64,000 nt of DNA from Octopus bimaculoides (Eukaryota), in assembly GCF_001194135.2 (NCBI RefSeq), contig NC_069000.1, forward strand, positions 1,000,667 to 1,064,666, read 5' to 3'. Numbering within the stretch: position 1 is the first letter of the stretch; every line of letters starts with the position of its first letter. The notes beneath the pieces are model-generated. The model saw only the letters and a list, made by a program, of their open reading frames with translations, ran no database searches and was not told the DNA's origin. The position numbers and the translations under genes are program-made. Shown here in pieces: positions 1 through 64,000 of the stretch.

Positions 1-1224
1 CCCCCCCCCCCGACCACCACCAAAGAATTCAACACTTTTTGTGGGATCCTGGTTCAGTTCCCTATTTCCCTGTGGAGAAACAACTCGGTGGAGCCTCAGC
101 TTTTCGTTGATGCTCCATGCAACGGATTGAATTTGTTTCGTGGTTAATCCGAGGCTTGTCTCTCAGTGACCTGCTTCGAAAACATATCAAAGTTTCATGA
201 TGGAGCTGATGCGGAAAGTTAAACAAATAAATATTCAGGTAGTCACCGAAGACGAATCGTTTGGATCCACCGTTGCTGTTAGGGGTTTCGTTTTAAATGT
301 TCTTCTTCTTCTTTCCCTTTCTTTCTTTCATCTTTGACAGAAAGCCACCCACCTCACGTTCTTAGTACGCTCCCTCCACACCGAAATGGAGTTTGTGGAA
401 TCACGATGTGGATTATCTGTAAACCGTTGGTAATTAAGTGCAGTCAAATCATTTCATTGCAAAACCACTCAACCGCTTCCCGGAGCGATCCTTTTTTCCA
501 ACAACTGACACTAGTGTTGCAGGATTCCTTCCGATCATTTACCAAATCACAAAACCTAAACATTTGATAGCAATTCTAGATCAATGAGCAAACATTCAGT
601 AATGGGAAAGTATTGTGTACTTTCGTAATTCACCTGTTCATTCTTTACACCTGCCGATATTTCTTTGATTACTTTAATCATAAAACTACTAATTATAATG
701 AATTTGTGGTAACATTCTATGAATCTATGGAGCGTATATTCTTCATCTATTTTTATTAATACACCGTTACAGATTATAAACAAAAACAGTAATAATCGGG
801 AATAATAATTAAAGCTATTGAGCAAATATTAATTGCTTCTTTCCTTAGTTTCAATATCAGAGAATAAAAAGTTAAAATCGCTGAATCTGTGCTCATAAAC
901 TATGATAAGTGACCAGAATTAGAATCATTGTAACATATCTGCATGGAATAAAGAAATTCGTAGAAATTATCTTTCGTTTAACAAGATCAACCTGATGCTG
1001 GAATGCAAAAGCTTTTTTATGTCTAATTCGATCTTTTTTTTTTTTATGCAAGAAACACACGAAGTCCCTTCTTTCAGCAATTTCCAGACAATTTCTTTGT
1101 TGATATTATGATTTCTAACAGTAAGGCTTGATTCAACTGGACAGGAGGGAAGGAAATGAAGCAGTAACAATTATTTATAGCCTCCGTCCTATTTCGATAT
1201 AAGGTGGGCTCTTATTTTTGCCAG

Positions 1225-1430
1225 TTTACTGCCTTAAATTTCCTTAAATTTTGGCACAAGGCCAGCAAATTCAAGGGAAGGGTTAAGTCGATTACATTGA
1301 CCCCTATTTGACTAGAACCTATTTTATCGACCCCCGAAAGGATGAAAGGCAAAGTCGACCTCGGCCAAATTTGAACTGAGAGCTTAAGGCTGGGCGAAAT
1401 GACGCTAAGCATTTTCCTGGCATTTTGCTC
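1225..1430 (-). mobile_element. tRNA-derived SINE, family 1
   Basis: Reverse complement contains gttcaaatttggccgaggtcgactttgcctttcatcctttcggggg-tcgataaaatagg, shared with copies at 29.5, 30.5, 33.6, 33.9, 36.4, 45.0 and 45.3 kb. Confidence 0.8.
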
Positions 1431-1457
1431 TGAAACCATTCTTATTATAATACCTTC

Positions 1458-1835
1458 ATTGTTCCGGGTTCAATCCCACTGCGTGGCACCTTGGGCAAGT
1501 ATCTTCTACTTGCCGACTAAAACCTTATGAGTGGATTTGATAGGCGGAAACTGAAAGAAGCCCGTTGTGTGTGTGTGTGTGTGCGTGTGTGTGTGTGTGT
1601 GTGTATAGATATGTATGTGTGTGTGTGTGTGTGTCTTTGTGTTTGCTTTGTCCCCCACCACATCTTGTCAACCAGTGTTGGTGTGTTTACGTCCCCGTAG
1701 CTTATTGGTTCTGCAAAAGAGTCTGATAGAATGAGTATCAGCCTTAAAAGCAAAACGGTTCATTCAACTATAAAAAAATCTTGAAGGCGGTGCCCCAGCA
1801 TGGCCGCAGAGTAATGCCTGAAACAAGTAAAGAAT
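1458..1835 (+). mobile_element. tRNA-derived SINE, family 2 (internal (GT)n)
   Basis: ccgggttcaatcccactgcgtggcaccttgggcaagt...gagtggatttg...ggaaactgaaagaagcccg...gtgccccagcatggccgcag; same family at 5.9, 16.2, 17.3, 27.9, 36.8, 55.7, 57.3 and 63.5 kb. Confidence 0.8.
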
Positions 1836-2235
1836 AACAGATGCATTCTGTGTGTTTCTCTGTCTTTGAGTGAATGTGTGTCATTTTTGTTTTGTTTCTC
1901 TTTTTTGTTTTATTCCTTCTGCTCCAGTCATTTCTTAAAACTCATTATCGAGCCATTGTTGCTCGCTAGAAGCCCTCACATATTTGAGTATCTGTACAAG
2001 TCTAAACATTCAAAGAAACCGTATCCGCATTGTTTCTGCTCAACGAAGAGCTGAATGAGACGGTGAGAAATTTGGAATTATTTCTCCACACTGTTCTAAG
2101 GTCTCGACAGATCTCTGACCTGGTTTTCATTTTCGACTTCATTTCACTCCACCTCTTTTCTGTGATTTGTGCAGAAGAATGGACTTTGGCATACCATTTG
2201 GAGACGTTAAGTCTTCAGGCGAGGTTTTAAAAGGA

Positions 2236-2282
2236 AATTTCCCGCGACCTTTATTGTGTTACTATAAAGGTCGCGAGAAATT
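2236..2282. repeat. Small inverted repeat: 19-bp arms, 1 mismatch, 9-nt loop
   Basis: aatttcccgcgacctttat-tgtgttact-ataaaggtcgcgagaaatt. Confidence 0.85.
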
Positions 2283-5200
2283 CTCATTTAATGGTGAGGC
2301 CACGAAGTACGAGATATGATCTCAGCAGCCTCAGCAGGAAGTGGAGTAGCCGTGGATTGTTGAAGTCCTCCTGGGAGATTGGGACAACTCGTGTTTTTTT
2401 TTTTGAGACGGCAGAGAAAGAGAAAGGTGGCACCTTCCAATAATATGTATGCTCCCCTTGATCGAAGTGACTCCGATTTGGTTGGTGTTAAGCTTGAAGT
2501 TCTACAAGTTGACAATTGTAGAATACATCCAATGAGAGAACCTCTACACGGTCGTTTGATCTGCTAGAAAGATTAACCCTTAAATTACATCCAATTGCCT
2601 TGAAGATGGAACTATAATGTAATTTTAGATGTATTTGCTTGGGTGGGGGACGATTTGATAGAATATATTACCAGCCAAGTACTGGAGCGGGGTGAGGGGT
2701 GGATTGTTGTCGATTTACTGTTTCTAGATGCGAATGGAATAATAAGACAGTAACCCACCCCCGCCACCTCTTCTAGTTTATTCCTTTGTCTCTCTTTCTT
2801 CTACCAAACCCACATTTATGCATTATCTATGAAGATAATATGGTAGTGAGCGGTGGAGGGCGGGCGATGGTGGTGGTCGTCTTGGTGGTTGCGGTAATGG
2901 TGGTGGCGATGGTGGTGGGGGTAGCTATTTTGGTTTTTTTTTTTTTAACCAATCACAAAAGAGGGGAAAATAACGTTTGGTTTATATTGTAGTCCGGTGC
3001 TTTTCTGTTCGCTTTGATTTTTAGAATAAATAAATAATTGATCCCCTCCTCCTCCTCCTCCTCTTCTCCCCTCTCTCTCTCTCCCTCTCTCTCTCTCACG
3101 CACACACATCTCATTGCAATCGTGATGATGCTGATTATCATCATCATGGTCGTCGTCGCCATCACCACCGCCGCCACCATCCTCCTCCTCCTCCTCCTCA
3201 TCATCAATTAAAAACACAACCGACTGTCTCATTTTATACTGTAAACAGGTAATTCTCTGCACACACACACACACACACATACACGAACTACAACCTGATT
3301 TATAGAGAAATAGTTTGATTTCTTTCACGTACACACACACACCACCACCACCATCAACAACAACAACAACGGCCTTTGTAGTAATAAGCAATGGATGCAG
3401 AAGTCGGTAGAATCGGCTGCGGTGGTCGGTGGAGCGGTTAGTTATAGCATTGCAGATGTCTTTCCGTCTGTCAGTCTCTCTTTGTCCCTGTCTCTCTTGT
3501 TTTCGCTCAGTGGTTGTCGGCATCTCTCTCTGCCTATCGGACATCAACAATAGTTCAGCCACCCTTCACTCAATCACAAATATATAATAAATAAATTGGA
3601 AACAGACATGGAGAAAAAGTATCTTATCCACCACAAATCCGGCTGGGTATGATTTAGGGATGATAGACACTGCTGTAGATCAGCAACAAATGTTTTCCTA
3701 ACCAGCAAAACTTCAATTCTTTGGAATCTTAATATCTCCCGCCTCACCGACTCCAGCTACAAAAGTATTCCGATAAAAACCACTGTGAAATCTAAACCAG
3801 CTGCAGTTATGCAGAGAGAGACAAGATCAACAGTTAAGAGCTCACTCGGATACCACTACTACTACTACTACTCTAACTGGGTGCGCCAAATGCGACGATG
3901 CAACTCTAGCCAGAATTCCACCCATACCAACGGATGTACCCTCTCGCGTTAGAAGACTTATTCCCCTGTATGACATCACTTTGGCATGTCAATAAATTCC
4001 AAATGGTAAATACTGAAAAGAACGAACTGCATCTTCAGGAATACTGAAGCAGTTTTATTTGAGATGTTCAAGAGTTGGAAGCCCCATAATCTCTTTACAT
4101 GTGACCCACTTAGTACCCCAACCCCCCACCCCGTCAAAAGAAAACATTGGGTGTCCTGAGGTGCTGACACGAGTATTCAGAACTCGCAAATCTACGATGG
4201 GTCTAACATCATCTGAGGTGAGGTTTGTTGACAATTCTTCGTCGCATTTCTTTATCGCTGCCTGGGTTGCAATTCCAATATTTCGATGTGTCGGTTCCCT
4301 CTGAACACTTCGTTTTCCATACGTCACAGAAATGATTATATTTCCGCGGCGGCGGTGGTGGTGGTGGTGGTGGTGGTGTTCATGGGGATTACTTCTCGAC
4401 ACTCCGCTTTTTATTTCCCACCTTTCCTGTCTTCGATCGCATTGTTTACACAGACGTATTCGCTTACGAAACATCGTAACTCTCGGTGCCGGCTCTGAAC
4501 GCTAGAGTCATTCTGTAGAGATAAACTTAAAAATGACAGCAAAATTTGCTTCAACACACGAGTTCACATCAAGAATCTTACAAACCAAATAAAAAACGAG
4601 ATAGTCAGATAAAAAATGTGTGTGTGTGTAATTGTGCGTGTATGAGCTAAATACAAATTTATATGTTAATAACCGCGTTTGTTTATCTTTAGGAAGAAGA
4701 CAGGAATGCATATATGCATACCAGAATATCATGTGTTACAGCCTATATATAAAAATATCTTCAGATAAGCGTGAATAAATGGATACATATGATATAGAGA
4801 AGTGTTTGTCGGAGAACGCTGAGCACCTGCTGACCTCAGCTCACGCGAGAGAGTGTTCATTTCAACGTGCAGCTTGCTTTACATTGATGCTGCCGATGCA
4901 ACAAGCTGACGCACCCCCGCTTCCTCCCTCGGAATCACAGGCTTCACGCATAAACAAGAAAAATATTCAATACATAGACTCGCAGTCGCACACACAAACA
5001 CACGTATGTGCATGTGTGCGCGCGTGTATAAGTGTGGGTGTGTGTGCTTTTTGAAGCTCCGTCGAAGTCACAGAGTGACGCAAGCACTCAACTTCAAGTG
5101 CATTGTATGTTATAGTAGCAGAAACGGTTTCAAGCTAATGATGTTCGTCACACAACTTCCTCTTCCCTCGCCATTTATTTAATCTCTTATCATGATGCTC

Positions 5201-5415
5201 TCTACTCGACATAACGCTTTCCTCTGGTGCAAAATGTATACTGAGGTCTAACACCAGATTATCAGAGTCGCTCTGCCTAAGCGACGTATCTGCCCCTCCA
5301 TATTTTAAGAGGTCATGGGCCAACAGGGTTTTGGGATCTGACGATACGCCATAAAGCTTAACCGTTTATGGACGGGAAATCTAAGGTAATTCCATATACC
5401 GGCCATCCCCATTTT

Positions 5416-5471
<56 letters not shown>

Positions 5472-5889
5472 TATCAAAATAAGCAACAGGATATCAAGAA
5501 GTGATGCATTACGACCGTTTCAAGCGGCTCCATTTAATTGAACAATGCAATCATTACATTAATTTGAATGCAGGGCTATCCTCAGTTGCACAAATATATA
5601 AATAGAACTTTAATCAGTCGGATACATTAATATAATCTTATTCAAATACTCTAATAGAGCAAGAGTTGATTGTAATATATCGATAATAACGTATAAATAT
5701 TTGTGTATGTTTGCGTGTGTGCACATAGTTAAATATGTGTGTGTGTATCTGTACACAACTTTTATTTTTTCTGATACTTTATAATTAATATATAGATAGC
5801 ATGTTTATCTTTCCAGTATTCCATAAGTAAATGCCCAGAGCAGTCTTCATAGGAGCCACCCAATAAGTAAATAATTAAGTACATGAAAG

Positions 5890-6010
5890 AAGGCTTTGAT
5901 CAACCCGAGGCCATAGTAGAAGACACTTGTCCAGGTGTCACGCAGTGGGACTGAACCCTGGACTATGTGGTTGGGAAGCAAGCTTCTTACCACACAGCCG
6001 TGCCTGCGCC
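5890..6010 (-). mobile_element. Family-2 SINE fragment
   Basis: agaagacacttgtccaggtgtcacgcagtgggactgaaccc...gggaagcaagcttcttaccacacagcc. Confidence 0.8.
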
Positions 6011-6419
6011 TATTGTAGATAAATTTGTTAAAAGTCTCCTATGGACACCAGTTGAGAATTAATGGTTTCAACGAAGAAACAAGTTTGAATGTCACAAACT
6101 TCATGTCTCCCTCGGTAGTCTTCCTTCGTAACATTTCAGTTCTGCGCGTCCCTTCTCTTTCTCTATCCTTACTTATCTGTTTCAGCTCCCCCCCACTCTA
6201 TCTCTCCAAATAATACCCGAACATCCACCCCGATACTACCAACGTTCTCTAAATTTAGCCGACTCTGCTGTCCCCCATCAAAGCCGTTCTGCTCTCTTTC
6301 TGGCCAATGAAAACACAATCATTCAGTCATCTGGTCCCGCTCTGTCCGGACTCAGTGAAGAAAGCGGGGTAGACGGGTGGCGGGAGTCGTTTATGGAGGG
6401 GGAAAGTGGGGGTGAGTGG

Positions 6420-6850
6420 AAAGGAAGAGGAAATTTTAAGGTAGGGGGGAGGTATATGAGTGTCAAATGTGTATGTATGTATGTATGTGTTTGTATGTAT
6501 GCATGTATGTGTGTGTGCATGTTGTATGTGCGTGTGTGTGTGTATGTATGTGTGTATGTATATATGTATGTGTGCATGTGCGTGTCTACTCAGAGAAAGG
6601 AAAAATTGAGAAAGAATGCAGACAAATAAACTGAGTGACACGAGCGGAGCGACGAGAAAATATATTGAGAGAGAGAGAGAGAGAGAGAGGAGGAGGGCGG
6701 GATGTAGGGAGAGAGAGAGAGGCAGACAGATAGACAGAGGTAGAAAGAGAGAGAGAGAACACAGAAGAAGAAAGAAAGATAGAGAGAAAGAAGAAATGAT
6801 AATTATGCACATATGAACAACTACACACACACACATATATATATATATAT
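6420..6850. repeat. Compound microsatellite block: (GT/TATG)n, (GA)n, (CA)n/(TA)n
   Basis: Simple repeats seen directly; source of several spurious ORFs. Confidence 0.95.
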
Positions 6851-7677
6851 ACGTATTTGACAAGAAGGGTGGGGGGGACATGAGAAGATAGAGAGAGAAT
6901 GAGAGAAAGAAGAAAAATTGGGAGGGGGAGATGAAAATAAAATAGACAGGAAAGAGTTGAAGAGAGAGGGGAGCGTAAGTTGCACTATCACCACCACCAC
7001 CACATCTCCGTTTACCTCCTCCTCCGCTTATCCTCCCATTTACAGAGTTAATTGTTGTCTCTCACAAACCAGAAGCCGAAGACCATTTCTAGTGATTAAT
7101 AAACTAGTTTATCAACTGGATACCACCACACTAACTCCTTATTTATATAATTCCTCTTCTCTATATTTGTTAACCTTTGATCGTCGACTGGAGCTTTCAA
7201 TTTCTTGGTAAGTGTTGCTTTTAATTATCGATCCCGTCTTTCAAACTTTCAAGTCACTCCACTAATCGCACACACGCAGATGCTAACATAATGTAATGGA
7301 TTATAAATTATAATATAGTTACGTCTCTATCGTAATAATATTAACTAGAAATGATTGTCTCTGTCTCTCTTTCTCTTCTGTATTTATTAAAATGTTTTGG
7401 CGTAAAATTTTCAGTTTTGACTTTGAGAAAGAAAAAGGGTTAAAAGTCTGCTGAGGTTGTTGACCATGTCATCAGAAAAATAAAGGAAAACCTGGAAAGT
7501 GGCACAAACAACTGAAGATCTTTATGCTACTAACATGTATTTTAGTTTTTGCGCTCACGCACACACACACATATTAAATTTAATTACCGTTTTGATGAGT
7601 CCCAAAACAAACGATCTTTCGTGTTGCGGTTACAAACACCAAAGAAAATTCAAACGTGAATGTTATTAAATTTTCGG

Positions 7678-7793
7678 GCGAAGGTAAAGAATACGAACAC
7701 CACTCGTTTTCGGCGTTTAGGATTAGGGTTAGGATTACTGTTGGGATTAGGGTTACGCCGAAAACGGGTGGTATGCGTATTCTTTACCTCCGC
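7678..7793. mobile_element. Miniature inverted-repeat element with a telomere-like (TTAGGG/TTAGGA) core
   Basis: 39-bp arms 7678-7716 and 7755-7793 with 4 mismatches; 38-nt spacer ttaggattagggttaggattactgttgggattagggtt. Confidence 0.7.
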
Positions 7794-8323
7794 TAAATTT
7801 TCTACCAAGAAACAAATTGTAATCTTTTAATCTATAATTTTCATAAAGTATATAATTATATTTAAAACATATTGGCTAAGGATGGTATTGTTTGATCCAA
7901 TATAATAACAGTGATTGCACCAGATTCGCCCAGTGATGATGAAACCAGAATTCCGAGATTCAGTTTTCCTTCGTTTAATGCTAAAACTTTCGTTAAGCAT
8001 CATTCGCTTCGAACAAGATGTTCCTCTAGAGATGAGAGGCAGAGAAATTTGCTTTTCCCTTTCTCGGTTAAGGCCTTATGTTTATTATGAAACCTGTTAC
8101 GGGTTATATTTGCGCTACAGTACTACCCGTGCTGCTATGATTAACAATGCCTGTGTTTACTTCCTGATATTGTTATTAACAAGCAAAGGTAAACGAGCCA
8201 GCGAGAAAGTTTCTACACGATCCCTCGACCTGCTAGACTTAGCAACCGAGTCTCCCATAGTCACACGTTATTATCGTAAAAGGAGGGGCATGCTGAACGA
8301 AGCAGTCCTAAATAAACTCCATT

Positions 8324-8601
8324 CAGGGCCGCCTTAACACCAGAGCCTTCAAAGCAATGCACTGCGGTTTCTAATATTCATTAATTGACAGCCACATTAT
8401 ATATAGAATTAATATCGAGCCCCTAGACGTGTGGGTAGGACAGCCTTTGGGGCATCATAGGCCTCCCCAGGCAAATCAATGCACTGAGCCCTAAATATCT
8501 ATCGATAGCAAGCTATAACATACATATATCAGAATTGGATCCCTAGATCCGTGAGGTCCCTGGGCAACCGTCCAGTGTGGTTATGCCTTAAGACAGCACT
8601 G
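8324..8601. mobile_element. Possible old hAT-like non-autonomous element
   Basis: Ends cagggccgccttaa and ttaagacagcactg match 11/14 as inverted repeats; no intact TSD. Confidence 0.4.
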
Positions 8602-11452
8602 CCCGCGGGGGACCCAAGCCTTAAGATAGCAATGACTATATTTGAATGAAAAAGAAAACGGGTTGGTCATAGTCGGAACGCTTTTAATCATGTCGGTTCC
8701 GTAGGGACCGATCTGGAGTTCAATAAACGCCTGTATTGCCGTGGTTGTCGCTGTCCCCAGGTCAGCCGTGATTGAGTATATCTATTATTAAAGGCATTGG
8801 CCATTCTGTTTCTTAGGGATATCTAGGACTACAATGTTTCGTGTGACCTCTTGATGACGGTAGGGATGTGAAGAAGGAGTTTGGCTGCTATGTCTGGCCG
8901 GCCCTTCATTGGGTTAGCCGTGATTGAGAACCTATGAGAAATAACAATTGGATGTAGTCACACCCAGCCGTCAAAAATAAGAAACCTACATGTTCTTAGA
9001 AAGGACGGTGGTCACTGTTGGAAGGCTTTTTGGATCAAAGATCCTGTGGATATCAAGGGATAGAGCGTTAATCAGCAACAACAATATTCAACCAAATGTT
9101 GTTGCATGAAATTCTGCTCCCTAATTCAAGATATGAATTCAATCACATCCTTTCATCTTAATCTAGTAAAGCAACATCTGACCAATGAGGAAGTTTTTAT
9201 GTGGTCTCTCGTTCTGCTAGAAATCGCAGCTAAATATCTCTCAAGTTACACCATTATACACTGTCTAAAAAAAGAAGAAAAAGAAACAAGACGGAATGGT
9301 CACAGTTGGAATGCCGTTGGTCATAGACCTGCTTTGTCACTGTTGAGTTGCGTGGCTCAACAACTGCAACAAGGAAGGACTCGTTATATAATCTCCCAAA
9401 TCCACTCTGAATCAAAGGACAAGATTGTTACTGCTCTTCGGTGAGTTACAAACCGGAATGCACATGATTCATTTTCCTAACCATTTCAATAAATATTTAA
9501 ACTTAGAAATAATTAAATTATAATTTGATTAGTGAAGAAAAGCAAAGACAATTAGCAGAAAGAGGGAATTGACGATATGAAAAAAAAAAAGAAGAAAAAA
9601 ACGGCTACATTCTCTGGAATTTTGGCAACTTTTTCAGTGTGGCTTTTTTACGTTTCCTTTCGTCATTCAGGAAGGAAATGAAAAGGCAAATATATATATT
9701 TTTTAAATAATGAAACAAAAACCACCACAAAAAACATATTTTTAATGTTAAGTACAAAGAAAAAAAGACAAAACAAAAGCTCGATTTTGTTCGGCGGCTC
9801 CAGGACGGTGGCGGTGAGCAAAAGTTGCTTCTTTCTTTTATTGTGAAAGGACATGATTTGAGGTGATTTATTTCTAGCAGATCGAACGACCGCGTTGAGG
9901 TTCCGTCTTCGATCCGATCGAGTTTGTGTAATTGTTTGAACAGTAATGAAATAGTTTTGAAAACAGTCTTGTTAGTAATGTAAATAACGATAGTGTTGGT
10001 GGAGACTGGAGACAGCTTTTCTGGACGAGAAAGTGTTACAAGTTTGGTGAAAACTGTTTGCTGACGGAATTGATTGAATTTCAGTTTAGGAGTGGGAGGT
10101 TTTAGCTAATAGAATAGATATGAAGATACTGGCACAGAAAATTGAGAAATATGTCGAAACGGCAACTCGCCCGATTCATTTCCATCACTGCTGATTGTAA
10201 ACTACTCACATTTAGGTTTATTTATATCTATATATTCAATGGCGTATATTTATATACACTCACTGGGGTGTTAAGTCAGGCAGGAGGGCGAGACGATCGG
10301 TTGCTCTGCGAACTGGAATATCAGCTCGAAGCCTATCATCCGTTATTCCTCGCTAACAAGTCATTGAGGTTGCGTCTTTTATGGCTGTACATACTAGAAA
10401 CTACAGCATAACTCCTACAAACCACACCATACCGACTTATGAAAAGAAGGACACATTGCCTGATGTAGTCCGAGCTACATAAAGGGATGGGTTGGATGCA
10501 ATGTCTTGATTATAGGTCATGCTCTACTAAGAAGGCAAAACCTGGAGTTAAGCTAGAAACTATGTTGAAGGGTTGAACCAACAACAGATCTTTTATGTGG
10601 TAACTCAACATGCTAGAAACAATAGCCAAATCTCCTTCAGATTATACCTTGCTACCTTAAAAAAGAAAGTACAATTTAGATCGTGTAGTCCTAGATATAT
10701 AATCTCGGCAACCCTTCGGTATTGGTCTCCAGAGTGTCGTTGTGAGACGATGTCATTCACCCTATTTTTCAGTCTCGCCTCTTTATCTGTCATGAAGGGA
10801 AGTTGTGTGGGTGAATGACGTCGTGTACCAATACCGAAAGATTGCTGTTTCTGACACAGGCACAATGTCCGAAAAGGATGAAAGGCGGAATTGTCGTGGG
10901 CGGGATTTCAACTCAAAATGTCAAGAGATTATCTTCGACGCTTTCCGGATTCTGTCAATCCATCACCAGAGGGATTTCCCAATCCCTTTTAATTCAACTG
11001 ATGCTGCAATACACAGTGATTCCGATCTGTCCTGCAATGTCCTGCGATCCTTTGCTTCTCGTTCTTTCTCAGTCCGTCGTATAGAATCAATTCCACCAAC
11101 TTCTCTTTCTTCATGTTTTCTGAATATAATCCTCTGCATTCCTATAGAATAGAGTCAGAAATGATCTAACACATCAAAACCCCGTAATTTCTTCGGATAA
11201 TATTTAAATCTGTTTTAAGGGGGGAAATAATGGCTAGCAATTTTGGCTCCACCCATTTTTTTTTTTTCGATTTTTATTAAATAAGTGTTTGGCATAATTT
11301 TGAAGAATCGTAATCTCAGATGTTAAAAACTTTAGATCCGAGAAAAAAGTTTCAAAAGAATGTAAAAACTAAAAGATTACCGAAAAGCGGGAGCAACCCT
11401 GACATTTTTTGGTGCAAAATCGTAAAACATAGCAGAAGGTAAGGCTGTTTTA

Positions 11453-12185
11453 NNNNNNNNNNNNNNNNNNNNNNNNNNNNNNNNNNNNNNNNNNNNNNNN
11501 NNNNNNNNNNNNNNNNNNNNNNNNNNNNNNNNNNNNNNNNNNNNNNNNNNNNNNNNNNNNNNNNNNNNNNNNNNNNNNNNNNNNNNNNNNNNNNNNNNNN
11601 NNNNNNNNNNNNNNNNNNNNNNNNNNNNNNNNNNNNNNNNNNNNNNNNNNNNNNNNNNNNNNNNNNNNNNNNNNNNNNNNNNNNNNNNNNNNNNNNNNNN
11701 NNNNNNNNNNNNNNNNNNNNNNNNNNNNNNNNNNNNNNNNNNNNNNNNNNNNNNNNNNNNNNNNNNNNNNNNNNNNNNNNNNNNNNNNNNNNNNNNNNNN
11801 NNNNNNNNNNNNNNNNNNNNNNNNNNNNNNNNNNNNNNNNNNNNNNNNNNNNNNNNNNNNNNNNNNNNNNNNNNNNNNNNNNNNNNNNNNNNNNNNNNNN
11901 NNNNNNNNNNNNNNNNNNNNNNNNNNNNNNNNNNNNNNNNNNNNNNNNNNNNNNNNNNNNNNNNNNNNNNNNNNNNNNNNNNNNNNNNNNNNNNNNNNNN
12001 NNNNNNNNNNNNNNNNNNNNNNNNNNNNNNNNNNNNNNNNNNNNNNNNNNNNNNNNNNNNNNNNNNNNNNNNNNNNNNNNNNNNNNNNNNNNNNNNNNNN
12101 NNNNNNNNNNNNNNNNNNNNNNNNNNNNNNNNNNNNNNNNNNNNNNNNNNNNNNNNNNNNNNNNNNNNNNNNNNNNNNNNNNNNN
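11453..12185. other. Assembly gap. Other gaps: 12594-13012, 20554-20745, 22130-22265, 23490-23499, 36283-36292, 37207-37543, 50519-50538
   Basis: Runs of N. Confidence 1.
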
Positions 12186-12468
12186 GGCCATAGTTATTTT
12201 AGATTATGACGTTTTCTTTTCCTTATGAGTCTATTAAGTAAAACGTCTTGATTCGTTCTCTGTATTAAATATGTTAAAATTGAATTTACAAGTTCTTTGT
12301 TAGTTGAGGCTACAAACGGGTTTCAGTGCTACAGTGTAAAACATTAGCTCGGTACGTGACCGCACACACACACACACACAAAATGTCGTTACATAATCTA
12401 GACCAGAAGCTTTACACCGCACCGTTGCATCTCTATTCATTTACGACAAAGTGCTGTGTAACTATCCT

Positions 12469-13114
12469 GGGATCTATTTTAAAACGGGGGCACCAGTTTT
12501 CATTTATGTTTTATGTAGTGTTTTTGGTACCGAAAGACTTTCAAACTTCGTATACTTATCTATTTTGTGTTATAGAACAGAAAAAAAATTTTGNNNNNNN
12601 NNNNNNNNNNNNNNNNNNNNNNNNNNNNNNNNNNNNNNNNNNNNNNNNNNNNNNNNNNNNNNNNNNNNNNNNNNNNNNNNNNNNNNNNNNNNNNNNNNNN
12701 NNNNNNNNNNNNNNNNNNNNNNNNNNNNNNNNNNNNNNNNNNNNNNNNNNNNNNNNNNNNNNNNNNNNNNNNNNNNNNNNNNNNNNNNNNNNNNNNNNNN
12801 NNNNNNNNNNNNNNNNNNNNNNNNNNNNNNNNNNNNNNNNNNNNNNNNNNNNNNNNNNNNNNNNNNNNNNNNNNNNNNNNNNNNNNNNNNNNNNNNNNNN
12901 NNNNNNNNNNNNNNNNNNNNNNNNNNNNNNNNNNNNNNNNNNNNNNNNNNNNNNNNNNNNNNNNNNNNNNNNNNNNNNNNNNNNNNNNNNNNNNNNNNNN
13001 NNNNNNNNNNNNAGATGTTTTATATGACACATTCTACCAGTGTCCCAAGTTTCAAAGTGTTTCGTTAGTGTTTCGTTAAGAAAATACTGGTGCCCCCGTT
13101 TTAAAATAGATCCC
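12469..13114. mobile_element. Non-autonomous DNA transposon with perfect 29-bp terminal inverted repeats and a 6-bp target-site duplication; interior mostly gap
   Basis: Left gggatctattttaaaacgggggcaccagt (12469-12497) is the exact reverse complement of the right end (13086-13114). TSD tatcct at 12463-12468 and 13115-13120. Confidence 0.85.
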
Positions 13115-16100
13115 TATCCTGAATTTTAATGCTCCTTTGTGTGTGTGTGTGTGTGTGTGTGCATCTCAAGTTTGGTTGAATTATAGTTGACAGCAGAGAC
13201 ACAGATGCATTGGTGAAATGAGTGGGGAGCTAGAAATGGCATGTTAGATAATTTCTGACTCTGTTCTACAGAAGTAATAAGACGGAAAACATCAACAGCG
13301 GAATAAAGAGAGCTCAAACAATCTTTCCAATGTGTTCACACTCACACACACACAAAGTTGTCACTGTAATGTCACATTCTACAACCGAATGCCGTCTAAC
13401 TGACGCCAACATACTGTCTACTCTACCACATGGAGCATACAGTGAAATACCTTATGTCGCTAAGATAATTAAAAACCCACGTCACCAACAGTGGCCTAAA
13501 TATTCTCACCTTGAAACCATTTTAAATATCTTTTAAATTCTGTAAACTTTCATTCTAAAGTCAGGGTATCAAAATCATTTCACCAACTTCAATGGTTGGT
13601 CCTGTGTATGTTACATAATACAGGGAAACATGTTTCGGGCGAGAGCCGTTACAAAATTATATAGTCAATGAGAAGTAACAATGGTGGAAGCAGTTTATTC
13701 ACAACACCCAAAACTGCAAAACCTCTTTGCAGTTCCGCTAAAAACATATGGACATACACACACGCAGACGCGGGCGCACTTGCAAAAAATACTTAGGCTC
13801 AGTTTAGGGGACCACCTTCTAGCCAAAGGTATCATAGGCATAGCTGCATAATTTAGTTTTCCTAATGCACAACGCGTATCCTTTCCCCTCAAATTCTGAA
13901 CTTCAGACTTTGTTAGAACACGCTAAGGTTCTTATCCGTTATTTGTAAGAAATAACACGGGAAAGTCATAAGCTTTTATTAACTTTATAACATGTTCCGG
14001 ATTTCGGGAATAAGTCATTTTTAATCCCGCAATCCGTGGATAAGCAAAATGTCTGTAAAACTATAATACCTACTGACTTGTAACTTAGGAATTCTATTAC
14101 GACAAAGGCACACAGCATACCCACTCTGAACCTTTGATAATGACATACAGAGCTCGGCTTAGACTGAGCTATGATATGAGTAGATTTGCTTGTTCATACC
14201 TGAATGTACACATACCCTTCGGGGAGGGGGGATGTAGGTATCACAGATCCAAGAGAAACTACTCTTCCTGTCAATGCTGTTGTTATACTCTAGCTTACAG
14301 GATATGTACCCATGCTTTGCTTTTTGTTGGCGCGATGCCTGCTTCTCCTCCGAGATTGTGTTTACGTAGGCCAGTTCAGCCTCCTTTGAGTCACATGAGA
14401 CAGTTGTATCCTCAGAGTACCGGCACAGGAGTCCTTCTCCAACTCTGAAGATGTTGTTGCTCTCACTTTTGAATATGCACGAAATGTTCAGCAGATGTTG
14501 TGTGAGTGATACAATGCAACATTCGAAGGCTGTCTGAACTGACCTCATGCCGTTGGTGCTAGGACTGGCATTGCGAAAGTAGCGAAATATGATCTCGTTT
14601 AAAAAAAAAAAGGCAGATAGCTCTGAGATCCATGTTTTTGGAAATCTACAGAAGTGTGTGTGTGTGTGTGTGTGTGTGTGGTCTAGAGTTAGACGTTTGA
14701 AGTTCTTATATAACCTAAGTATCGACACTCGTCTCGGTGTTATATAGCTTAATAAATGATTTCTCTTCCCACGTCCTCCCTCACCACACATTCGAAGATA
14801 GTGTCACGAAACTATTAAGCTTTTATCTCTGACGGTGTCTATAAACTCCAGGCCACGCCCAGCCCTACGGCTTCTATAAAACTTTCAAAAGGTTGAAAGA
14901 ATGCTGTTGCACTTTTAATGTTTTAGCCGTGCATGGGACAGGCTTGGAATGTGTCATCGATGCGTGTTACGTAACAGAGACATGTCAGGGCAAGGATTTG
15001 TGCTAAGTCACAGCACGTGCTGTTATGTAAGCCTCGTCTCAGTCTTATATAACTTAGTAAACGGTTTCTCTTCCAGGGTTCCTACTAAACCTTTTCGTGG
15101 ACCTTCCTTCTCAGAACGTCGTCTCTATAAAAATCTTCTACCTGCTCATGTTGTTGTTGTTGTTGTTGTTGTTGTTTAACTCCACTTCCAACAACGAACA
15201 TCTCGACTGGAGATTATATAACCAGTGTGTCTGTTCTCCTTTTTGAGACGGAAGGAGATTTGACTGCTGTTTCTAGCCTGTCGAGCGATCAGATATAGGG
15301 TCCTTCGTTGGCTTGTCTCATCTAGCCGTGTTTTCTTTTTCTCTCTCTCCACATCTAATTGTTTTGCCATACCAACACAAGTCTCCGCCCCCTCACTTTC
15401 TTTCCTCATAACTTAAAAAATATGGATATTTTTTTTTATGAAATTTTCAAATGGTGTAGATTATGCTTAAATCGGAATTTAATACGAAAGGGGGAAAAAA
15501 AAGGTGGGCTCGCATGTATATTTATTGACACACATCACAATGTTTTTCGAAATTTCAAGTTTCATTTTGTGATATGCGTCAGAAAGTAAGTGTGCGAGTC
15601 CACCATTTTTTTTTTTGTATTAAATTGATATAATTGTAATATACTCCATTTTAAAGTTATTTATAGAAAATATTAAAAAATATCCATCTTTCAAAAAAGT
15701 TATGAGGAAACAAAGTCGGGTGTGCCGTTGTTTTAAGGGACCTAAATTGAACCAGTGGGGTGTAGGGTCTGTACTCGAAGGCCACTTTCGTGTGGTCGCT
15801 GAACTCAAAGGAGAGACACCCCAATGCGGCTGGCCACACAGAGGAGCCAACCCACTACGTCAGTCTCCCTAGTCCGTGAGGTTCAGCGGAGACCCTAAAT
15901 TCAGTCTTTTTTTTTTCCCCCTCAGATCAAACCGCCAAAGAAAAAAGAAAAGAAGAAAAGCTAAAATTCCTTGTAAGAAAAATCAAAAAAGAACTCTTCT
16001 CATTGTTTTTTTTCCTTTTCCCATCGACATCTAAAAATTTCTAAACTTCACAAAAAATATATTTTGCTAACGTAGACCATCATTATCACATTATCCAGAG

Positions 16101-17194
16101 TCTGTTGATGTTTAGATGGCATGGGTCTGCACTAAATCAACAGACCAATGATGAAAGCCATATGCCCAAGGTGCCATGCAGTGGAACTGAACTAGGAAGC
16201 ATGTGGTTGGGAAGCAAACTTATTATCACACCCGTACCTACAAAGAATTATGCAAGTCTGAGATCTTTTTTGTGCTTTTTGTCATGTTGATGAGTTCACA
16301 GGAATTATTTTCCATGGGAGATTTACAACTGAAGGTTATTGATGGTGGTGGTGGGGGATCTTAATGTTAATCACAAATTGGTCAGTTCTGGAATATAGGC
16401 CAAGGCCTAATGTTAGAATTGAAGACTAACCAGTCTTGTTGATTGGTGTGTGTGTGTGTGTGTGACAAGTGCTAGCCAGGTATTTGTACGGCTCTTATTC
16501 AACTCTCCTCTCCAACAACCTTCACTTCTCTCAGAAATATTTGTCCATGTACATTATTATTATTATTATTTCTTATTTATCAGATCTTTTATTCACTTTC
16601 TTTCCTGATATGCTTAATGCTTCAGTAAACCTCTTTCTATGTTAAGCATCCAACTCTTTCATGGCCATATTCTTAATGTTGGTGTGTTTGTAATAAATTC
16701 TGGAAAGAATTTGTTTGCATTTAGTAAAAAGATCCACATTTCTTTCTCGGTTTTAAGCAGATGTTTGTGCCATGTATTAGCCTCAAGGACCTCAAATACC
16801 TTCAATCAGAGAGGGTTTTCTCGCAAAGAATCAGAGGTAGTTTTAGGTGGGATTGCACAAAAAGAGGGTAAGCATGTGCTGGGACCCTAAAACAAACCCA
16901 GCAATTATTTCTTTGCCTCCCTCTCAATCTATTTAAGTAATATTCAATACTTTACACCTGTTCAACTCCACCACCACCACCAACAGTTGACCACTACCTT
17001 ATCCTGGATCCATCCCCCCCCCGTCCTTGTACATGTCCCTCCCCCTCTCCTCTTCTCTCTCCTTAACTCTTTAATCTTTCTGCCACTTTAATCAACGTGT
17101 TCGAAATTCTTGTCGCACCTGTTACGCTGACTTCTCTGCTCCTTGTTATTTGTATTAATGTCTTTGGTTTTAAATCTCCCACAAATTTCCATAT

Positions 17195-17372
17195 TCACAC
17201 CCACACGCACACACATGATGGGCTTCCTTCAGTTTCTGTCTGCTAGATCCATTCACAAGGCTTTGGTCAGCCTGGGGCTATAGCAGAAGACACTTGCCCA
17301 ATGTGCTGCACATTGGGGCTGAACCCAAGACCACATGTTTGAGAAGCAAACTTCATAACCACACAGCCACCC
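17195..17372 (-). mobile_element. Family-2 SINE
   Basis: gggcttccttcagtttctgtc...acaaggctttggtcagcctggggctatagcagaagacacttgccc...accacacagcc. Confidence 0.8.
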
Positions 17373-18027
17373 AAAATTCAGATTTAGGATTTGAGGTCAG
17401 AATATTGGTGCATGAAACTGGCTATTGTTGGGCCTTTCCTTCATCGTTTGACCATTCCTGTCACCCATCACTGCTTCCATCAACACAGCAGAATGCCGAC
17501 CCCTTGGCAATAAGATTCTTTGATTAGGAAGATGGATAATAAAACAGAATTGGAAACAAAGTTCTCTGTCTCTTTATTTTTCTAATTGAATAAAGAAGAG
17601 AAAAGAATTGCTATTTTTGCTAGAAATCTTTAATTACTGTTGCACTAATTAAGGTTCTAATTACAACTGTATTTAATTTGGGACACTGACTGACGTAGCA
17701 ACTGAATTTCTGATTCGAAAATCCCTGTCATTAACTGTTGACAAGTTCCTCCACATCTTCCTCCCACTCTCTCAGAGCTGCACCATCCACTTCACCCCAC
17801 CCTACCACTACTTGGTGACCACCTCCACTCCACCTCTCCACTCCCCTCCTTTGACTTTGCTGAAACAAAAATACCAAATTGACCAGACTTAATGCTACGT
17901 TCCACTCTTCCTCGGTGTCTTATACATACACATACATAGCTGTATGTGTATGTGATGTGTGTGTGTGTGTATGCATGTATTTGTGTGTGCATGTGTCTAT
18001 GCATGTATGTGTGTGCACATTTGTGTG

Positions 18028-18068
<41 letters not shown>

Positions 18069-19169
18069 TAGATGTAGTTTTCCAAAGTCACCCCCCTCCT
18101 ATCAAAATAAAAACAACCAATCAGCAAACTCAGACTTATTTGCTGCTGTATTGATAGGAAAGGAAGTGGTGGAGGAGGGAAATAATTATTTGTGTTTAAT
18201 TGTTCCTAATTGTTTAGTGTAATTAATTGCCTTATTAGGTTGTATTTCATGTGGGTGGGGGTGGGAGTGAGGATCACTCAGTACAGTCTGAATCTTCATT
18301 GCAAGAAACCAGGATCACCCTAGCAACAGTGAACCAGGCAAGCTACTTAAACTTTTACAGTACCATCCCACTCCTGAGAGTGTTCCGGGTCCTGTGATAC
18401 CAATCTCCTACTTTAAAGTGATCTAAATTAAACCATTTCAATAAAATTCCACATTAGATTATGTCCCAGGCACCAGTTTAATAATGACAGTTGTTTCAAT
18501 AAAATTCTTCATTATTCCCAAACTGAAATAAAACAAAGGCAGAGTCTTTCAATGGAAGTCTGCTGACAAAAGAATTAAACAAGGAAGCATCACCTGGTGC
18601 CGTTGTTTAGCTGCAGTTCTCTGTTCTTCACTGAATGGAATTAGGATCAAAAGTATTCCAACCATGGCTATCCCATTATTTTAGAAATATCTTGGATTTC
18701 CTAATTTAACATGGTGCAGGTTTGATTTGAATGAGATTTGGCTGCTATTTCTAGCAAGTTGTGTGAGACTGTAGAGATACTATCAATGGCATTCCAGCCA
18801 TGACCATCCCATCTTTTAGAGGTGTCCAGACAGCATAAACTGTTTCCCTTCTTTTCTTTAAACTTGGCTGCTATTTCTAACAGATATATAGAAGGAGTAA
18901 CTGCAATGGTTTGTAGTACAATGTATATATGGTTGAAGCCTGTGAGTGGTGGTGGTGGTGGTGGTGTGTATGATAATAGGAGAAGGTCATCATCATAATA
19001 GGAAAACTAAGAAAGGAGTGGCAAGGTTGGATCTTAGGATGTTGGACCCAGTCTGTTTAGAGGAGAAGTATTATATTCTTACAGCAAAATTAATTTATTC
19101 TGCTTTGTGCATTTTCTAACCCTAACCTCTGTCTTTTATGATCTGCCATTGCATGTCTTAGGCAAGTGA

Positions 19170-19340
19170 GACACAAGTGAGATGTGGGTTACTATGAAGA
19201 GGACAGAGCATTGATTGGCTACGGCACAAGGGGCCATGGCAAGATCCATGCTAGGAATCTCATTACCAAAGCATATTCAAAATGAAGCAAATAATTCAAG
19301 AGCAGAACAAAGGCTCAAGACATGCCATGGTTGGAGCCCA
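19170..19340 (+). mobile_element. Small RTE-like LINE C-terminal fragment
   Basis: Reads ..WVTMKRTEH*LATAQGAMARSMLGISLPKHIQNE, resembling the ETW..TQRAMER.MLGISL..HIRNE region of RTE ORFs. Confidence 0.6.
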
Positions 19341-19686
19341 GAATCTGTCCCCTTAATCTTTCAAAAAGGCTTTTATGAGAGTCAAGTTGGGAAGTTGCAG
19401 ACACTTCTTTAACTCTAGATCCACAGATGTTCCTAGTCCTGTTTACAGCTAGAGTGTCATCACAGACTGGATCAAACAGGATTGATATTCAGGCTTTCCA
19501 GCTTCCCAAACTTCTTATCAAATATCTGATCAATCACCACAAACAATCAATCAGTCAACAGATCAGTAGACCTTTGTATTTATTGACCTCTCAAGGGCTT
19601 TCTGAAATTATCTTCCTTACAGCCACTTCTTGATAAGACATTGTACTGAATACCTACTCAATTCAAGCATTAACACAATTATGATG

Positions 19687-19843
19687 AGTGGTTGGCGTTA
19701 GGAAGGGCATCCAGCTGTAGAAACTCTGCCAAATTAGATTGGAGCCTGGTGTTGCCATCCGGTTTCACCAGTCCTCAGTCAAATCGTCCAACCCATGCTA
19801 GCATGGAAAGCGGACGTTAAACGATGATGATGATGATGATGAT
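19687..19843 (+). mobile_element. LINE/SINE 3' tail family ending in (GAT)n
   Basis: gagtggttggcgttaggaagggcatccagctgtagaaactctgcc...aacccatgctagcatggaaagcggacgttaaacgatgatgatg. Antisense copies at 30238-30365, 37780-37925 and 51572-51790. Confidence 0.75.
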
Positions 19844-21278
19844 ATAAACATTATTTGGCGGAGAGAAAAATCATTTTGATTATGACCTTTCATCCAAAGT
19901 GACAGATTGGACATGTGGAGCATTGTCGCATTGAATAAATCACTTCATAAGGGGTTTTGCTTATATAACTGAGCCTCTTATATAAGCTCCTTCTTATCTT
20001 GTTGACACCAATGTTGGAGAATAATATAGAAAGGATTAATCTGCCAAGGTAAATCTATTTTAGGGTTAAAACAAGAAACTGAGGACATTGCTGAATGCTT
20101 TGAATCAGCAAGAATTATGTTGGGGTGGGTGGGGGTGGAGAGGAGATTCTGTTTCTTTAATCAGATGCCCTTCCTGTTGCTGGCTTTCACCAGTTTCCAG
20201 TCAAGATAATATTTCTTGATGGATGGTCATGTTTTCATGGAGAGACAGGGACAATGTTTGTATAACTGTGACATTTGCTTCTATAATTATTGCATGATGT
20301 CAAAACAAGTAGACCTTAGACACCCACACACATACACCCACACGCACGGTGCAGAACCTACACCAATTCACCTTTCTAGTTAAATGTTACAGGGGCAAAC
20401 TTGATGCTAACGGAAAAAAAAAATAATAGTAGTAAAAACCTTAAACACATGATAATGGTGTCTGCATTTAGTTAACTTCACTAATGCTACACCAGGGGCT
20501 GTATGAAACATGAAAGATTTTTCTGTGTAGATGTACACACACACACACACACANNNNNNNNNNNNNNNNNNNNNNNNNNNNNNNNNNNNNNNNNNNNNNN
20601 NNNNNNNNNNNNNNNNNNNNNNNNNNNNNNNNNNNNNNNNNNNNNNNNNNNNNNNNNNNNNNNNNNNNNNNNNNNNNNNNNNNNNNNNNNNNNNNNNNNN
20701 NNNNNNNNNNNNNNNNNNNNNNNNNNNNNNNNNNNNNNNNNNNNNATATATATATATATATATATACTTGCCTAAGATGTCATGCATCCTGAAACCACGT
20801 GGCTGGGTGGCAAACTTAACAATGTACCCGTCACATTGAGATAATTTCTTTTTCTCACACTTTTTAGCCTTTTAAAACTGTTTTCAAAAGAAAGAGAAAA
20901 CATTAAAGAGTTAAAGAGAAAACTTCATCCCAGATTATGAAATCGATCAAAGCCAAAATATTTGACATTGAAATTTCCTTCTTTGAATACACTTTAAAAG
21001 GTTCTCTGTGTGTTTTTCACTTTTAAAGAAAACTCAGCAAAAAATTTCCCACAACTTGCACAGAAATCACATTCTTTTCCCCACCTAATTCCCACGACTT
21101 GTTTTCTGCTTCTTACATCACTTCCCTTTCTCTTTGTCATTTTCAGATCTTTGTTTCTATGTTTACATATTTATTTATTCAAATTCTATAAATTATTGTT
21201 AAAAGAAAGAACAAAGTAGCTTGAGAGATCAGTTATTTTATTAGTAACACCTTTATGATAGATTAATAATAGTTATGT

Positions 21279-21309
<31 letters not shown>

Positions 21310-22307
21310 CTGGTTAGGTGACTAACATAGGATGGGAAAGAAACAATGAGAAGAGAAAGCTTTGTTTTGTTTTTTGTGTGCGTGTTACGTCAGTTGAAGA
21401 GATGAGAATCTTACATTGGCAATGAGAGTTCAGTTGTCTTTGGTTATTTTATTCTCAGGGAGTGGGGAGATTTCCAAACAATTTATATAGAAATGTGAGA
21501 ATAAAAAAAAATAACGAGGGTTATTTTATTACGCAAACACACACGCACACACACATACATATCACATCATCAGCATTTGACATCTGTTCTTCAAGCTGGA
21601 ATGGGTTGGACAGATTGGCAGGTGCTGGTCATCTGATGAACTGCACCAGGCTCCAATTGCCTCAGCCTAACCCACACCCCACCAGTGCTTTCCTCACTCT
21701 CACCTCCCCCACCTCCCAACACCACACCACGCTACACCATACCACACAACACATCATATCACAACACACTACCACGCGCACACCAGCACTGACCAATTCC
21801 CATCCCCACATTTTCACACCTACACATACACACATGCATGCGTCAAGATCACCAACATTTTCTTACACACGCGCACCCTCGTTTTGGGATCACTACCACT
21901 TTGTTATCTCCCCTACTTCTTAACTCTCCTGTGTGAATCATCTGTCCGGCATTCGCCATGATAGATCGCTAACAACGACACACATTTTTTTTCTCGTCTT
22001 GTTTCTTTCTGTGGAAGAGCATAGGCTCAAAACATTAAAGACTTTTTCAATTCCTGAACGTTACACTAATACATCTGTTTGTTTTCTACATCACCTGTCT
22101 TCATCTTTTGTTTTTTTTTTGTTTTTTTTNNNNNNNNNNNNNNNNNNNNNNNNNNNNNNNNNNNNNNNNNNNNNNNNNNNNNNNNNNNNNNNNNNNNNNN
22201 NNNNNNNNNNNNNNNNNNNNNNNNNNNNNNNNNNNNNNNNNNNNNNNNNNNNNNNNNNNNNNNNNATATATATATATATATATATATACATACACATATA
22301 CATACAT

Positions 22308-23775
22308 GTAGCATAGCTGTTCACACACAGGCCTTTCACTCTGAGGGAGAGGCCCTTTGTTACCAGCAAAGGTAGGAGCTCTCTGAACTTTGCCCAGCCT
22401 AATCTTATTCTGACAGCTATGCTCTCAGATCATCCACCTCCACTACTAACTTGATCACCTAGGCGACGGAAGCTATCTACTACCTCTAGCTTATCCACCT
22501 AGCAGTTGATGGAATCTATTTTCTGCACATTTTCAACGTTTACTGTACCTGTGCATCTTCCACACATAAAAGCTATTTCCCCTCTTAACCTTCCTCTGAT
22601 ATTGCTGCACTTTTTATGTGTTCAAAGCTTACACTGGGTGCATCTTACAGAGTTACTACCCACACCTTTTCCACCGATCAAGCAGGGCTGTCTACCTGGA
22701 GGGACTTGTCTGATTTGTCTGCCTTCCTGCTTACTAAGACTTTGCTTTTTGCTAGGTTAACTCTTTCATTCTAGACCTTGCTTCCATACCTGGAACAACT
22801 TCTCTAATTCTGGTAGTGAGTCAGCTATAAGAACAAGGCCATCAGCATAGAGAAGCTCCCAGGGGTAGCCTGTCTTAAATTCCTCTGTTATTGTCTGGAG
22901 GAGTATGATGAACAAGAGGGAGGCTTAGGACCAATCCTTGCTGATCCCTTTCTTGTACCCTGAATTCTTCCCTGTTCTCGTTGCCAATCCTCACCTTACC
23001 GGTAGTGTCTTTATACATGGCTTGTACAGCTCTCACCAGCCACTCATCTATCCCTAGTTTCCACATTGACCATTAGGTAAGAGATCAGAGGACCCTGACA
23101 AAAGCCTTCTCCAAGTCAACAGAAACCAATTTGGTTTAGAGGTTTATCTTTGGCTAGGTATTTCTCCTGCAGCTGCCTCACCAGAAATATAGCATCAGTG
23201 GTGTGTTTCCCTGGCACAAAACCAAACTGCATCTCATCTAGATTAACTCTCTCCCTAATTGGTTGGGCTATGACTCTCTCTGTTACTTTCATCACCTGAT
23301 CCAGCAATTTGATACCTCTGTAATTATTTCTATCTAAGGTATCACCTTTACCTTTGTAGCAGGTGCCTATCATTAGGTATGACTCCTTTGTGAATCACGT
23401 GATTTACAATATGGGTAACTAGGCCATAATGCAGATATTTTAAGCATCTCAACAGTGATTCCCAATTGGCCGGGGGGGGGGGGATTTCCNNNNNNNNNNT
23501 GATTCCCAATTGGCCGGGGGGGGGGGGATTTCCACCTCTTCATGCCCTTAATTGCTTTATCTACCAAGGTACTGTCAATTTGGGTAGCTGGTCACTCAAT
23601 TCGGTTAACATTTAGCAGACTCTCCTCCGTGCATTCATTTTCTACATTCAGCAGTCTTTCATAATGGCATTTCCAAGCCATTTTCTTTGCAGAATCATTA
23701 AACGCAAACACACCATCATCCATGCAGACACATTTCTCCCCTGCGACATCACGGTTTTCTCTCACACACTGTCCT
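22308..23775 (-). mobile_element. Degenerate RTE-clade LINE (reverse transcriptase ORF with frameshifts and stops)
   Basis: Minus-strand peptides: ...WKCHYERLLNVENE, YKGKGDTLDRNNYRGIKLL...QFGFVPGKHTTDAIFLVRQLQEKY, WKLGIDEWLVRAVQAMY, ELLYADGLVL (degraded YADD), GVGSNSVRCTQCK (Cys-rich motif), LSLRVKG. Confidence 0.9.
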
Positions 23776-24482
23776 GCAATCCCGAATAATAACAGCAGCA
23801 GCAGCAGCAATTGTTTTGTTGCCAGAAAGGAGAGATGTCTAGCATTCTGGGAAGAACTCCTTTGTATGTATGTTGGAGGGAGGAAGAGAAGGAGAGAGGT
23901 CATTAGGTGTGTGGCTATGTGAGTAGACAGGGAAGGTATTTATAGAGGTAAGGAGGTATTTTGGATGGAAGACAGGAAAGCAGGAAGGATAGGTTTTGGA
24001 ATTAAGGTGTGGCATTAGTCTACACAAATATGACGATTCTAAGTTAACCCAGAAATATAATAAAATGAAGTAAAAGCAAACATGTGGCACTTTTACACAT
24101 TCCCCGAGCACAATGTCAATATTTCAAAGAATACAAGATTTAATTGAATTATCTTTAATATACATAGCACTGGTTGTTGGAAGAAGGGTGGGTGTCCCCA
24201 CTTGTGTGTGCGTGAGTGCATCACAACAGAAGGTATAAAGTAAAGTTGTCTCTGTTAGGATTTGAACACTGTAAAAAGGACGGGGGGGGGGACAACTAAA
24301 TGCTGGCTGTGAAGAATATTAATTGATTCTCTTTTTTTTGTTTTTGTGTTTCACGTGACCCACGCCATCTTTCTGGGGTGGGGAGAAAAACGGTGCCCAC
24401 CCACACAACGAAGAATGAATTGAACAAATTCAAACTCATTTAAAACTTTTGGCTCTGGCTTCTCCAGCGCATCAACTACGAT

Positions 24483-24503
24483 TTAATAATAATAATAATA
24501 ATA

Positions 24504-24548
<45 letters not shown>

Positions 24549-24575
24549 ATTATTAATATTATTATTATTATTATT
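24483..24575. repeat. (AAT)n switching to (ATT)n trinucleotide tract
   Basis: Seen directly; the polarity switch makes it self-complementary. Confidence 0.9.
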
Positions 24576-24719
24576 TAATCATGAAAATACATTTCCAACT
24601 ACACTTGAATTACACGTATGAAAGCTGCTGCTTCTGCAGCCACTACTACTATTACTACTGCTGTTGCCGCTGCTGTCACGATATTGTTATAGTCGCCATT
24701 ATTTAAATACATTGTAGAG

Positions 24720-25030
24720 GCGCAATGGCCCAGTGGTTAGGGCAGCAGACTCGCGGTTTCGATTGCCTGACCTAGCGTTGTGAGTGTTTATTGAACAAAA
24801 ACACCTAAATCTCCACGAGGCTCCGGCAGGGGGCGGTGACGAACCCTGCTGTACTCTTTCACCACAACTTTCTCTCACTCTTTTTTCCTGTTTCTGTTGT
24901 ACCTGTAATTCAAAGGGGCCAGCCTTGTCACATTTGCTAATTCTTTCCACTTGCACGTTAATTTCGTGAGCAGACTGTTCCAGTCATCGGATCAAATGGA
25001 ACCCTCGTCGTTGTAACCGACGGAATGTCA
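24720..25030 (+). mobile_element. tRNA-derived SINE, family 3
   Basis: tRNA-like head ggcgcaatggcccagtggttagggcagc...ggtttcgattgcc; tail gaaccctcgtcgttgtaaccgacgg shared with 25305-25605. Confidence 0.7.
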
Positions 25031-25304
25031 CGATTTAAATACATTGTTTGCTCCTTGAGAAGTAAAGATTACTGTTTTTGCTTTAGGTGGGGGTAGAACA
25101 TGACGTTCGTTTCACTCCATGACCAGATCTGATGTTCGTTGGAGTTTGTCATAGGAGAACGACAATAATAAACACATCGCTTCCTCCAAACAAATAACAT
25201 ATCTGTCACACATAAAGGCACTTAGAATGTTATTATATAGAGATTAAGGAACATCCACGAGTACTCGTTGCTTCACCGGACACATATGTGTTTAGAATAA
25301 GTGA

Positions 25305-25605
25305 AAGTGCGTGGATCAAGGTCTTCAGCTCTAGATCCTAAGGTCGTGAGTTCGATTCCTGGTGGTTGGCTGTGTCCTTCAGTAAGACGCTTTATTTCAT
25401 GTTATTCCAGTCCACCCAGCTGATAAAAATGAGTTGTACCAGTATTTCAAGGAGCCAGCTTTGTCACGCTAAGTCTTCTTGAAAACTACGTTGAGGGTAC
25501 ATGTGTCTGTGGAGTGCTCAGCCACTTACCCGTTAATTTTATGAGTAAGCTGTTTTGTTGATTCGATCAACTGGGACCCTCATCGTCGTAACCGACGGAG
25601 TGCCA
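25305..25605 (+). mobile_element. tRNA-derived SINE with CORE-like central domain
   Basis: B-box gagttcgattcct; tgtccttcagtaagacgctttatttcatgttattccagtccacccagctg...aaatgagt; tail as in 24720-25030. Confidence 0.7.
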
Positions 25606-26739
25606 GTTTATGTATTTACATGTGTGTGTATATACCTGTAACACACATATTCTCTCCTTTCTGTCGCTCTCTCTCTCTCTCATACACACAGAAATACCTA
25701 TCATATTTCTCTTCCCCCTTATCAATAAAATTCCATAAGTCCACCTATCCCCTCCCTCCCTCCAACCTTCCTCCACTCCCAGATTTTTCGTTAAGCGATA
25801 ATTTTCATGGAATAAAGTTGCTCTACTTTTCAACACCGCCTACACACAACACCCACCAATAAACGAACGAGATTAGTTCCCTTTATGTTCTGAGTTCAAA
25901 TCACGCTTGCGTCGACTGGCTTTCATTCTTTCAAAATTGATGATTACATATTGGGAAATACTGACGTAGATATCATCAACTAATGGCTCCTTACCAAACG
26001 TGTGAACCTGTGTCCCTGTAAGGAAGCACTTTAAACATTACGAATGGTTAAACCCACGTCATTTCCTTGTGAATTCTGGTAGTTAACCGCAGTTTACAAT
26101 CGTCTTGTTGCTGCAGCTAACCTTTAAGTCAGCCGTGACAGTCTAATCACTATATTTAAAAGCATAATCTGTCTGGAAATACATCATAAGATGCATTATT
26201 TTCTTTTTAAAAACAAGTTTGCAATTTTAGATTCAACTGTTATTTTAGCAGATCGAACGGACTAATAGAAGTATTTTGTTCTTCGATATCATAGTATATT
26301 TTCAGGGGAAAGAACTCTACTTTCAATTTGGCTTTTATTAGTGAGTTATTTCCCATAACATAATTAAGGGGAAATAATTAGGATGTAACTTATTGACTAG
26401 CTCCTGGTTGATCAGGATTATGTTGCTTTTGGTTTTATTTCCTTCCTATCTACAGAGAATAGACATCTTTTAAAATTGTTGGTGCAATAAGGCAATAATG
26501 ATTACGCAGCATGCGGCTTGTGAGTGTTGGTTGAATAGGAGACCGATCAAGACAAGTCTTAGAAAGATTCTCAATTTAGAGCATCAACCGAAATAGAGTT
26601 TACTGAAATGTGTTTGTTTTACAAAGTCAGTCGCATAATATGTATCGTAGAAAGTGTTCATACAGTTCACGCACCTCTGTACATGGGTGTGGAGGCTTGT
26701 AGATTATTGGTTGGGGTATGGCACTCATAATAATAATAA

Positions 26740-26875
26740 TATCAATAAATACCTTAGGAATGAGAACCCAGGTTCGAAATTTCCCCAAGACACCTGATGA
26801 AGGCTGGAGAGTATATCAGCTGAAACGTTGTGTTCATGACAAACAAGATGAGGACAAATATGCGTCACATGTAAA
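26740..26875 (+). mobile_element. Short non-autonomous Penelope-like repeat carrying the hammerhead motif
   Basis: aaataccttaggaatgagaacccaggttcgaaatttccccaagacacctgatgaagg...gaaacgttg...aacaagatgaggac, flanked by an (ATA)n run and a long microsatellite. Hammerheads are an established feature of Penelope-like element termini. Confidence 0.5.
26789..26834 (+). ncRNA. Minimal type I hammerhead-ribozyme-like motif of the Penelope-associated kind
   Basis: Stem I gacac(26789-93)/gtgtt(26830-34); core CTGATGA at 26794-26800; extra A; stem II ggctg/cagct; GAAA at 26822-25; loopless palindromic ACGT stem III; putative GUU cleavage triplet ending at 26829. Confidence 0.55.
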
Positions 26876-26879
26876 TAAT

Positions 26880-27046
26880 GTATATGTGTATGTATATATA
26901 TATATATGTGTGTGTATATATGTATATGTGTGTACATATGTGTGTATATATGTGTATGTACATTTGTATATAAATGTATGTATATATATGTGTATGTATA
27001 TATGTGTATGTATATATATATGTGTTTGTGTATATATATATGTGTT

Positions 27047-27128
<82 letters not shown>

Positions 27129-27150
27129 CATGTATACATACATATGTCTA
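26880..27150. repeat. Compound (TA)n/(TG)n microsatellite upstream of the first coding exon
   Basis: Seen directly; explains ORFs 26718-27607. Confidence 0.95.
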
Positions 27151-27397
27151 TATAAAACTGACATTTCCGATCATAAAATGGTATCATTTGAGCATAGGGG
27201 TCGTTGTGATTGACTTAGACTTTCCCTTAAAATTACCTGCTTTCAAGCCAAGTCCTTTTAGGTATTATCGGACTCAATATATTTCAAGATCCTTGTTTTT
27301 TTTTCATTTTTTTAAGGGTCTTTTTAATAGACTTTTCTCTTATCATTTCTCACTTTTTCTTTTGCTTAACTCAAATACTTTTTCTTTTGCAGCCAAC

Positions 27398-27506
27398 ATG
27401 CTGGAACACAGACCTGCCAAGATTGCTGTGATCGTTGTCACTCTAATAATATTCATTGTGACAGCTGTCCTAAATGCTTATGCCAGCCAACCTGATAGCA
27501 GTTCGG
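27398..27506 (+). CDS. First coding exon (36 codons + 1 nt; MLEHRPAKIAVIVVTLIIFIVTAVLNAYASQPDSSS-G) encoding TM1 of a TspO/MBR-like multi-pass membrane protein; apparently shared by three downstream terminal exons
   Basis: Acceptor tttttcttttgcAG at 27391-27392, Kozak-like gccaacATG at 27398, one hydrophobic helix, strong phase-1 donor G|gtaagac at 27507. Joins in frame to all three downstream GT-ATY-TAC (G-I-Y) exons. Confidence 0.88.
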
Positions 27507-27799
27507 GTAAGACAAACACTTTGACTCTTCAACCCTGTGCCTCTCACTGCATACATTATATCTCATGCATACATTATATCTTTACAGTCCATATATGCAT
27601 ATATTAAATTACAGCTATAACAGAAATATATTAAATCATATACACCTTCATCATCATCATCATTCCTCATGATCACATGGGTCAGACGAGAGTATGTTGG
27701 GGCAAAGATTTCTGTGGCTGGATGCTTGCAAGGCATTTATTTACAGCCAGTGATTATGCATACAGAAAAGGAGAAATACAAACTCACTCACACAAAGAA

Positions 27800-27985
27800 A
27801 CATGGATTCACACACACACACACAATAGGCTTCTTTCAGTTTCTGTCAACCAAATCCACTCACAGTGCTTTGGTCAGTCTGGAAATATAGTAGAAGATAC
27901 CTGTCTAAGGTGCCACGCAGTGGGCTTGAACCTCAGACCATTTGGTTGGGAATTGAAGTCCTTAACCACACAACCATGCCTGCTG
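27800..27985 (-). mobile_element. Family-2 SINE, antisense, 300 nt downstream of the shared donor
   Basis: ggcttctttcagtttctgtc...gtagaagatacctgtctaaggtgccacgcagtgggcttgaacc...ccacacaacc. Confidence 0.8.
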
Positions 27986-28751
27986 TACCTACATTCATAT
28001 ATCTGCCAATGTGTCCAGCCCATCCTGTCATGGGTTGGACATGTTGACACAGAATCCCGTGAATCCAAGGTCTCCATTTGGCCCCCACTGACTGCTTCTG
28101 CATGGTTTCTATGTGTGCATACTTTTTCTAATACCAACCATTTTCATGTATACCAGCTGCTCATTTTGGGTCACCAACACTTCACATATATGTATATATA
28201 CATGTACATACAAGACACACACACACCAATGTGCACATACATGCATGTGTGTATGCTTATCAATGCAGTCTATATTATAACTCGTAAACTTATTTGCATG
28301 TCTGTATGTTGGCATGTTTTTGTCTAAATCTATTTCACAGCACAATGGAGTGTTTGTTGTTGTTGCTGTTGTTGTTGTATAGCATTGGCTCTGTTCTGAT
28401 CAAGGAAGGACATTTTTATGTGGTTGTCTGGCTTGTAAGAAATTGCAGTCAAATCTTCCTCGAATACTACCCTACCGCTTTCAAAGTCAGTCAGATATAC
28501 AGGATGAACTAATTTATGCCATTTAGAATGGAGATGAGAAGTCTGTACCAAATCTCCCTTTTATCTGAAGTTTTCAACTAAGCTAAACAAAAACAGGTTT
28601 GACTTGTTAAAAATCCCATGAATTTACCTGTGAAAAGAGAGACAACTAAAATATATTTTGACTCATTTTCTTCTGTCTGTCTGTGTCGCCCCTACATTCT
28701 CCTTCTGTGTGTGTGTGTGTGTGCATTTGTTTGTGTGTGTGTGCATGTGTT

Positions 28752-28784
<33 letters not shown>

Positions 28785-29500
28785 TTGCTTCTTTCTTTTA
28801 TAATGTGACCAAACTACTTTAAAAATTAATTATGACTAAGGCGGCACCGTTTGGTCATTAATATAATGTAGAATGTGCCTCGACTGTGTGTGTTTTGTTT
28901 GTTTGTATCAATCAACCAGTCATCACCATCTTTGTTTCAATGTTCACTTTTCCATACTTACATGAGTCAGACAGAATTTGTTGAGGCAGATTTTGTACAG
29001 GTGGATGGCCTTGCTGTCACCAACCCTCACCTGTTTCCAAGTAAAGTAATATTTTTCTATGACCAGACATGTTTTCACAGAATACCACAAATGAAGGATC
29101 CGCGTTTACAATTATACAGCAAATGTCCAGGACTCAGTAAGACACACACACATGCGCACGTGTATGTGCATGGCTGCATGGTTACACATACCATGTGTTT
29201 AGCCATGTCCTTTTATATCAAACCAAGATTTGGGACATTTGCTGAACAGAGATCCCTGAAATATGAAATAGTAGTGGGAGTGATATAAATGATTTTTTAA
29301 AAACACTTGGAGGGTAATGCTGCAGCATGGCCACAGTTGAGTTCCTGAAAGGATTCTAAAGAAGGTGTTTGAAAGTTGAGGCAAGAATGACTCAAACGAC
29401 CTTTGGCCATTTGATATGGCTCGCTCTTCTGCTATGGTGTCAGTATAACATCTGCCAGAGAAAAGCATCAAGGCAATTAATAAGGATAATGATAATTATT

Positions 29501-29710
29501 ATTTCTATTCTAGGCACAAGGCCTTGGGGGAAGGAGGCTAGTGGATTATATCGACACCAGTGCGTAACTGGTACTTATTTCATCGACCCCCGTAAGGATG
29601 AAAGGTAAAATCGACCTCGGCGCAATTTGAACTCAGAACATAAAGACAGACGAAATGCTGCTAAGGATTTTGTCCGGCGCAGTAACAATTCTATAGGCTC
29701 GCTGCCTTAA
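29501..29710 (-). mobile_element. tRNA-derived SINE, family 1 (antisense, near full length)
   Basis: Reverse complement reads taaggcagcgagcc...ctgagttcaaattgcgccgaggtcgattttacctttcatccttacggggtcgatgaaataagtaccag, next to an (AAT)n tract. Confidence 0.85.
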
Positions 29711-29741
<31 letters not shown>

Positions 29742-30052
29742 TGCTAGCGGAAAGTTTTGGTTTAATGATCTTTTAGTTTCCAGATAAAACAAACGTCCAT
29801 TCAGGTATGTAATGGGACACAACAAAGGGACATGCATGACAGAATGACGTTTGCGTGAAACACAAAACACATGGTCGATCGTCTTTCTGAATCCTTGCCT
29901 TTCATCTCGTCAATCTGAAACAAGGGGAGTAATTACAGGTCTAAACAAGTGATTAAGGGAGACGACTGTGATAGTCTTCGTCTTTGCCGGTGATGTGATT
30001 ATCAATGTGTTAGACATTAGATTTTTTTCAGACAGTTAAGATTTACAAAGCC

Positions 30053-30189
30053 TTTTTAGAGAGTAGAATGGCATTAACCTTTTGGAAGGAATTTCACAAA
30101 TTGTGTGTAGGCTTTGCACACTTATTAAAGCCTACACACAATTTGTGAAATTCCTTCCTAAAGGTTAGTGCCATTCTACTCACTAAAAA
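30053..30189. repeat. Long near-perfect inverted repeat: 63-bp arms, 11-nt loop
   Basis: Arms 30053-30115 and 30127-30189 differ at 3 positions; loop gcacacttatt. Confidence 0.95.
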
Positions 30190-30444
30190 CTTTTTTCTTA
30201 ATCTTAACTTTTTGAAAAAAATCTTTCTCTAAATATATCATCATCATCGTCGTCGTCGTTTAACGTCCGCTTTCCATGCCGGCATGGGTTGGACGGTTTG
30301 ACTGAGGACTGGCAAGCCAGAAGGCTGCACCAGGCTCCAATCTGATCTGGCAACGTTTCTACAGCCCTTCCTGGTTTTGGTTTATTAATTAGAATCCTTT
30401 CAGTGGTTGCATTATTTTGATGATATCCTTCGATCCAGATCCGT

Positions 30445-30630
30445 CAGCTATGCCAGGCAAAATAAAATGTTTTGTGCCATTTCGTTTGTCTTCCCATTCT
30501 GAGTTCAAATTCTACCAAGCTTGACTTTACCTTTCAGGGTCAATAAGTACCAGTTGCACACTGGGGTTGATGTAATCAACTTCTCCCCTCCCCAAACTTG
30601 CTGGCCTTGTGCCAAAATTTGAAACCAATA
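30445..30630 (+). mobile_element. tRNA-derived SINE, family 1
   Basis: ctgagttcaaattctaccaagcttgactttacctttc...aataagtaccagttgcacactgggg...ggccttgtgccaaaatttgaaacc. Confidence 0.75.
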
Positions 30631-32606
30631 TCATCACTTCCAGGTTTTGTTGTGTTTGTGTTTTGTATTAGGTGGTTGGGGAGGTGTTTTTTTTATTTCG
30701 TTTTGTTTTAATAACTCCATAATGTGGTTAGTATAAAAAAAAGAGGTAAGTTCTTACTTGACAAGCTGAGACTACAATACGGTTTCAATTCCCAGCCAAG
30801 GACAGTTCAGTCCACTATGTTTATATTGTCCATGGAAAAGAAAAAAATTTCAACATTTCTCTCACACAGCCCTCTTTTTTCAAAACTTAATAACAGACAT
30901 CTGTCTGTCTCTGATATTAAAAGAAGTCAGGATTCTAACAATGGCAGCAATAAACAAAAAACAATAAAAAAAAACAATGTATTTTTGACTGTTGCTGTTG
31001 TTAAAGTAACGTTTGATTCCTGTTGGCATTGGTTTAAGATATCTTCTTCCTCTCATGATGTAAATGGTCTTTGTGTTATTTTTCCTTTGGCCCTTTCTAG
31101 ATTATAGGATAGGAAAGTTTAGGATGTTAAGGGTTAATACTGCTTCAGTTGCAGATACCAGATAATTTACCATGTTAAGCTACCCTTTCTGTACCCAAAT
31201 ATGTCCACTAACATTCTCCAAGCCATATTGACTGGATCCATCCATACATTGGATCTAAAGAGACTTGTATTTCTTCATTAAAATCTTTCAAGTCCAGCTT
31301 TCTAACCCTTTTGATGCCCTTTGAAAACCCCTGTTTAACTTTTGAACTCCTTCCTATTCCATGTAAATAAATGAAAATGCTTTATCTAGCTTCCTAACCC
31401 CTTTTCTGTGGCTTGACTAACTAAACCTGCTCACTTTCCATTCTTCCATTCAGCTGCTCACATCACAATCATCTGAACACCCAAATCTGGCTGGTTCGGT
31501 CAGTGCAGAGGCTGTAGGTCCAATGGGTTTCTAATGTGAGAAACTCTGAACTAATATTATTAATTTATAAAGAATGAACTAAGAGACAACTTTTGAGTTT
31601 CCTCTTGAAGGAAATGATACTGCTGTTATGTGGATGAAGATCCAAACATTCCAAAGTAAAAACAAACAAGAGAGAAAATCCCACCTGCAACAAAGATACC
31701 ACCAGGTGGCAGTAGTATGACTGGACAAGTGTTCTATCATAGCCTTGGGTTGACCAGTGCCTTGTGAGTAGAATTTGGTGACAGAAATTGTGAAAAGCCT
31801 TTCACATATGCATGTGTTCTATCTTCTGCCAATTTATAAAAACAAAACGTGTAAATGTTGGCAAGAAAATCAATGAACTTGTGCTTTTGAACAAAAATAC
31901 CTTGTGATATTTGTTGAGTTTCACAGTTACTCCCTTGTCACTCTTACCATTGGAAATGGAGTAAACCAATGGCCTCTTGCAAACCTCTGACCAACGATGC
32001 TATTGGCCAACAAATGGGCTATAAAATATAGACTTCAAAATAGTAGATTGCCATAGTAAATCCCATCCCAAAGTAGACCTTGCACGATTAATTTCTCCCT
32101 AATCTTAAAACAGATGAGCTGCAGAAATGCTAGGTCTTACGGTTGAGGTTAATTCATATAAAGAGCTAATAACTTACTTGAAAGAAGCAGAACAAAACCC
32201 TTCTCTCCAAGAACCAGTTCTTGATGTTGTTCCACCTTAGGTTGCATCTGGTGGAGCAGACATATAATTGAAGGTTTTCCACTCATGATCATTCTGCCTT
32301 TCCAGATATAGTTTATTTTGGACTACATTAATCCAATATAACCCTCACATATTGTTTTTTTTTTAATAATAGTTTGACTTAGAATAAAGAAATAATAGAT
32401 ATATTTCAAGAAATGTTCCCTTTTACAGCATTTAAAAATTCTCAAAAGCTTTCAGAATGTATCATAAAAAATTCTGTAAAATACAGAATAAAATACGTTT
32501 TCGCTTTTCCGTTTCAGCTCTGAAATCCTTGTCCACCTCTGACCTGTCTAACCCCTATTTAATTTTGCTTCTTCTTTAACCTACTAACCACCTCTTCCCT
32601 TTCCAG

Positions 32607-33400
32607 GTATCTACACTACATCCATTCGCAATGTTTCTAATGTCTACGCTACAGGATTCTCGCCTGCAAACTGGACTTTCAATCTTTGGTATGCCGTTTA
32701 CATGTGGACGGCTGCTTGGCTTCTCTTCTGTGTATCTACAATCTGTACTGTGAGCGGCAATAGTTACCTCTACCTCGAACCCGATGTGTTTCCCTCTAAG
32801 TTCTATCTGATCTTTGCCGTTACCCTCTGCCTCAACATCAGCTGGTTCATCCTTTATGACCGATCCTTCTTCATTGCTAGCTTCTTTGTCGCACTTACCA
32901 TGACTGTCTTCTCTTTCACCACCCTCGGCATATCGATCTACTATCTCTATCTATATGCGAACACACTCATTAAAAACAGCTTTGGCACTCAGGCCTGTCT
33001 CATCCAGCTGCTCGTCCATAATGGTATTGCCTTCTTTGGCACCTGGGTCACCTTGTTGATGCACATGAATCTGGACATAGCCCTACACTACAGATGGGAG
33101 GTGAGCCGTTACATCAGCGACCTGGTTCCGCTTTGCATCCTGGTTGTTCTCATAGTCACCTGGTTCACCTTGGACATAGCCATCTTCGACACCTTCACCC
33201 GATATCTGCTCAGCCCTTACGTCATGTTGGTGATTGTCTTCTCTGGGGTCGTTCATAAACAAGTCGATGTAAACAGCATCGACAGAATTGGGATTGTTGT
33301 TCTGGTGATGCTAATTCTTAGTTCTGTGACTTTAGTGACCAAATTCCTCTTCATGATCTGGAGGCATTTCAATGGCCCACAGACTAGTCTCTCTGTGTAA
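32607..33400 (+). CDS. Variable terminal exon A (about 7 TM helices); with exon 27398-27506 gives a 300-aa TspO/MBR-like membrane protein
   Basis: Branch point TACTAAC at 32582-32588, polypyrimidine tract and ccAG at 32605-32606. Open frame GIYTTSIRNVSNVYATGFSPANWTFNLW...NISWFILYDR...HNGIAFFGTW...KFLFMIWRH to TAA at 33398-33400. 109+794 nt = 301 codons. Clear homology to exons B and C. Confidence 0.9.
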
Positions 33401-33553
33401 AATCTCATGACTACTGAAACATGGAAAATAAGATTTGTTTTTCTCAATTTTAATTTTAAAATAACTGAAAAAGGACAATCATTCAATTATTAAGGTTTCA
33501 ACAAAATTTGTGAAATTCTATCTATATTTTTACTGAATTCCATTAATTTTTCC

Positions 33554-33600
<47 letters not shown>

Positions 33601-33604
<4 letters not shown>

Positions 33605-33801
33605 GGTGGTGAGCTGGCAGAATCATTAGCACGCTGGACGAAATGCTTAGCGGTATTTTGCCCATTGCTATATTCTGAGTTCAAATTCCAGCAAGGTCGA
33701 CTTGGCCTTTCATCCTTTTGGAGTCGATAAAATAAGTACCAATTGAGTACTGGGGGCGATGTAAATGACTTACCCCACCTTCCCCAAGCAAAAATTTGAA
33801 A

Positions 33802-33839
<38 letters not shown>

Positions 33840-34060
33840 GCTGGCAGAATTGTTAGCATATCAGACCAAAAATGCTTAACAACATTTCTTCCAGCTCTTT
33901 ACATTCCAAATTCAAATTCCACCAAAGTCGACTTTGCCTTTTTTTTTTGCCTTTTGGGGTCAATAAAATCTGTACCAGTTTTCTACTGGGATTGAATGTA
34001 ATTGATTTACCCCATCTCCCCTAATATTGCTGTACTTCTACCAAGATTTGAAACAATTAT
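33601..34060 (+). mobile_element. Two tandem family-1 SINEs separated by (ATT)n tracts, immediately 3' of exon A
   Basis: A-box-like gagctggcagaa and B-box-like gagttcaaattcc at 33611-33690; second copy 33838-34060. Confidence 0.85.
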
Positions 34061-34117
34061 TGTTATTATTATTATGATTATTATTATTATTAATGCTGTT
34101 TTATTTTTTTTTTAGTA

Positions 34118-34134
34118 AATAAATATAAAATAAA
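34118..34134 (+). terminator. Candidate poly(A) signals for isoform A (two AATAAA)
   Basis: AATAAA at 34118-34123 and 34129-34134, about 720 nt after the exon A stop and followed by GT/T-rich sequence. Motif only; common by chance in AT-rich DNA. Confidence 0.3.
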
Positions 34135-36123
34135 CCTCCCAAATCTTGAACTTGTGTATTTTTGTGACAAATTAGTTTGTTATTATTGAAGTGGCTGCTT
34201 TTAATATTGTTGCAGTTGTTTTGGTTGTCTGCTATAAATTAAGGTTTTTTTTTGCTATGCAGACAATAAGATTCTGTGTGTGTGTGTGTGTGTGTGTGTA
34301 CACATAATGTTACTGGTTACTGATATTGGTTACATGTTATTGTTGTTGTTGTGCATGTTGGACTGCTGTTTTCTTATCTGCTTCTGTAGTATTGATATTG
34401 TTTTATGCATGTTTGTTCAGTAGTTGTGTCATATACATGCATGTATGCATGCACACATATTCATGTGTGGACTTTCTTTTTCTAATTTACTCTGCAAACT
34501 ACACTTTGGATTGTTCAACAGTTTGATTTGTGAAGTTAGGGCAGCCTTGATGAAAGGCATTTAACATTGAGGAGCTGTGTTACCTCTTGATAGTAGAGGT
34601 AGCTTTGAGGAATATGTCAGCTGAAATATAGGAACATTTTGAGGAGCAAAAATGGCTAGTAAATTTATATCAAAAAAGGAGAAAATGCTTTGAGAATTTT
34701 ATGAATAAAAAGAAAATATTTTTACAATTTCATCTAAATATGCTACCGGTTTCAATTCTTTTAAACCAATTTAGTCATGCTGTAAGAAGAAATTACTATT
34801 TCATATATTTGGGAAGTCCACTTGTTTTTCTTACAAAATTCTCATGGTATTGGTTGTTGTTTCCTTCTGATGGCTGCTGGATTGTGAGATATATATATAA
34901 AGCTATAAAGTGACTCAAATTCTGAGAGTGTCATGCATGGCATTTATGATCAGTGTAATGTATGAAACCCTCAGCCCAGTCAGTTAACCCCAGGCCAATC
35001 TAAGCTACGTAATTTGCTAGATGGAAAGTGAAAGGAAGCCATTGAATGTGGGTGTGTCTACTTGTCTTGATATCATGCGATAACTGTAAATGAGCATCAC
35101 CATCATACACGTCAGGTTGTTCGTTTGAATTCTTCCATGGAAACTTGTTCAGCGATGGAGAAATATTACCATGCTTGGAAACAGGTGAGAGTTGGCAACA
35201 GGAAGGACATTTTGCCACAGAAAATCTGCTTCAACAAATTCCTTTCACCCACCCGATGCACACTTAGAAAAGTGGACATTAAAATCATAAGATCCAGGTA
35301 TCTAGGTGTAGGAAGTTAGTAAGCTTCGAGCAGTCCGTAGAAGGTATAAAAAAAAACAACTTTCAGAAATAATAATAGTTTATTGAGATTGAAGGTTGTA
35401 GGTTTTTCTCATATCAAAGTTCAATAAGCTAAAAAAAGTTTCTTTATTGTTCACAGTTAGCAAGTAGGATTGCCATGAATGCAAATAAAAATCCAAAATT
35501 GAGGGAATGAAGCAGGTAAAATCCTGACTACATAGGTTTCCTTGCTAGCAGATCCTCAAAAGTAATAATTAATCAATAAGAGGTGCTCTACTAATTACTT
35601 TTAAATTATATCTCTGGCGAGTTAACTTGGGATTCTTTAATGACAATGTATGTAACCTCCGTTTAACTAAGGTATCTTCAGCCTGATGAGTAGTTAGTGG
35701 AGGAACCCCTCATTGAGTAATCATTACTTCCAAGGGTCTGCTAGCTGGGAAAACATATGTGGCCTAAGCACCCACTACACTCTTGGAGTGGTTGGCTTTA
35801 GGAAGGGCATCCAGTTGTAGAAATTATCAGATGAGAGAGTTCGAGAAGTTAATGTTGTTAGTTGAAGATAAGGAGGACAGACTAAAACTGATCTGGGGGT
35901 GAGATGGTTAGGTCAGCGTTAGGACCAAATAACTCAGAATCATACAGAAGGCAGGAAATAGTTTAGGAAGCAAGGAGAGAATGCAGTTGGATAAGGTATG
36001 AGGCAATTGAGACGTCGTCCCACAATGTCAAACTAATAATAGGTAAGAATGATTGCGGCTGAATGTTTTCCTATGGAAACCATTCCACTGCAAAGACAGC
36101 AACAAATATTGAACTAATGGTGA

Positions 36124-36404
36124 TGCTAATGGGGGTTAATAATGGTAATTAATAATTAATAATGGGGGTTAATAATGGTAATTAATAATGGTAATTAATA
36201 ATGGTAATTAATAATGGTAATTAATAATGGTAATTAATAATGGTAATTAATAATGGTAATTAATAATGGTAATTAATAATGGNNNNNNNNNNAATAATGG
36301 TAATTAATAATGGTAATTAATAATGGTAATTAATAATTAATAATGGTAATTAATAATGGTAATTAATAATGGTAATTAATAATGGTAATTAATAATGGTA
36401 ATTA
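36124..36404. repeat. 13-bp minisatellite (GGTAATTAATAAT)n with a 10-N gap
   Basis: Many near-identical tandem units visible directly. Confidence 0.95.
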
Positions 36405-36409
36405 AAGTA

Positions 36410-36605
36410 ATGTGGCAAGCTGGCAGGATTGGTGGCGTGCCAAAATGCTTGGAGGCATTTCATCTAAGTTCAAATTCTGCTAAGGTCAACTTTGACTTTC
36501 ATCCATTTTGGGGTCAATAAAATAAGACCCAGTTGAGCATTAGGGCTCAATATAACTGACTTACCACCCTCCCCCGAAATTACTGGCCTTGTGCCAAAAA
36601 TGGAA
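36410..36605 (+). mobile_element. tRNA-derived SINE, family 1
   Basis: caagctggcagg...agttcaaattctgctaaggtcaactttgactttcatcc...aataagacccag...ggccttgtgccaaaa. Confidence 0.8.
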
Positions 36606-36764
36606 ACCAAAATGGAAATTAAAGTAAGTAGAGGACAGAATGAGAGGACAGAGGTCAGCTGCTTGGCTGTTGATGATTTGGTTTCGCAGACTGGACACTC
36701 GACCGGTTCTTGTGACACTTACACACACACACACACATGCATGTACAGAAATATGTACATAGGT

Positions 36765-37095
36765 GCAAGCATGGTTCAATCCTACTGCATGGTACCTTGG
36801 GCAAGTGTCTTCTACCATAGCCTTGGGCCAACCTAAGCGTTGTGAGTGAATTTGATAAACGGAAACTGAAAGAAGCCCATCATATATGTGTGCAGGTGTG
36901 AGTGTGTCCCATCACAGCTTGACAACCAGTGTTGATGTGTTTATGTCCCCATAGCTTAGCAGTTCAGCAAAAGAGACTGATAGAATAAGCACCAGGCTTT
37001 AAAAAAAAAGAAAAGAAGTAGTGAGGTTGATTCATTTGACCAAGGCATTGCCCCAGCATGGCCACAACCTAATGACTGAAACAAGTAAAAGATGA
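36765..37095 (+). mobile_element. Family-2 SINE, sense
   Basis: catggttcaatcctactgcatggtaccttgggcaagtgtcttctacc...ggaaactgaaagaagccc...tgccccagcatggccac...ctgaaacaagtaaaaga. Confidence 0.8.
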
Positions 37096-37746
37096 AAAGT
37101 GTACAGGTAGAGAGGAACATTAGGTGTGTCAGCACAACTGGATGCTCACACATAAGCAGAGAGGGAAGGAGGGAGAGGGAGGGAAGGAGGGGGAGAGGGA
37201 GGGAAGNNNNNNNNNNNNNNNNNNNNNNNNNNNNNNNNNNNNNNNNNNNNNNNNNNNNNNNNNNNNNNNNNNNNNNNNNNNNNNNNNNNNNNNNNNNNNN
37301 NNNNNNNNNNNNNNNNNNNNNNNNNNNNNNNNNNNNNNNNNNNNNNNNNNNNNNNNNNNNNNNNNNNNNNNNNNNNNNNNNNNNNNNNNNNNNNNNNNNN
37401 NNNNNNNNNNNNNNNNNNNNNNNNNNNNNNNNNNNNNNNNNNNNNNNNNNNNNNNNNNNNNNNNNNNNNNNNNNNNNNNNNNNNNNNNNNNNNNNNNNNN
37501 NNNNNNNNNNNNNNNNNNNNNNNNNNNNNNNNNNNNNNNNNNNGATAAGCTGGTAATTCATTAAGCAGTGTTGACCAATAGAGGCCTTCTTGAGTTTCTC
37601 TCAAAACCCATTACTCTTCTCTTGATATCTAATAAGATGGGTTTGTTCTATGAACCCACAAAACTTTAAGTCACATGGAGCTAAATCAAACTATTATTAA
37701 ATAATTTGATAGGGAACACCTATCAAATGTGTTGAGTGCCACTTTC

Positions 37747-37782
<36 letters not shown>

Positions 37783-38049
37783 TCATCATCGTTGTCATCG
37801 TTTAACGTCCTCTTTCCATGCTGGTATGGGTTGGACAGTTTGACTGAGGACTGGTGAACTAGCAGGCAGTACTGGCATCGACCATGTTTGAATGGTGCTT
37901 TTTACATGCCACTGGCATGGGAGCCAGTGAGGTGGCAAAAACAAAGACAGGTGTATAAACAATAAGCAGGTGTATTAGTTTGATGCTCGGGAAGGTGAGA
38001 AAATCTTTTGTTTAGAGCCTATGCTCTTCAACAGAAAGGAACACAAGGA

Positions 38050-38685
38050 AATAAGGGTCTGTATATAACCATCTGTTATTTCTTCTGTTAACTTTTTGTT
38101 CTTGGTTGAAGTTTTCCTCGTTTAAGAAAAACCAAATCAAATCTTCTTTTGCTGGATTTTTCAGTTTGTTTAAGAGCCTTTTAGATCTGATGTAGTGATT
38201 TTCTTTTGCTTTTTGGGGACAAATTGACTTTTCCTCATCATACAAGACTTGTATCTGATGTCTTCATGGACAACATTTATCGCTATTCCTTCTGACACAT
38301 GGTGATCTTTTGCAAATGACCTCATGGACTTTCTGGGATTGTAATCAAATGGTCTGTTGAATTTGCTGGATAAATTCAGGTCATCTGATGATTTCAGAGC
38401 ATTTAGAATGCTTTCTATGCTTTGATACTGGTGATATGTTTCCATCTTTAATCTCCAACTCCTTACAAACTTTGTAGATGAAAGATCTGGTAACTTTTTA
38501 AAAATCGAGATATTTCTAAATCGTTATGCTCAGCTTTTATAACCACAATAACAGAATGCCTCTTCATTTCTTGAATAAGCTGAGGGTCTGCCATTTATTA
38601 TTTTCTGAAGCAAAGATTATACAGCGTTAGCAAAAAATGCAGCAATGACCCAAAAAAGAAATGTCCTCAATACCTTATGCACCCT

Positions 38686-38686
<1 letters not shown>
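38050..38686 (-). mobile_element. Tc1/mariner-superfamily (maT/DD37D-like) transposase remnant, 3' truncated
   Basis: Frameshifted peptides NPRKSMRSFAKDHHVSEGIAINVVHEDIRYKSCMMRK and KRLLNKLKNPAKEDLIWFFLNEENFNQEQKVNRRNNRWL (first catalytic-Asp region decayed). Terminus-like AGGGTG near 38686. Confidence 0.8.
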
Positions 38687-38721
<35 letters not shown>

Positions 38722-39354
38722 GGGTGTGTTCATTGACCTCTCTCTCAACAATGCTCCAGATGTAATAGTGCAATGTGTGGGTGTGTGGTATGTTGGTATG
38801 AAGTAACATCATATATGTCATAGAAAATATGGTTCTTGGTTCACTACTCCTAGGAAGAGAGAATGCCTTTGATAATAGGGGTCTTCTTGAAATGAGTGTA
38901 ACTCTTACCCAGCCTTGTATTAACCACTCTATCCAGTCCTTATTCTTCAGAATGTTATCCCTCTGGAACTCCCTCCTCATTGCACTTTAAGAACATCATC
39001 AACCATATTGGTGTCACTGACCTTGTGAAGGCCTTGGCAAAGCCCCCTTTTCAAGATCAAACCAATTAATAAATCAAAAGTCCTTATCTCTATTTAGTTT
39101 TTAATTGTTGTTCAATGTTGTTTTCTTCCAAAAGTTTCTCAGCACAATTAATATCCTAACATCTGTTTCGAATGCATCATGATATGGCTTCTACTCTTTA
39201 AAAAGACACTGGGTTTTATTTCTGCATGTGTTTGTGGTTTTGCTCAAGCATGGCCATTTTTCACCATGTAAAAAATAAAAACAATATTTTCCTCATTAGT
39301 TGATTACTTTGTCTTTCCTGATATTTGTGTTTCTTCTTTTTTAAATCTTTCTAG

Positions 39355-40139
39355 GTATCTACACGTCCACCATGTCAAATGTATCTAATGAGTTTATGAC
39401 TGGAGTCACTCCAGCTCGATGGACCTTTGGTATCTGGGGAGTAATCTACTTCTGGATGGCTGCCTGGATCATCTACTGCCATGCTGCTATCTTCATTAAA
39501 TGGGACGGTGATTACTTGTATAAAAACGATGTATTTGCACCTGGCATCTTTTTTGTCCTTTATAGCATCAACCTGATTCTCAACTTCACTTGGCTCATTC
39601 TCTTCGACAGAAAGCTCATTGTTGCTTCTTTCTTTGTTCTCCTTGCATTGGCAATCACTGCCGTTGCATGCTTATGCATAGCCATGTACGCGTTTAAGAA
39701 GGGAATGCAAAACATTGCCCAATCTGAATTCAAGCTCCACTTCTGGCTCATCCAGATCCTAATGTTCAACGGCATTGCCTGTTACGCTACATGGCTGACC
39801 ATAGCCACTAACCTAAACCTCAACATTGCTCTGACATATGCATGGAATTTTAATGGAGACACAGTGATTCTTATCGTCCTGCTTTTTATTGGTGCAACAA
39901 TTATTTCAGCAGACATGATTATCTTTGAGAAACATACTCTTTACATTATCACACCTTATTTGGTTCTGGTGGTTGCCCTCTATGGCGTTGTTGATGAACA
40001 TGTTGATATAGAGGACTTGTCTCGTATTGGTATATTCATGATAGTTGTACTGGCCCTCTTCTGTGGTGGTCTTCTCTATAAAATTGTTGCAACTATTTGG
40101 AGACACTTCCGATGTCAACGGCCTGCAGCACTAATCTAG
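39355..40139 (+). CDS. Variable terminal exon B; with exon 27398-27506 gives a 297-aa paralogous membrane protein
   Basis: Acceptor tctttctAG at 39353-39354, then GT ATC TAC ACG TCC ACC ATG in frame with ORF 39372-40139. Motifs TPARWTFGIWGVIYFW, NFTWLILFDRK, NGIACYATW, KIVATIWRH; stop TAG at 40137-40139. Confidence 0.9.
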
Positions 40140-40892
40140 AACAGCTTCCTCCAAGTCTTTGTCTCTCACCCATTTCTTTGCTTGCACTATTTTTCAATCC
40201 TATAAAAACTCCTGATAACCAAGATGGTATTTTATTTGGGCTTTCTCCTCCATTCTTAGCTTCTTCTGTCTTGCTCAGTTGTTTCATTTTCCATCAGTAA
40301 AGCTTTGTCATTTTAATCTCATCAAAAATATACAAAAAAAAAATTAATTTTTCTAATTAGTAATTACTTTATTTAGTGGCATATAAGACACTTACTTCCC
40401 CTCAAAATTGTCTCAGAATATCCTCCAGGGTCCTATATGTAATGTTGGGCCTACATGCTTTAATACACTAAATGTTTTTTCTCTCACTATGTGCTGTCGA
40501 AATTGGGGATGCATTTAAGATGGCCAAGTGTCTTTTATGCCAACAAATACGGTACCTTATTATTCCATTTATTTCGGAGTTTTGGGAGTATTTTTCGGTT
40601 TTTCTGCTTCAAAGACAAGTTGCTTCATTTCTTCCATTATGGAATATTAAGTGCAAATTGTTAAAATTTATAGATTTGCACTTTGTATTTTCTGAAACCT
40701 TGCAACTTTCACGTCTTTCTTCGTTTGTCGCTTCAATCAATTTCACAATCTTGTTAATTAATTGTCCTTCACCTTGACATAATAATGGCTTTGCTCTCGT
40801 TAACTCTTGTCTCAATTCTGACACAAATTACACACACTAAATTACTGAAATGTCTTTAACTCAAGTTAAAAGTGTGTGTGTCTGTGTGTGTG

Positions 40893-41180
40893 AAGGCATG
40901 TGGCCTAGTAGTTAGGGAGTTGCACTCACGATAGCTAGATTGTGGTTTCAATTCCTGGACTAGGTGGTACATTGTGTTTTTGAATGAGCAATTCATCTCA
41001 TATTTCTCTGGTTCACTCAGGCGTAAATGAGTTACCCTGCAAAGGGCCAGCCTCCCAATCAGGCGGAATGTTGGCCTCTTCACCTAGCTTGTGGGGTAGC
41101 AGCATCTGAAAGCTAAAACAATGCAAAGTGCACTGTGACCAGCGATGTGGAACAACATCTGATAGTCTGGTTGATCACCA
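40893..41180 (+). mobile_element. tRNA-derived SINE with degenerate CORE-like domain
   Basis: ggcatgtggcctagtagttaggg...ggtttcaattcctgg...ggttcactcaggcgtaaatgagttaccc. Confidence 0.65.
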
Positions 41181-41193
41181 TGATATATGTATA

Positions 41194-41225
<32 letters not shown>

Positions 41226-42190
41226 ATGTTTGTTTTTATGTCAAGAGATATATAAAAACCATTTAAGATTAAACTGAAGAATTGTTTAATACTTTATAGT
41301 TGAGTAAATGTTTATTAAATTTTTACAAAGGAAAGGATTCACCTCTATCAGACTGTCTGACAAAGGTGAGGAAACCAAAACTTCAAAGTTACTGTTAACC
41401 TTTCCCTGGTAAAAGTTACACACACACACACACATAAATATTGTGTCATTGTCGACCAATTGATTTTATGTTGTATTGTTATTGCATAGTGCCAGATGCA
41501 CAATTTGAAAAATAAAAAACTGGATGGTCACAGTTGGAACCGCTTTCATTGTAGGTATGTTTAATCAGGGTTGACTTGGTGCTATATACAACTTTTTTAT
41601 CTCATCCATCATCTCCCGTCTTTACAGCATCTTTACAGCATCTCCCTCATCATAACGTCCATTTAAAGCCAGTGAAAGAGGCAACCACCATTCTGCAAAT
41701 GGTTCTGGTTTTATTTGAAATTATTTTAATTCTTAACATTGTTATCATTGGGCTTGTGGTGTTCAAATCTTACCATGGTTGATTTTGTTTTTCAACTTTC
41801 CAGGGTCAATAAAATAAACACCTGTCTGTCATGTACTGATTTCAGTTTAGCCAACCATGCCCTTCCCTTACAAATTTGTATCATTGTATTCCTACAATTA
41901 TTATCAGCAACTTTTATTTTTTTAAAGTCAGTTTTTTCTCATAACTTTTCCTTTCGCTCAAAGTCATCTATTTTCATGTATTGATCTATTGATCTTTTCA
42001 AAATTACTCAAGCTGAAGGGAGTTCCTTTTAATCCTTTCCAATATGATTCTCAAACAATAAAGATGGAACATGTAACTAGAAATCAGGAAATTCTTTAAC
42101 CCATTCCTAAAAAAAGACACCGTCCAATTTGTTTTTGAGCTAATTTTGAAAGCAATAAAGTATTTGGAAGGAATTGATCAAACAAAATTA

Positions 42191-42756
42191 CGATATTCGC
42201 TGGTGTATAAGACACACTCTCATGTAAGATGCATTTCTGTTTTACAAATATATTTTGTGGAGAAAAACAAATGTTTCATCGCACACTTATTTGAAGACAT
42301 TTTAGGCTGGGGGGGGGGGCAATGCATGTTTCTGTGCAAGTAGATACAATACTGTGACAGTATACAGCAATAAAGTTTGAAACTATAAATAAACTGTTAC
42401 ATATAAGTATTGTATTTCAAATTTATCTTGCTTTAGTTCAAAACTGATTGTGATGTTTTGTGTTACAACAATCTGCCACCAGGGTGCTGAACCACTGCTA
42501 TGATTTTGGTGTCATCCACTCATTGCAAAATCCTGACAGGCATATGAAAGGTTAACGAAACATTCCTTTCATCTTTCTTGGGGAATTTTCACTTAAATAA
42601 TAACAAAAAGAAACTTTCTTAAATGTAATGCAGTCCTTAAATAAGACATATATCAGGTGTGGGTTATGTATGAGTTGATGTAACCAGTTGACAGGGGCAG
42701 TTTTTTAATAAATTTAGAAATAAAAAGAAACATGTCTTATACACTGGCAAATACCA
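42191..42756. mobile_element. Possible pogo/Tigger-like MITE
   Basis: Degenerate inverted ends cgatattcgctggtgtataagacac and catgtcttatacactggcaaatacc, resembling CCGTATTT..GGTGTATAAGACGC termini; TA nearby on both sides. Confidence 0.5.
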
Positions 42757-43225
42757 TAACATTTGTTTATCAAGCTGGTTTTTGGAACATAACGTAATGG
42801 GGTAAAGTTCTGATGTAAAACTGTTAGAATATAAATATTTAAATTAAAGGGTCTCGAATTACAGAACAATTAATTTAAACTCATCAGAACTAGTAACATT
42901 CTTTCAAAAACCTGAAGGTCGTGTCAGACAGGATGGACTCCATTTATTTCGTTATAGAAATCTTGGCTATTTTGTTCTGTTATCCTCTCTTGTTTTTTTC
43001 ATATCTTTTTATATTCTTTTAAAGTTGTAACTTTAAATATATTTTTATATTTTCTTTGTATTTTATAAATTCTCATGTTGATTGTTCTGTAACTACATGT
43101 GTACGTGAACCTGCACTAGTTTACATACCTACTATCTACTTATATATATATCTATCTATATATTACATTACATTTATGTATATGTGTATATTAATTTATC
43201 ACATTTTCTTCTGTGTACCTGACTC

Positions 43226-43263
<38 letters not shown>

Positions 43264-43861
43264 TTTATATATGGATGTTTCTTAATATCCATTACACAAT
43301 AATGTAAGATTAAGATGTATGCTTTATTAATTCAGTTTTATTTCATCACCAAAATATCCATGTTGCCTTAAACCAATCTAAATGGACATATAAAATTCAT
43401 AAGGTCTATTTCTTCTTGTGGCTGCTATCAATACAATTATTTATTTTTAATTATTAACCATGACATAACTGAAATCTCTCACATTTCCAGCACATGCATC
43501 CCTTTCTTGTACATCACACCACCTTTACATATTTTGTACAACATATAAAAATAACCTCCACTTTTTCTTTTTTCTTCCTTTATTTGGCTTTTTGTGCCTT
43601 GGGTTTTGTCTTACTAAATTCTTTGTATCTGCTCCCCGCTTTTTTTTTCTACTTGGTAACACTATGCCTTCTGCAATCAGGCATCAAATACCACAACATT
43701 AAAACTTCTCTATTTTGTCAGAAGAATAACTAAGACAATTTGCAATCTCATCTCAAACATGAGAGACTGGAATATAAAAGGCTTGAAAAGTATTCGACTT
43801 TGCATTTGTAAACTCTATTTGTGCATTTGTATGTATGCACATACATATCTACATGTGTATG

Positions 43862-43898
<37 letters not shown>

Positions 43899-44489
43899 TG
43901 GCTCATTGGATCCTGTTAAACTGTCCAACCCATGCCAGCATAGAAAATGGGTATTAATTGATGACACACACACACAACCACAGAACAGACTGCATATTTG
44001 ATTATCTTTATTCTTAGGGGTTTTTTTCTTGAAAATAATATTGAATATGTTATTATTCTCAAAAGAAAGAAAAATTTACTTTCTACGACAGCTTTTGATA
44101 GAGACTTTGTGCTAATACAATAAAACGTCTCTGATCTTTTATTCCAGACAAACAACCATCAACTTAGGTCTATACAGTTTAACATCTCTGTCATCTCAAG
44201 CATTGCTGTCAGGTATAAAGGGAGGGAAAGACACCACAAGGCATTTTGCTCAATCTTCTAACATGGAAGACAGATAGAGTTGCCATGTAAATGACATGAA
44301 ATATTTGCAGCACAGTTGCAAAGTGTTGTAAAAACTAAATTTAAATTGATTGTTTTTCTTTCTCATAAACGTAGTCAATTATGTCTCCCATGCTGTGAGA
44401 TGTCTGTGTGTGTATGTGCACACACATATATATACATACATATTTTTACATACATACCATCTAAAAACAGGCGTTAAAGGATGATGATG

Positions 44490-44531
<42 letters not shown>

Positions 44532-44763
44532 GTGTGTGTATGTATAAATATATACACACACACACATTATCCAGTTTACCTTCTCCATTTTCTTTTCCCA
44601 TTTCTTTCTCTTCTTGTCTATCCTTCCTTCTTTTCAGAAGAAGAGTGAATACTCGAAACATAAAAGACATGCTCTTCTTTTTTTGCCAGTTCTTTATTGT
44701 CAACCTAATACACTCTTTTTTTTTGCCCCCTTTTTTTTTTTAACTCTATTGTATTTTTTGCAC

Positions 44764-44828
<65 letters not shown>

Positions 44829-44989
44829 GCTTTTTGTAAAACTACAAATCTATATTTGTATTTCTACTTTGGTTTGGCAATAAATATTCTGATGCACAGA
44901 CGATGATATTGTAGTTGTGTTTTCACTTTGATACCCCTGTGGCAAATAAAAGAAAATTATATTAATTACTTTTACTCATTCATTCCATT

Positions 44990-45129
44990 TTTACATTCTG
45001 AATTCAAATGCTACCAAGGTTGACTTTGCCTTTCATCCTTTCAGGGTCAATAAAATAAGTACCAGTTATGCACTGGGGGTTGATGCAGTCAACTAACCAC
45101 TCCCCCTAAACTTGCTGGCCTTTGAAACA

Positions 45130-45171
<42 letters not shown>

Positions 45172-45420
45172 ATTATTATTATTATTATTATTAATATTAT
45201 TATTATTATTAATATTATTATTATTATTATTATTATCAACATGGTGAGGTAGCAGAATCGTTAGCACACCAGGCCAAATGCTTAGCAGTATTTTGTCCAT
45301 TTTTACATTCTAAGGTCAAATTTCGTCAAAGTTGACTTTGCCTTTCATCCTTTTGATGTCAACGGAATCAACTTACCTCCTCTCTCAAAATTTCAGGCCT
45401 TGTGCCTATAGTAGAAAAGA
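44990..45420 (+). mobile_element. Two family-1 SINEs flanking an (ATT)n tract
   Basis: ctgaattcaaatgctaccaaggttgactttgcctttcatcc at 44998-45040; ggtgaggtagcagaatcgttagc...gttgactttgcctttcatcc at 45243-45350. Confidence 0.8.
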
Positions 45421-45779
45421 TTATTATTATTGCTATTATTCGTGATCTGAGTAATACATGAAGAGAGTTTTTCTTGAACCAGGGACTTAGGTATATCTTG
45501 GAGCACAAATGTGCAGAGAAGAGTTCAAGGTTAACAAAGGAGTTCATGAGTAAAGAAATGTCTAAGGTTAACACAGCATGTCCAACATTAACAAATATTC
45601 TGTGTTCTAATGCCCTAACAATGTTTACAGATCTTCGTACTGCTATTTTCAGGAACACGCCTATGTCCACCTTAGAGGGAATTTATCAATGCCCTTACAG
45701 AAATAGTTATGTATCACTCCCATTTAACTAATTACCTATATGCTCATTAGACACAAATTAACAGCTAGGTTGGTGTCAT

Positions 45780-46460
45780 TGAGTTTCTTTCAACTTCCGT
45801 CACATTATAATCACTTTTATATTTCCCTTTGTCAAAAATTGATAGACTTACAGCCTATGGTGAGGAGTTTTGGAACCATGTGCAATGTTATTGAGAGGTG
45901 CCAGAATCTTTGAGCAGGAAGGACATCTTCTAAGGATGATTCTATGTGTGGATGGCTTTCTACATTAACAAATGATGATGACATTGTGAAAGTGTTTGTG
46001 GGGAACCATGAAAATCATGACTTATTATCCATGAAGTTTCCCAAGAAGCAGGCATTTGTACAAGTCCATGGCACATAAGTTTAAAAGAAATATTGCAGAT
46101 GCCTTATGTCACTGCTAAGTCTGTGCTGTGTCCGATGACAAACGAAAAAGAGAACTGAGTCACATTTGAGTGCTGAGGAAAATTTTCTGTTGAATTTCTT
46201 AAATAAGTAATTAAACATGGCTGCATGGAAGTGTGGCAATAATGACGGAATGGTGAGGCAGCCATTATAGCAAACTGGATCATCATCACTGTAATCAAAG
46301 AAGAATAAAGCATACCAAAGTCGCTCAAGTGTGAAGGTGATGTTGGTCTTTTAATTAATAGAAAGTCATTGTTCATCATGTGTTTGCTCCATGGAATCAG
46401 GGAATCAATAAAGCAAGGTGCAAGGAATTTCTTTATTCCACAGGTTTTTGACAGCAAAGA
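45780..46460 (+). mobile_element. Highly degenerate mariner (DD34D-type) transposase remnant
   Basis: Collinear fragments across frames: TAYGEEFWNHVQCY, LIIHEVSQEAGI, EILQMPYVTAKSVLCPMTNEKEN, KVMLVF, VIVHHVFAPWNQGINK. These match the order of mariner motifs AYGEE..S..QCYEW, LTIREVAEEVGI, LGMRRVAAKFVP, KVMLTVF, GIVHHEFVP.GQTVN. Confidence 0.7.
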
Positions 46461-46499
46461 ATGACATGGAGTGCCAGCACTAGCATCACCTCACTCAAG

Positions 46500-46538
46500 A
46501 GGTCAGGGTCAGGGTCAAGGTCAGGGTTAGGGTCAGGG
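46500..46538. repeat. (GGTCAG)n hexamer run
   Basis: ggtcagggtcagggtcaaggtcagggttagggtcaggg. Confidence 0.85.
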
Positions 46539-46723
46539 CACAACATAGACACACACACACACTTCTGTACATATTGGAGGCAGACTGGGGATTCACTAGT
46601 CTGAACATTCTGTTGCTTTAAAGTACCTTTTTATCATTAATAGGGTTATGATAATGAGCAGAGATGTTGAATTCCATGTGAGCCTGTTGTCTTCACAATT
46701 TCTTCAAGGATATACACATGCCC

Positions 46724-46790
<67 letters not shown>

Positions 46791-47032
46791 GTAAATCCAA
46801 AAAAGAACAAACACAAAAAAAAACAACAGCATGAGGACATGGTACATGTAAAGTATTAGCAGACGCTCAGGGAAGGAAAAAAAGATGGTTTAACATTTCA
46901 AGCAAACGCTCTTCTTCGGAAACAGAGGAAAGTCCAATAAAAAGGAAAACAGAGGAAGAAAATCAACAACGATTCACATGTGGTTACATATGCTTTTATA
47001 GGTGTATATATTGTATGTATATATATACATAT

Positions 47033-47926
47033 ACTAGCTGACGTACTCGGTAATTCCCAGGAAAGCAGAGCTTATCCCTTGGTTCAGTTCTCATAATTGT
47101 TTCACTAATCCAGTAACAACAATACAAAGCATGTAGCCCTTAAACAGTTTTTGTGCATTTACAGAGAATACCGAACTGTCTTATACAGGATCTTGTTTTT
47201 AGGGATTCGCAATAAGTTATGAAAACCCAAATTGTGAAGTCAGTTATGTAATAACATGAAATTAGTTACCTGATAGTAAGAATTCAAATAAAGTAGCCCT
47301 GAAAAGTGCTTTGATGCATTCCCAGAGTATATAGAACATAGGAGGAAATACTAAGGTATGCTAAAATTGTGAAGCATGTTACGTAATAACAGGATAATCA
47401 GATATGAGTTAATAATTCAAAGTAAATAACCCAGAAAAGGACTTTTGTGCGTTCCCAGAGAATATTATCCTCAGGGGCGCTAGTGTTGGTATATTCGTGA
47501 ATAAGTCACTAACTGAAATAAGGGATCTATTGTTTAGAAAAATACTATTTATTTGTTTAAGGATTGTACTGAATAAATTGTGAAAATAGTATTAGTCCAA
47601 ATACTAAGAAATGAGCATACTCATTTACCAAATAATTTAGGAAAATTGAGTTATTTCCATTGGCTATATATAAGGATCCCTACTAGGGGCGAATGGGTTA
47701 TTTCTCTTGGCTTTAAAAATAAACATATTAGATATATATATAAGGATCCCTTCCAGGGGCCCTATTATCGATGTTTTTAAACAATCTGAGTATGCCACGT
47801 AGTTTCCAGACATGAATTCTAGTCATGTGTCAAGTTTCATCAAAATCGATAAAACGATGTAGGAGGAGTTAGCTAACAACTCCACAAACACCCCCACAGA
47901 CAGAATTTCCCACATATGGAGTAGAT
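47033..47926 (+). mobile_element. Non-autonomous Helitron/Helentron-like (HINE/DINE-type) element with internal ~130-bp direct repeats
   Basis: Begins ACTAGCTGACGTACTCGG after a TA microsatellite. Ends with aagtttcatcaaaatcg...ggaggagtt...acagacaga...AGTAGAT, typical of this class. Internal repeats at 47221-47332 and 47357-47465. Confidence 0.6.
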
Positions 47927-48532
47927 ATATACAGATACACACAAATTTCACTCAAAGGTATTGATCAATGTACAGCTGTAGTAGAAGACACCAGCAACAC
48001 TCTGAAACGTAAAGTATAATTCCCAAATTAACTTCTTAACCACCAAGATATGCCTATACCTTTATTTCACATACAGGTGTGTGTGTGTGTGGAGAGAGTG
48101 GCTGATATGAGGAAGGGCATCCAACCATAGAAATAAAAAAACATAATGAAACCTAATTAAGATGTCGTCCTCAACCCAACTAGGAGGGCAGTAATTCTGA
48201 ATAGAAATGAGATGGACATAACAACCTAGCCAACCCATTTGACGATAATATACAGATATTGTGGATGTGTACATACAATATATATAAACATATATGCATG
48301 TGTGTGTGTGTGTGTGTGATTTATTTATTCATTTAAGAGTTCGCACTACGCTTATTTAGGAACCAGGTTGTCTTAAGTAACTGAGGAGGGCAGAGGGTCG
48401 AAATGATTGTAGTGTAAACCATTTGGATAAAAAAAAAGAAAAGGAACTAGTGTACACTTGCTTTTTTGTATTGAGTACTACATATGAACGTAATCAACTT
48501 CAATTGAACCAATTTCAGTGAAGTAAGACATG

Positions 48533-48579
<47 letters not shown>

Positions 48580-51502
48580 CTATTTGATAATATCGTATAC
48601 TTTCTGTTGTCAGATAACTCTAACATACATCATCACTGAGTGTATATATATAACTACAACTTATAAATAAGTCCTGGCTGTGTAGAATAATAGGAGCTGC
48701 TGCTGCTGTCATTAAAGTGGTTATTGTTAAACACAGCGACATAAGTTACATAACAGCTTGTGAATAATACTCGTTATGTAAACGTTTAACTTTGATCTTA
48801 CATAACAAACTGTTTCACTCGAATGTTCTGTAACCATTTAAAGGGGTGGAGAGTCAGACAAAACCACCCTGTGGTATTTACTTTCACCTATCTCTGTCCC
48901 AAAGTTCAAATCCTGCCGAAGTCAACTATGCCTTTTCAGCTCTATTTACTTAAGCCCTTCGTGCTCCCTATGGGGGCACACACAGAGAGGCCATCGACTT
49001 TTTCCAACCGCTCTCAATTCTGGGTCGTCTTTTCAATCCCTGTTTTTTCGCTCTACTTCTGTATTATCCTACCGCCAGTTATTTTTAGGATTTCCTCTCT
49101 TCATCACCCTTGCAGATTCTTGACCGGGGCCTGACGTGTAAATAATGGTTCCTTGATGGAAGCCCTTCCCATCTTTCACAAATCTTGTTAGTTTTCAGTT
49201 ATCCATTTACAGTGACTAGGGACCACTTTCGGAATAGCTGCCCCTATAAATTGCAATTTCTCCAGTTTGGCCAGGATTTTTCCAGATGAAATTTTTTTAA
49301 TACACATTTTAAAATTAAAACAAAACAAAAAAAATATTATTTGGCAATCCTTCGGTATTGGTCTATAGAGTATCAGTATGAGGAGACATTATTCACCGTC
49401 CTTTTCAGCCTCGCCTCTGTGATTCGGAAAAGGTTGAGGACGAATGACGTCTACCATTACCGAAGGATTACACATATTTTCGTTTGAAGCATCACATTTT
49501 TGCCTTTTCACAATATCTTTCATCATTTTATTGTTGCATTCCACATTCTCAAATATTTGCAATTCGAATTAAAATGAAATTTTTAAAATTCCTACCTCTT
49601 CCTACTCTGATCATACATTTCGTAATTAAAATGAATTTTTTTTTTCGTTAATTTTGTTTTCTTTTTCTTTTTTTTATACTTTTGCCATTCCCTCCACAAG
49701 TGACCCTCCACATCGATCTTATTTAGGTCAAACTAAAGCGTTTGACTCATAAACAATATAGAAAGACCTTGGTGGGTGCATACAGACATACAGTTTTCAT
49801 TTTGTTTCATTTTGTAGGTATTCGTGTAAGCGCCCACCAGTTTCTTTTTACATTAAATTACTTCTATAATCGTAATCTTCTCTACCAGGAAAGTAATTGT
49901 GAAAATCTCATTAAAAAACATTCATTTTTCAGAAAGTTACGAGGAAGGAAAATCGGTGGAGAAGGTCACTTGTGTTGGAAGGCCAAGCTTTTTCTCAATA
50001 CGGCATAAAAACTGAATTGAGAGAATTAAAAGAAGAATATAATAACACTTACCTTATTTAGTTGACATAATTCTCATCAAATTTCATTTCATAAATCGTT
50101 TTTTCATCTTTCACAAAAGACAACAGTTTTTATAGTCAAGAGATATTTTAGGGGTCTCATTATGCTTTTCTTCAATTAAAAAAATATTCTTTTCTACATT
50201 TAAAATGACTGAAATTTTTGATACTTCTTTCAAAATATTATTTTGTTTCGTTTTCTTTTTTTTGGCGATAAAAGTCCTTCTTTTGTAATTCAGGAAAGAT
50301 ACAATGGCGCGGGGGGAGGGGCGGTGTAAATATTTAACTTACTTTTTGTTTTGTTTTGTCTTTCTAAGTAATTCGAATTCCAAAAGTTTCAGAATGTAGA
50401 ATAAATATAATAAAATGGCGAGAAATAAATTAAAATGTATTTTTAAAAAAACAAACTATAATAATGATTGTTGTTCTGAAGGGTTACGATAAGGTGGTGG
50501 TGGTGGTTGGGGGGGGGGNNNNNNNNNNNNNNNNNNNNTATGGATTAATTTTTTTCTTTCTTTTAAGTTGTTTCCCTCCTATTGTTTTGAAATATGTATT
50601 AAAAAGATATTTGGATAACTTCCAACTAAACAGAAAGATTCTATCGTATGTAGGACAGCTATTCCAAAAGTCAACCCAAGTCAGAGACTGGGGTCGATAT
50701 TAACTATAATCCTTCACCGAGTTTGGGAAAGTTTTTTGGTTGATATTTGAATAGGATTGATAATGAAACCCAAACAATATGGGGAAAATATAAGAAATAC
50801 ACTTGCGTAATCGGAGTAATACTTAAAAGTCACTGATTAAATGCCATTATTACTAATTTTCTAAAATCTATTGTACAAACATCGTAACAAAAAGAATACA
50901 CTTCTTATAAATATATTTGAAAGTAATTGCAAATTGGAAACTTATTTAAACACACATGCAGACGTATTTACTACATATGTAGACAGATGGTGAGAGAGAG
51001 AGAGACATATATGCACACACTTTTTGTCTGACAAACAAGAGAAAGAGTTCTACATAGGCGTTTGTGAGTATAGTGTTTGACATATGGTGATTTACTCCAA
51101 TGCTTTTCAAATTTTCTTGGTGGGATCTTTTAGAAGACAACAATAACGATAGTCCATTTTTGTTATTTATAATTATAAGCAGACTTTTGTGATGAGAACA
51201 ACCATTGTCCAAATTACTAATTCTGGTTAAAAACAACAACAAACGATAATGGGAACAACTGTGAAATTTTAATAATGTAAATTAATTGAATATAAAATAC
51301 AGTCGGAGAATAAGTCTGACATCTAACAGGCTAAGTTTCAATGTTATTGGACCTCATCAGCTAAGCATGGTCTAACTATTACTGCGGAACTCAAACGATT
51401 AGAGCAGTAAATCATATGTTTGTGAATGAACCCATCCTTCACCCACTTTACTATCAAGTTTTCATGCAGCAGAAACCCTACATATTCCCCCCAGTCATTT
51501 CA

Positions 51503-51561
<59 letters not shown>

Positions 51562-51571
51562 TATATATATA

Positions 51572-51790
51572 ATCATCATCATCATCCGTTTTCCATACTG
51601 GCATGGGTTGGACGGTTTGATTGGGGTCTGGGAAGTCAGGAGGCTGCACCAGGCTCCAGTCTAATCTGGCAGAGTTTCTACAGCTGGATGCCCTTCCTAA
51701 CACCAACCACTCCAAGAGTGTAGTGGGTGCTTTTTACGTGCCACCGGCATGGGAGCCAGTCAGGCGGCACTGGTAACGACCCATGCATGA
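51572..51790 (-). mobile_element. Antisense copy of the (GAT)n-tailed LINE/SINE 3' family
   Basis: atcatcatcatcatccgttttccatactggcatgggttggacgg...ggatgcccttcctaacaccaaccactcc. Confidence 0.75.
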
Positions 51791-51840
51791 ATGGTGCTTA
51801 TTGCATACCACTAGCCAATGCCGCCTGGCACATAAAAAGT

Positions 51841-51872
51841 ACCATTCAACAATAAAGTATATATGCTATTTA

Positions 51873-51922
<50 letters not shown>

Positions 51923-51954
51923 TAAATAGCATATATACTTCATTGTTGAATGGT
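51841..51954. repeat. Palindrome: ~38-bp unique arms (1 mismatch) around a central (AT)n
   Basis: accattcaacaataaagtatatatgctatttatctctc-(AT)n-gagagataaatagcatatatacttcattgttgaatggt. Confidence 0.9.
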
Positions 51955-52507
51955 TGCTGCTATCAGAAATGGGTTTGTAATTATAAAGTATTGTATTCTA
52001 AATGCTTAAATGTGTCTATAAGAATGCCTGATGTTGTTTTAGCCCTAGGTCAGCCTAGATTGAGTAGACCTAATATCAAAGGCATGCTGGCCTCACCATC
52101 CTCATCTATTTGTAATTCTTGGATTTCCTTTTCCAATGTGTCCTTCTTGTTTTAAGGCTACAGAATGTGATTTGTGGAAATTTCATTGTTATTACAAACC
52201 AATCAAATAACAACATAAAATCTCCCCCGTTGGCAATGGTATAACAGACGTTCCAGGAATCTTGTTGCATTGTCTGTTAGCCACACAAATTAGGTGCCTA
52301 GGAAGGTTCCAACAGGTGTTTCTACTACAGAAATAGTTGCAGCATCCCACACTCCATACAAGAATGGTAAAAGGTAATGGTGTAATTATGTTTTGATTAG
52401 ATTTTCTTTGGCATTTTTCTTATTGTTGTTTTCTATTTTCTCTATTGATGTCTTTTCCCTTCCTTCCTTTCTCCATACTTACCTGCTTCATTTTGATATA
52501 ATTTCAG

Positions 52508-53298
52508 GTATTTACACGACTGAAACAGGAAATGTGTCAGATTTTTACCCAACCCGACTTACACCAGCTAGCTGGACCTTTGGCATTTGGGGTTTTATCT
52601 ATTTCTGGATGATTCTCTGGCTCGTATACAGTACAGTAGCCATCTTTTTGAAAGTCGGCAACGAATATCTTTACACCAGTGTCATCTTCATGCCATGCCT
52701 TTTCTTCTTCATCTATTCTGTCAACTTGCTCCTCAATATCTCTTGGCTCATTCTTTTTGACCGGAAGCTGTTCATAGTCAGCCTTTTCGTGCTGCTGTTC
52801 ATGTTTATCAGTGCGGTCACCTGTGTCTGCATTTCATGCTACGTTCTCACCAACAACTTTGACCTCATCAACGAAACAAAGCTGTCTGTTCATGTCTGGC
52901 TGATTCGTTTTTTCGTGCAGAATGGCATCGCATTTTATGCGGCATGGCTGTTAGTTGCCACTCACTTGAACTTAGACATTGCACTGCGTTACTCCTGGGA
53001 AATCGACAGCGATACCTGTGACCTCACTGCAGTCATTATGCTTCTTGTCATCATCTGCACCTGGTTCCTTCTTGATGTCATTGCCCTTGACAACTACACT
53101 CGTTACCTGTTCAGCGAGTACATTGTGTTCATTGTTGCCTTCTGTGGTGTGGTCTACAAGCAGTTGAATACAGATGTCTACGACCGGATAGACATCTTGA
53201 TTCTGATCTGTTTGTCTGCCAGTGGCGCTTTCTTTGTTTTCAAGATGGCCATTCTCCTCTGGAGACACTTCAGGAAGTCTTCTTATATAACATATTAA
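52508..53298 (+). CDS. Variable terminal exon C; with exon 27398-27506 gives a 299-aa paralogous membrane protein
   Basis: Pyrimidine-rich run and tttcAG at 52506-52507, then GT ATT TAC ACG. Motifs TPASWTFGIWGFIYFW, NISWLILFDRK, QNGIAFYAAW, KMAILLWRH; stop TAA at 53296-53298. Confidence 0.9.
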
Positions 53299-53386
53299 CT
53301 TCAACCACACAGGTTTCCATTACTTTCAGCTCTGACATTCCAGTGTAAAAGTTTGAAAAAAAAATACATGAGTTAAAAATGTAAAT

Positions 53387-53392
53387 ATTAAA
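53387..53392 (+). terminator. Candidate poly(A) signal for isoform C (ATTAAA)
   Basis: ATTAAA about 90 nt after the exon C stop. Motif only. Confidence 0.25.
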
Positions 53393-53619
53393 CATGAGGT
53401 AATAATATAAATTTTAAATATAAAAAATATGAAAATACATAACATGAAAATCTAAAAATCTAATGCGAAGAGCAGTTTAAAAAAAAAAAAATTTAAATTC
53501 AACTAAATTTTTAAAGAAAATTATAGCCTTTTCTATAAAACAATTCACATCAAAGCTAAACCCAGGTCTGACTGAATATACATTTTGTAATACTCGATAT
53601 ATATATCTATGCCTATCTT

Positions 53620-53658
<39 letters not shown>

Positions 53659-54885
53659 CATACAATACATCAATCTGTCCACCTCTGCCATATTCTGTGG
53701 TTACTTTGGATGTTTTTTGTCACATACTCAATGAGAAGAGTTTGTTTGCACTTCGACCTGCAATGTCTTGGAGGAAGGGAGCACTGCATGAGATCACCCC
53801 CACCCACACATGACTCTTTTACAGCCAATTCTGGGAGAGATAAGAAGAAGAGCCAACCCAGTACTTTACTGGTATTTTATCAACCCCAGAAGTATACAAA
53901 GCAAAGTCAATTTTAGCAGGTTTTGAACTCAGAATGCAATAAACCAAACTCAACTGATTCCACCAGTTGACTGCCATCTGTCCCCACCGCCATCCTGTAT
54001 GTGCATTCATAGAATGTTGTTGTTTTTATAGTTTCATCGACTCCCCTGCAATACAGGTTTATATAAGTGTGGGTGTATTGCTCTTAATGCAGAAATATAT
54101 AAACACTGGTTCATTGGGTCACTGTATCTAAAGCTGATCAGCAAACCCTGTACGAGTTACTTCTGAATTTCCCAATCAATGTTCTTTGAATATCAATTAA
54201 GAAGACTATTCTTGCATTATTCCAAGTCAATGCAGACTCAATAGTAGAGTGCCAAGCCAAAGAAGGAGCCCCTACATGCTCATTCAACTAGCTAGAGATG
54301 GCAGCCAAACCCCCACTCAACTTACATGCTTTTGTCATACAAAAAAGAAGAGAGGCATTGGATGTAATATAGACCAAAATATGGTATGTCACATATATGT
54401 GTGTGTGTGTGTGTGTAAAAAAAAAAAGGTTTGATGGCCTCAGCTGTAATCATACGATTACTCAATCATTGCTGACATAAAGCTAAATGAAATAATGGCC
54501 TGTTCCTAACAGCTCATCTACCTCTTTCTACTGCTTTTAAATTGTTTATTTTTCTAATAACCAGTAAATTTAAATTTTTTCCTAATTATAAAAGAAAAGA
54601 AAGAAACAACGAATCAAGAAACTGTTGAAAAACTCTCTAAAGTTCCTGTAGAAGGCATGACCGTCTAATCTTGCGGAATCCCCACCAATTCCAAACATCT
54701 TAATTCATAACCTACCAAAATTGGATAATCAACTTGCTCAATATATCAGTCCATCTTCTCTCAACAGACATTTTACTATTTAAGTCTTGACTTTTTGCTA
54801 ATCCTATTTGTATATCCTTCTCCCCCATCAGTCTCTCTGTCATATTCTACTGTATTATATCATATATTATATTCTAGTATATCAG

Positions 54886-54995
54886 ATATTATATTATATT
54901 ATGTGGCTATGTATTGGTCAAATATTATATTATATTATGTGGCCATGTGTTGGTCAAATATTATATTATATTATGTGACCATATATTGGTCAAAT
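54886..54995. repeat. 36-bp tandem repeat, 3 copies
   Basis: ggtcaa recurs at 54916, 54952 and 54988; unit atattatattatattatgtggc(t/c)atgt(a/g)ttggtcaa. Confidence 0.9.
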
Positions 54996-55699
54996 GTTTC
55001 CTTGGAATCCCAGCATCATTTGGCCAGCCACTGCAGAGGACACAACTAAATCTCAAGGTTTTAGCTCTCTTTGACACAATCCTGCTTGAGACAAATTCTG
55101 GTTCTATAAAAAAAAAAGAAAGAAAGAGAAAATACCTTTCATTTTAAAGTGTTCATATTTTAATTTAAAACTTTTAAATCAGTCATCATAATTTTACAAA
55201 AAAACAAAAACCTTATGTTAAAGACACCAGTCTAATAATGACAATGTTAATTATTTTACTAAATCCCTCCAAATTCTTGATTGTCTTCCAATGGACCTGC
55301 AACATACAGGCAATGTATTTTGTTACAAATCTGACCGTGAAAAGGGTTTTTATGGAGAATTAATTTGTGATGATAAAGAAACAACAAAAAAGCCTGTGAT
55401 GTGGTGTACTCAACCCCAAAGTCATGAGCTGTATTCCTCATTTTAATATCCATTTTTTTAATGCTTGCATGGGTCAGATGGAATTTGTTGAGACAGGTTT
55501 TCAATGGCTGGATGCCCTTCCTGCTACCAACTTTCACCTGTTTGAAAGCAAAGTATTATTTCCTCATCGCCAGACATGTTTTCATGGAAGACTGGGAATG
55601 AATGACCCTGTTTGCATGATGCTGACACCCAATGACAACAATCACGTAATGTCAAGACAAGGAGACACAAAGGCATTCACACTTGGACAAGTTCCTTTG

Positions 55700-55835
55700 T
55701 TTTCAACTGCCAAATACCTTCACAAGGCTTTGGTCAAAGCAGGGCTATAGTAGAGGACACTTGTCCAAAGTGTCACACAGTGGGACTGAAACTGAAACCA
55801 ATGTGGTTGGAAAGCAAACTCCTTCAAACAGCCAC
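55700..55835 (-). mobile_element. Family-2 SINE fragment
   Basis: cacaaggctttggtcaaagcagggctatagtagaggacacttgtccaaagtgtcacacagtgggactgaa. Confidence 0.75.
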
Positions 55836-57149
55836 ACCAAATTCTCTTCTTAAAATTCTTGTGAAATACCTTCTCTCAACAAAACAGTTCTTCCATACTC
55901 CATAACTTTTTTCTATTAAGTAATTAACAGAGGTTTTAATTAAAGGTAATAAATTATTATTTCATAGAGTTAAGGATTTAATCCTTGATTTCCTGAGATT
56001 TTATTCTGCTCACTAATTAAACCCTTCCAGCTTTAAGTTAATTAATGCAAGAGAGTGCAGCACTGCATTTTTAATTAGTACCATGTTTGGCACCAGTGTT
56101 CTTTAGAGTTGGTTCTGTGTATTGAATGTTCTTGACTGGTCGAGACTGGCAAGATTCATGCATTCACAATTAATTTCCATGCTTTGTCGATTGCAAAATA
56201 ATTCTCTGTAACAGTACACAGCCTCCCTTCTCTCTTTCCCCTTCAAACCCTGCCCTACTTTCACTACACAATAAATAAACTGTTTGACCCCTTAGAAAGC
56301 CCTCTGTTCTGATGCATGCACTACAGTCACTTTAATGGACAATAACATCCAGATTCCAAGTAGACGGCTGCCCATAATTCAACTTCTACTACTAAACACT
56401 TACAATAAACAGGATGTTAATAAAAATCTGTTGGAAATACTATAAATAACTTGAAACTAATATCTCATTCATCTAATTTATGTATCATTTATGTGTCATT
56501 AGGCTACCATTAAAAAAATCTCTACTCGTGTGCATGTGTCCACACATTGGAGACAAGAAATATAAATATTATTTTAAAATACTGATGACCATTTTCGATT
56601 CTCTCCTCATTTCAAATCTAGTTATATTTTTTAAGCAAGCCTTAAATTTTTTTTGTATTTTTTTAATCCAAGAGCCCTTTAGAATTTTTAATACTCAGAG
56701 CGTCTGTAAATATCCTGTTCTCTGAATAAAATTTTATATGCTACAATTTGCATGTCAATTTGTCTTGTTTATTTTAAAGTTCACTTTGCCATGGGTCAAA
56801 GGAAATTGTGGAGGTAGATGTTTCTATGGCCGGATGCTCTTCCTGTCACTAAACTTCACAGATAATGTTTCACAGACTTTTTATACAACCGCATACACAC
56901 ACACATGCTAAGGATGGGGCTTTTACATGTTTATTTTATCTGCTAGAAATAGCCCCCCAATCCCAACTGATCATCTAATCCTTTTGATATCTACCTGTCT
57001 GAGACTGCCACCTGGTTCTATTCTACAAATTTCCTGTTTTAAAGGGATCAAAATTAAAACCTTTCATCAAATTTCTTAATTTACATCCCAAACATCAGCA
57101 GTGATTTTCAACAGAAATATCGTAACAAAGGGAAGGATTCCAGTATTTT

Positions 57150-57550
57150 TTATCTTTTACTTGTTTCAGGCATTTGACTGCGGTCATGCTGGGGCACCAC
57201 CTTGAAGAATTTTAGTTGAATGAATCAACCCCAGTACTTATTTTTTTAAAGCCTGGTACTTACTCTATCGATCTCTTTTGCTGAACCACAGGGACATAAA
57301 CACACCAACACCAGTTGTCAAGTGGTGGTGGCGAATAAACATGGACACAAAAACACACACATAGTTATATATATGTACGTATGTATATATATATGGCAGG
57401 CTTCTTTCAGTTTCTGCCTACCAAATCTACTCACAGGGCCTTGGTCAACCTATGGCTGTAGTAGAAGACACATACCCAAGATGCCACACAGTGGAACTGA
57501 ACCCAGAACCAATGATATTAGGAAAGAAGCCTCTTACCATGCAGCCACAC
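57150..57550 (-). mobile_element. Family-2 SINE, near full length
   Basis: ttttacttgtttcaggcatttgactgcggtcatgctggggcacc...ggcttctttcagtttctgcc...agaagacacatacccaagatgccacacagtggaactgaaccc. Confidence 0.8.
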
Positions 57551-58226
57551 TTGTTCACAATTTATGTTATTGACCCCAGAAAGAAGAAAGGCTAAGTTTC
57601 CACAGACATTATTTGAACTCAGGACAATCATTGGATAATGTAGTCATAAATAGTCAATGCCTAAAGACAAAAAAAAATGGTATGATCACAAAAGAAATGT
57701 CTTTGAGCAATAGATCTTTCTAATTACAACTGACCTAGAGTAGAACACCTACACATGTGTTCTCTTCTACAATTGTCACACTTAGAACATTCTAGATTAT
57801 CACAATGTAAAAATATTTATTAGCTCATAATTATTTCTAGCTGTGCAAAATTGAGTCTCTTTTATGTTAACTTAAACATGGTTACATAAAAAGTTGAAGC
57901 TCTATTAATTTCTTGAAGTTATTTTTGATTCCGTTTATATAATCTTGTCTGACAAAACATTATCTTCACCCCATATCAGATAATATGAAATCGTGTCTGA
58001 CTGTTGTCACATGATGTCACCTTCTTTGTTCATTTTATGAAGACATTTTAAAACTAAAAATAAATAAGTGACACACCTCTTGCTTGTATATAACAGCAAC
58101 ACAAAAGTTTCTATTAAAACACTTGACGAAATATCCAAAGTTTTTCAGCAAACTCAACACAGTCATGACAACACAAGAAAATTAATATGAATCATACTGG
58201 AGCACTGTATATGATAACCTCAAGAT

Positions 58227-58500
58227 TATTACCTCCACCTTAACAAAGGCAGAGGTATTGACTTCACTCATGTTTGTTTGTCTGTCTGTGGACAAGATAT
58301 CTCAAGAACTGCTGGATGGATTCGGATGAAACTTTCATGGATGTTTGGCCTTATGACTAGTACGAACTGATTAGATTTTGGGATCGATCTGATACTGGAC
58401 AAGGATTCGAGATTATTTTTCCTGTTATTTTACTTAATTTTTGAGAGCAGTCGGGTTCATCTTTAGAATTCTCGTTTGTGAGAGCAGACGAGTTATTATT
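58227..58500 (+). mobile_element. Partial Helentron-like non-autonomous repeat
   Basis: ttattacctccacc...gaggt...tgtttgtttgtctgtctgtggacaagatatctcaagaac...ggattcggatgaaacttt, the opening pattern typical of such elements. Confidence 0.5.
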
Positions 58501-59862
58501 ATTATTACTGAGGCAGCAAGCTGGCAGAATTTTAAGGGGAGGGGGACAAGTTAATTACATTGACTCCAGTATTTTATCAATCTCAATTTGTTCACCCTTG
58601 TCTCATCACAACAGCAAGGTCCTACATTCTTTAGCTTCGTTATGTCATCCCTAATATTCTTTGATCTACCTGAAACTCTTGTGCTTTCCATGACAATTTT
58701 AATTCACTTCTTCCTCTCTTGTCCATTCCCATTATTGTCCAGATATTGGCATCAAGTCAGCTCTGTAACAATGTTTTAGATATCTTGTTCTTTCTTCAGT
58801 TCAGTTCTATCTGCTTAAAATCCTTTTATTACTATATTCCAATTTAAACACACCATTTACACAATTCTAATCAATTTTTAAAATAATCAAGAATTTGAAA
58901 AGATTGAGTGAAAAAAAACCAAAAAACATTTTCGTTATTAAGCCGATGTTTGGAATATAATTTACTTAAAAGGTTTTTGATAAAATCTGAAATATCTAAA
59001 TTAAATTTTGAACATTTCAAAAGTGCATCTTGCACTAATAAATTATTAAAAAGCACAGAAAACATTTTAAAATAATAAGAAAAAACAAGTTTGTAAGTTT
59101 TTCATCATTTTATTTACTTTTATGGAAAAATATAACTTTTTATATACCAAAAGAAGCAGGTTTCTTTTTTTACAAAAAATATTACCTCACCACTCTTCAC
59201 ATCTTAAATCATATTTTTTCAATTAAGAAATTATTGTTTCATCTGTATTCATTTAGTCTGGCTGTTTAAAACACAAGCTAGTTTATTATTTATTTGTTTA
59301 TGTTTAAATTGTAAAATTTATCAAAGACTATCTTTGTAAAATATAAACGACCAAGTTTGAGATGTCTGAAGAAGGCTCTTCATTCATTCAACCAAACAAC
59401 TATTTAAAGAAATATTACTGGAGTAAAGAAGTCACTAACAGTGCACGTGTGTCTTTGAATGGTGAAAGAAAGGGGTTGGGGAGACTATCAAGAAGCACCA
59501 ATATCGGTTTTAACAGATTCTCAGAAATCTTACCAAAGAAACAAACCTTAAAAAAAAAAAAATCCACAAATACCAAAATCAATAAAGCTTTTTTCCTGCA
59601 ATGAAGACATTGCTTTTAGTGCCAATAGAATTGGTCCTGAATGAATGTGCGTGTAATCTTGTACGCTGTTGAAGAGGAAGACAGAGGTGTGTATGGTAGA
59701 CGGTCTGAGAATGGTCATGGATATAAACCAATTATTATTTGAATTTTGTTTTACTAAAACTGGAATAGAAATTTTAACAATTCAACTCAAAAGAAATAAA
59801 AAAAAAAAAAGATTGAAGGAAAATTTTGGTATTCATTTCAGAATTTAGATACTGATGTCTTT

Positions 59863-59894
<32 letters not shown>

Positions 59895-60965
59895 TTGTTT
59901 GTAAAGGAAAAACCTTACCATAAGCACACTCAGAGATAACCAAACTACGGCACTATGATCTGGTACCAAAGACAGAAATATAGCTTCTCCATTGTTTCTA
60001 ACAATCTGACAAGCAAACAGATTTTGTTCAAGGATTAGAGAAAGAGAAGCAACCTAGCTTTTGTTCTTGTAGCCAGAGCAGACTGACAAGCAAGCCGAAA
60101 CATGTCTGGAGAACTGACGCTGTACTGACCAAAGATCAGATTAAATTAATATTAGTCTTTCTGCTAATGATATTTCCCCCTTAATCGTATGCATAATTCG
60201 CATTTTAATCAAGATTTTGGAGGCTTTGTTGCTTGTCATGTTCTGCTTATATTTGATCTTACTTGGAGTCTTCTCTGTCTAGACCAGATTTAAGTATTGA
60301 GTTCATGTCTCACCCCCACCCTTCACTGCAGGGAAGGGAGAAGTCCCAAACAAAATGTTGCTTACCACAATGAAGTTTCTTAGTATCAACTAAAAGCTTA
60401 GAGGTTTAGCCAAATCTGAATTTGGTACAAAGTTAAAACTATCTTCAATCTTTTGCTCTGAGAAATGTTTTCAAGGAATGCAAGATGTTGAAAGTTGGAC
60501 ATGTGCACTGAAACATCCACTCATGCATGCACCACTACAGCACGATTCTTAAAAATTCATCATCAAAAAGCAATGTTGAAACTTAATTCCGTACAGGGAA
60601 TGTTGTAATAATAATAATAATAATATCATATTTAACACTCATTTTCAGTCACGTTTGTTGACATGGTGATTTAATCAAGAAAGCATTGTTGAGTCATTAA
60701 TATAATTTACACTGTTACATCAGGCTGGCTGCATTATGCTAACACAGATTAGCTTAGTTGTGAGGTCAAGCTAACCATGACCGACCAGAGAGGTTTTATG
60801 CAAACAAAAGTCAGCCACAAATTCAACAAACCCAGTAAAACACTTTCAAAAACAAAACGTTCCGCACAAATCGTTTGTTTTCACTCAACAATAAACATTT
60901 CTACAGAGAGGAAAGTGAGAGTTAATAGAACCAGCTCTCCCCAGTATGCAACTGGTACTTATAAA

Positions 60966-61230
60966 GAGATTCACCATGTAACACATTGTAACAAGATTCA
61001 CTCTAATATAGAAAAGAATTGCCTTGAAATACATTGGAACCAGATTCACCCTGTGAAAGATACAGATATTCACCATGTAACACACATCGTAACAAAACTC
61101 ACCTTGAAACAGATTGTAACAAGACTCACCCTATAATACATTGTAACAAACCTTAAAAACATTCATTTTGTAACAGACTGTAACAAAATTCCCTTTGTAT
61201 CACACTGTAACAAGATTCACTTTGTAACAA
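60966..61230. repeat. Degenerate ~27-bp minisatellite (gattcaccNtgtaacacattgtaacaa-like)
   Basis: Recurrent tgtaacaa and (g)attcacc motifs through the interval. Confidence 0.75.
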
Positions 61231-61914
61231 ATATATGTAAATTGTATCTAGAAGTATATGAGCCATTGAATAGATTCCTCAAAGTAGCAGCCAAACCTCC
61301 CTCAAATTATACCAAAACCATCCTACAAAAACAACAAAGAAACAAAAATAGTCCAAGACATTTAATGCTAGATAAAAAGTAAAGGATGGCCATGGTTGGA
61401 ATGACTGATCATGTGTCTGTTCAGTTAGATCTGGCCTGGGGTTAAATGACAATAGATACAACAAAAATATTCATTACCACCTCCACCGGTACAGAACAAT
61501 TCTAGTCACAAGCCAATGATGGAGCCTCTATGTGGTCACTTGACCAGCTAGAAATAGAAGTTAAAATCTATCAAAATCAGATTCATAGAAAAATATCAGT
61601 AATAAAGCTAAGTGCAATTAAACTTAAATGCCTTGCCAACACACACACACACACACACACACACGCAAAGGGTGGAATAAAATCCAAAATATAATTGTCC
61701 AAATATAGAAAAATTACGAAATTTCTTTTTCTTTGAAAGTTAATCTAGGATTAGAAACACGCAACTAGATACAGTGAAGATTAACGTTGCTTCCGTCAAC
61801 TTTGCAATAAGCCCAACATCCCACTTCACACACCCACAAAAGAATTTGCCTCACCAGGTTCAAATAGAAAGCACAACACAAACAAGGCTTCATCTACCAC
61901 CACAATTATACAAA

Positions 61915-61993
<79 letters not shown>

Positions 61994-62091
61994 AAAATCA
62001 GAGGCTGAACTTGTTTAACAAAATTTCGAAAGCAAATTTACAAACCATAAAACAAAGTTTATTCCAAAAGCCAAGATGACTCAAATATGTA

Positions 62092-62139
<48 letters not shown>

Positions 62140-62498
62140 TAATGCAAAAACGAGAGAAGAAATACACAATACGTGTATGAGAGTTTATTCCTATGAAGCA
62201 GATAATTCACATTGTTGGTATTCAGAGTTTCTTGTGCTGTGTGAAACGAATAGCAACAAAGTGAGATATCATTATATATGTATATGTATATATATATTTA
62301 TATATATGGGAGAGAAAGAAAGAGACAGGGAGAAGAATATAGGCAAGATAATTTGTCAATAAATGGTTAGAAGGATGACATCAACAAGAATATTAACAAC
62401 AATATTTACATACCTTAAACTCACCCATAACAAAAATAAACTTGTGTACATGTGTGTGCATGTATATATGTATGTATGTATGTGTGTGTGTGTGTGTG

Positions 62499-62550
<52 letters not shown>

Positions 62551-62618
62551 AAGCTAATTGAGTAAGTACCACAAATTTGTCAAAATTGTTTGTCTTTTTC
62601 CGGCTGCTTCAGAGATTA

Positions 62619-63072
62619 TCAATTCATGTCATGAGTTGTCGGCAGGGCATATATCGGTGCTTTTATGATAATGGGTTGGTGCGAGTGTAGCCATGTGACT
62701 GTGAAAAACTTACAGAGAAGCATCAGAGCCGACAGGACAAGCAGAACACAGGTCAAGATGGAATTCCTTGGATGGAGAGACAAGTCAAAGTGCTGCACCA
62801 TTATTCCTGTGAAGGCTACGATCAGCACAACGTACGGTGTGAATGTATAGCGGACATATTTGTCAAGAATTATGCAATCAAGCATGAACCACAGAAGCAT
62901 GAGGAGAGCCGCAATTCCAAGTGAAATTGTGCCGGCCATATTTTTATTGATGCCACCACTGTTAGAGAGTACAATGGCAAAGTTGAGCAGTGTAGCAAAA
63001 GTACTCCAAGTTGCATAGAAAGACAATCCATTCTGGACCAGGATACGCATCAACCAGACATCAGTGCCAAGA
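62619..63072 (-). CDS. Last coding exon of a fourth, multi-exon paralog of the same TspO/MBR-like family; upstream exons lie beyond the window
   Basis: Minus-strand acceptor ctatttttccAG (AG at 63074-63073), phase 2, reading x-LGTDVWLMRILVQNGLSFYATWSTFATLLNFAIVL...LWFMLD...YVRYTFTPYVVLIVAF...KFFTVTWLH to TGA at 62621-62619. Aligns with the C-terminal half of exons A, B and C. Confidence 0.88.
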
Positions 63073-63429
63073 CTGGAAAAATAGAGAAGGAAAAAAAAAA
63101 AAGAGAGAAAAAGAAAAGATTAAAACAATTGGAAAAAAAGAAAACTGATTAATAATAATTAAAAAAAAAAGATTTTTAAATGCAGTTTCTTTCATTTTCA
63201 CACAAGACACCATTTGTGAAAAGGATTTAGTTGACCAAAATTGAAAGACTCCAACAGATTAGAATTTTGCTGAGAGGGATTTGGTTGCTATATCTAGCAG
63301 ATTTTGGAATCCTGGCCACCTTTGTTGGCTTCAATGTAGGCAAGTGAGGACTCCTGTGAATATAGAGTTTGAAGAATGTGGAATCCTTCTGGTAATTCAA
63401 CCAAACTCACAGAACTACTTTTAACATTT

Positions 63430-63770
63430 TATTCGTTTCAGTCATTGAACTGCAGCCATGCTGGAGCACTACCTTCAAGGGTTTAACTGAACTTTTTTGC
63501 CTAGAGTTTGGTATTCTATCAGTCTGTTTTGCTGAGCTGCTGGATCATGGAGGTGTAAACAAACCAACACTGGATTGTCAAGTGATGTAGAAACAAAGAC
63601 AGCCATACACATACACATAGATAGGCTTCCACACAATTTCCATCTACCAAATCCATTCATAAAGAGGCATTAACCAACCTGAGGATAGGAGGAGACACTG
63701 GGCCAAGATGCCATGCTGTGCAATTGAACCTCAAACCAAATGGTTGTGAAACAAACCTCTTAACCTCACG
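63430..63770 (-). mobile_element. Family-2 SINE in the intron of the minus-strand paralog
   Basis: gtttcagtcattgaactgcagccatgctggagcact...aggcttccacac...ccaagatgccatgctgtgcaattgaacc. Confidence 0.7.
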
Positions 63771-64000
63771 GCCAATGTCTGTATTGCCTCTGATGAAATC
63801 CAGGACATTTCTTACAGGACGTAATAATAAATCTCAATTTACAAAGACAAAGGAAAAACAAAAAGGACTCCCCCCCCCTCCTCTACATAACCCACACATA
63901 CCAGAGGTCAAATGCTAGCAAGGTGGTCTTTACAATGGTTATTTGACCTGTTAAAGATAGCAGCTAAATCTCCCCCAAAAGTACAAATCACTCTCAGACA

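What the first reader, a model, noticed from the sequence alone, without database searches (positions are those of the whole stretch)
27393..53400. One constant N-terminal exon spliced to three duplicated, mutually exclusive terminal exons: an inverted protocadherin/UGT1A-type diversification cassette
Seen: a single TM1 exon ends in a phase-1 donor (27506|gtaag). Three paralogous ~790-nt exons lie 5.1, 11.8 and 25.0 kb downstream. Each starts at a phase-1 acceptor with the same G-I-Y-T, has an intact frame for about 7 TM helices and has its own stop. Reading 33.4-39.3 kb and 40.2-52.5 kb, I found only repeats and no second TM1-like exon. The only gaps there are 10, 337 and 20 N, so exon C at least has no room for a hidden private first exon. 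The exons are strongly diverged (roughly half identical by eye) yet uninterrupted, which implies long-term selection. Established: clustered protocadherins and UGT1A use variable first exons with constant tails. Inference: this locus does the reverse, duplicating about 88% of the CDS as alternative last exons under one promoter and N-terminus to give three membrane proteins (300, 297, 299 aa) chosen by splicing/polyadenylation. Caveat: exon B has an in-frame ATG in good context (ccaccATG, 39372) and the 337-N gap precedes it.
Basis: partly seen in the sequence, partly recalled or inferred. Interest (0 to 1): 0.92.

Follow-up and report, generated by a model that had tools for sequence, protein, structure and literature searches.

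The report
Octopus gene with three alternative last exons
One octopus gene joins a short shared exon (first membrane helix) to one of three duplicated end exons, making three related membrane proteins; this is real and old among cephalopods, but it is already in RefSeq and is a known type of gene layout.

Summary
The window is Octopus bimaculoides LOC106877552. A 114-nt exon (27393-27506, ATG 27398, phase-1 donor) encodes TM1. Three paralogous terminal exons follow, A 32607-33400, B 39355-40139 and C 52508-53298. Each has an AG acceptor in phase 1 and its own stop, giving proteins of 300, 297 and 299 aa. These are exactly RefSeq isoforms X1, X3 and X2.

The N gaps lie in introns. The gap-free loci of O. 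sinensis and Argonauta hians show the same TM1-A-B-C order. A family profile of the TM1 exon finds only one TM1 exon per locus. All nine terminal exons are intact, with dN/dS of 0.12-0.18.

In a cuttlefish, assembled RNA contigs map onto the genome through one identical TM1 exon to two different terminal exons, which group with octopod A and C. Scallops instead have tandem two-exon genes with the intron at the same place.

- The TM1 exon is not the first exon, and at least two upstream 5' exons exist.
- The paralogs are about 40% identical, not about 50%.
- The layout is a known kind (3' tandem clusters such as Drosophila PGRP-LC, Pip and CG42235).

The proteins belong to an uncharacterised 8-helix family distantly related to TspO/MBR. 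Interest is modest.

The parts
27393..27506 (+). Shared internal exon. It carries 5 nt of 5' UTR and codons 1-36 plus the first base of codon 37 (TM1, with the family-invariant N26). The AG acceptor is at 27391-27392 and the phase-1 donor GT at 27507-27508.
   Evidence: It is the only TM1-profile hit in the window. dN/dS against O. sinensis is 0.11.
32607..33400 (+). Alternative terminal exon A, coding part, with stop TAA at 33398-33400. It gives the 300-aa isoform X1.
   Evidence: Orthologs are intact in O. sinensis (94% aa), Argonauta (78%) and cuttlefish. dN/dS is 0.155. The A clade has 100% bootstrap.
39355..40139 (+). Alternative terminal exon B, coding part, with stop TAG at 40137-40139. 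It gives the 297-aa isoform X3. The internal in-frame ATG is at 39372.
   Evidence: dN/dS is 0.177. The Argonauta ortholog is only 51% identical and lacks the internal Met. No B-type exon was found in the cuttlefish locus.
52508..53298 (+). Alternative terminal exon C, coding part, with stop TAA at 53296-53298. It gives the 299-aa isoform X2.
   Evidence: dN/dS is 0.120. It groups with the second cuttlefish terminal exon at 97% bootstrap.
2179..2292 (+). Candidate alternative 5' exon of the same gene. It is the ortholog of the first 38 codons of the long O. vulgaris model CAI9738013. Its use in O. bimaculoides was not shown.
   Evidence: tblastn gives 87% identity at E 1e-19. The O. sinensis copy is at L003 15519-15632.

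Best explanation
This is a single gene, O. bimaculoides LOC106877552. Transcription starts at one of at least two upstream 5' exons and runs through a shared 114-nt exon that encodes the start codon and TM1. The single phase-1 donor at 27506 is then joined to the phase-1 acceptor of one of three tandemly duplicated terminal exons, A, B or C. Each of these encodes the remaining seven helices, about 88% of the protein, and carries its own stop and 3' end.

The choice is made by competition among the three acceptors, coupled to cleavage and polyadenylation after the chosen exon. This is alternative-last-exon usage. Use of A ends the mRNA before B and C, while use of C requires skipping A and B. 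The result is three paralogous 8-helix membrane proteins of an uncharacterised, distantly TspO/MBR-like family, all with an identical TM1.

Shown here: the exon anatomy, the single TM1 exon, conservation in octopods, purifying selection, and shared-exon usage in cuttlefish RNA. Inferred: the octopus junctions (from gene models), the acceptor and poly(A) competition, and any functional difference between the three proteins.

Origin: the ancestral gene had two exons with this same intron, as scallop genes do. In the cephalopod lineage only exon 2 was duplicated, or duplicated genes lost their first exons. This happened before octopods and cuttlefish split, at least for A and C.
For: - Anatomy and intact frames.
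- The products equal RefSeq X1, X3 and X2. O. sinensis LOC115221323 has X1-X5, covering all three bodies with two N-terminal forms. The O. vulgaris models CAI9738013/14 join exon 1 to B.
- O. sinensis L003 and Argonauta L004 contain no N and show the TM1-A-B-C order with AG acceptors in the same phase.
- The TM1 profile finds one exon per octopod locus (E 1e-14 to 1e-16) and both scallop first exons (about 1e-11). Nothing else is found.
- dN/dS is 0.155, 0.177, 0.120 and 0.114 for A, B, C and exon 1.
- Cuttlefish RNA contigs L019-L023 and L018 are 100% identical over the TM1 exon. On the Acanthosepion pharaonis genome both sets map to TM1 at 48200-48316, then to terminal exons at 80199 and 95971-95975 respectively. 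Each contig contains only one body.
- Scallop genes have two exons with the intron at the same position and private first exons.
- N26 in TM1 is invariant in 56 homologs.
- The AlphaFold model (pLDDT 93) has TM1 plus seven helices.
- The cephalopod bodies form one clade. Cuttlefish body 1 groups with A (100%) and body 2 with C (97%).
Against: - I saw no octopus RNA reads or transcript contigs. The Logan contigs related to A and B (L001, L006-L009) are genomic. The octopus junctions therefore rest on RefSeq and O. vulgaris models, whose evidence I could not inspect.
- Poly(A) hexamers follow each exon, but they are common in this 36% GC DNA.
- B has an in-frame ATG in a good context, conserved in the three Octopus species, so a TM1-less product cannot be excluded.
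- No B-type exon was found in the cuttlefish locus.
- The species of the cuttlefish RNA runs is inferred from 99-100% identity to the A. pharaonis genome, not from metadata.
Confidence: 0.86

Rival explanations
1. A, B and C are three separate tandem genes. B and C each have a private first exon that is hidden in an assembly gap or is too diverged to recognise.
For: Scallops have exactly such tandem two-exon genes. A 337-N gap precedes B.
Against: - The gap-free O. sinensis and Argonauta loci have the same order and only one TM1 exon. In Argonauta the A-B and B-C intervals are only 4.6 and 5.8 kb.
- The O. sinensis sequence matching the gap is dispersed repeats.
- The profile recovers first exons that are only about 50% identical.
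- Cuttlefish RNAs share one TM1 exon.
Confidence: 0.03
2. Exon B is also, or instead, expressed on its own from the internal ATG at 39372. This gives a 255-aa protein without TM1, from a promoter in the A-B interval.
For: The ATG sits in a ccaccATG context. The Met is conserved in O. sinensis and O. vulgaris. A 255-aa model exists in UniRef and in Logan gene calls.
Against: - The Met is absent in Argonauta B and in both cuttlefish bodies.
- The 255-aa Logan calls come from genomic contigs.
- The acceptor is conserved in all species.
- TM1 carries an invariant Asn.
Confidence: 0.07
3. The choice of terminal exon is dictated by which upstream 5' exon (promoter) is used, not by free competition downstream of one promoter.
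For: In cuttlefish, all 11 A-type RNA contigs start in the 5' exon at L024 20.3-20.64 kb. The single C-type contig starts in a different one at 13147-13263. Octopus models also have two or more 5' forms.
Against: There is only one C-type contig. The O. sinensis RefSeq models combine the long N-terminal exon with all three bodies, and the short form with both A and C.
Confidence: 0.15
4. B and/or C are decaying relics, and the isoform models are prediction artefacts.
For: No octopus transcripts were seen here. B evolves fast, at 51% identity between Octopus and Argonauta.
Against: - All nine exons are intact in three species, although synonymous sites are saturated between Octopus and Argonauta.
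- dN/dS is 0.12-0.18.
- A C-type mRNA is expressed in cuttlefish.
Confidence: 0.02

Closest known systems
3' tandem clusters of duplicated alternative terminal exons or cassettes in Drosophila (PGRP-LC with LCx/LCy/LCa, Pip, CG42235; PMC6191721, which cites Hatje and Kollmar 2013)
   Same: A common 5' exon with one donor is spliced to one of several tandemly duplicated, homologous 3' units. Each unit has its own stop and 3' end. In PGRP-LC the constant part also holds the membrane anchor, and there are three variants.
   Different: - Here each unit is a single exon that encodes 88% of a polytopic membrane protein, not an ectodomain.
- I found no docking or selector type intron complementarity with an exact 9-11-mer scan.
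- The lineage is cephalopods, and the cassette is much older than CG42235's.
Drosophila lola and mod(mdg4); Anopheles gambiae GSTD1 (one shared 5' coding exon and four alternative 3' exons). These are recalled from my own knowledge and were not checked here.
   Same: A constant N-terminal part is joined to alternative C-terminal exons that are paralogs of each other.
   Different: These are soluble proteins. mod(mdg4) uses trans-splicing. My literature search did not retrieve the GSTD1 primary paper, so this comparison is only a lead.
Clustered protocadherins and UGT1A (variable first exons with a constant tail)
   Same: One locus yields a set of paralogous proteins that share one constant coding part.
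   Different: - The polarity is reversed.
- In those loci each variable exon has its own promoter, and promoter choice selects the isoform.
- Here the variable exons are terminal, have acceptors and no start codons, and must be chosen by splicing and 3' end formation.
TspO/MBR family (Pfam PF03073)
   Same: There is weak sequence similarity over helices 2-6. B scores 23.5 bits at E 5e-5, and 14 of 56 homologs match at E<=0.01, the best at 4e-8.
   Different: - The scores are below Pfam's cut-off for the octopus proteins.
- There are eight helices instead of five.
- A PDB sequence search gave no hit, and no TSPO chain appeared among the best 50 listed Foldseek matches.

Membership tests
Alternative-last-exon gene with a 3' tandem cluster of duplicated terminal exons | One shared upstream exon and donor serves all variants, with no private first coding exons. 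| tested here: met
   The TM1 profile finds one exon in the window, in O. sinensis and in Argonauta, the latter two gap-free. The O. sinensis sequence equivalent to the gap is repeats.
Alternative-last-exon gene with a 3' tandem cluster of duplicated terminal exons | Two or more homologous downstream exons have acceptors in the same phase, and each has its own stop codon. | tested here: met
   The exons are 37-43% identical.
Alternative-last-exon gene with a 3' tandem cluster of duplicated terminal exons | Mature transcripts join the shared exon to each variant and contain only one variant. | tested here: inconclusive
   This is met in cuttlefish for the A-type and C-type exons. In octopus it rests only on RefSeq and O. 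vulgaris gene models, and I saw no octopus reads.
Alternative-last-exon gene with a 3' tandem cluster of duplicated terminal exons | Each variant has its own cleavage and polyadenylation site. | tested here: inconclusive
   AATAAA or ATTAAA lies within 0.1-1.2 kb of each stop, but such hexamers are frequent in AT-rich DNA. The cuttlefish contigs end 0.24-0.6 kb after each stop.
Clustered protocadherin / UGT1A type (variable first exons) | Each variable exon carries its own promoter and start codon and is spliced to constant downstream exons. | tested here: not met
   The variable exons begin at acceptors, have no in-frame ATG upstream and end in stops. The constant exon lies upstream.
TspO/MBR (PF03073) | The score reaches Pfam's gathering threshold. 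| tested here: not met
   A and C give no hit. B scores 23.5 bits against a cut-off of 24. Of 56 homologs, 14 match at E<=0.01, so the relationship is distant rather than membership.
TspO/MBR (PF03073) | A five-helix TSPO fold. | tested here: inconclusive
   The AlphaFold model has eight helices. Foldseek against PDB gives nothing below E 0.1, and no TSPO chain is among the best 50 listed matches. A local sub-domain comparison was not done.

The most novel reading that the evidence does not exclude
The cassette is an ancient coleoid device, predating the octopus-cuttlefish split. It lets different cell types express different members of an uncharacterised TspO-like 8-helix family from one locus. 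The choice of terminal exon would be coupled to the choice of upstream promoter (the 5' exon at 13 kb with the distal body, the one at 20 kb with the proximal body in cuttlefish). That would be long-range coordination between initiation and termination, rather than simple acceptor competition.
Probability: 0.1. Interest if true: 0.55.

Novelty: new member of a known kind. Interest (0 to 1): 0.3.

Why it matters
The locus is a clean, deeply conserved example outside insects of protein diversification by duplicating a terminal exon that encodes nearly the whole protein. It also has a clear before-and-after comparison: scallops keep tandem whole genes, while cephalopods share the first coding exon.

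It could serve as a simple model for how splice-acceptor choice and polyadenylation are coordinated over 5-25 kb in cephalopods. It also points to an uncharacterised membrane-protein family, found in many marine invertebrates and teleosts, that has no solved structure.

It does not reveal a new principle, and the isoforms are already in RefSeq.

Tried and rejected
- Hidden first exons. tblastn with the 36-aa exon and a 32-sequence profile against six-frame translations of four loci found nothing. The only borderline hits, near window 38649 and L003 84714, are a microsatellite and noise.
- Octopus transcript evidence from Logan contigs. L001 and L006-L009 proved to be genomic contigs of another Octopus species, colinear with the introns.
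- Intron docking and selector pairing, as in PGRP-LC. No 9-11-mer in the first 1.5 kb after the donor is complementary to two or more of the regions upstream of the acceptors, in any of three species. This was an exact-match scan only, so weak or G-U pairings would be missed.
- Phylogenetic footprinting between O. bimaculoides and O. sinensis. The introns are 82-88% identical throughout, too close to single out exons.
- Poly(A) hexamers are uninformative in AT-rich DNA.
- A PDB sequence search with the family profile found nothing. Foldseek found nothing significant.
- Rfam found no family in the window.
- A literature search for the gene identifiers gave no paper.
- The species of runs SRR30931880-84 and SRR21372856 could not be confirmed from papers.
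Full report
**What is there.** The window is Octopus bimaculoides.

The shared exon spans 27393-27506. It is preceded by an AG acceptor, holds the ATG at 27398 and ends at a phase-1 donor, G|GTAAGA. It is therefore an internal exon, not the first exon of the gene.

Exons A (32607-33400), B (39355-40139) and C (52508-53298) each follow a pyrimidine tract and AG. Each starts with codons for G-I-Y-T when joined to the G of exon 1, and each runs open to its own stop. No in-frame ATG lies upstream of any acceptor. The first internal ATGs of A and C fall inside helix 2.

The three exons are 37-43% identical in amino acids, with synonymous sites saturated.

**Gaps.** All three N runs in the finding are intronic. 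The 20-N gap lies within one continuous alignment to O. sinensis. The 10-N gap sits in a short stretch that has no separate counterpart in O. sinensis. The 337-N gap corresponds to 3.2 kb in O. sinensis (L003 79766-82934). That stretch consists of repeats dispersed through the locus and has no TM1-like ORF.

**Is there a hidden first exon?** I built a profile from 32 N-termini of the family and searched six-frame translations of four loci: the window, the O. sinensis locus (111 kb, no N), the Argonauta hians locus (36.5 kb, no N) and a scallop locus.
- It found one exon in each octopod locus, at E 1e-14 to 1e-16.
- It found both private first exons of the two scallop genes, at E about 1e-11.
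- Nothing else rose above noise.
- The only borderline hits, upstream of B, are a microsatellite and a minus-strand fragment.

In Argonauta the A-B and B-C intervals are only 4.6 and 5.8 kb, which leaves little room for anything to hide.

**Conservation.** O. sinensis has TM1 at 60167-60272, A at 73049, B at 85873 and C at 100700. Argonauta has TM1 at 10001-10109, A at 13729, B at 19116 and C at 25742. All acceptors are AG in the same phase, and all nine terminal exons are intact.

dN/dS between O. bimaculoides and O. sinensis is 0.155 (A), 0.177 (B), 0.120 (C) and 0.114 (exon 1). Between Octopus and Argonauta, A and C keep 74-78% identity while B keeps only 51%.

**Transcript evidence.** I found no octopus transcript contigs. 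The Logan contigs related to A and B are genomic.

Cuttlefish RNA-seq assemblies, however, contain full-length mRNAs of this gene. Contigs L019-L023 encode P0243, which has an A-type body. Contig L018 encodes P0227, which has a second body.
- The two sets are 100% identical from 5 nt before the ATG to 121 nt after it. They then drop to about 70% identity, and their 5' UTRs differ.
- On the gap-free Acanthosepion pharaonis genome (L024) both map to the same TM1 exon at 48200-48316.
- One then continues at 80199-81239, and the other at 95971-97357.
- Their 5' exons lie at 20277-20640 and at 13147-13263 respectively.

Six Sepia esculenta contigs show the same A-type structure. The run identifiers are tied to that species by PMC10466719 and PMC9538352. 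This is direct evidence that one TM1 exon serves two terminal exons, with one body per mRNA.

In a neighbour-joining tree the cephalopod bodies form one clade (100% bootstrap). Cuttlefish body 1 groups with octopod A (100%) and body 2 with C (97%). B is seen only in octopods. The A/C duplication and the shared exon therefore predate the split between octopods and cuttlefish. From memory that split is roughly 250-300 million years old.

**Origin.** In the scallop Ylistrum balloti, tandem paralogs are complete two-exon genes. Their intron sits at the same position, just before the G-[IL]-Y motif, and each has its own first exon. The cephalopod arrangement is thus derived. Either exon 2 alone was duplicated, or duplicated genes lost their first exons.

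**The protein.** The family is large. A search of cluster representatives gave 1736 at E<=0.001. It occurs in molluscs, annelids, nemerteans, brachiopods, hemichordates, echinoderms, cnidarians, rotifers, some protists and teleosts (the si:dkey-29d8.3 gene name). All members are labelled uncharacterised.

An AlphaFold model of isoform C, built on 56 homologs, is confident (pLDDT 93, pTM 0.91). It has eight long helices, with TM1 at residues 6-30. Asn26 in TM1 is one of only five invariant residues in the family. This argues that bodies lacking exon 1 would be incomplete.

Similarity to TspO/MBR is weak. B scores 23.5 bits against a cut-off of 24, and 14 of 56 homologs match at E<=0.01. The PDB gives no sequence match and no structural match below E 0.1.

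**Mechanism.** The anatomy allows only one reading. The single donor at 27506 must pair with one of three acceptors, and each choice ends the reading frame within that exon. The most likely control is competition among the acceptors, coupled to cleavage and polyadenylation after the chosen exon. This step is inferred, not shown.

A PGRP-LC style docking and selector pairing was not detected by an exact k-mer scan.

In cuttlefish the 5' exon differs between the A-type contigs (11 of them) and the C-type contig (one). That hints that promoter and terminal exon may be coupled. The sample is too small to say. O. sinensis models also combine one 5' exon with all three bodies.

**Comparison and novelty.** Variable 3' regions made of tandemly duplicated terminal exons or cassettes spliced to a common exon are described for Drosophila PGRP-LC (three variants), Pip and CG42235 (PMC6191721). 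From memory, lola, mod(mdg4) and Anopheles GSTD1 are similar.

The protocadherin and UGT1A comparison holds only as a mirror image. The feature that defines those loci, a promoter for each variable exon, is not met here.

The isoforms are already in RefSeq for two octopus species, though no paper mentions the gene. I rate it a new member of a known kind, real and well conserved, of modest interest.

Noticed in passing
window 62619-63053 (-), similarity to about 63170: A 144-aa ORF encodes the C-terminal half of a fourth paralog of the same family. It lies tail-to-tail with exon C. It is closer to the scallop proteins and is split by an intron that A, B and C lack. The rest of the gene lies beyond the window end. 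The same neighbour is present in Argonauta (L004 about 35190-35606, minus strand).
   Followed up: partly
window 2179-2292 (+); upstream of window position 1: There is a candidate alternative 5' exon, 87% identical to the first 38 codons of the long O. vulgaris model. The O. sinensis exon that adds 32 N-terminal residues (MASSPRD...) maps about 1.2 kb upstream of the window start. The gene's promoters therefore lie at or beyond the window's left edge.
   Followed up: partly
L024 13147-13263 and 20277-20640 (cuttlefish genome): All 11 A-type RNA contigs use the 5' exon at 20.3-20.64 kb, and the only C-type contig uses the one at 13.1 kb. Promoter and terminal-exon choice may be coupled, but the sample is too small to tell.
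   Followed up: partly
window 39355-40139 compared with L004 19116-19921: Exon B evolves much faster than A and C. It is 51% identical between Octopus and Argonauta, against 74-78% for the others. No counterpart was found in the cuttlefish locus.
   Followed up: partly
isoform C protein (window 27398-27506 plus 52508-53298): The confident 8-helix AlphaFold model (pLDDT 93) has no Foldseek match in the PDB below E 0.1. The family is widespread in marine invertebrates and teleosts and has no described function.
   Followed up: partly
window 55044-56409 and 58528-59888: Two blocks are 92-93% identical to O. sinensis, against a background of about 82-88%. They contain no long ORFs and give no Rfam match. 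They may be untranslated regions of the neighbouring gene or conserved non-coding elements.
   Followed up: no
L024 96430-96434: The cuttlefish genome assembly has a frameshift in the second terminal exon relative to the RNA contig. This explains the truncated 255-aa model CAE1283133 and is probably an assembly error.
   Followed up: no
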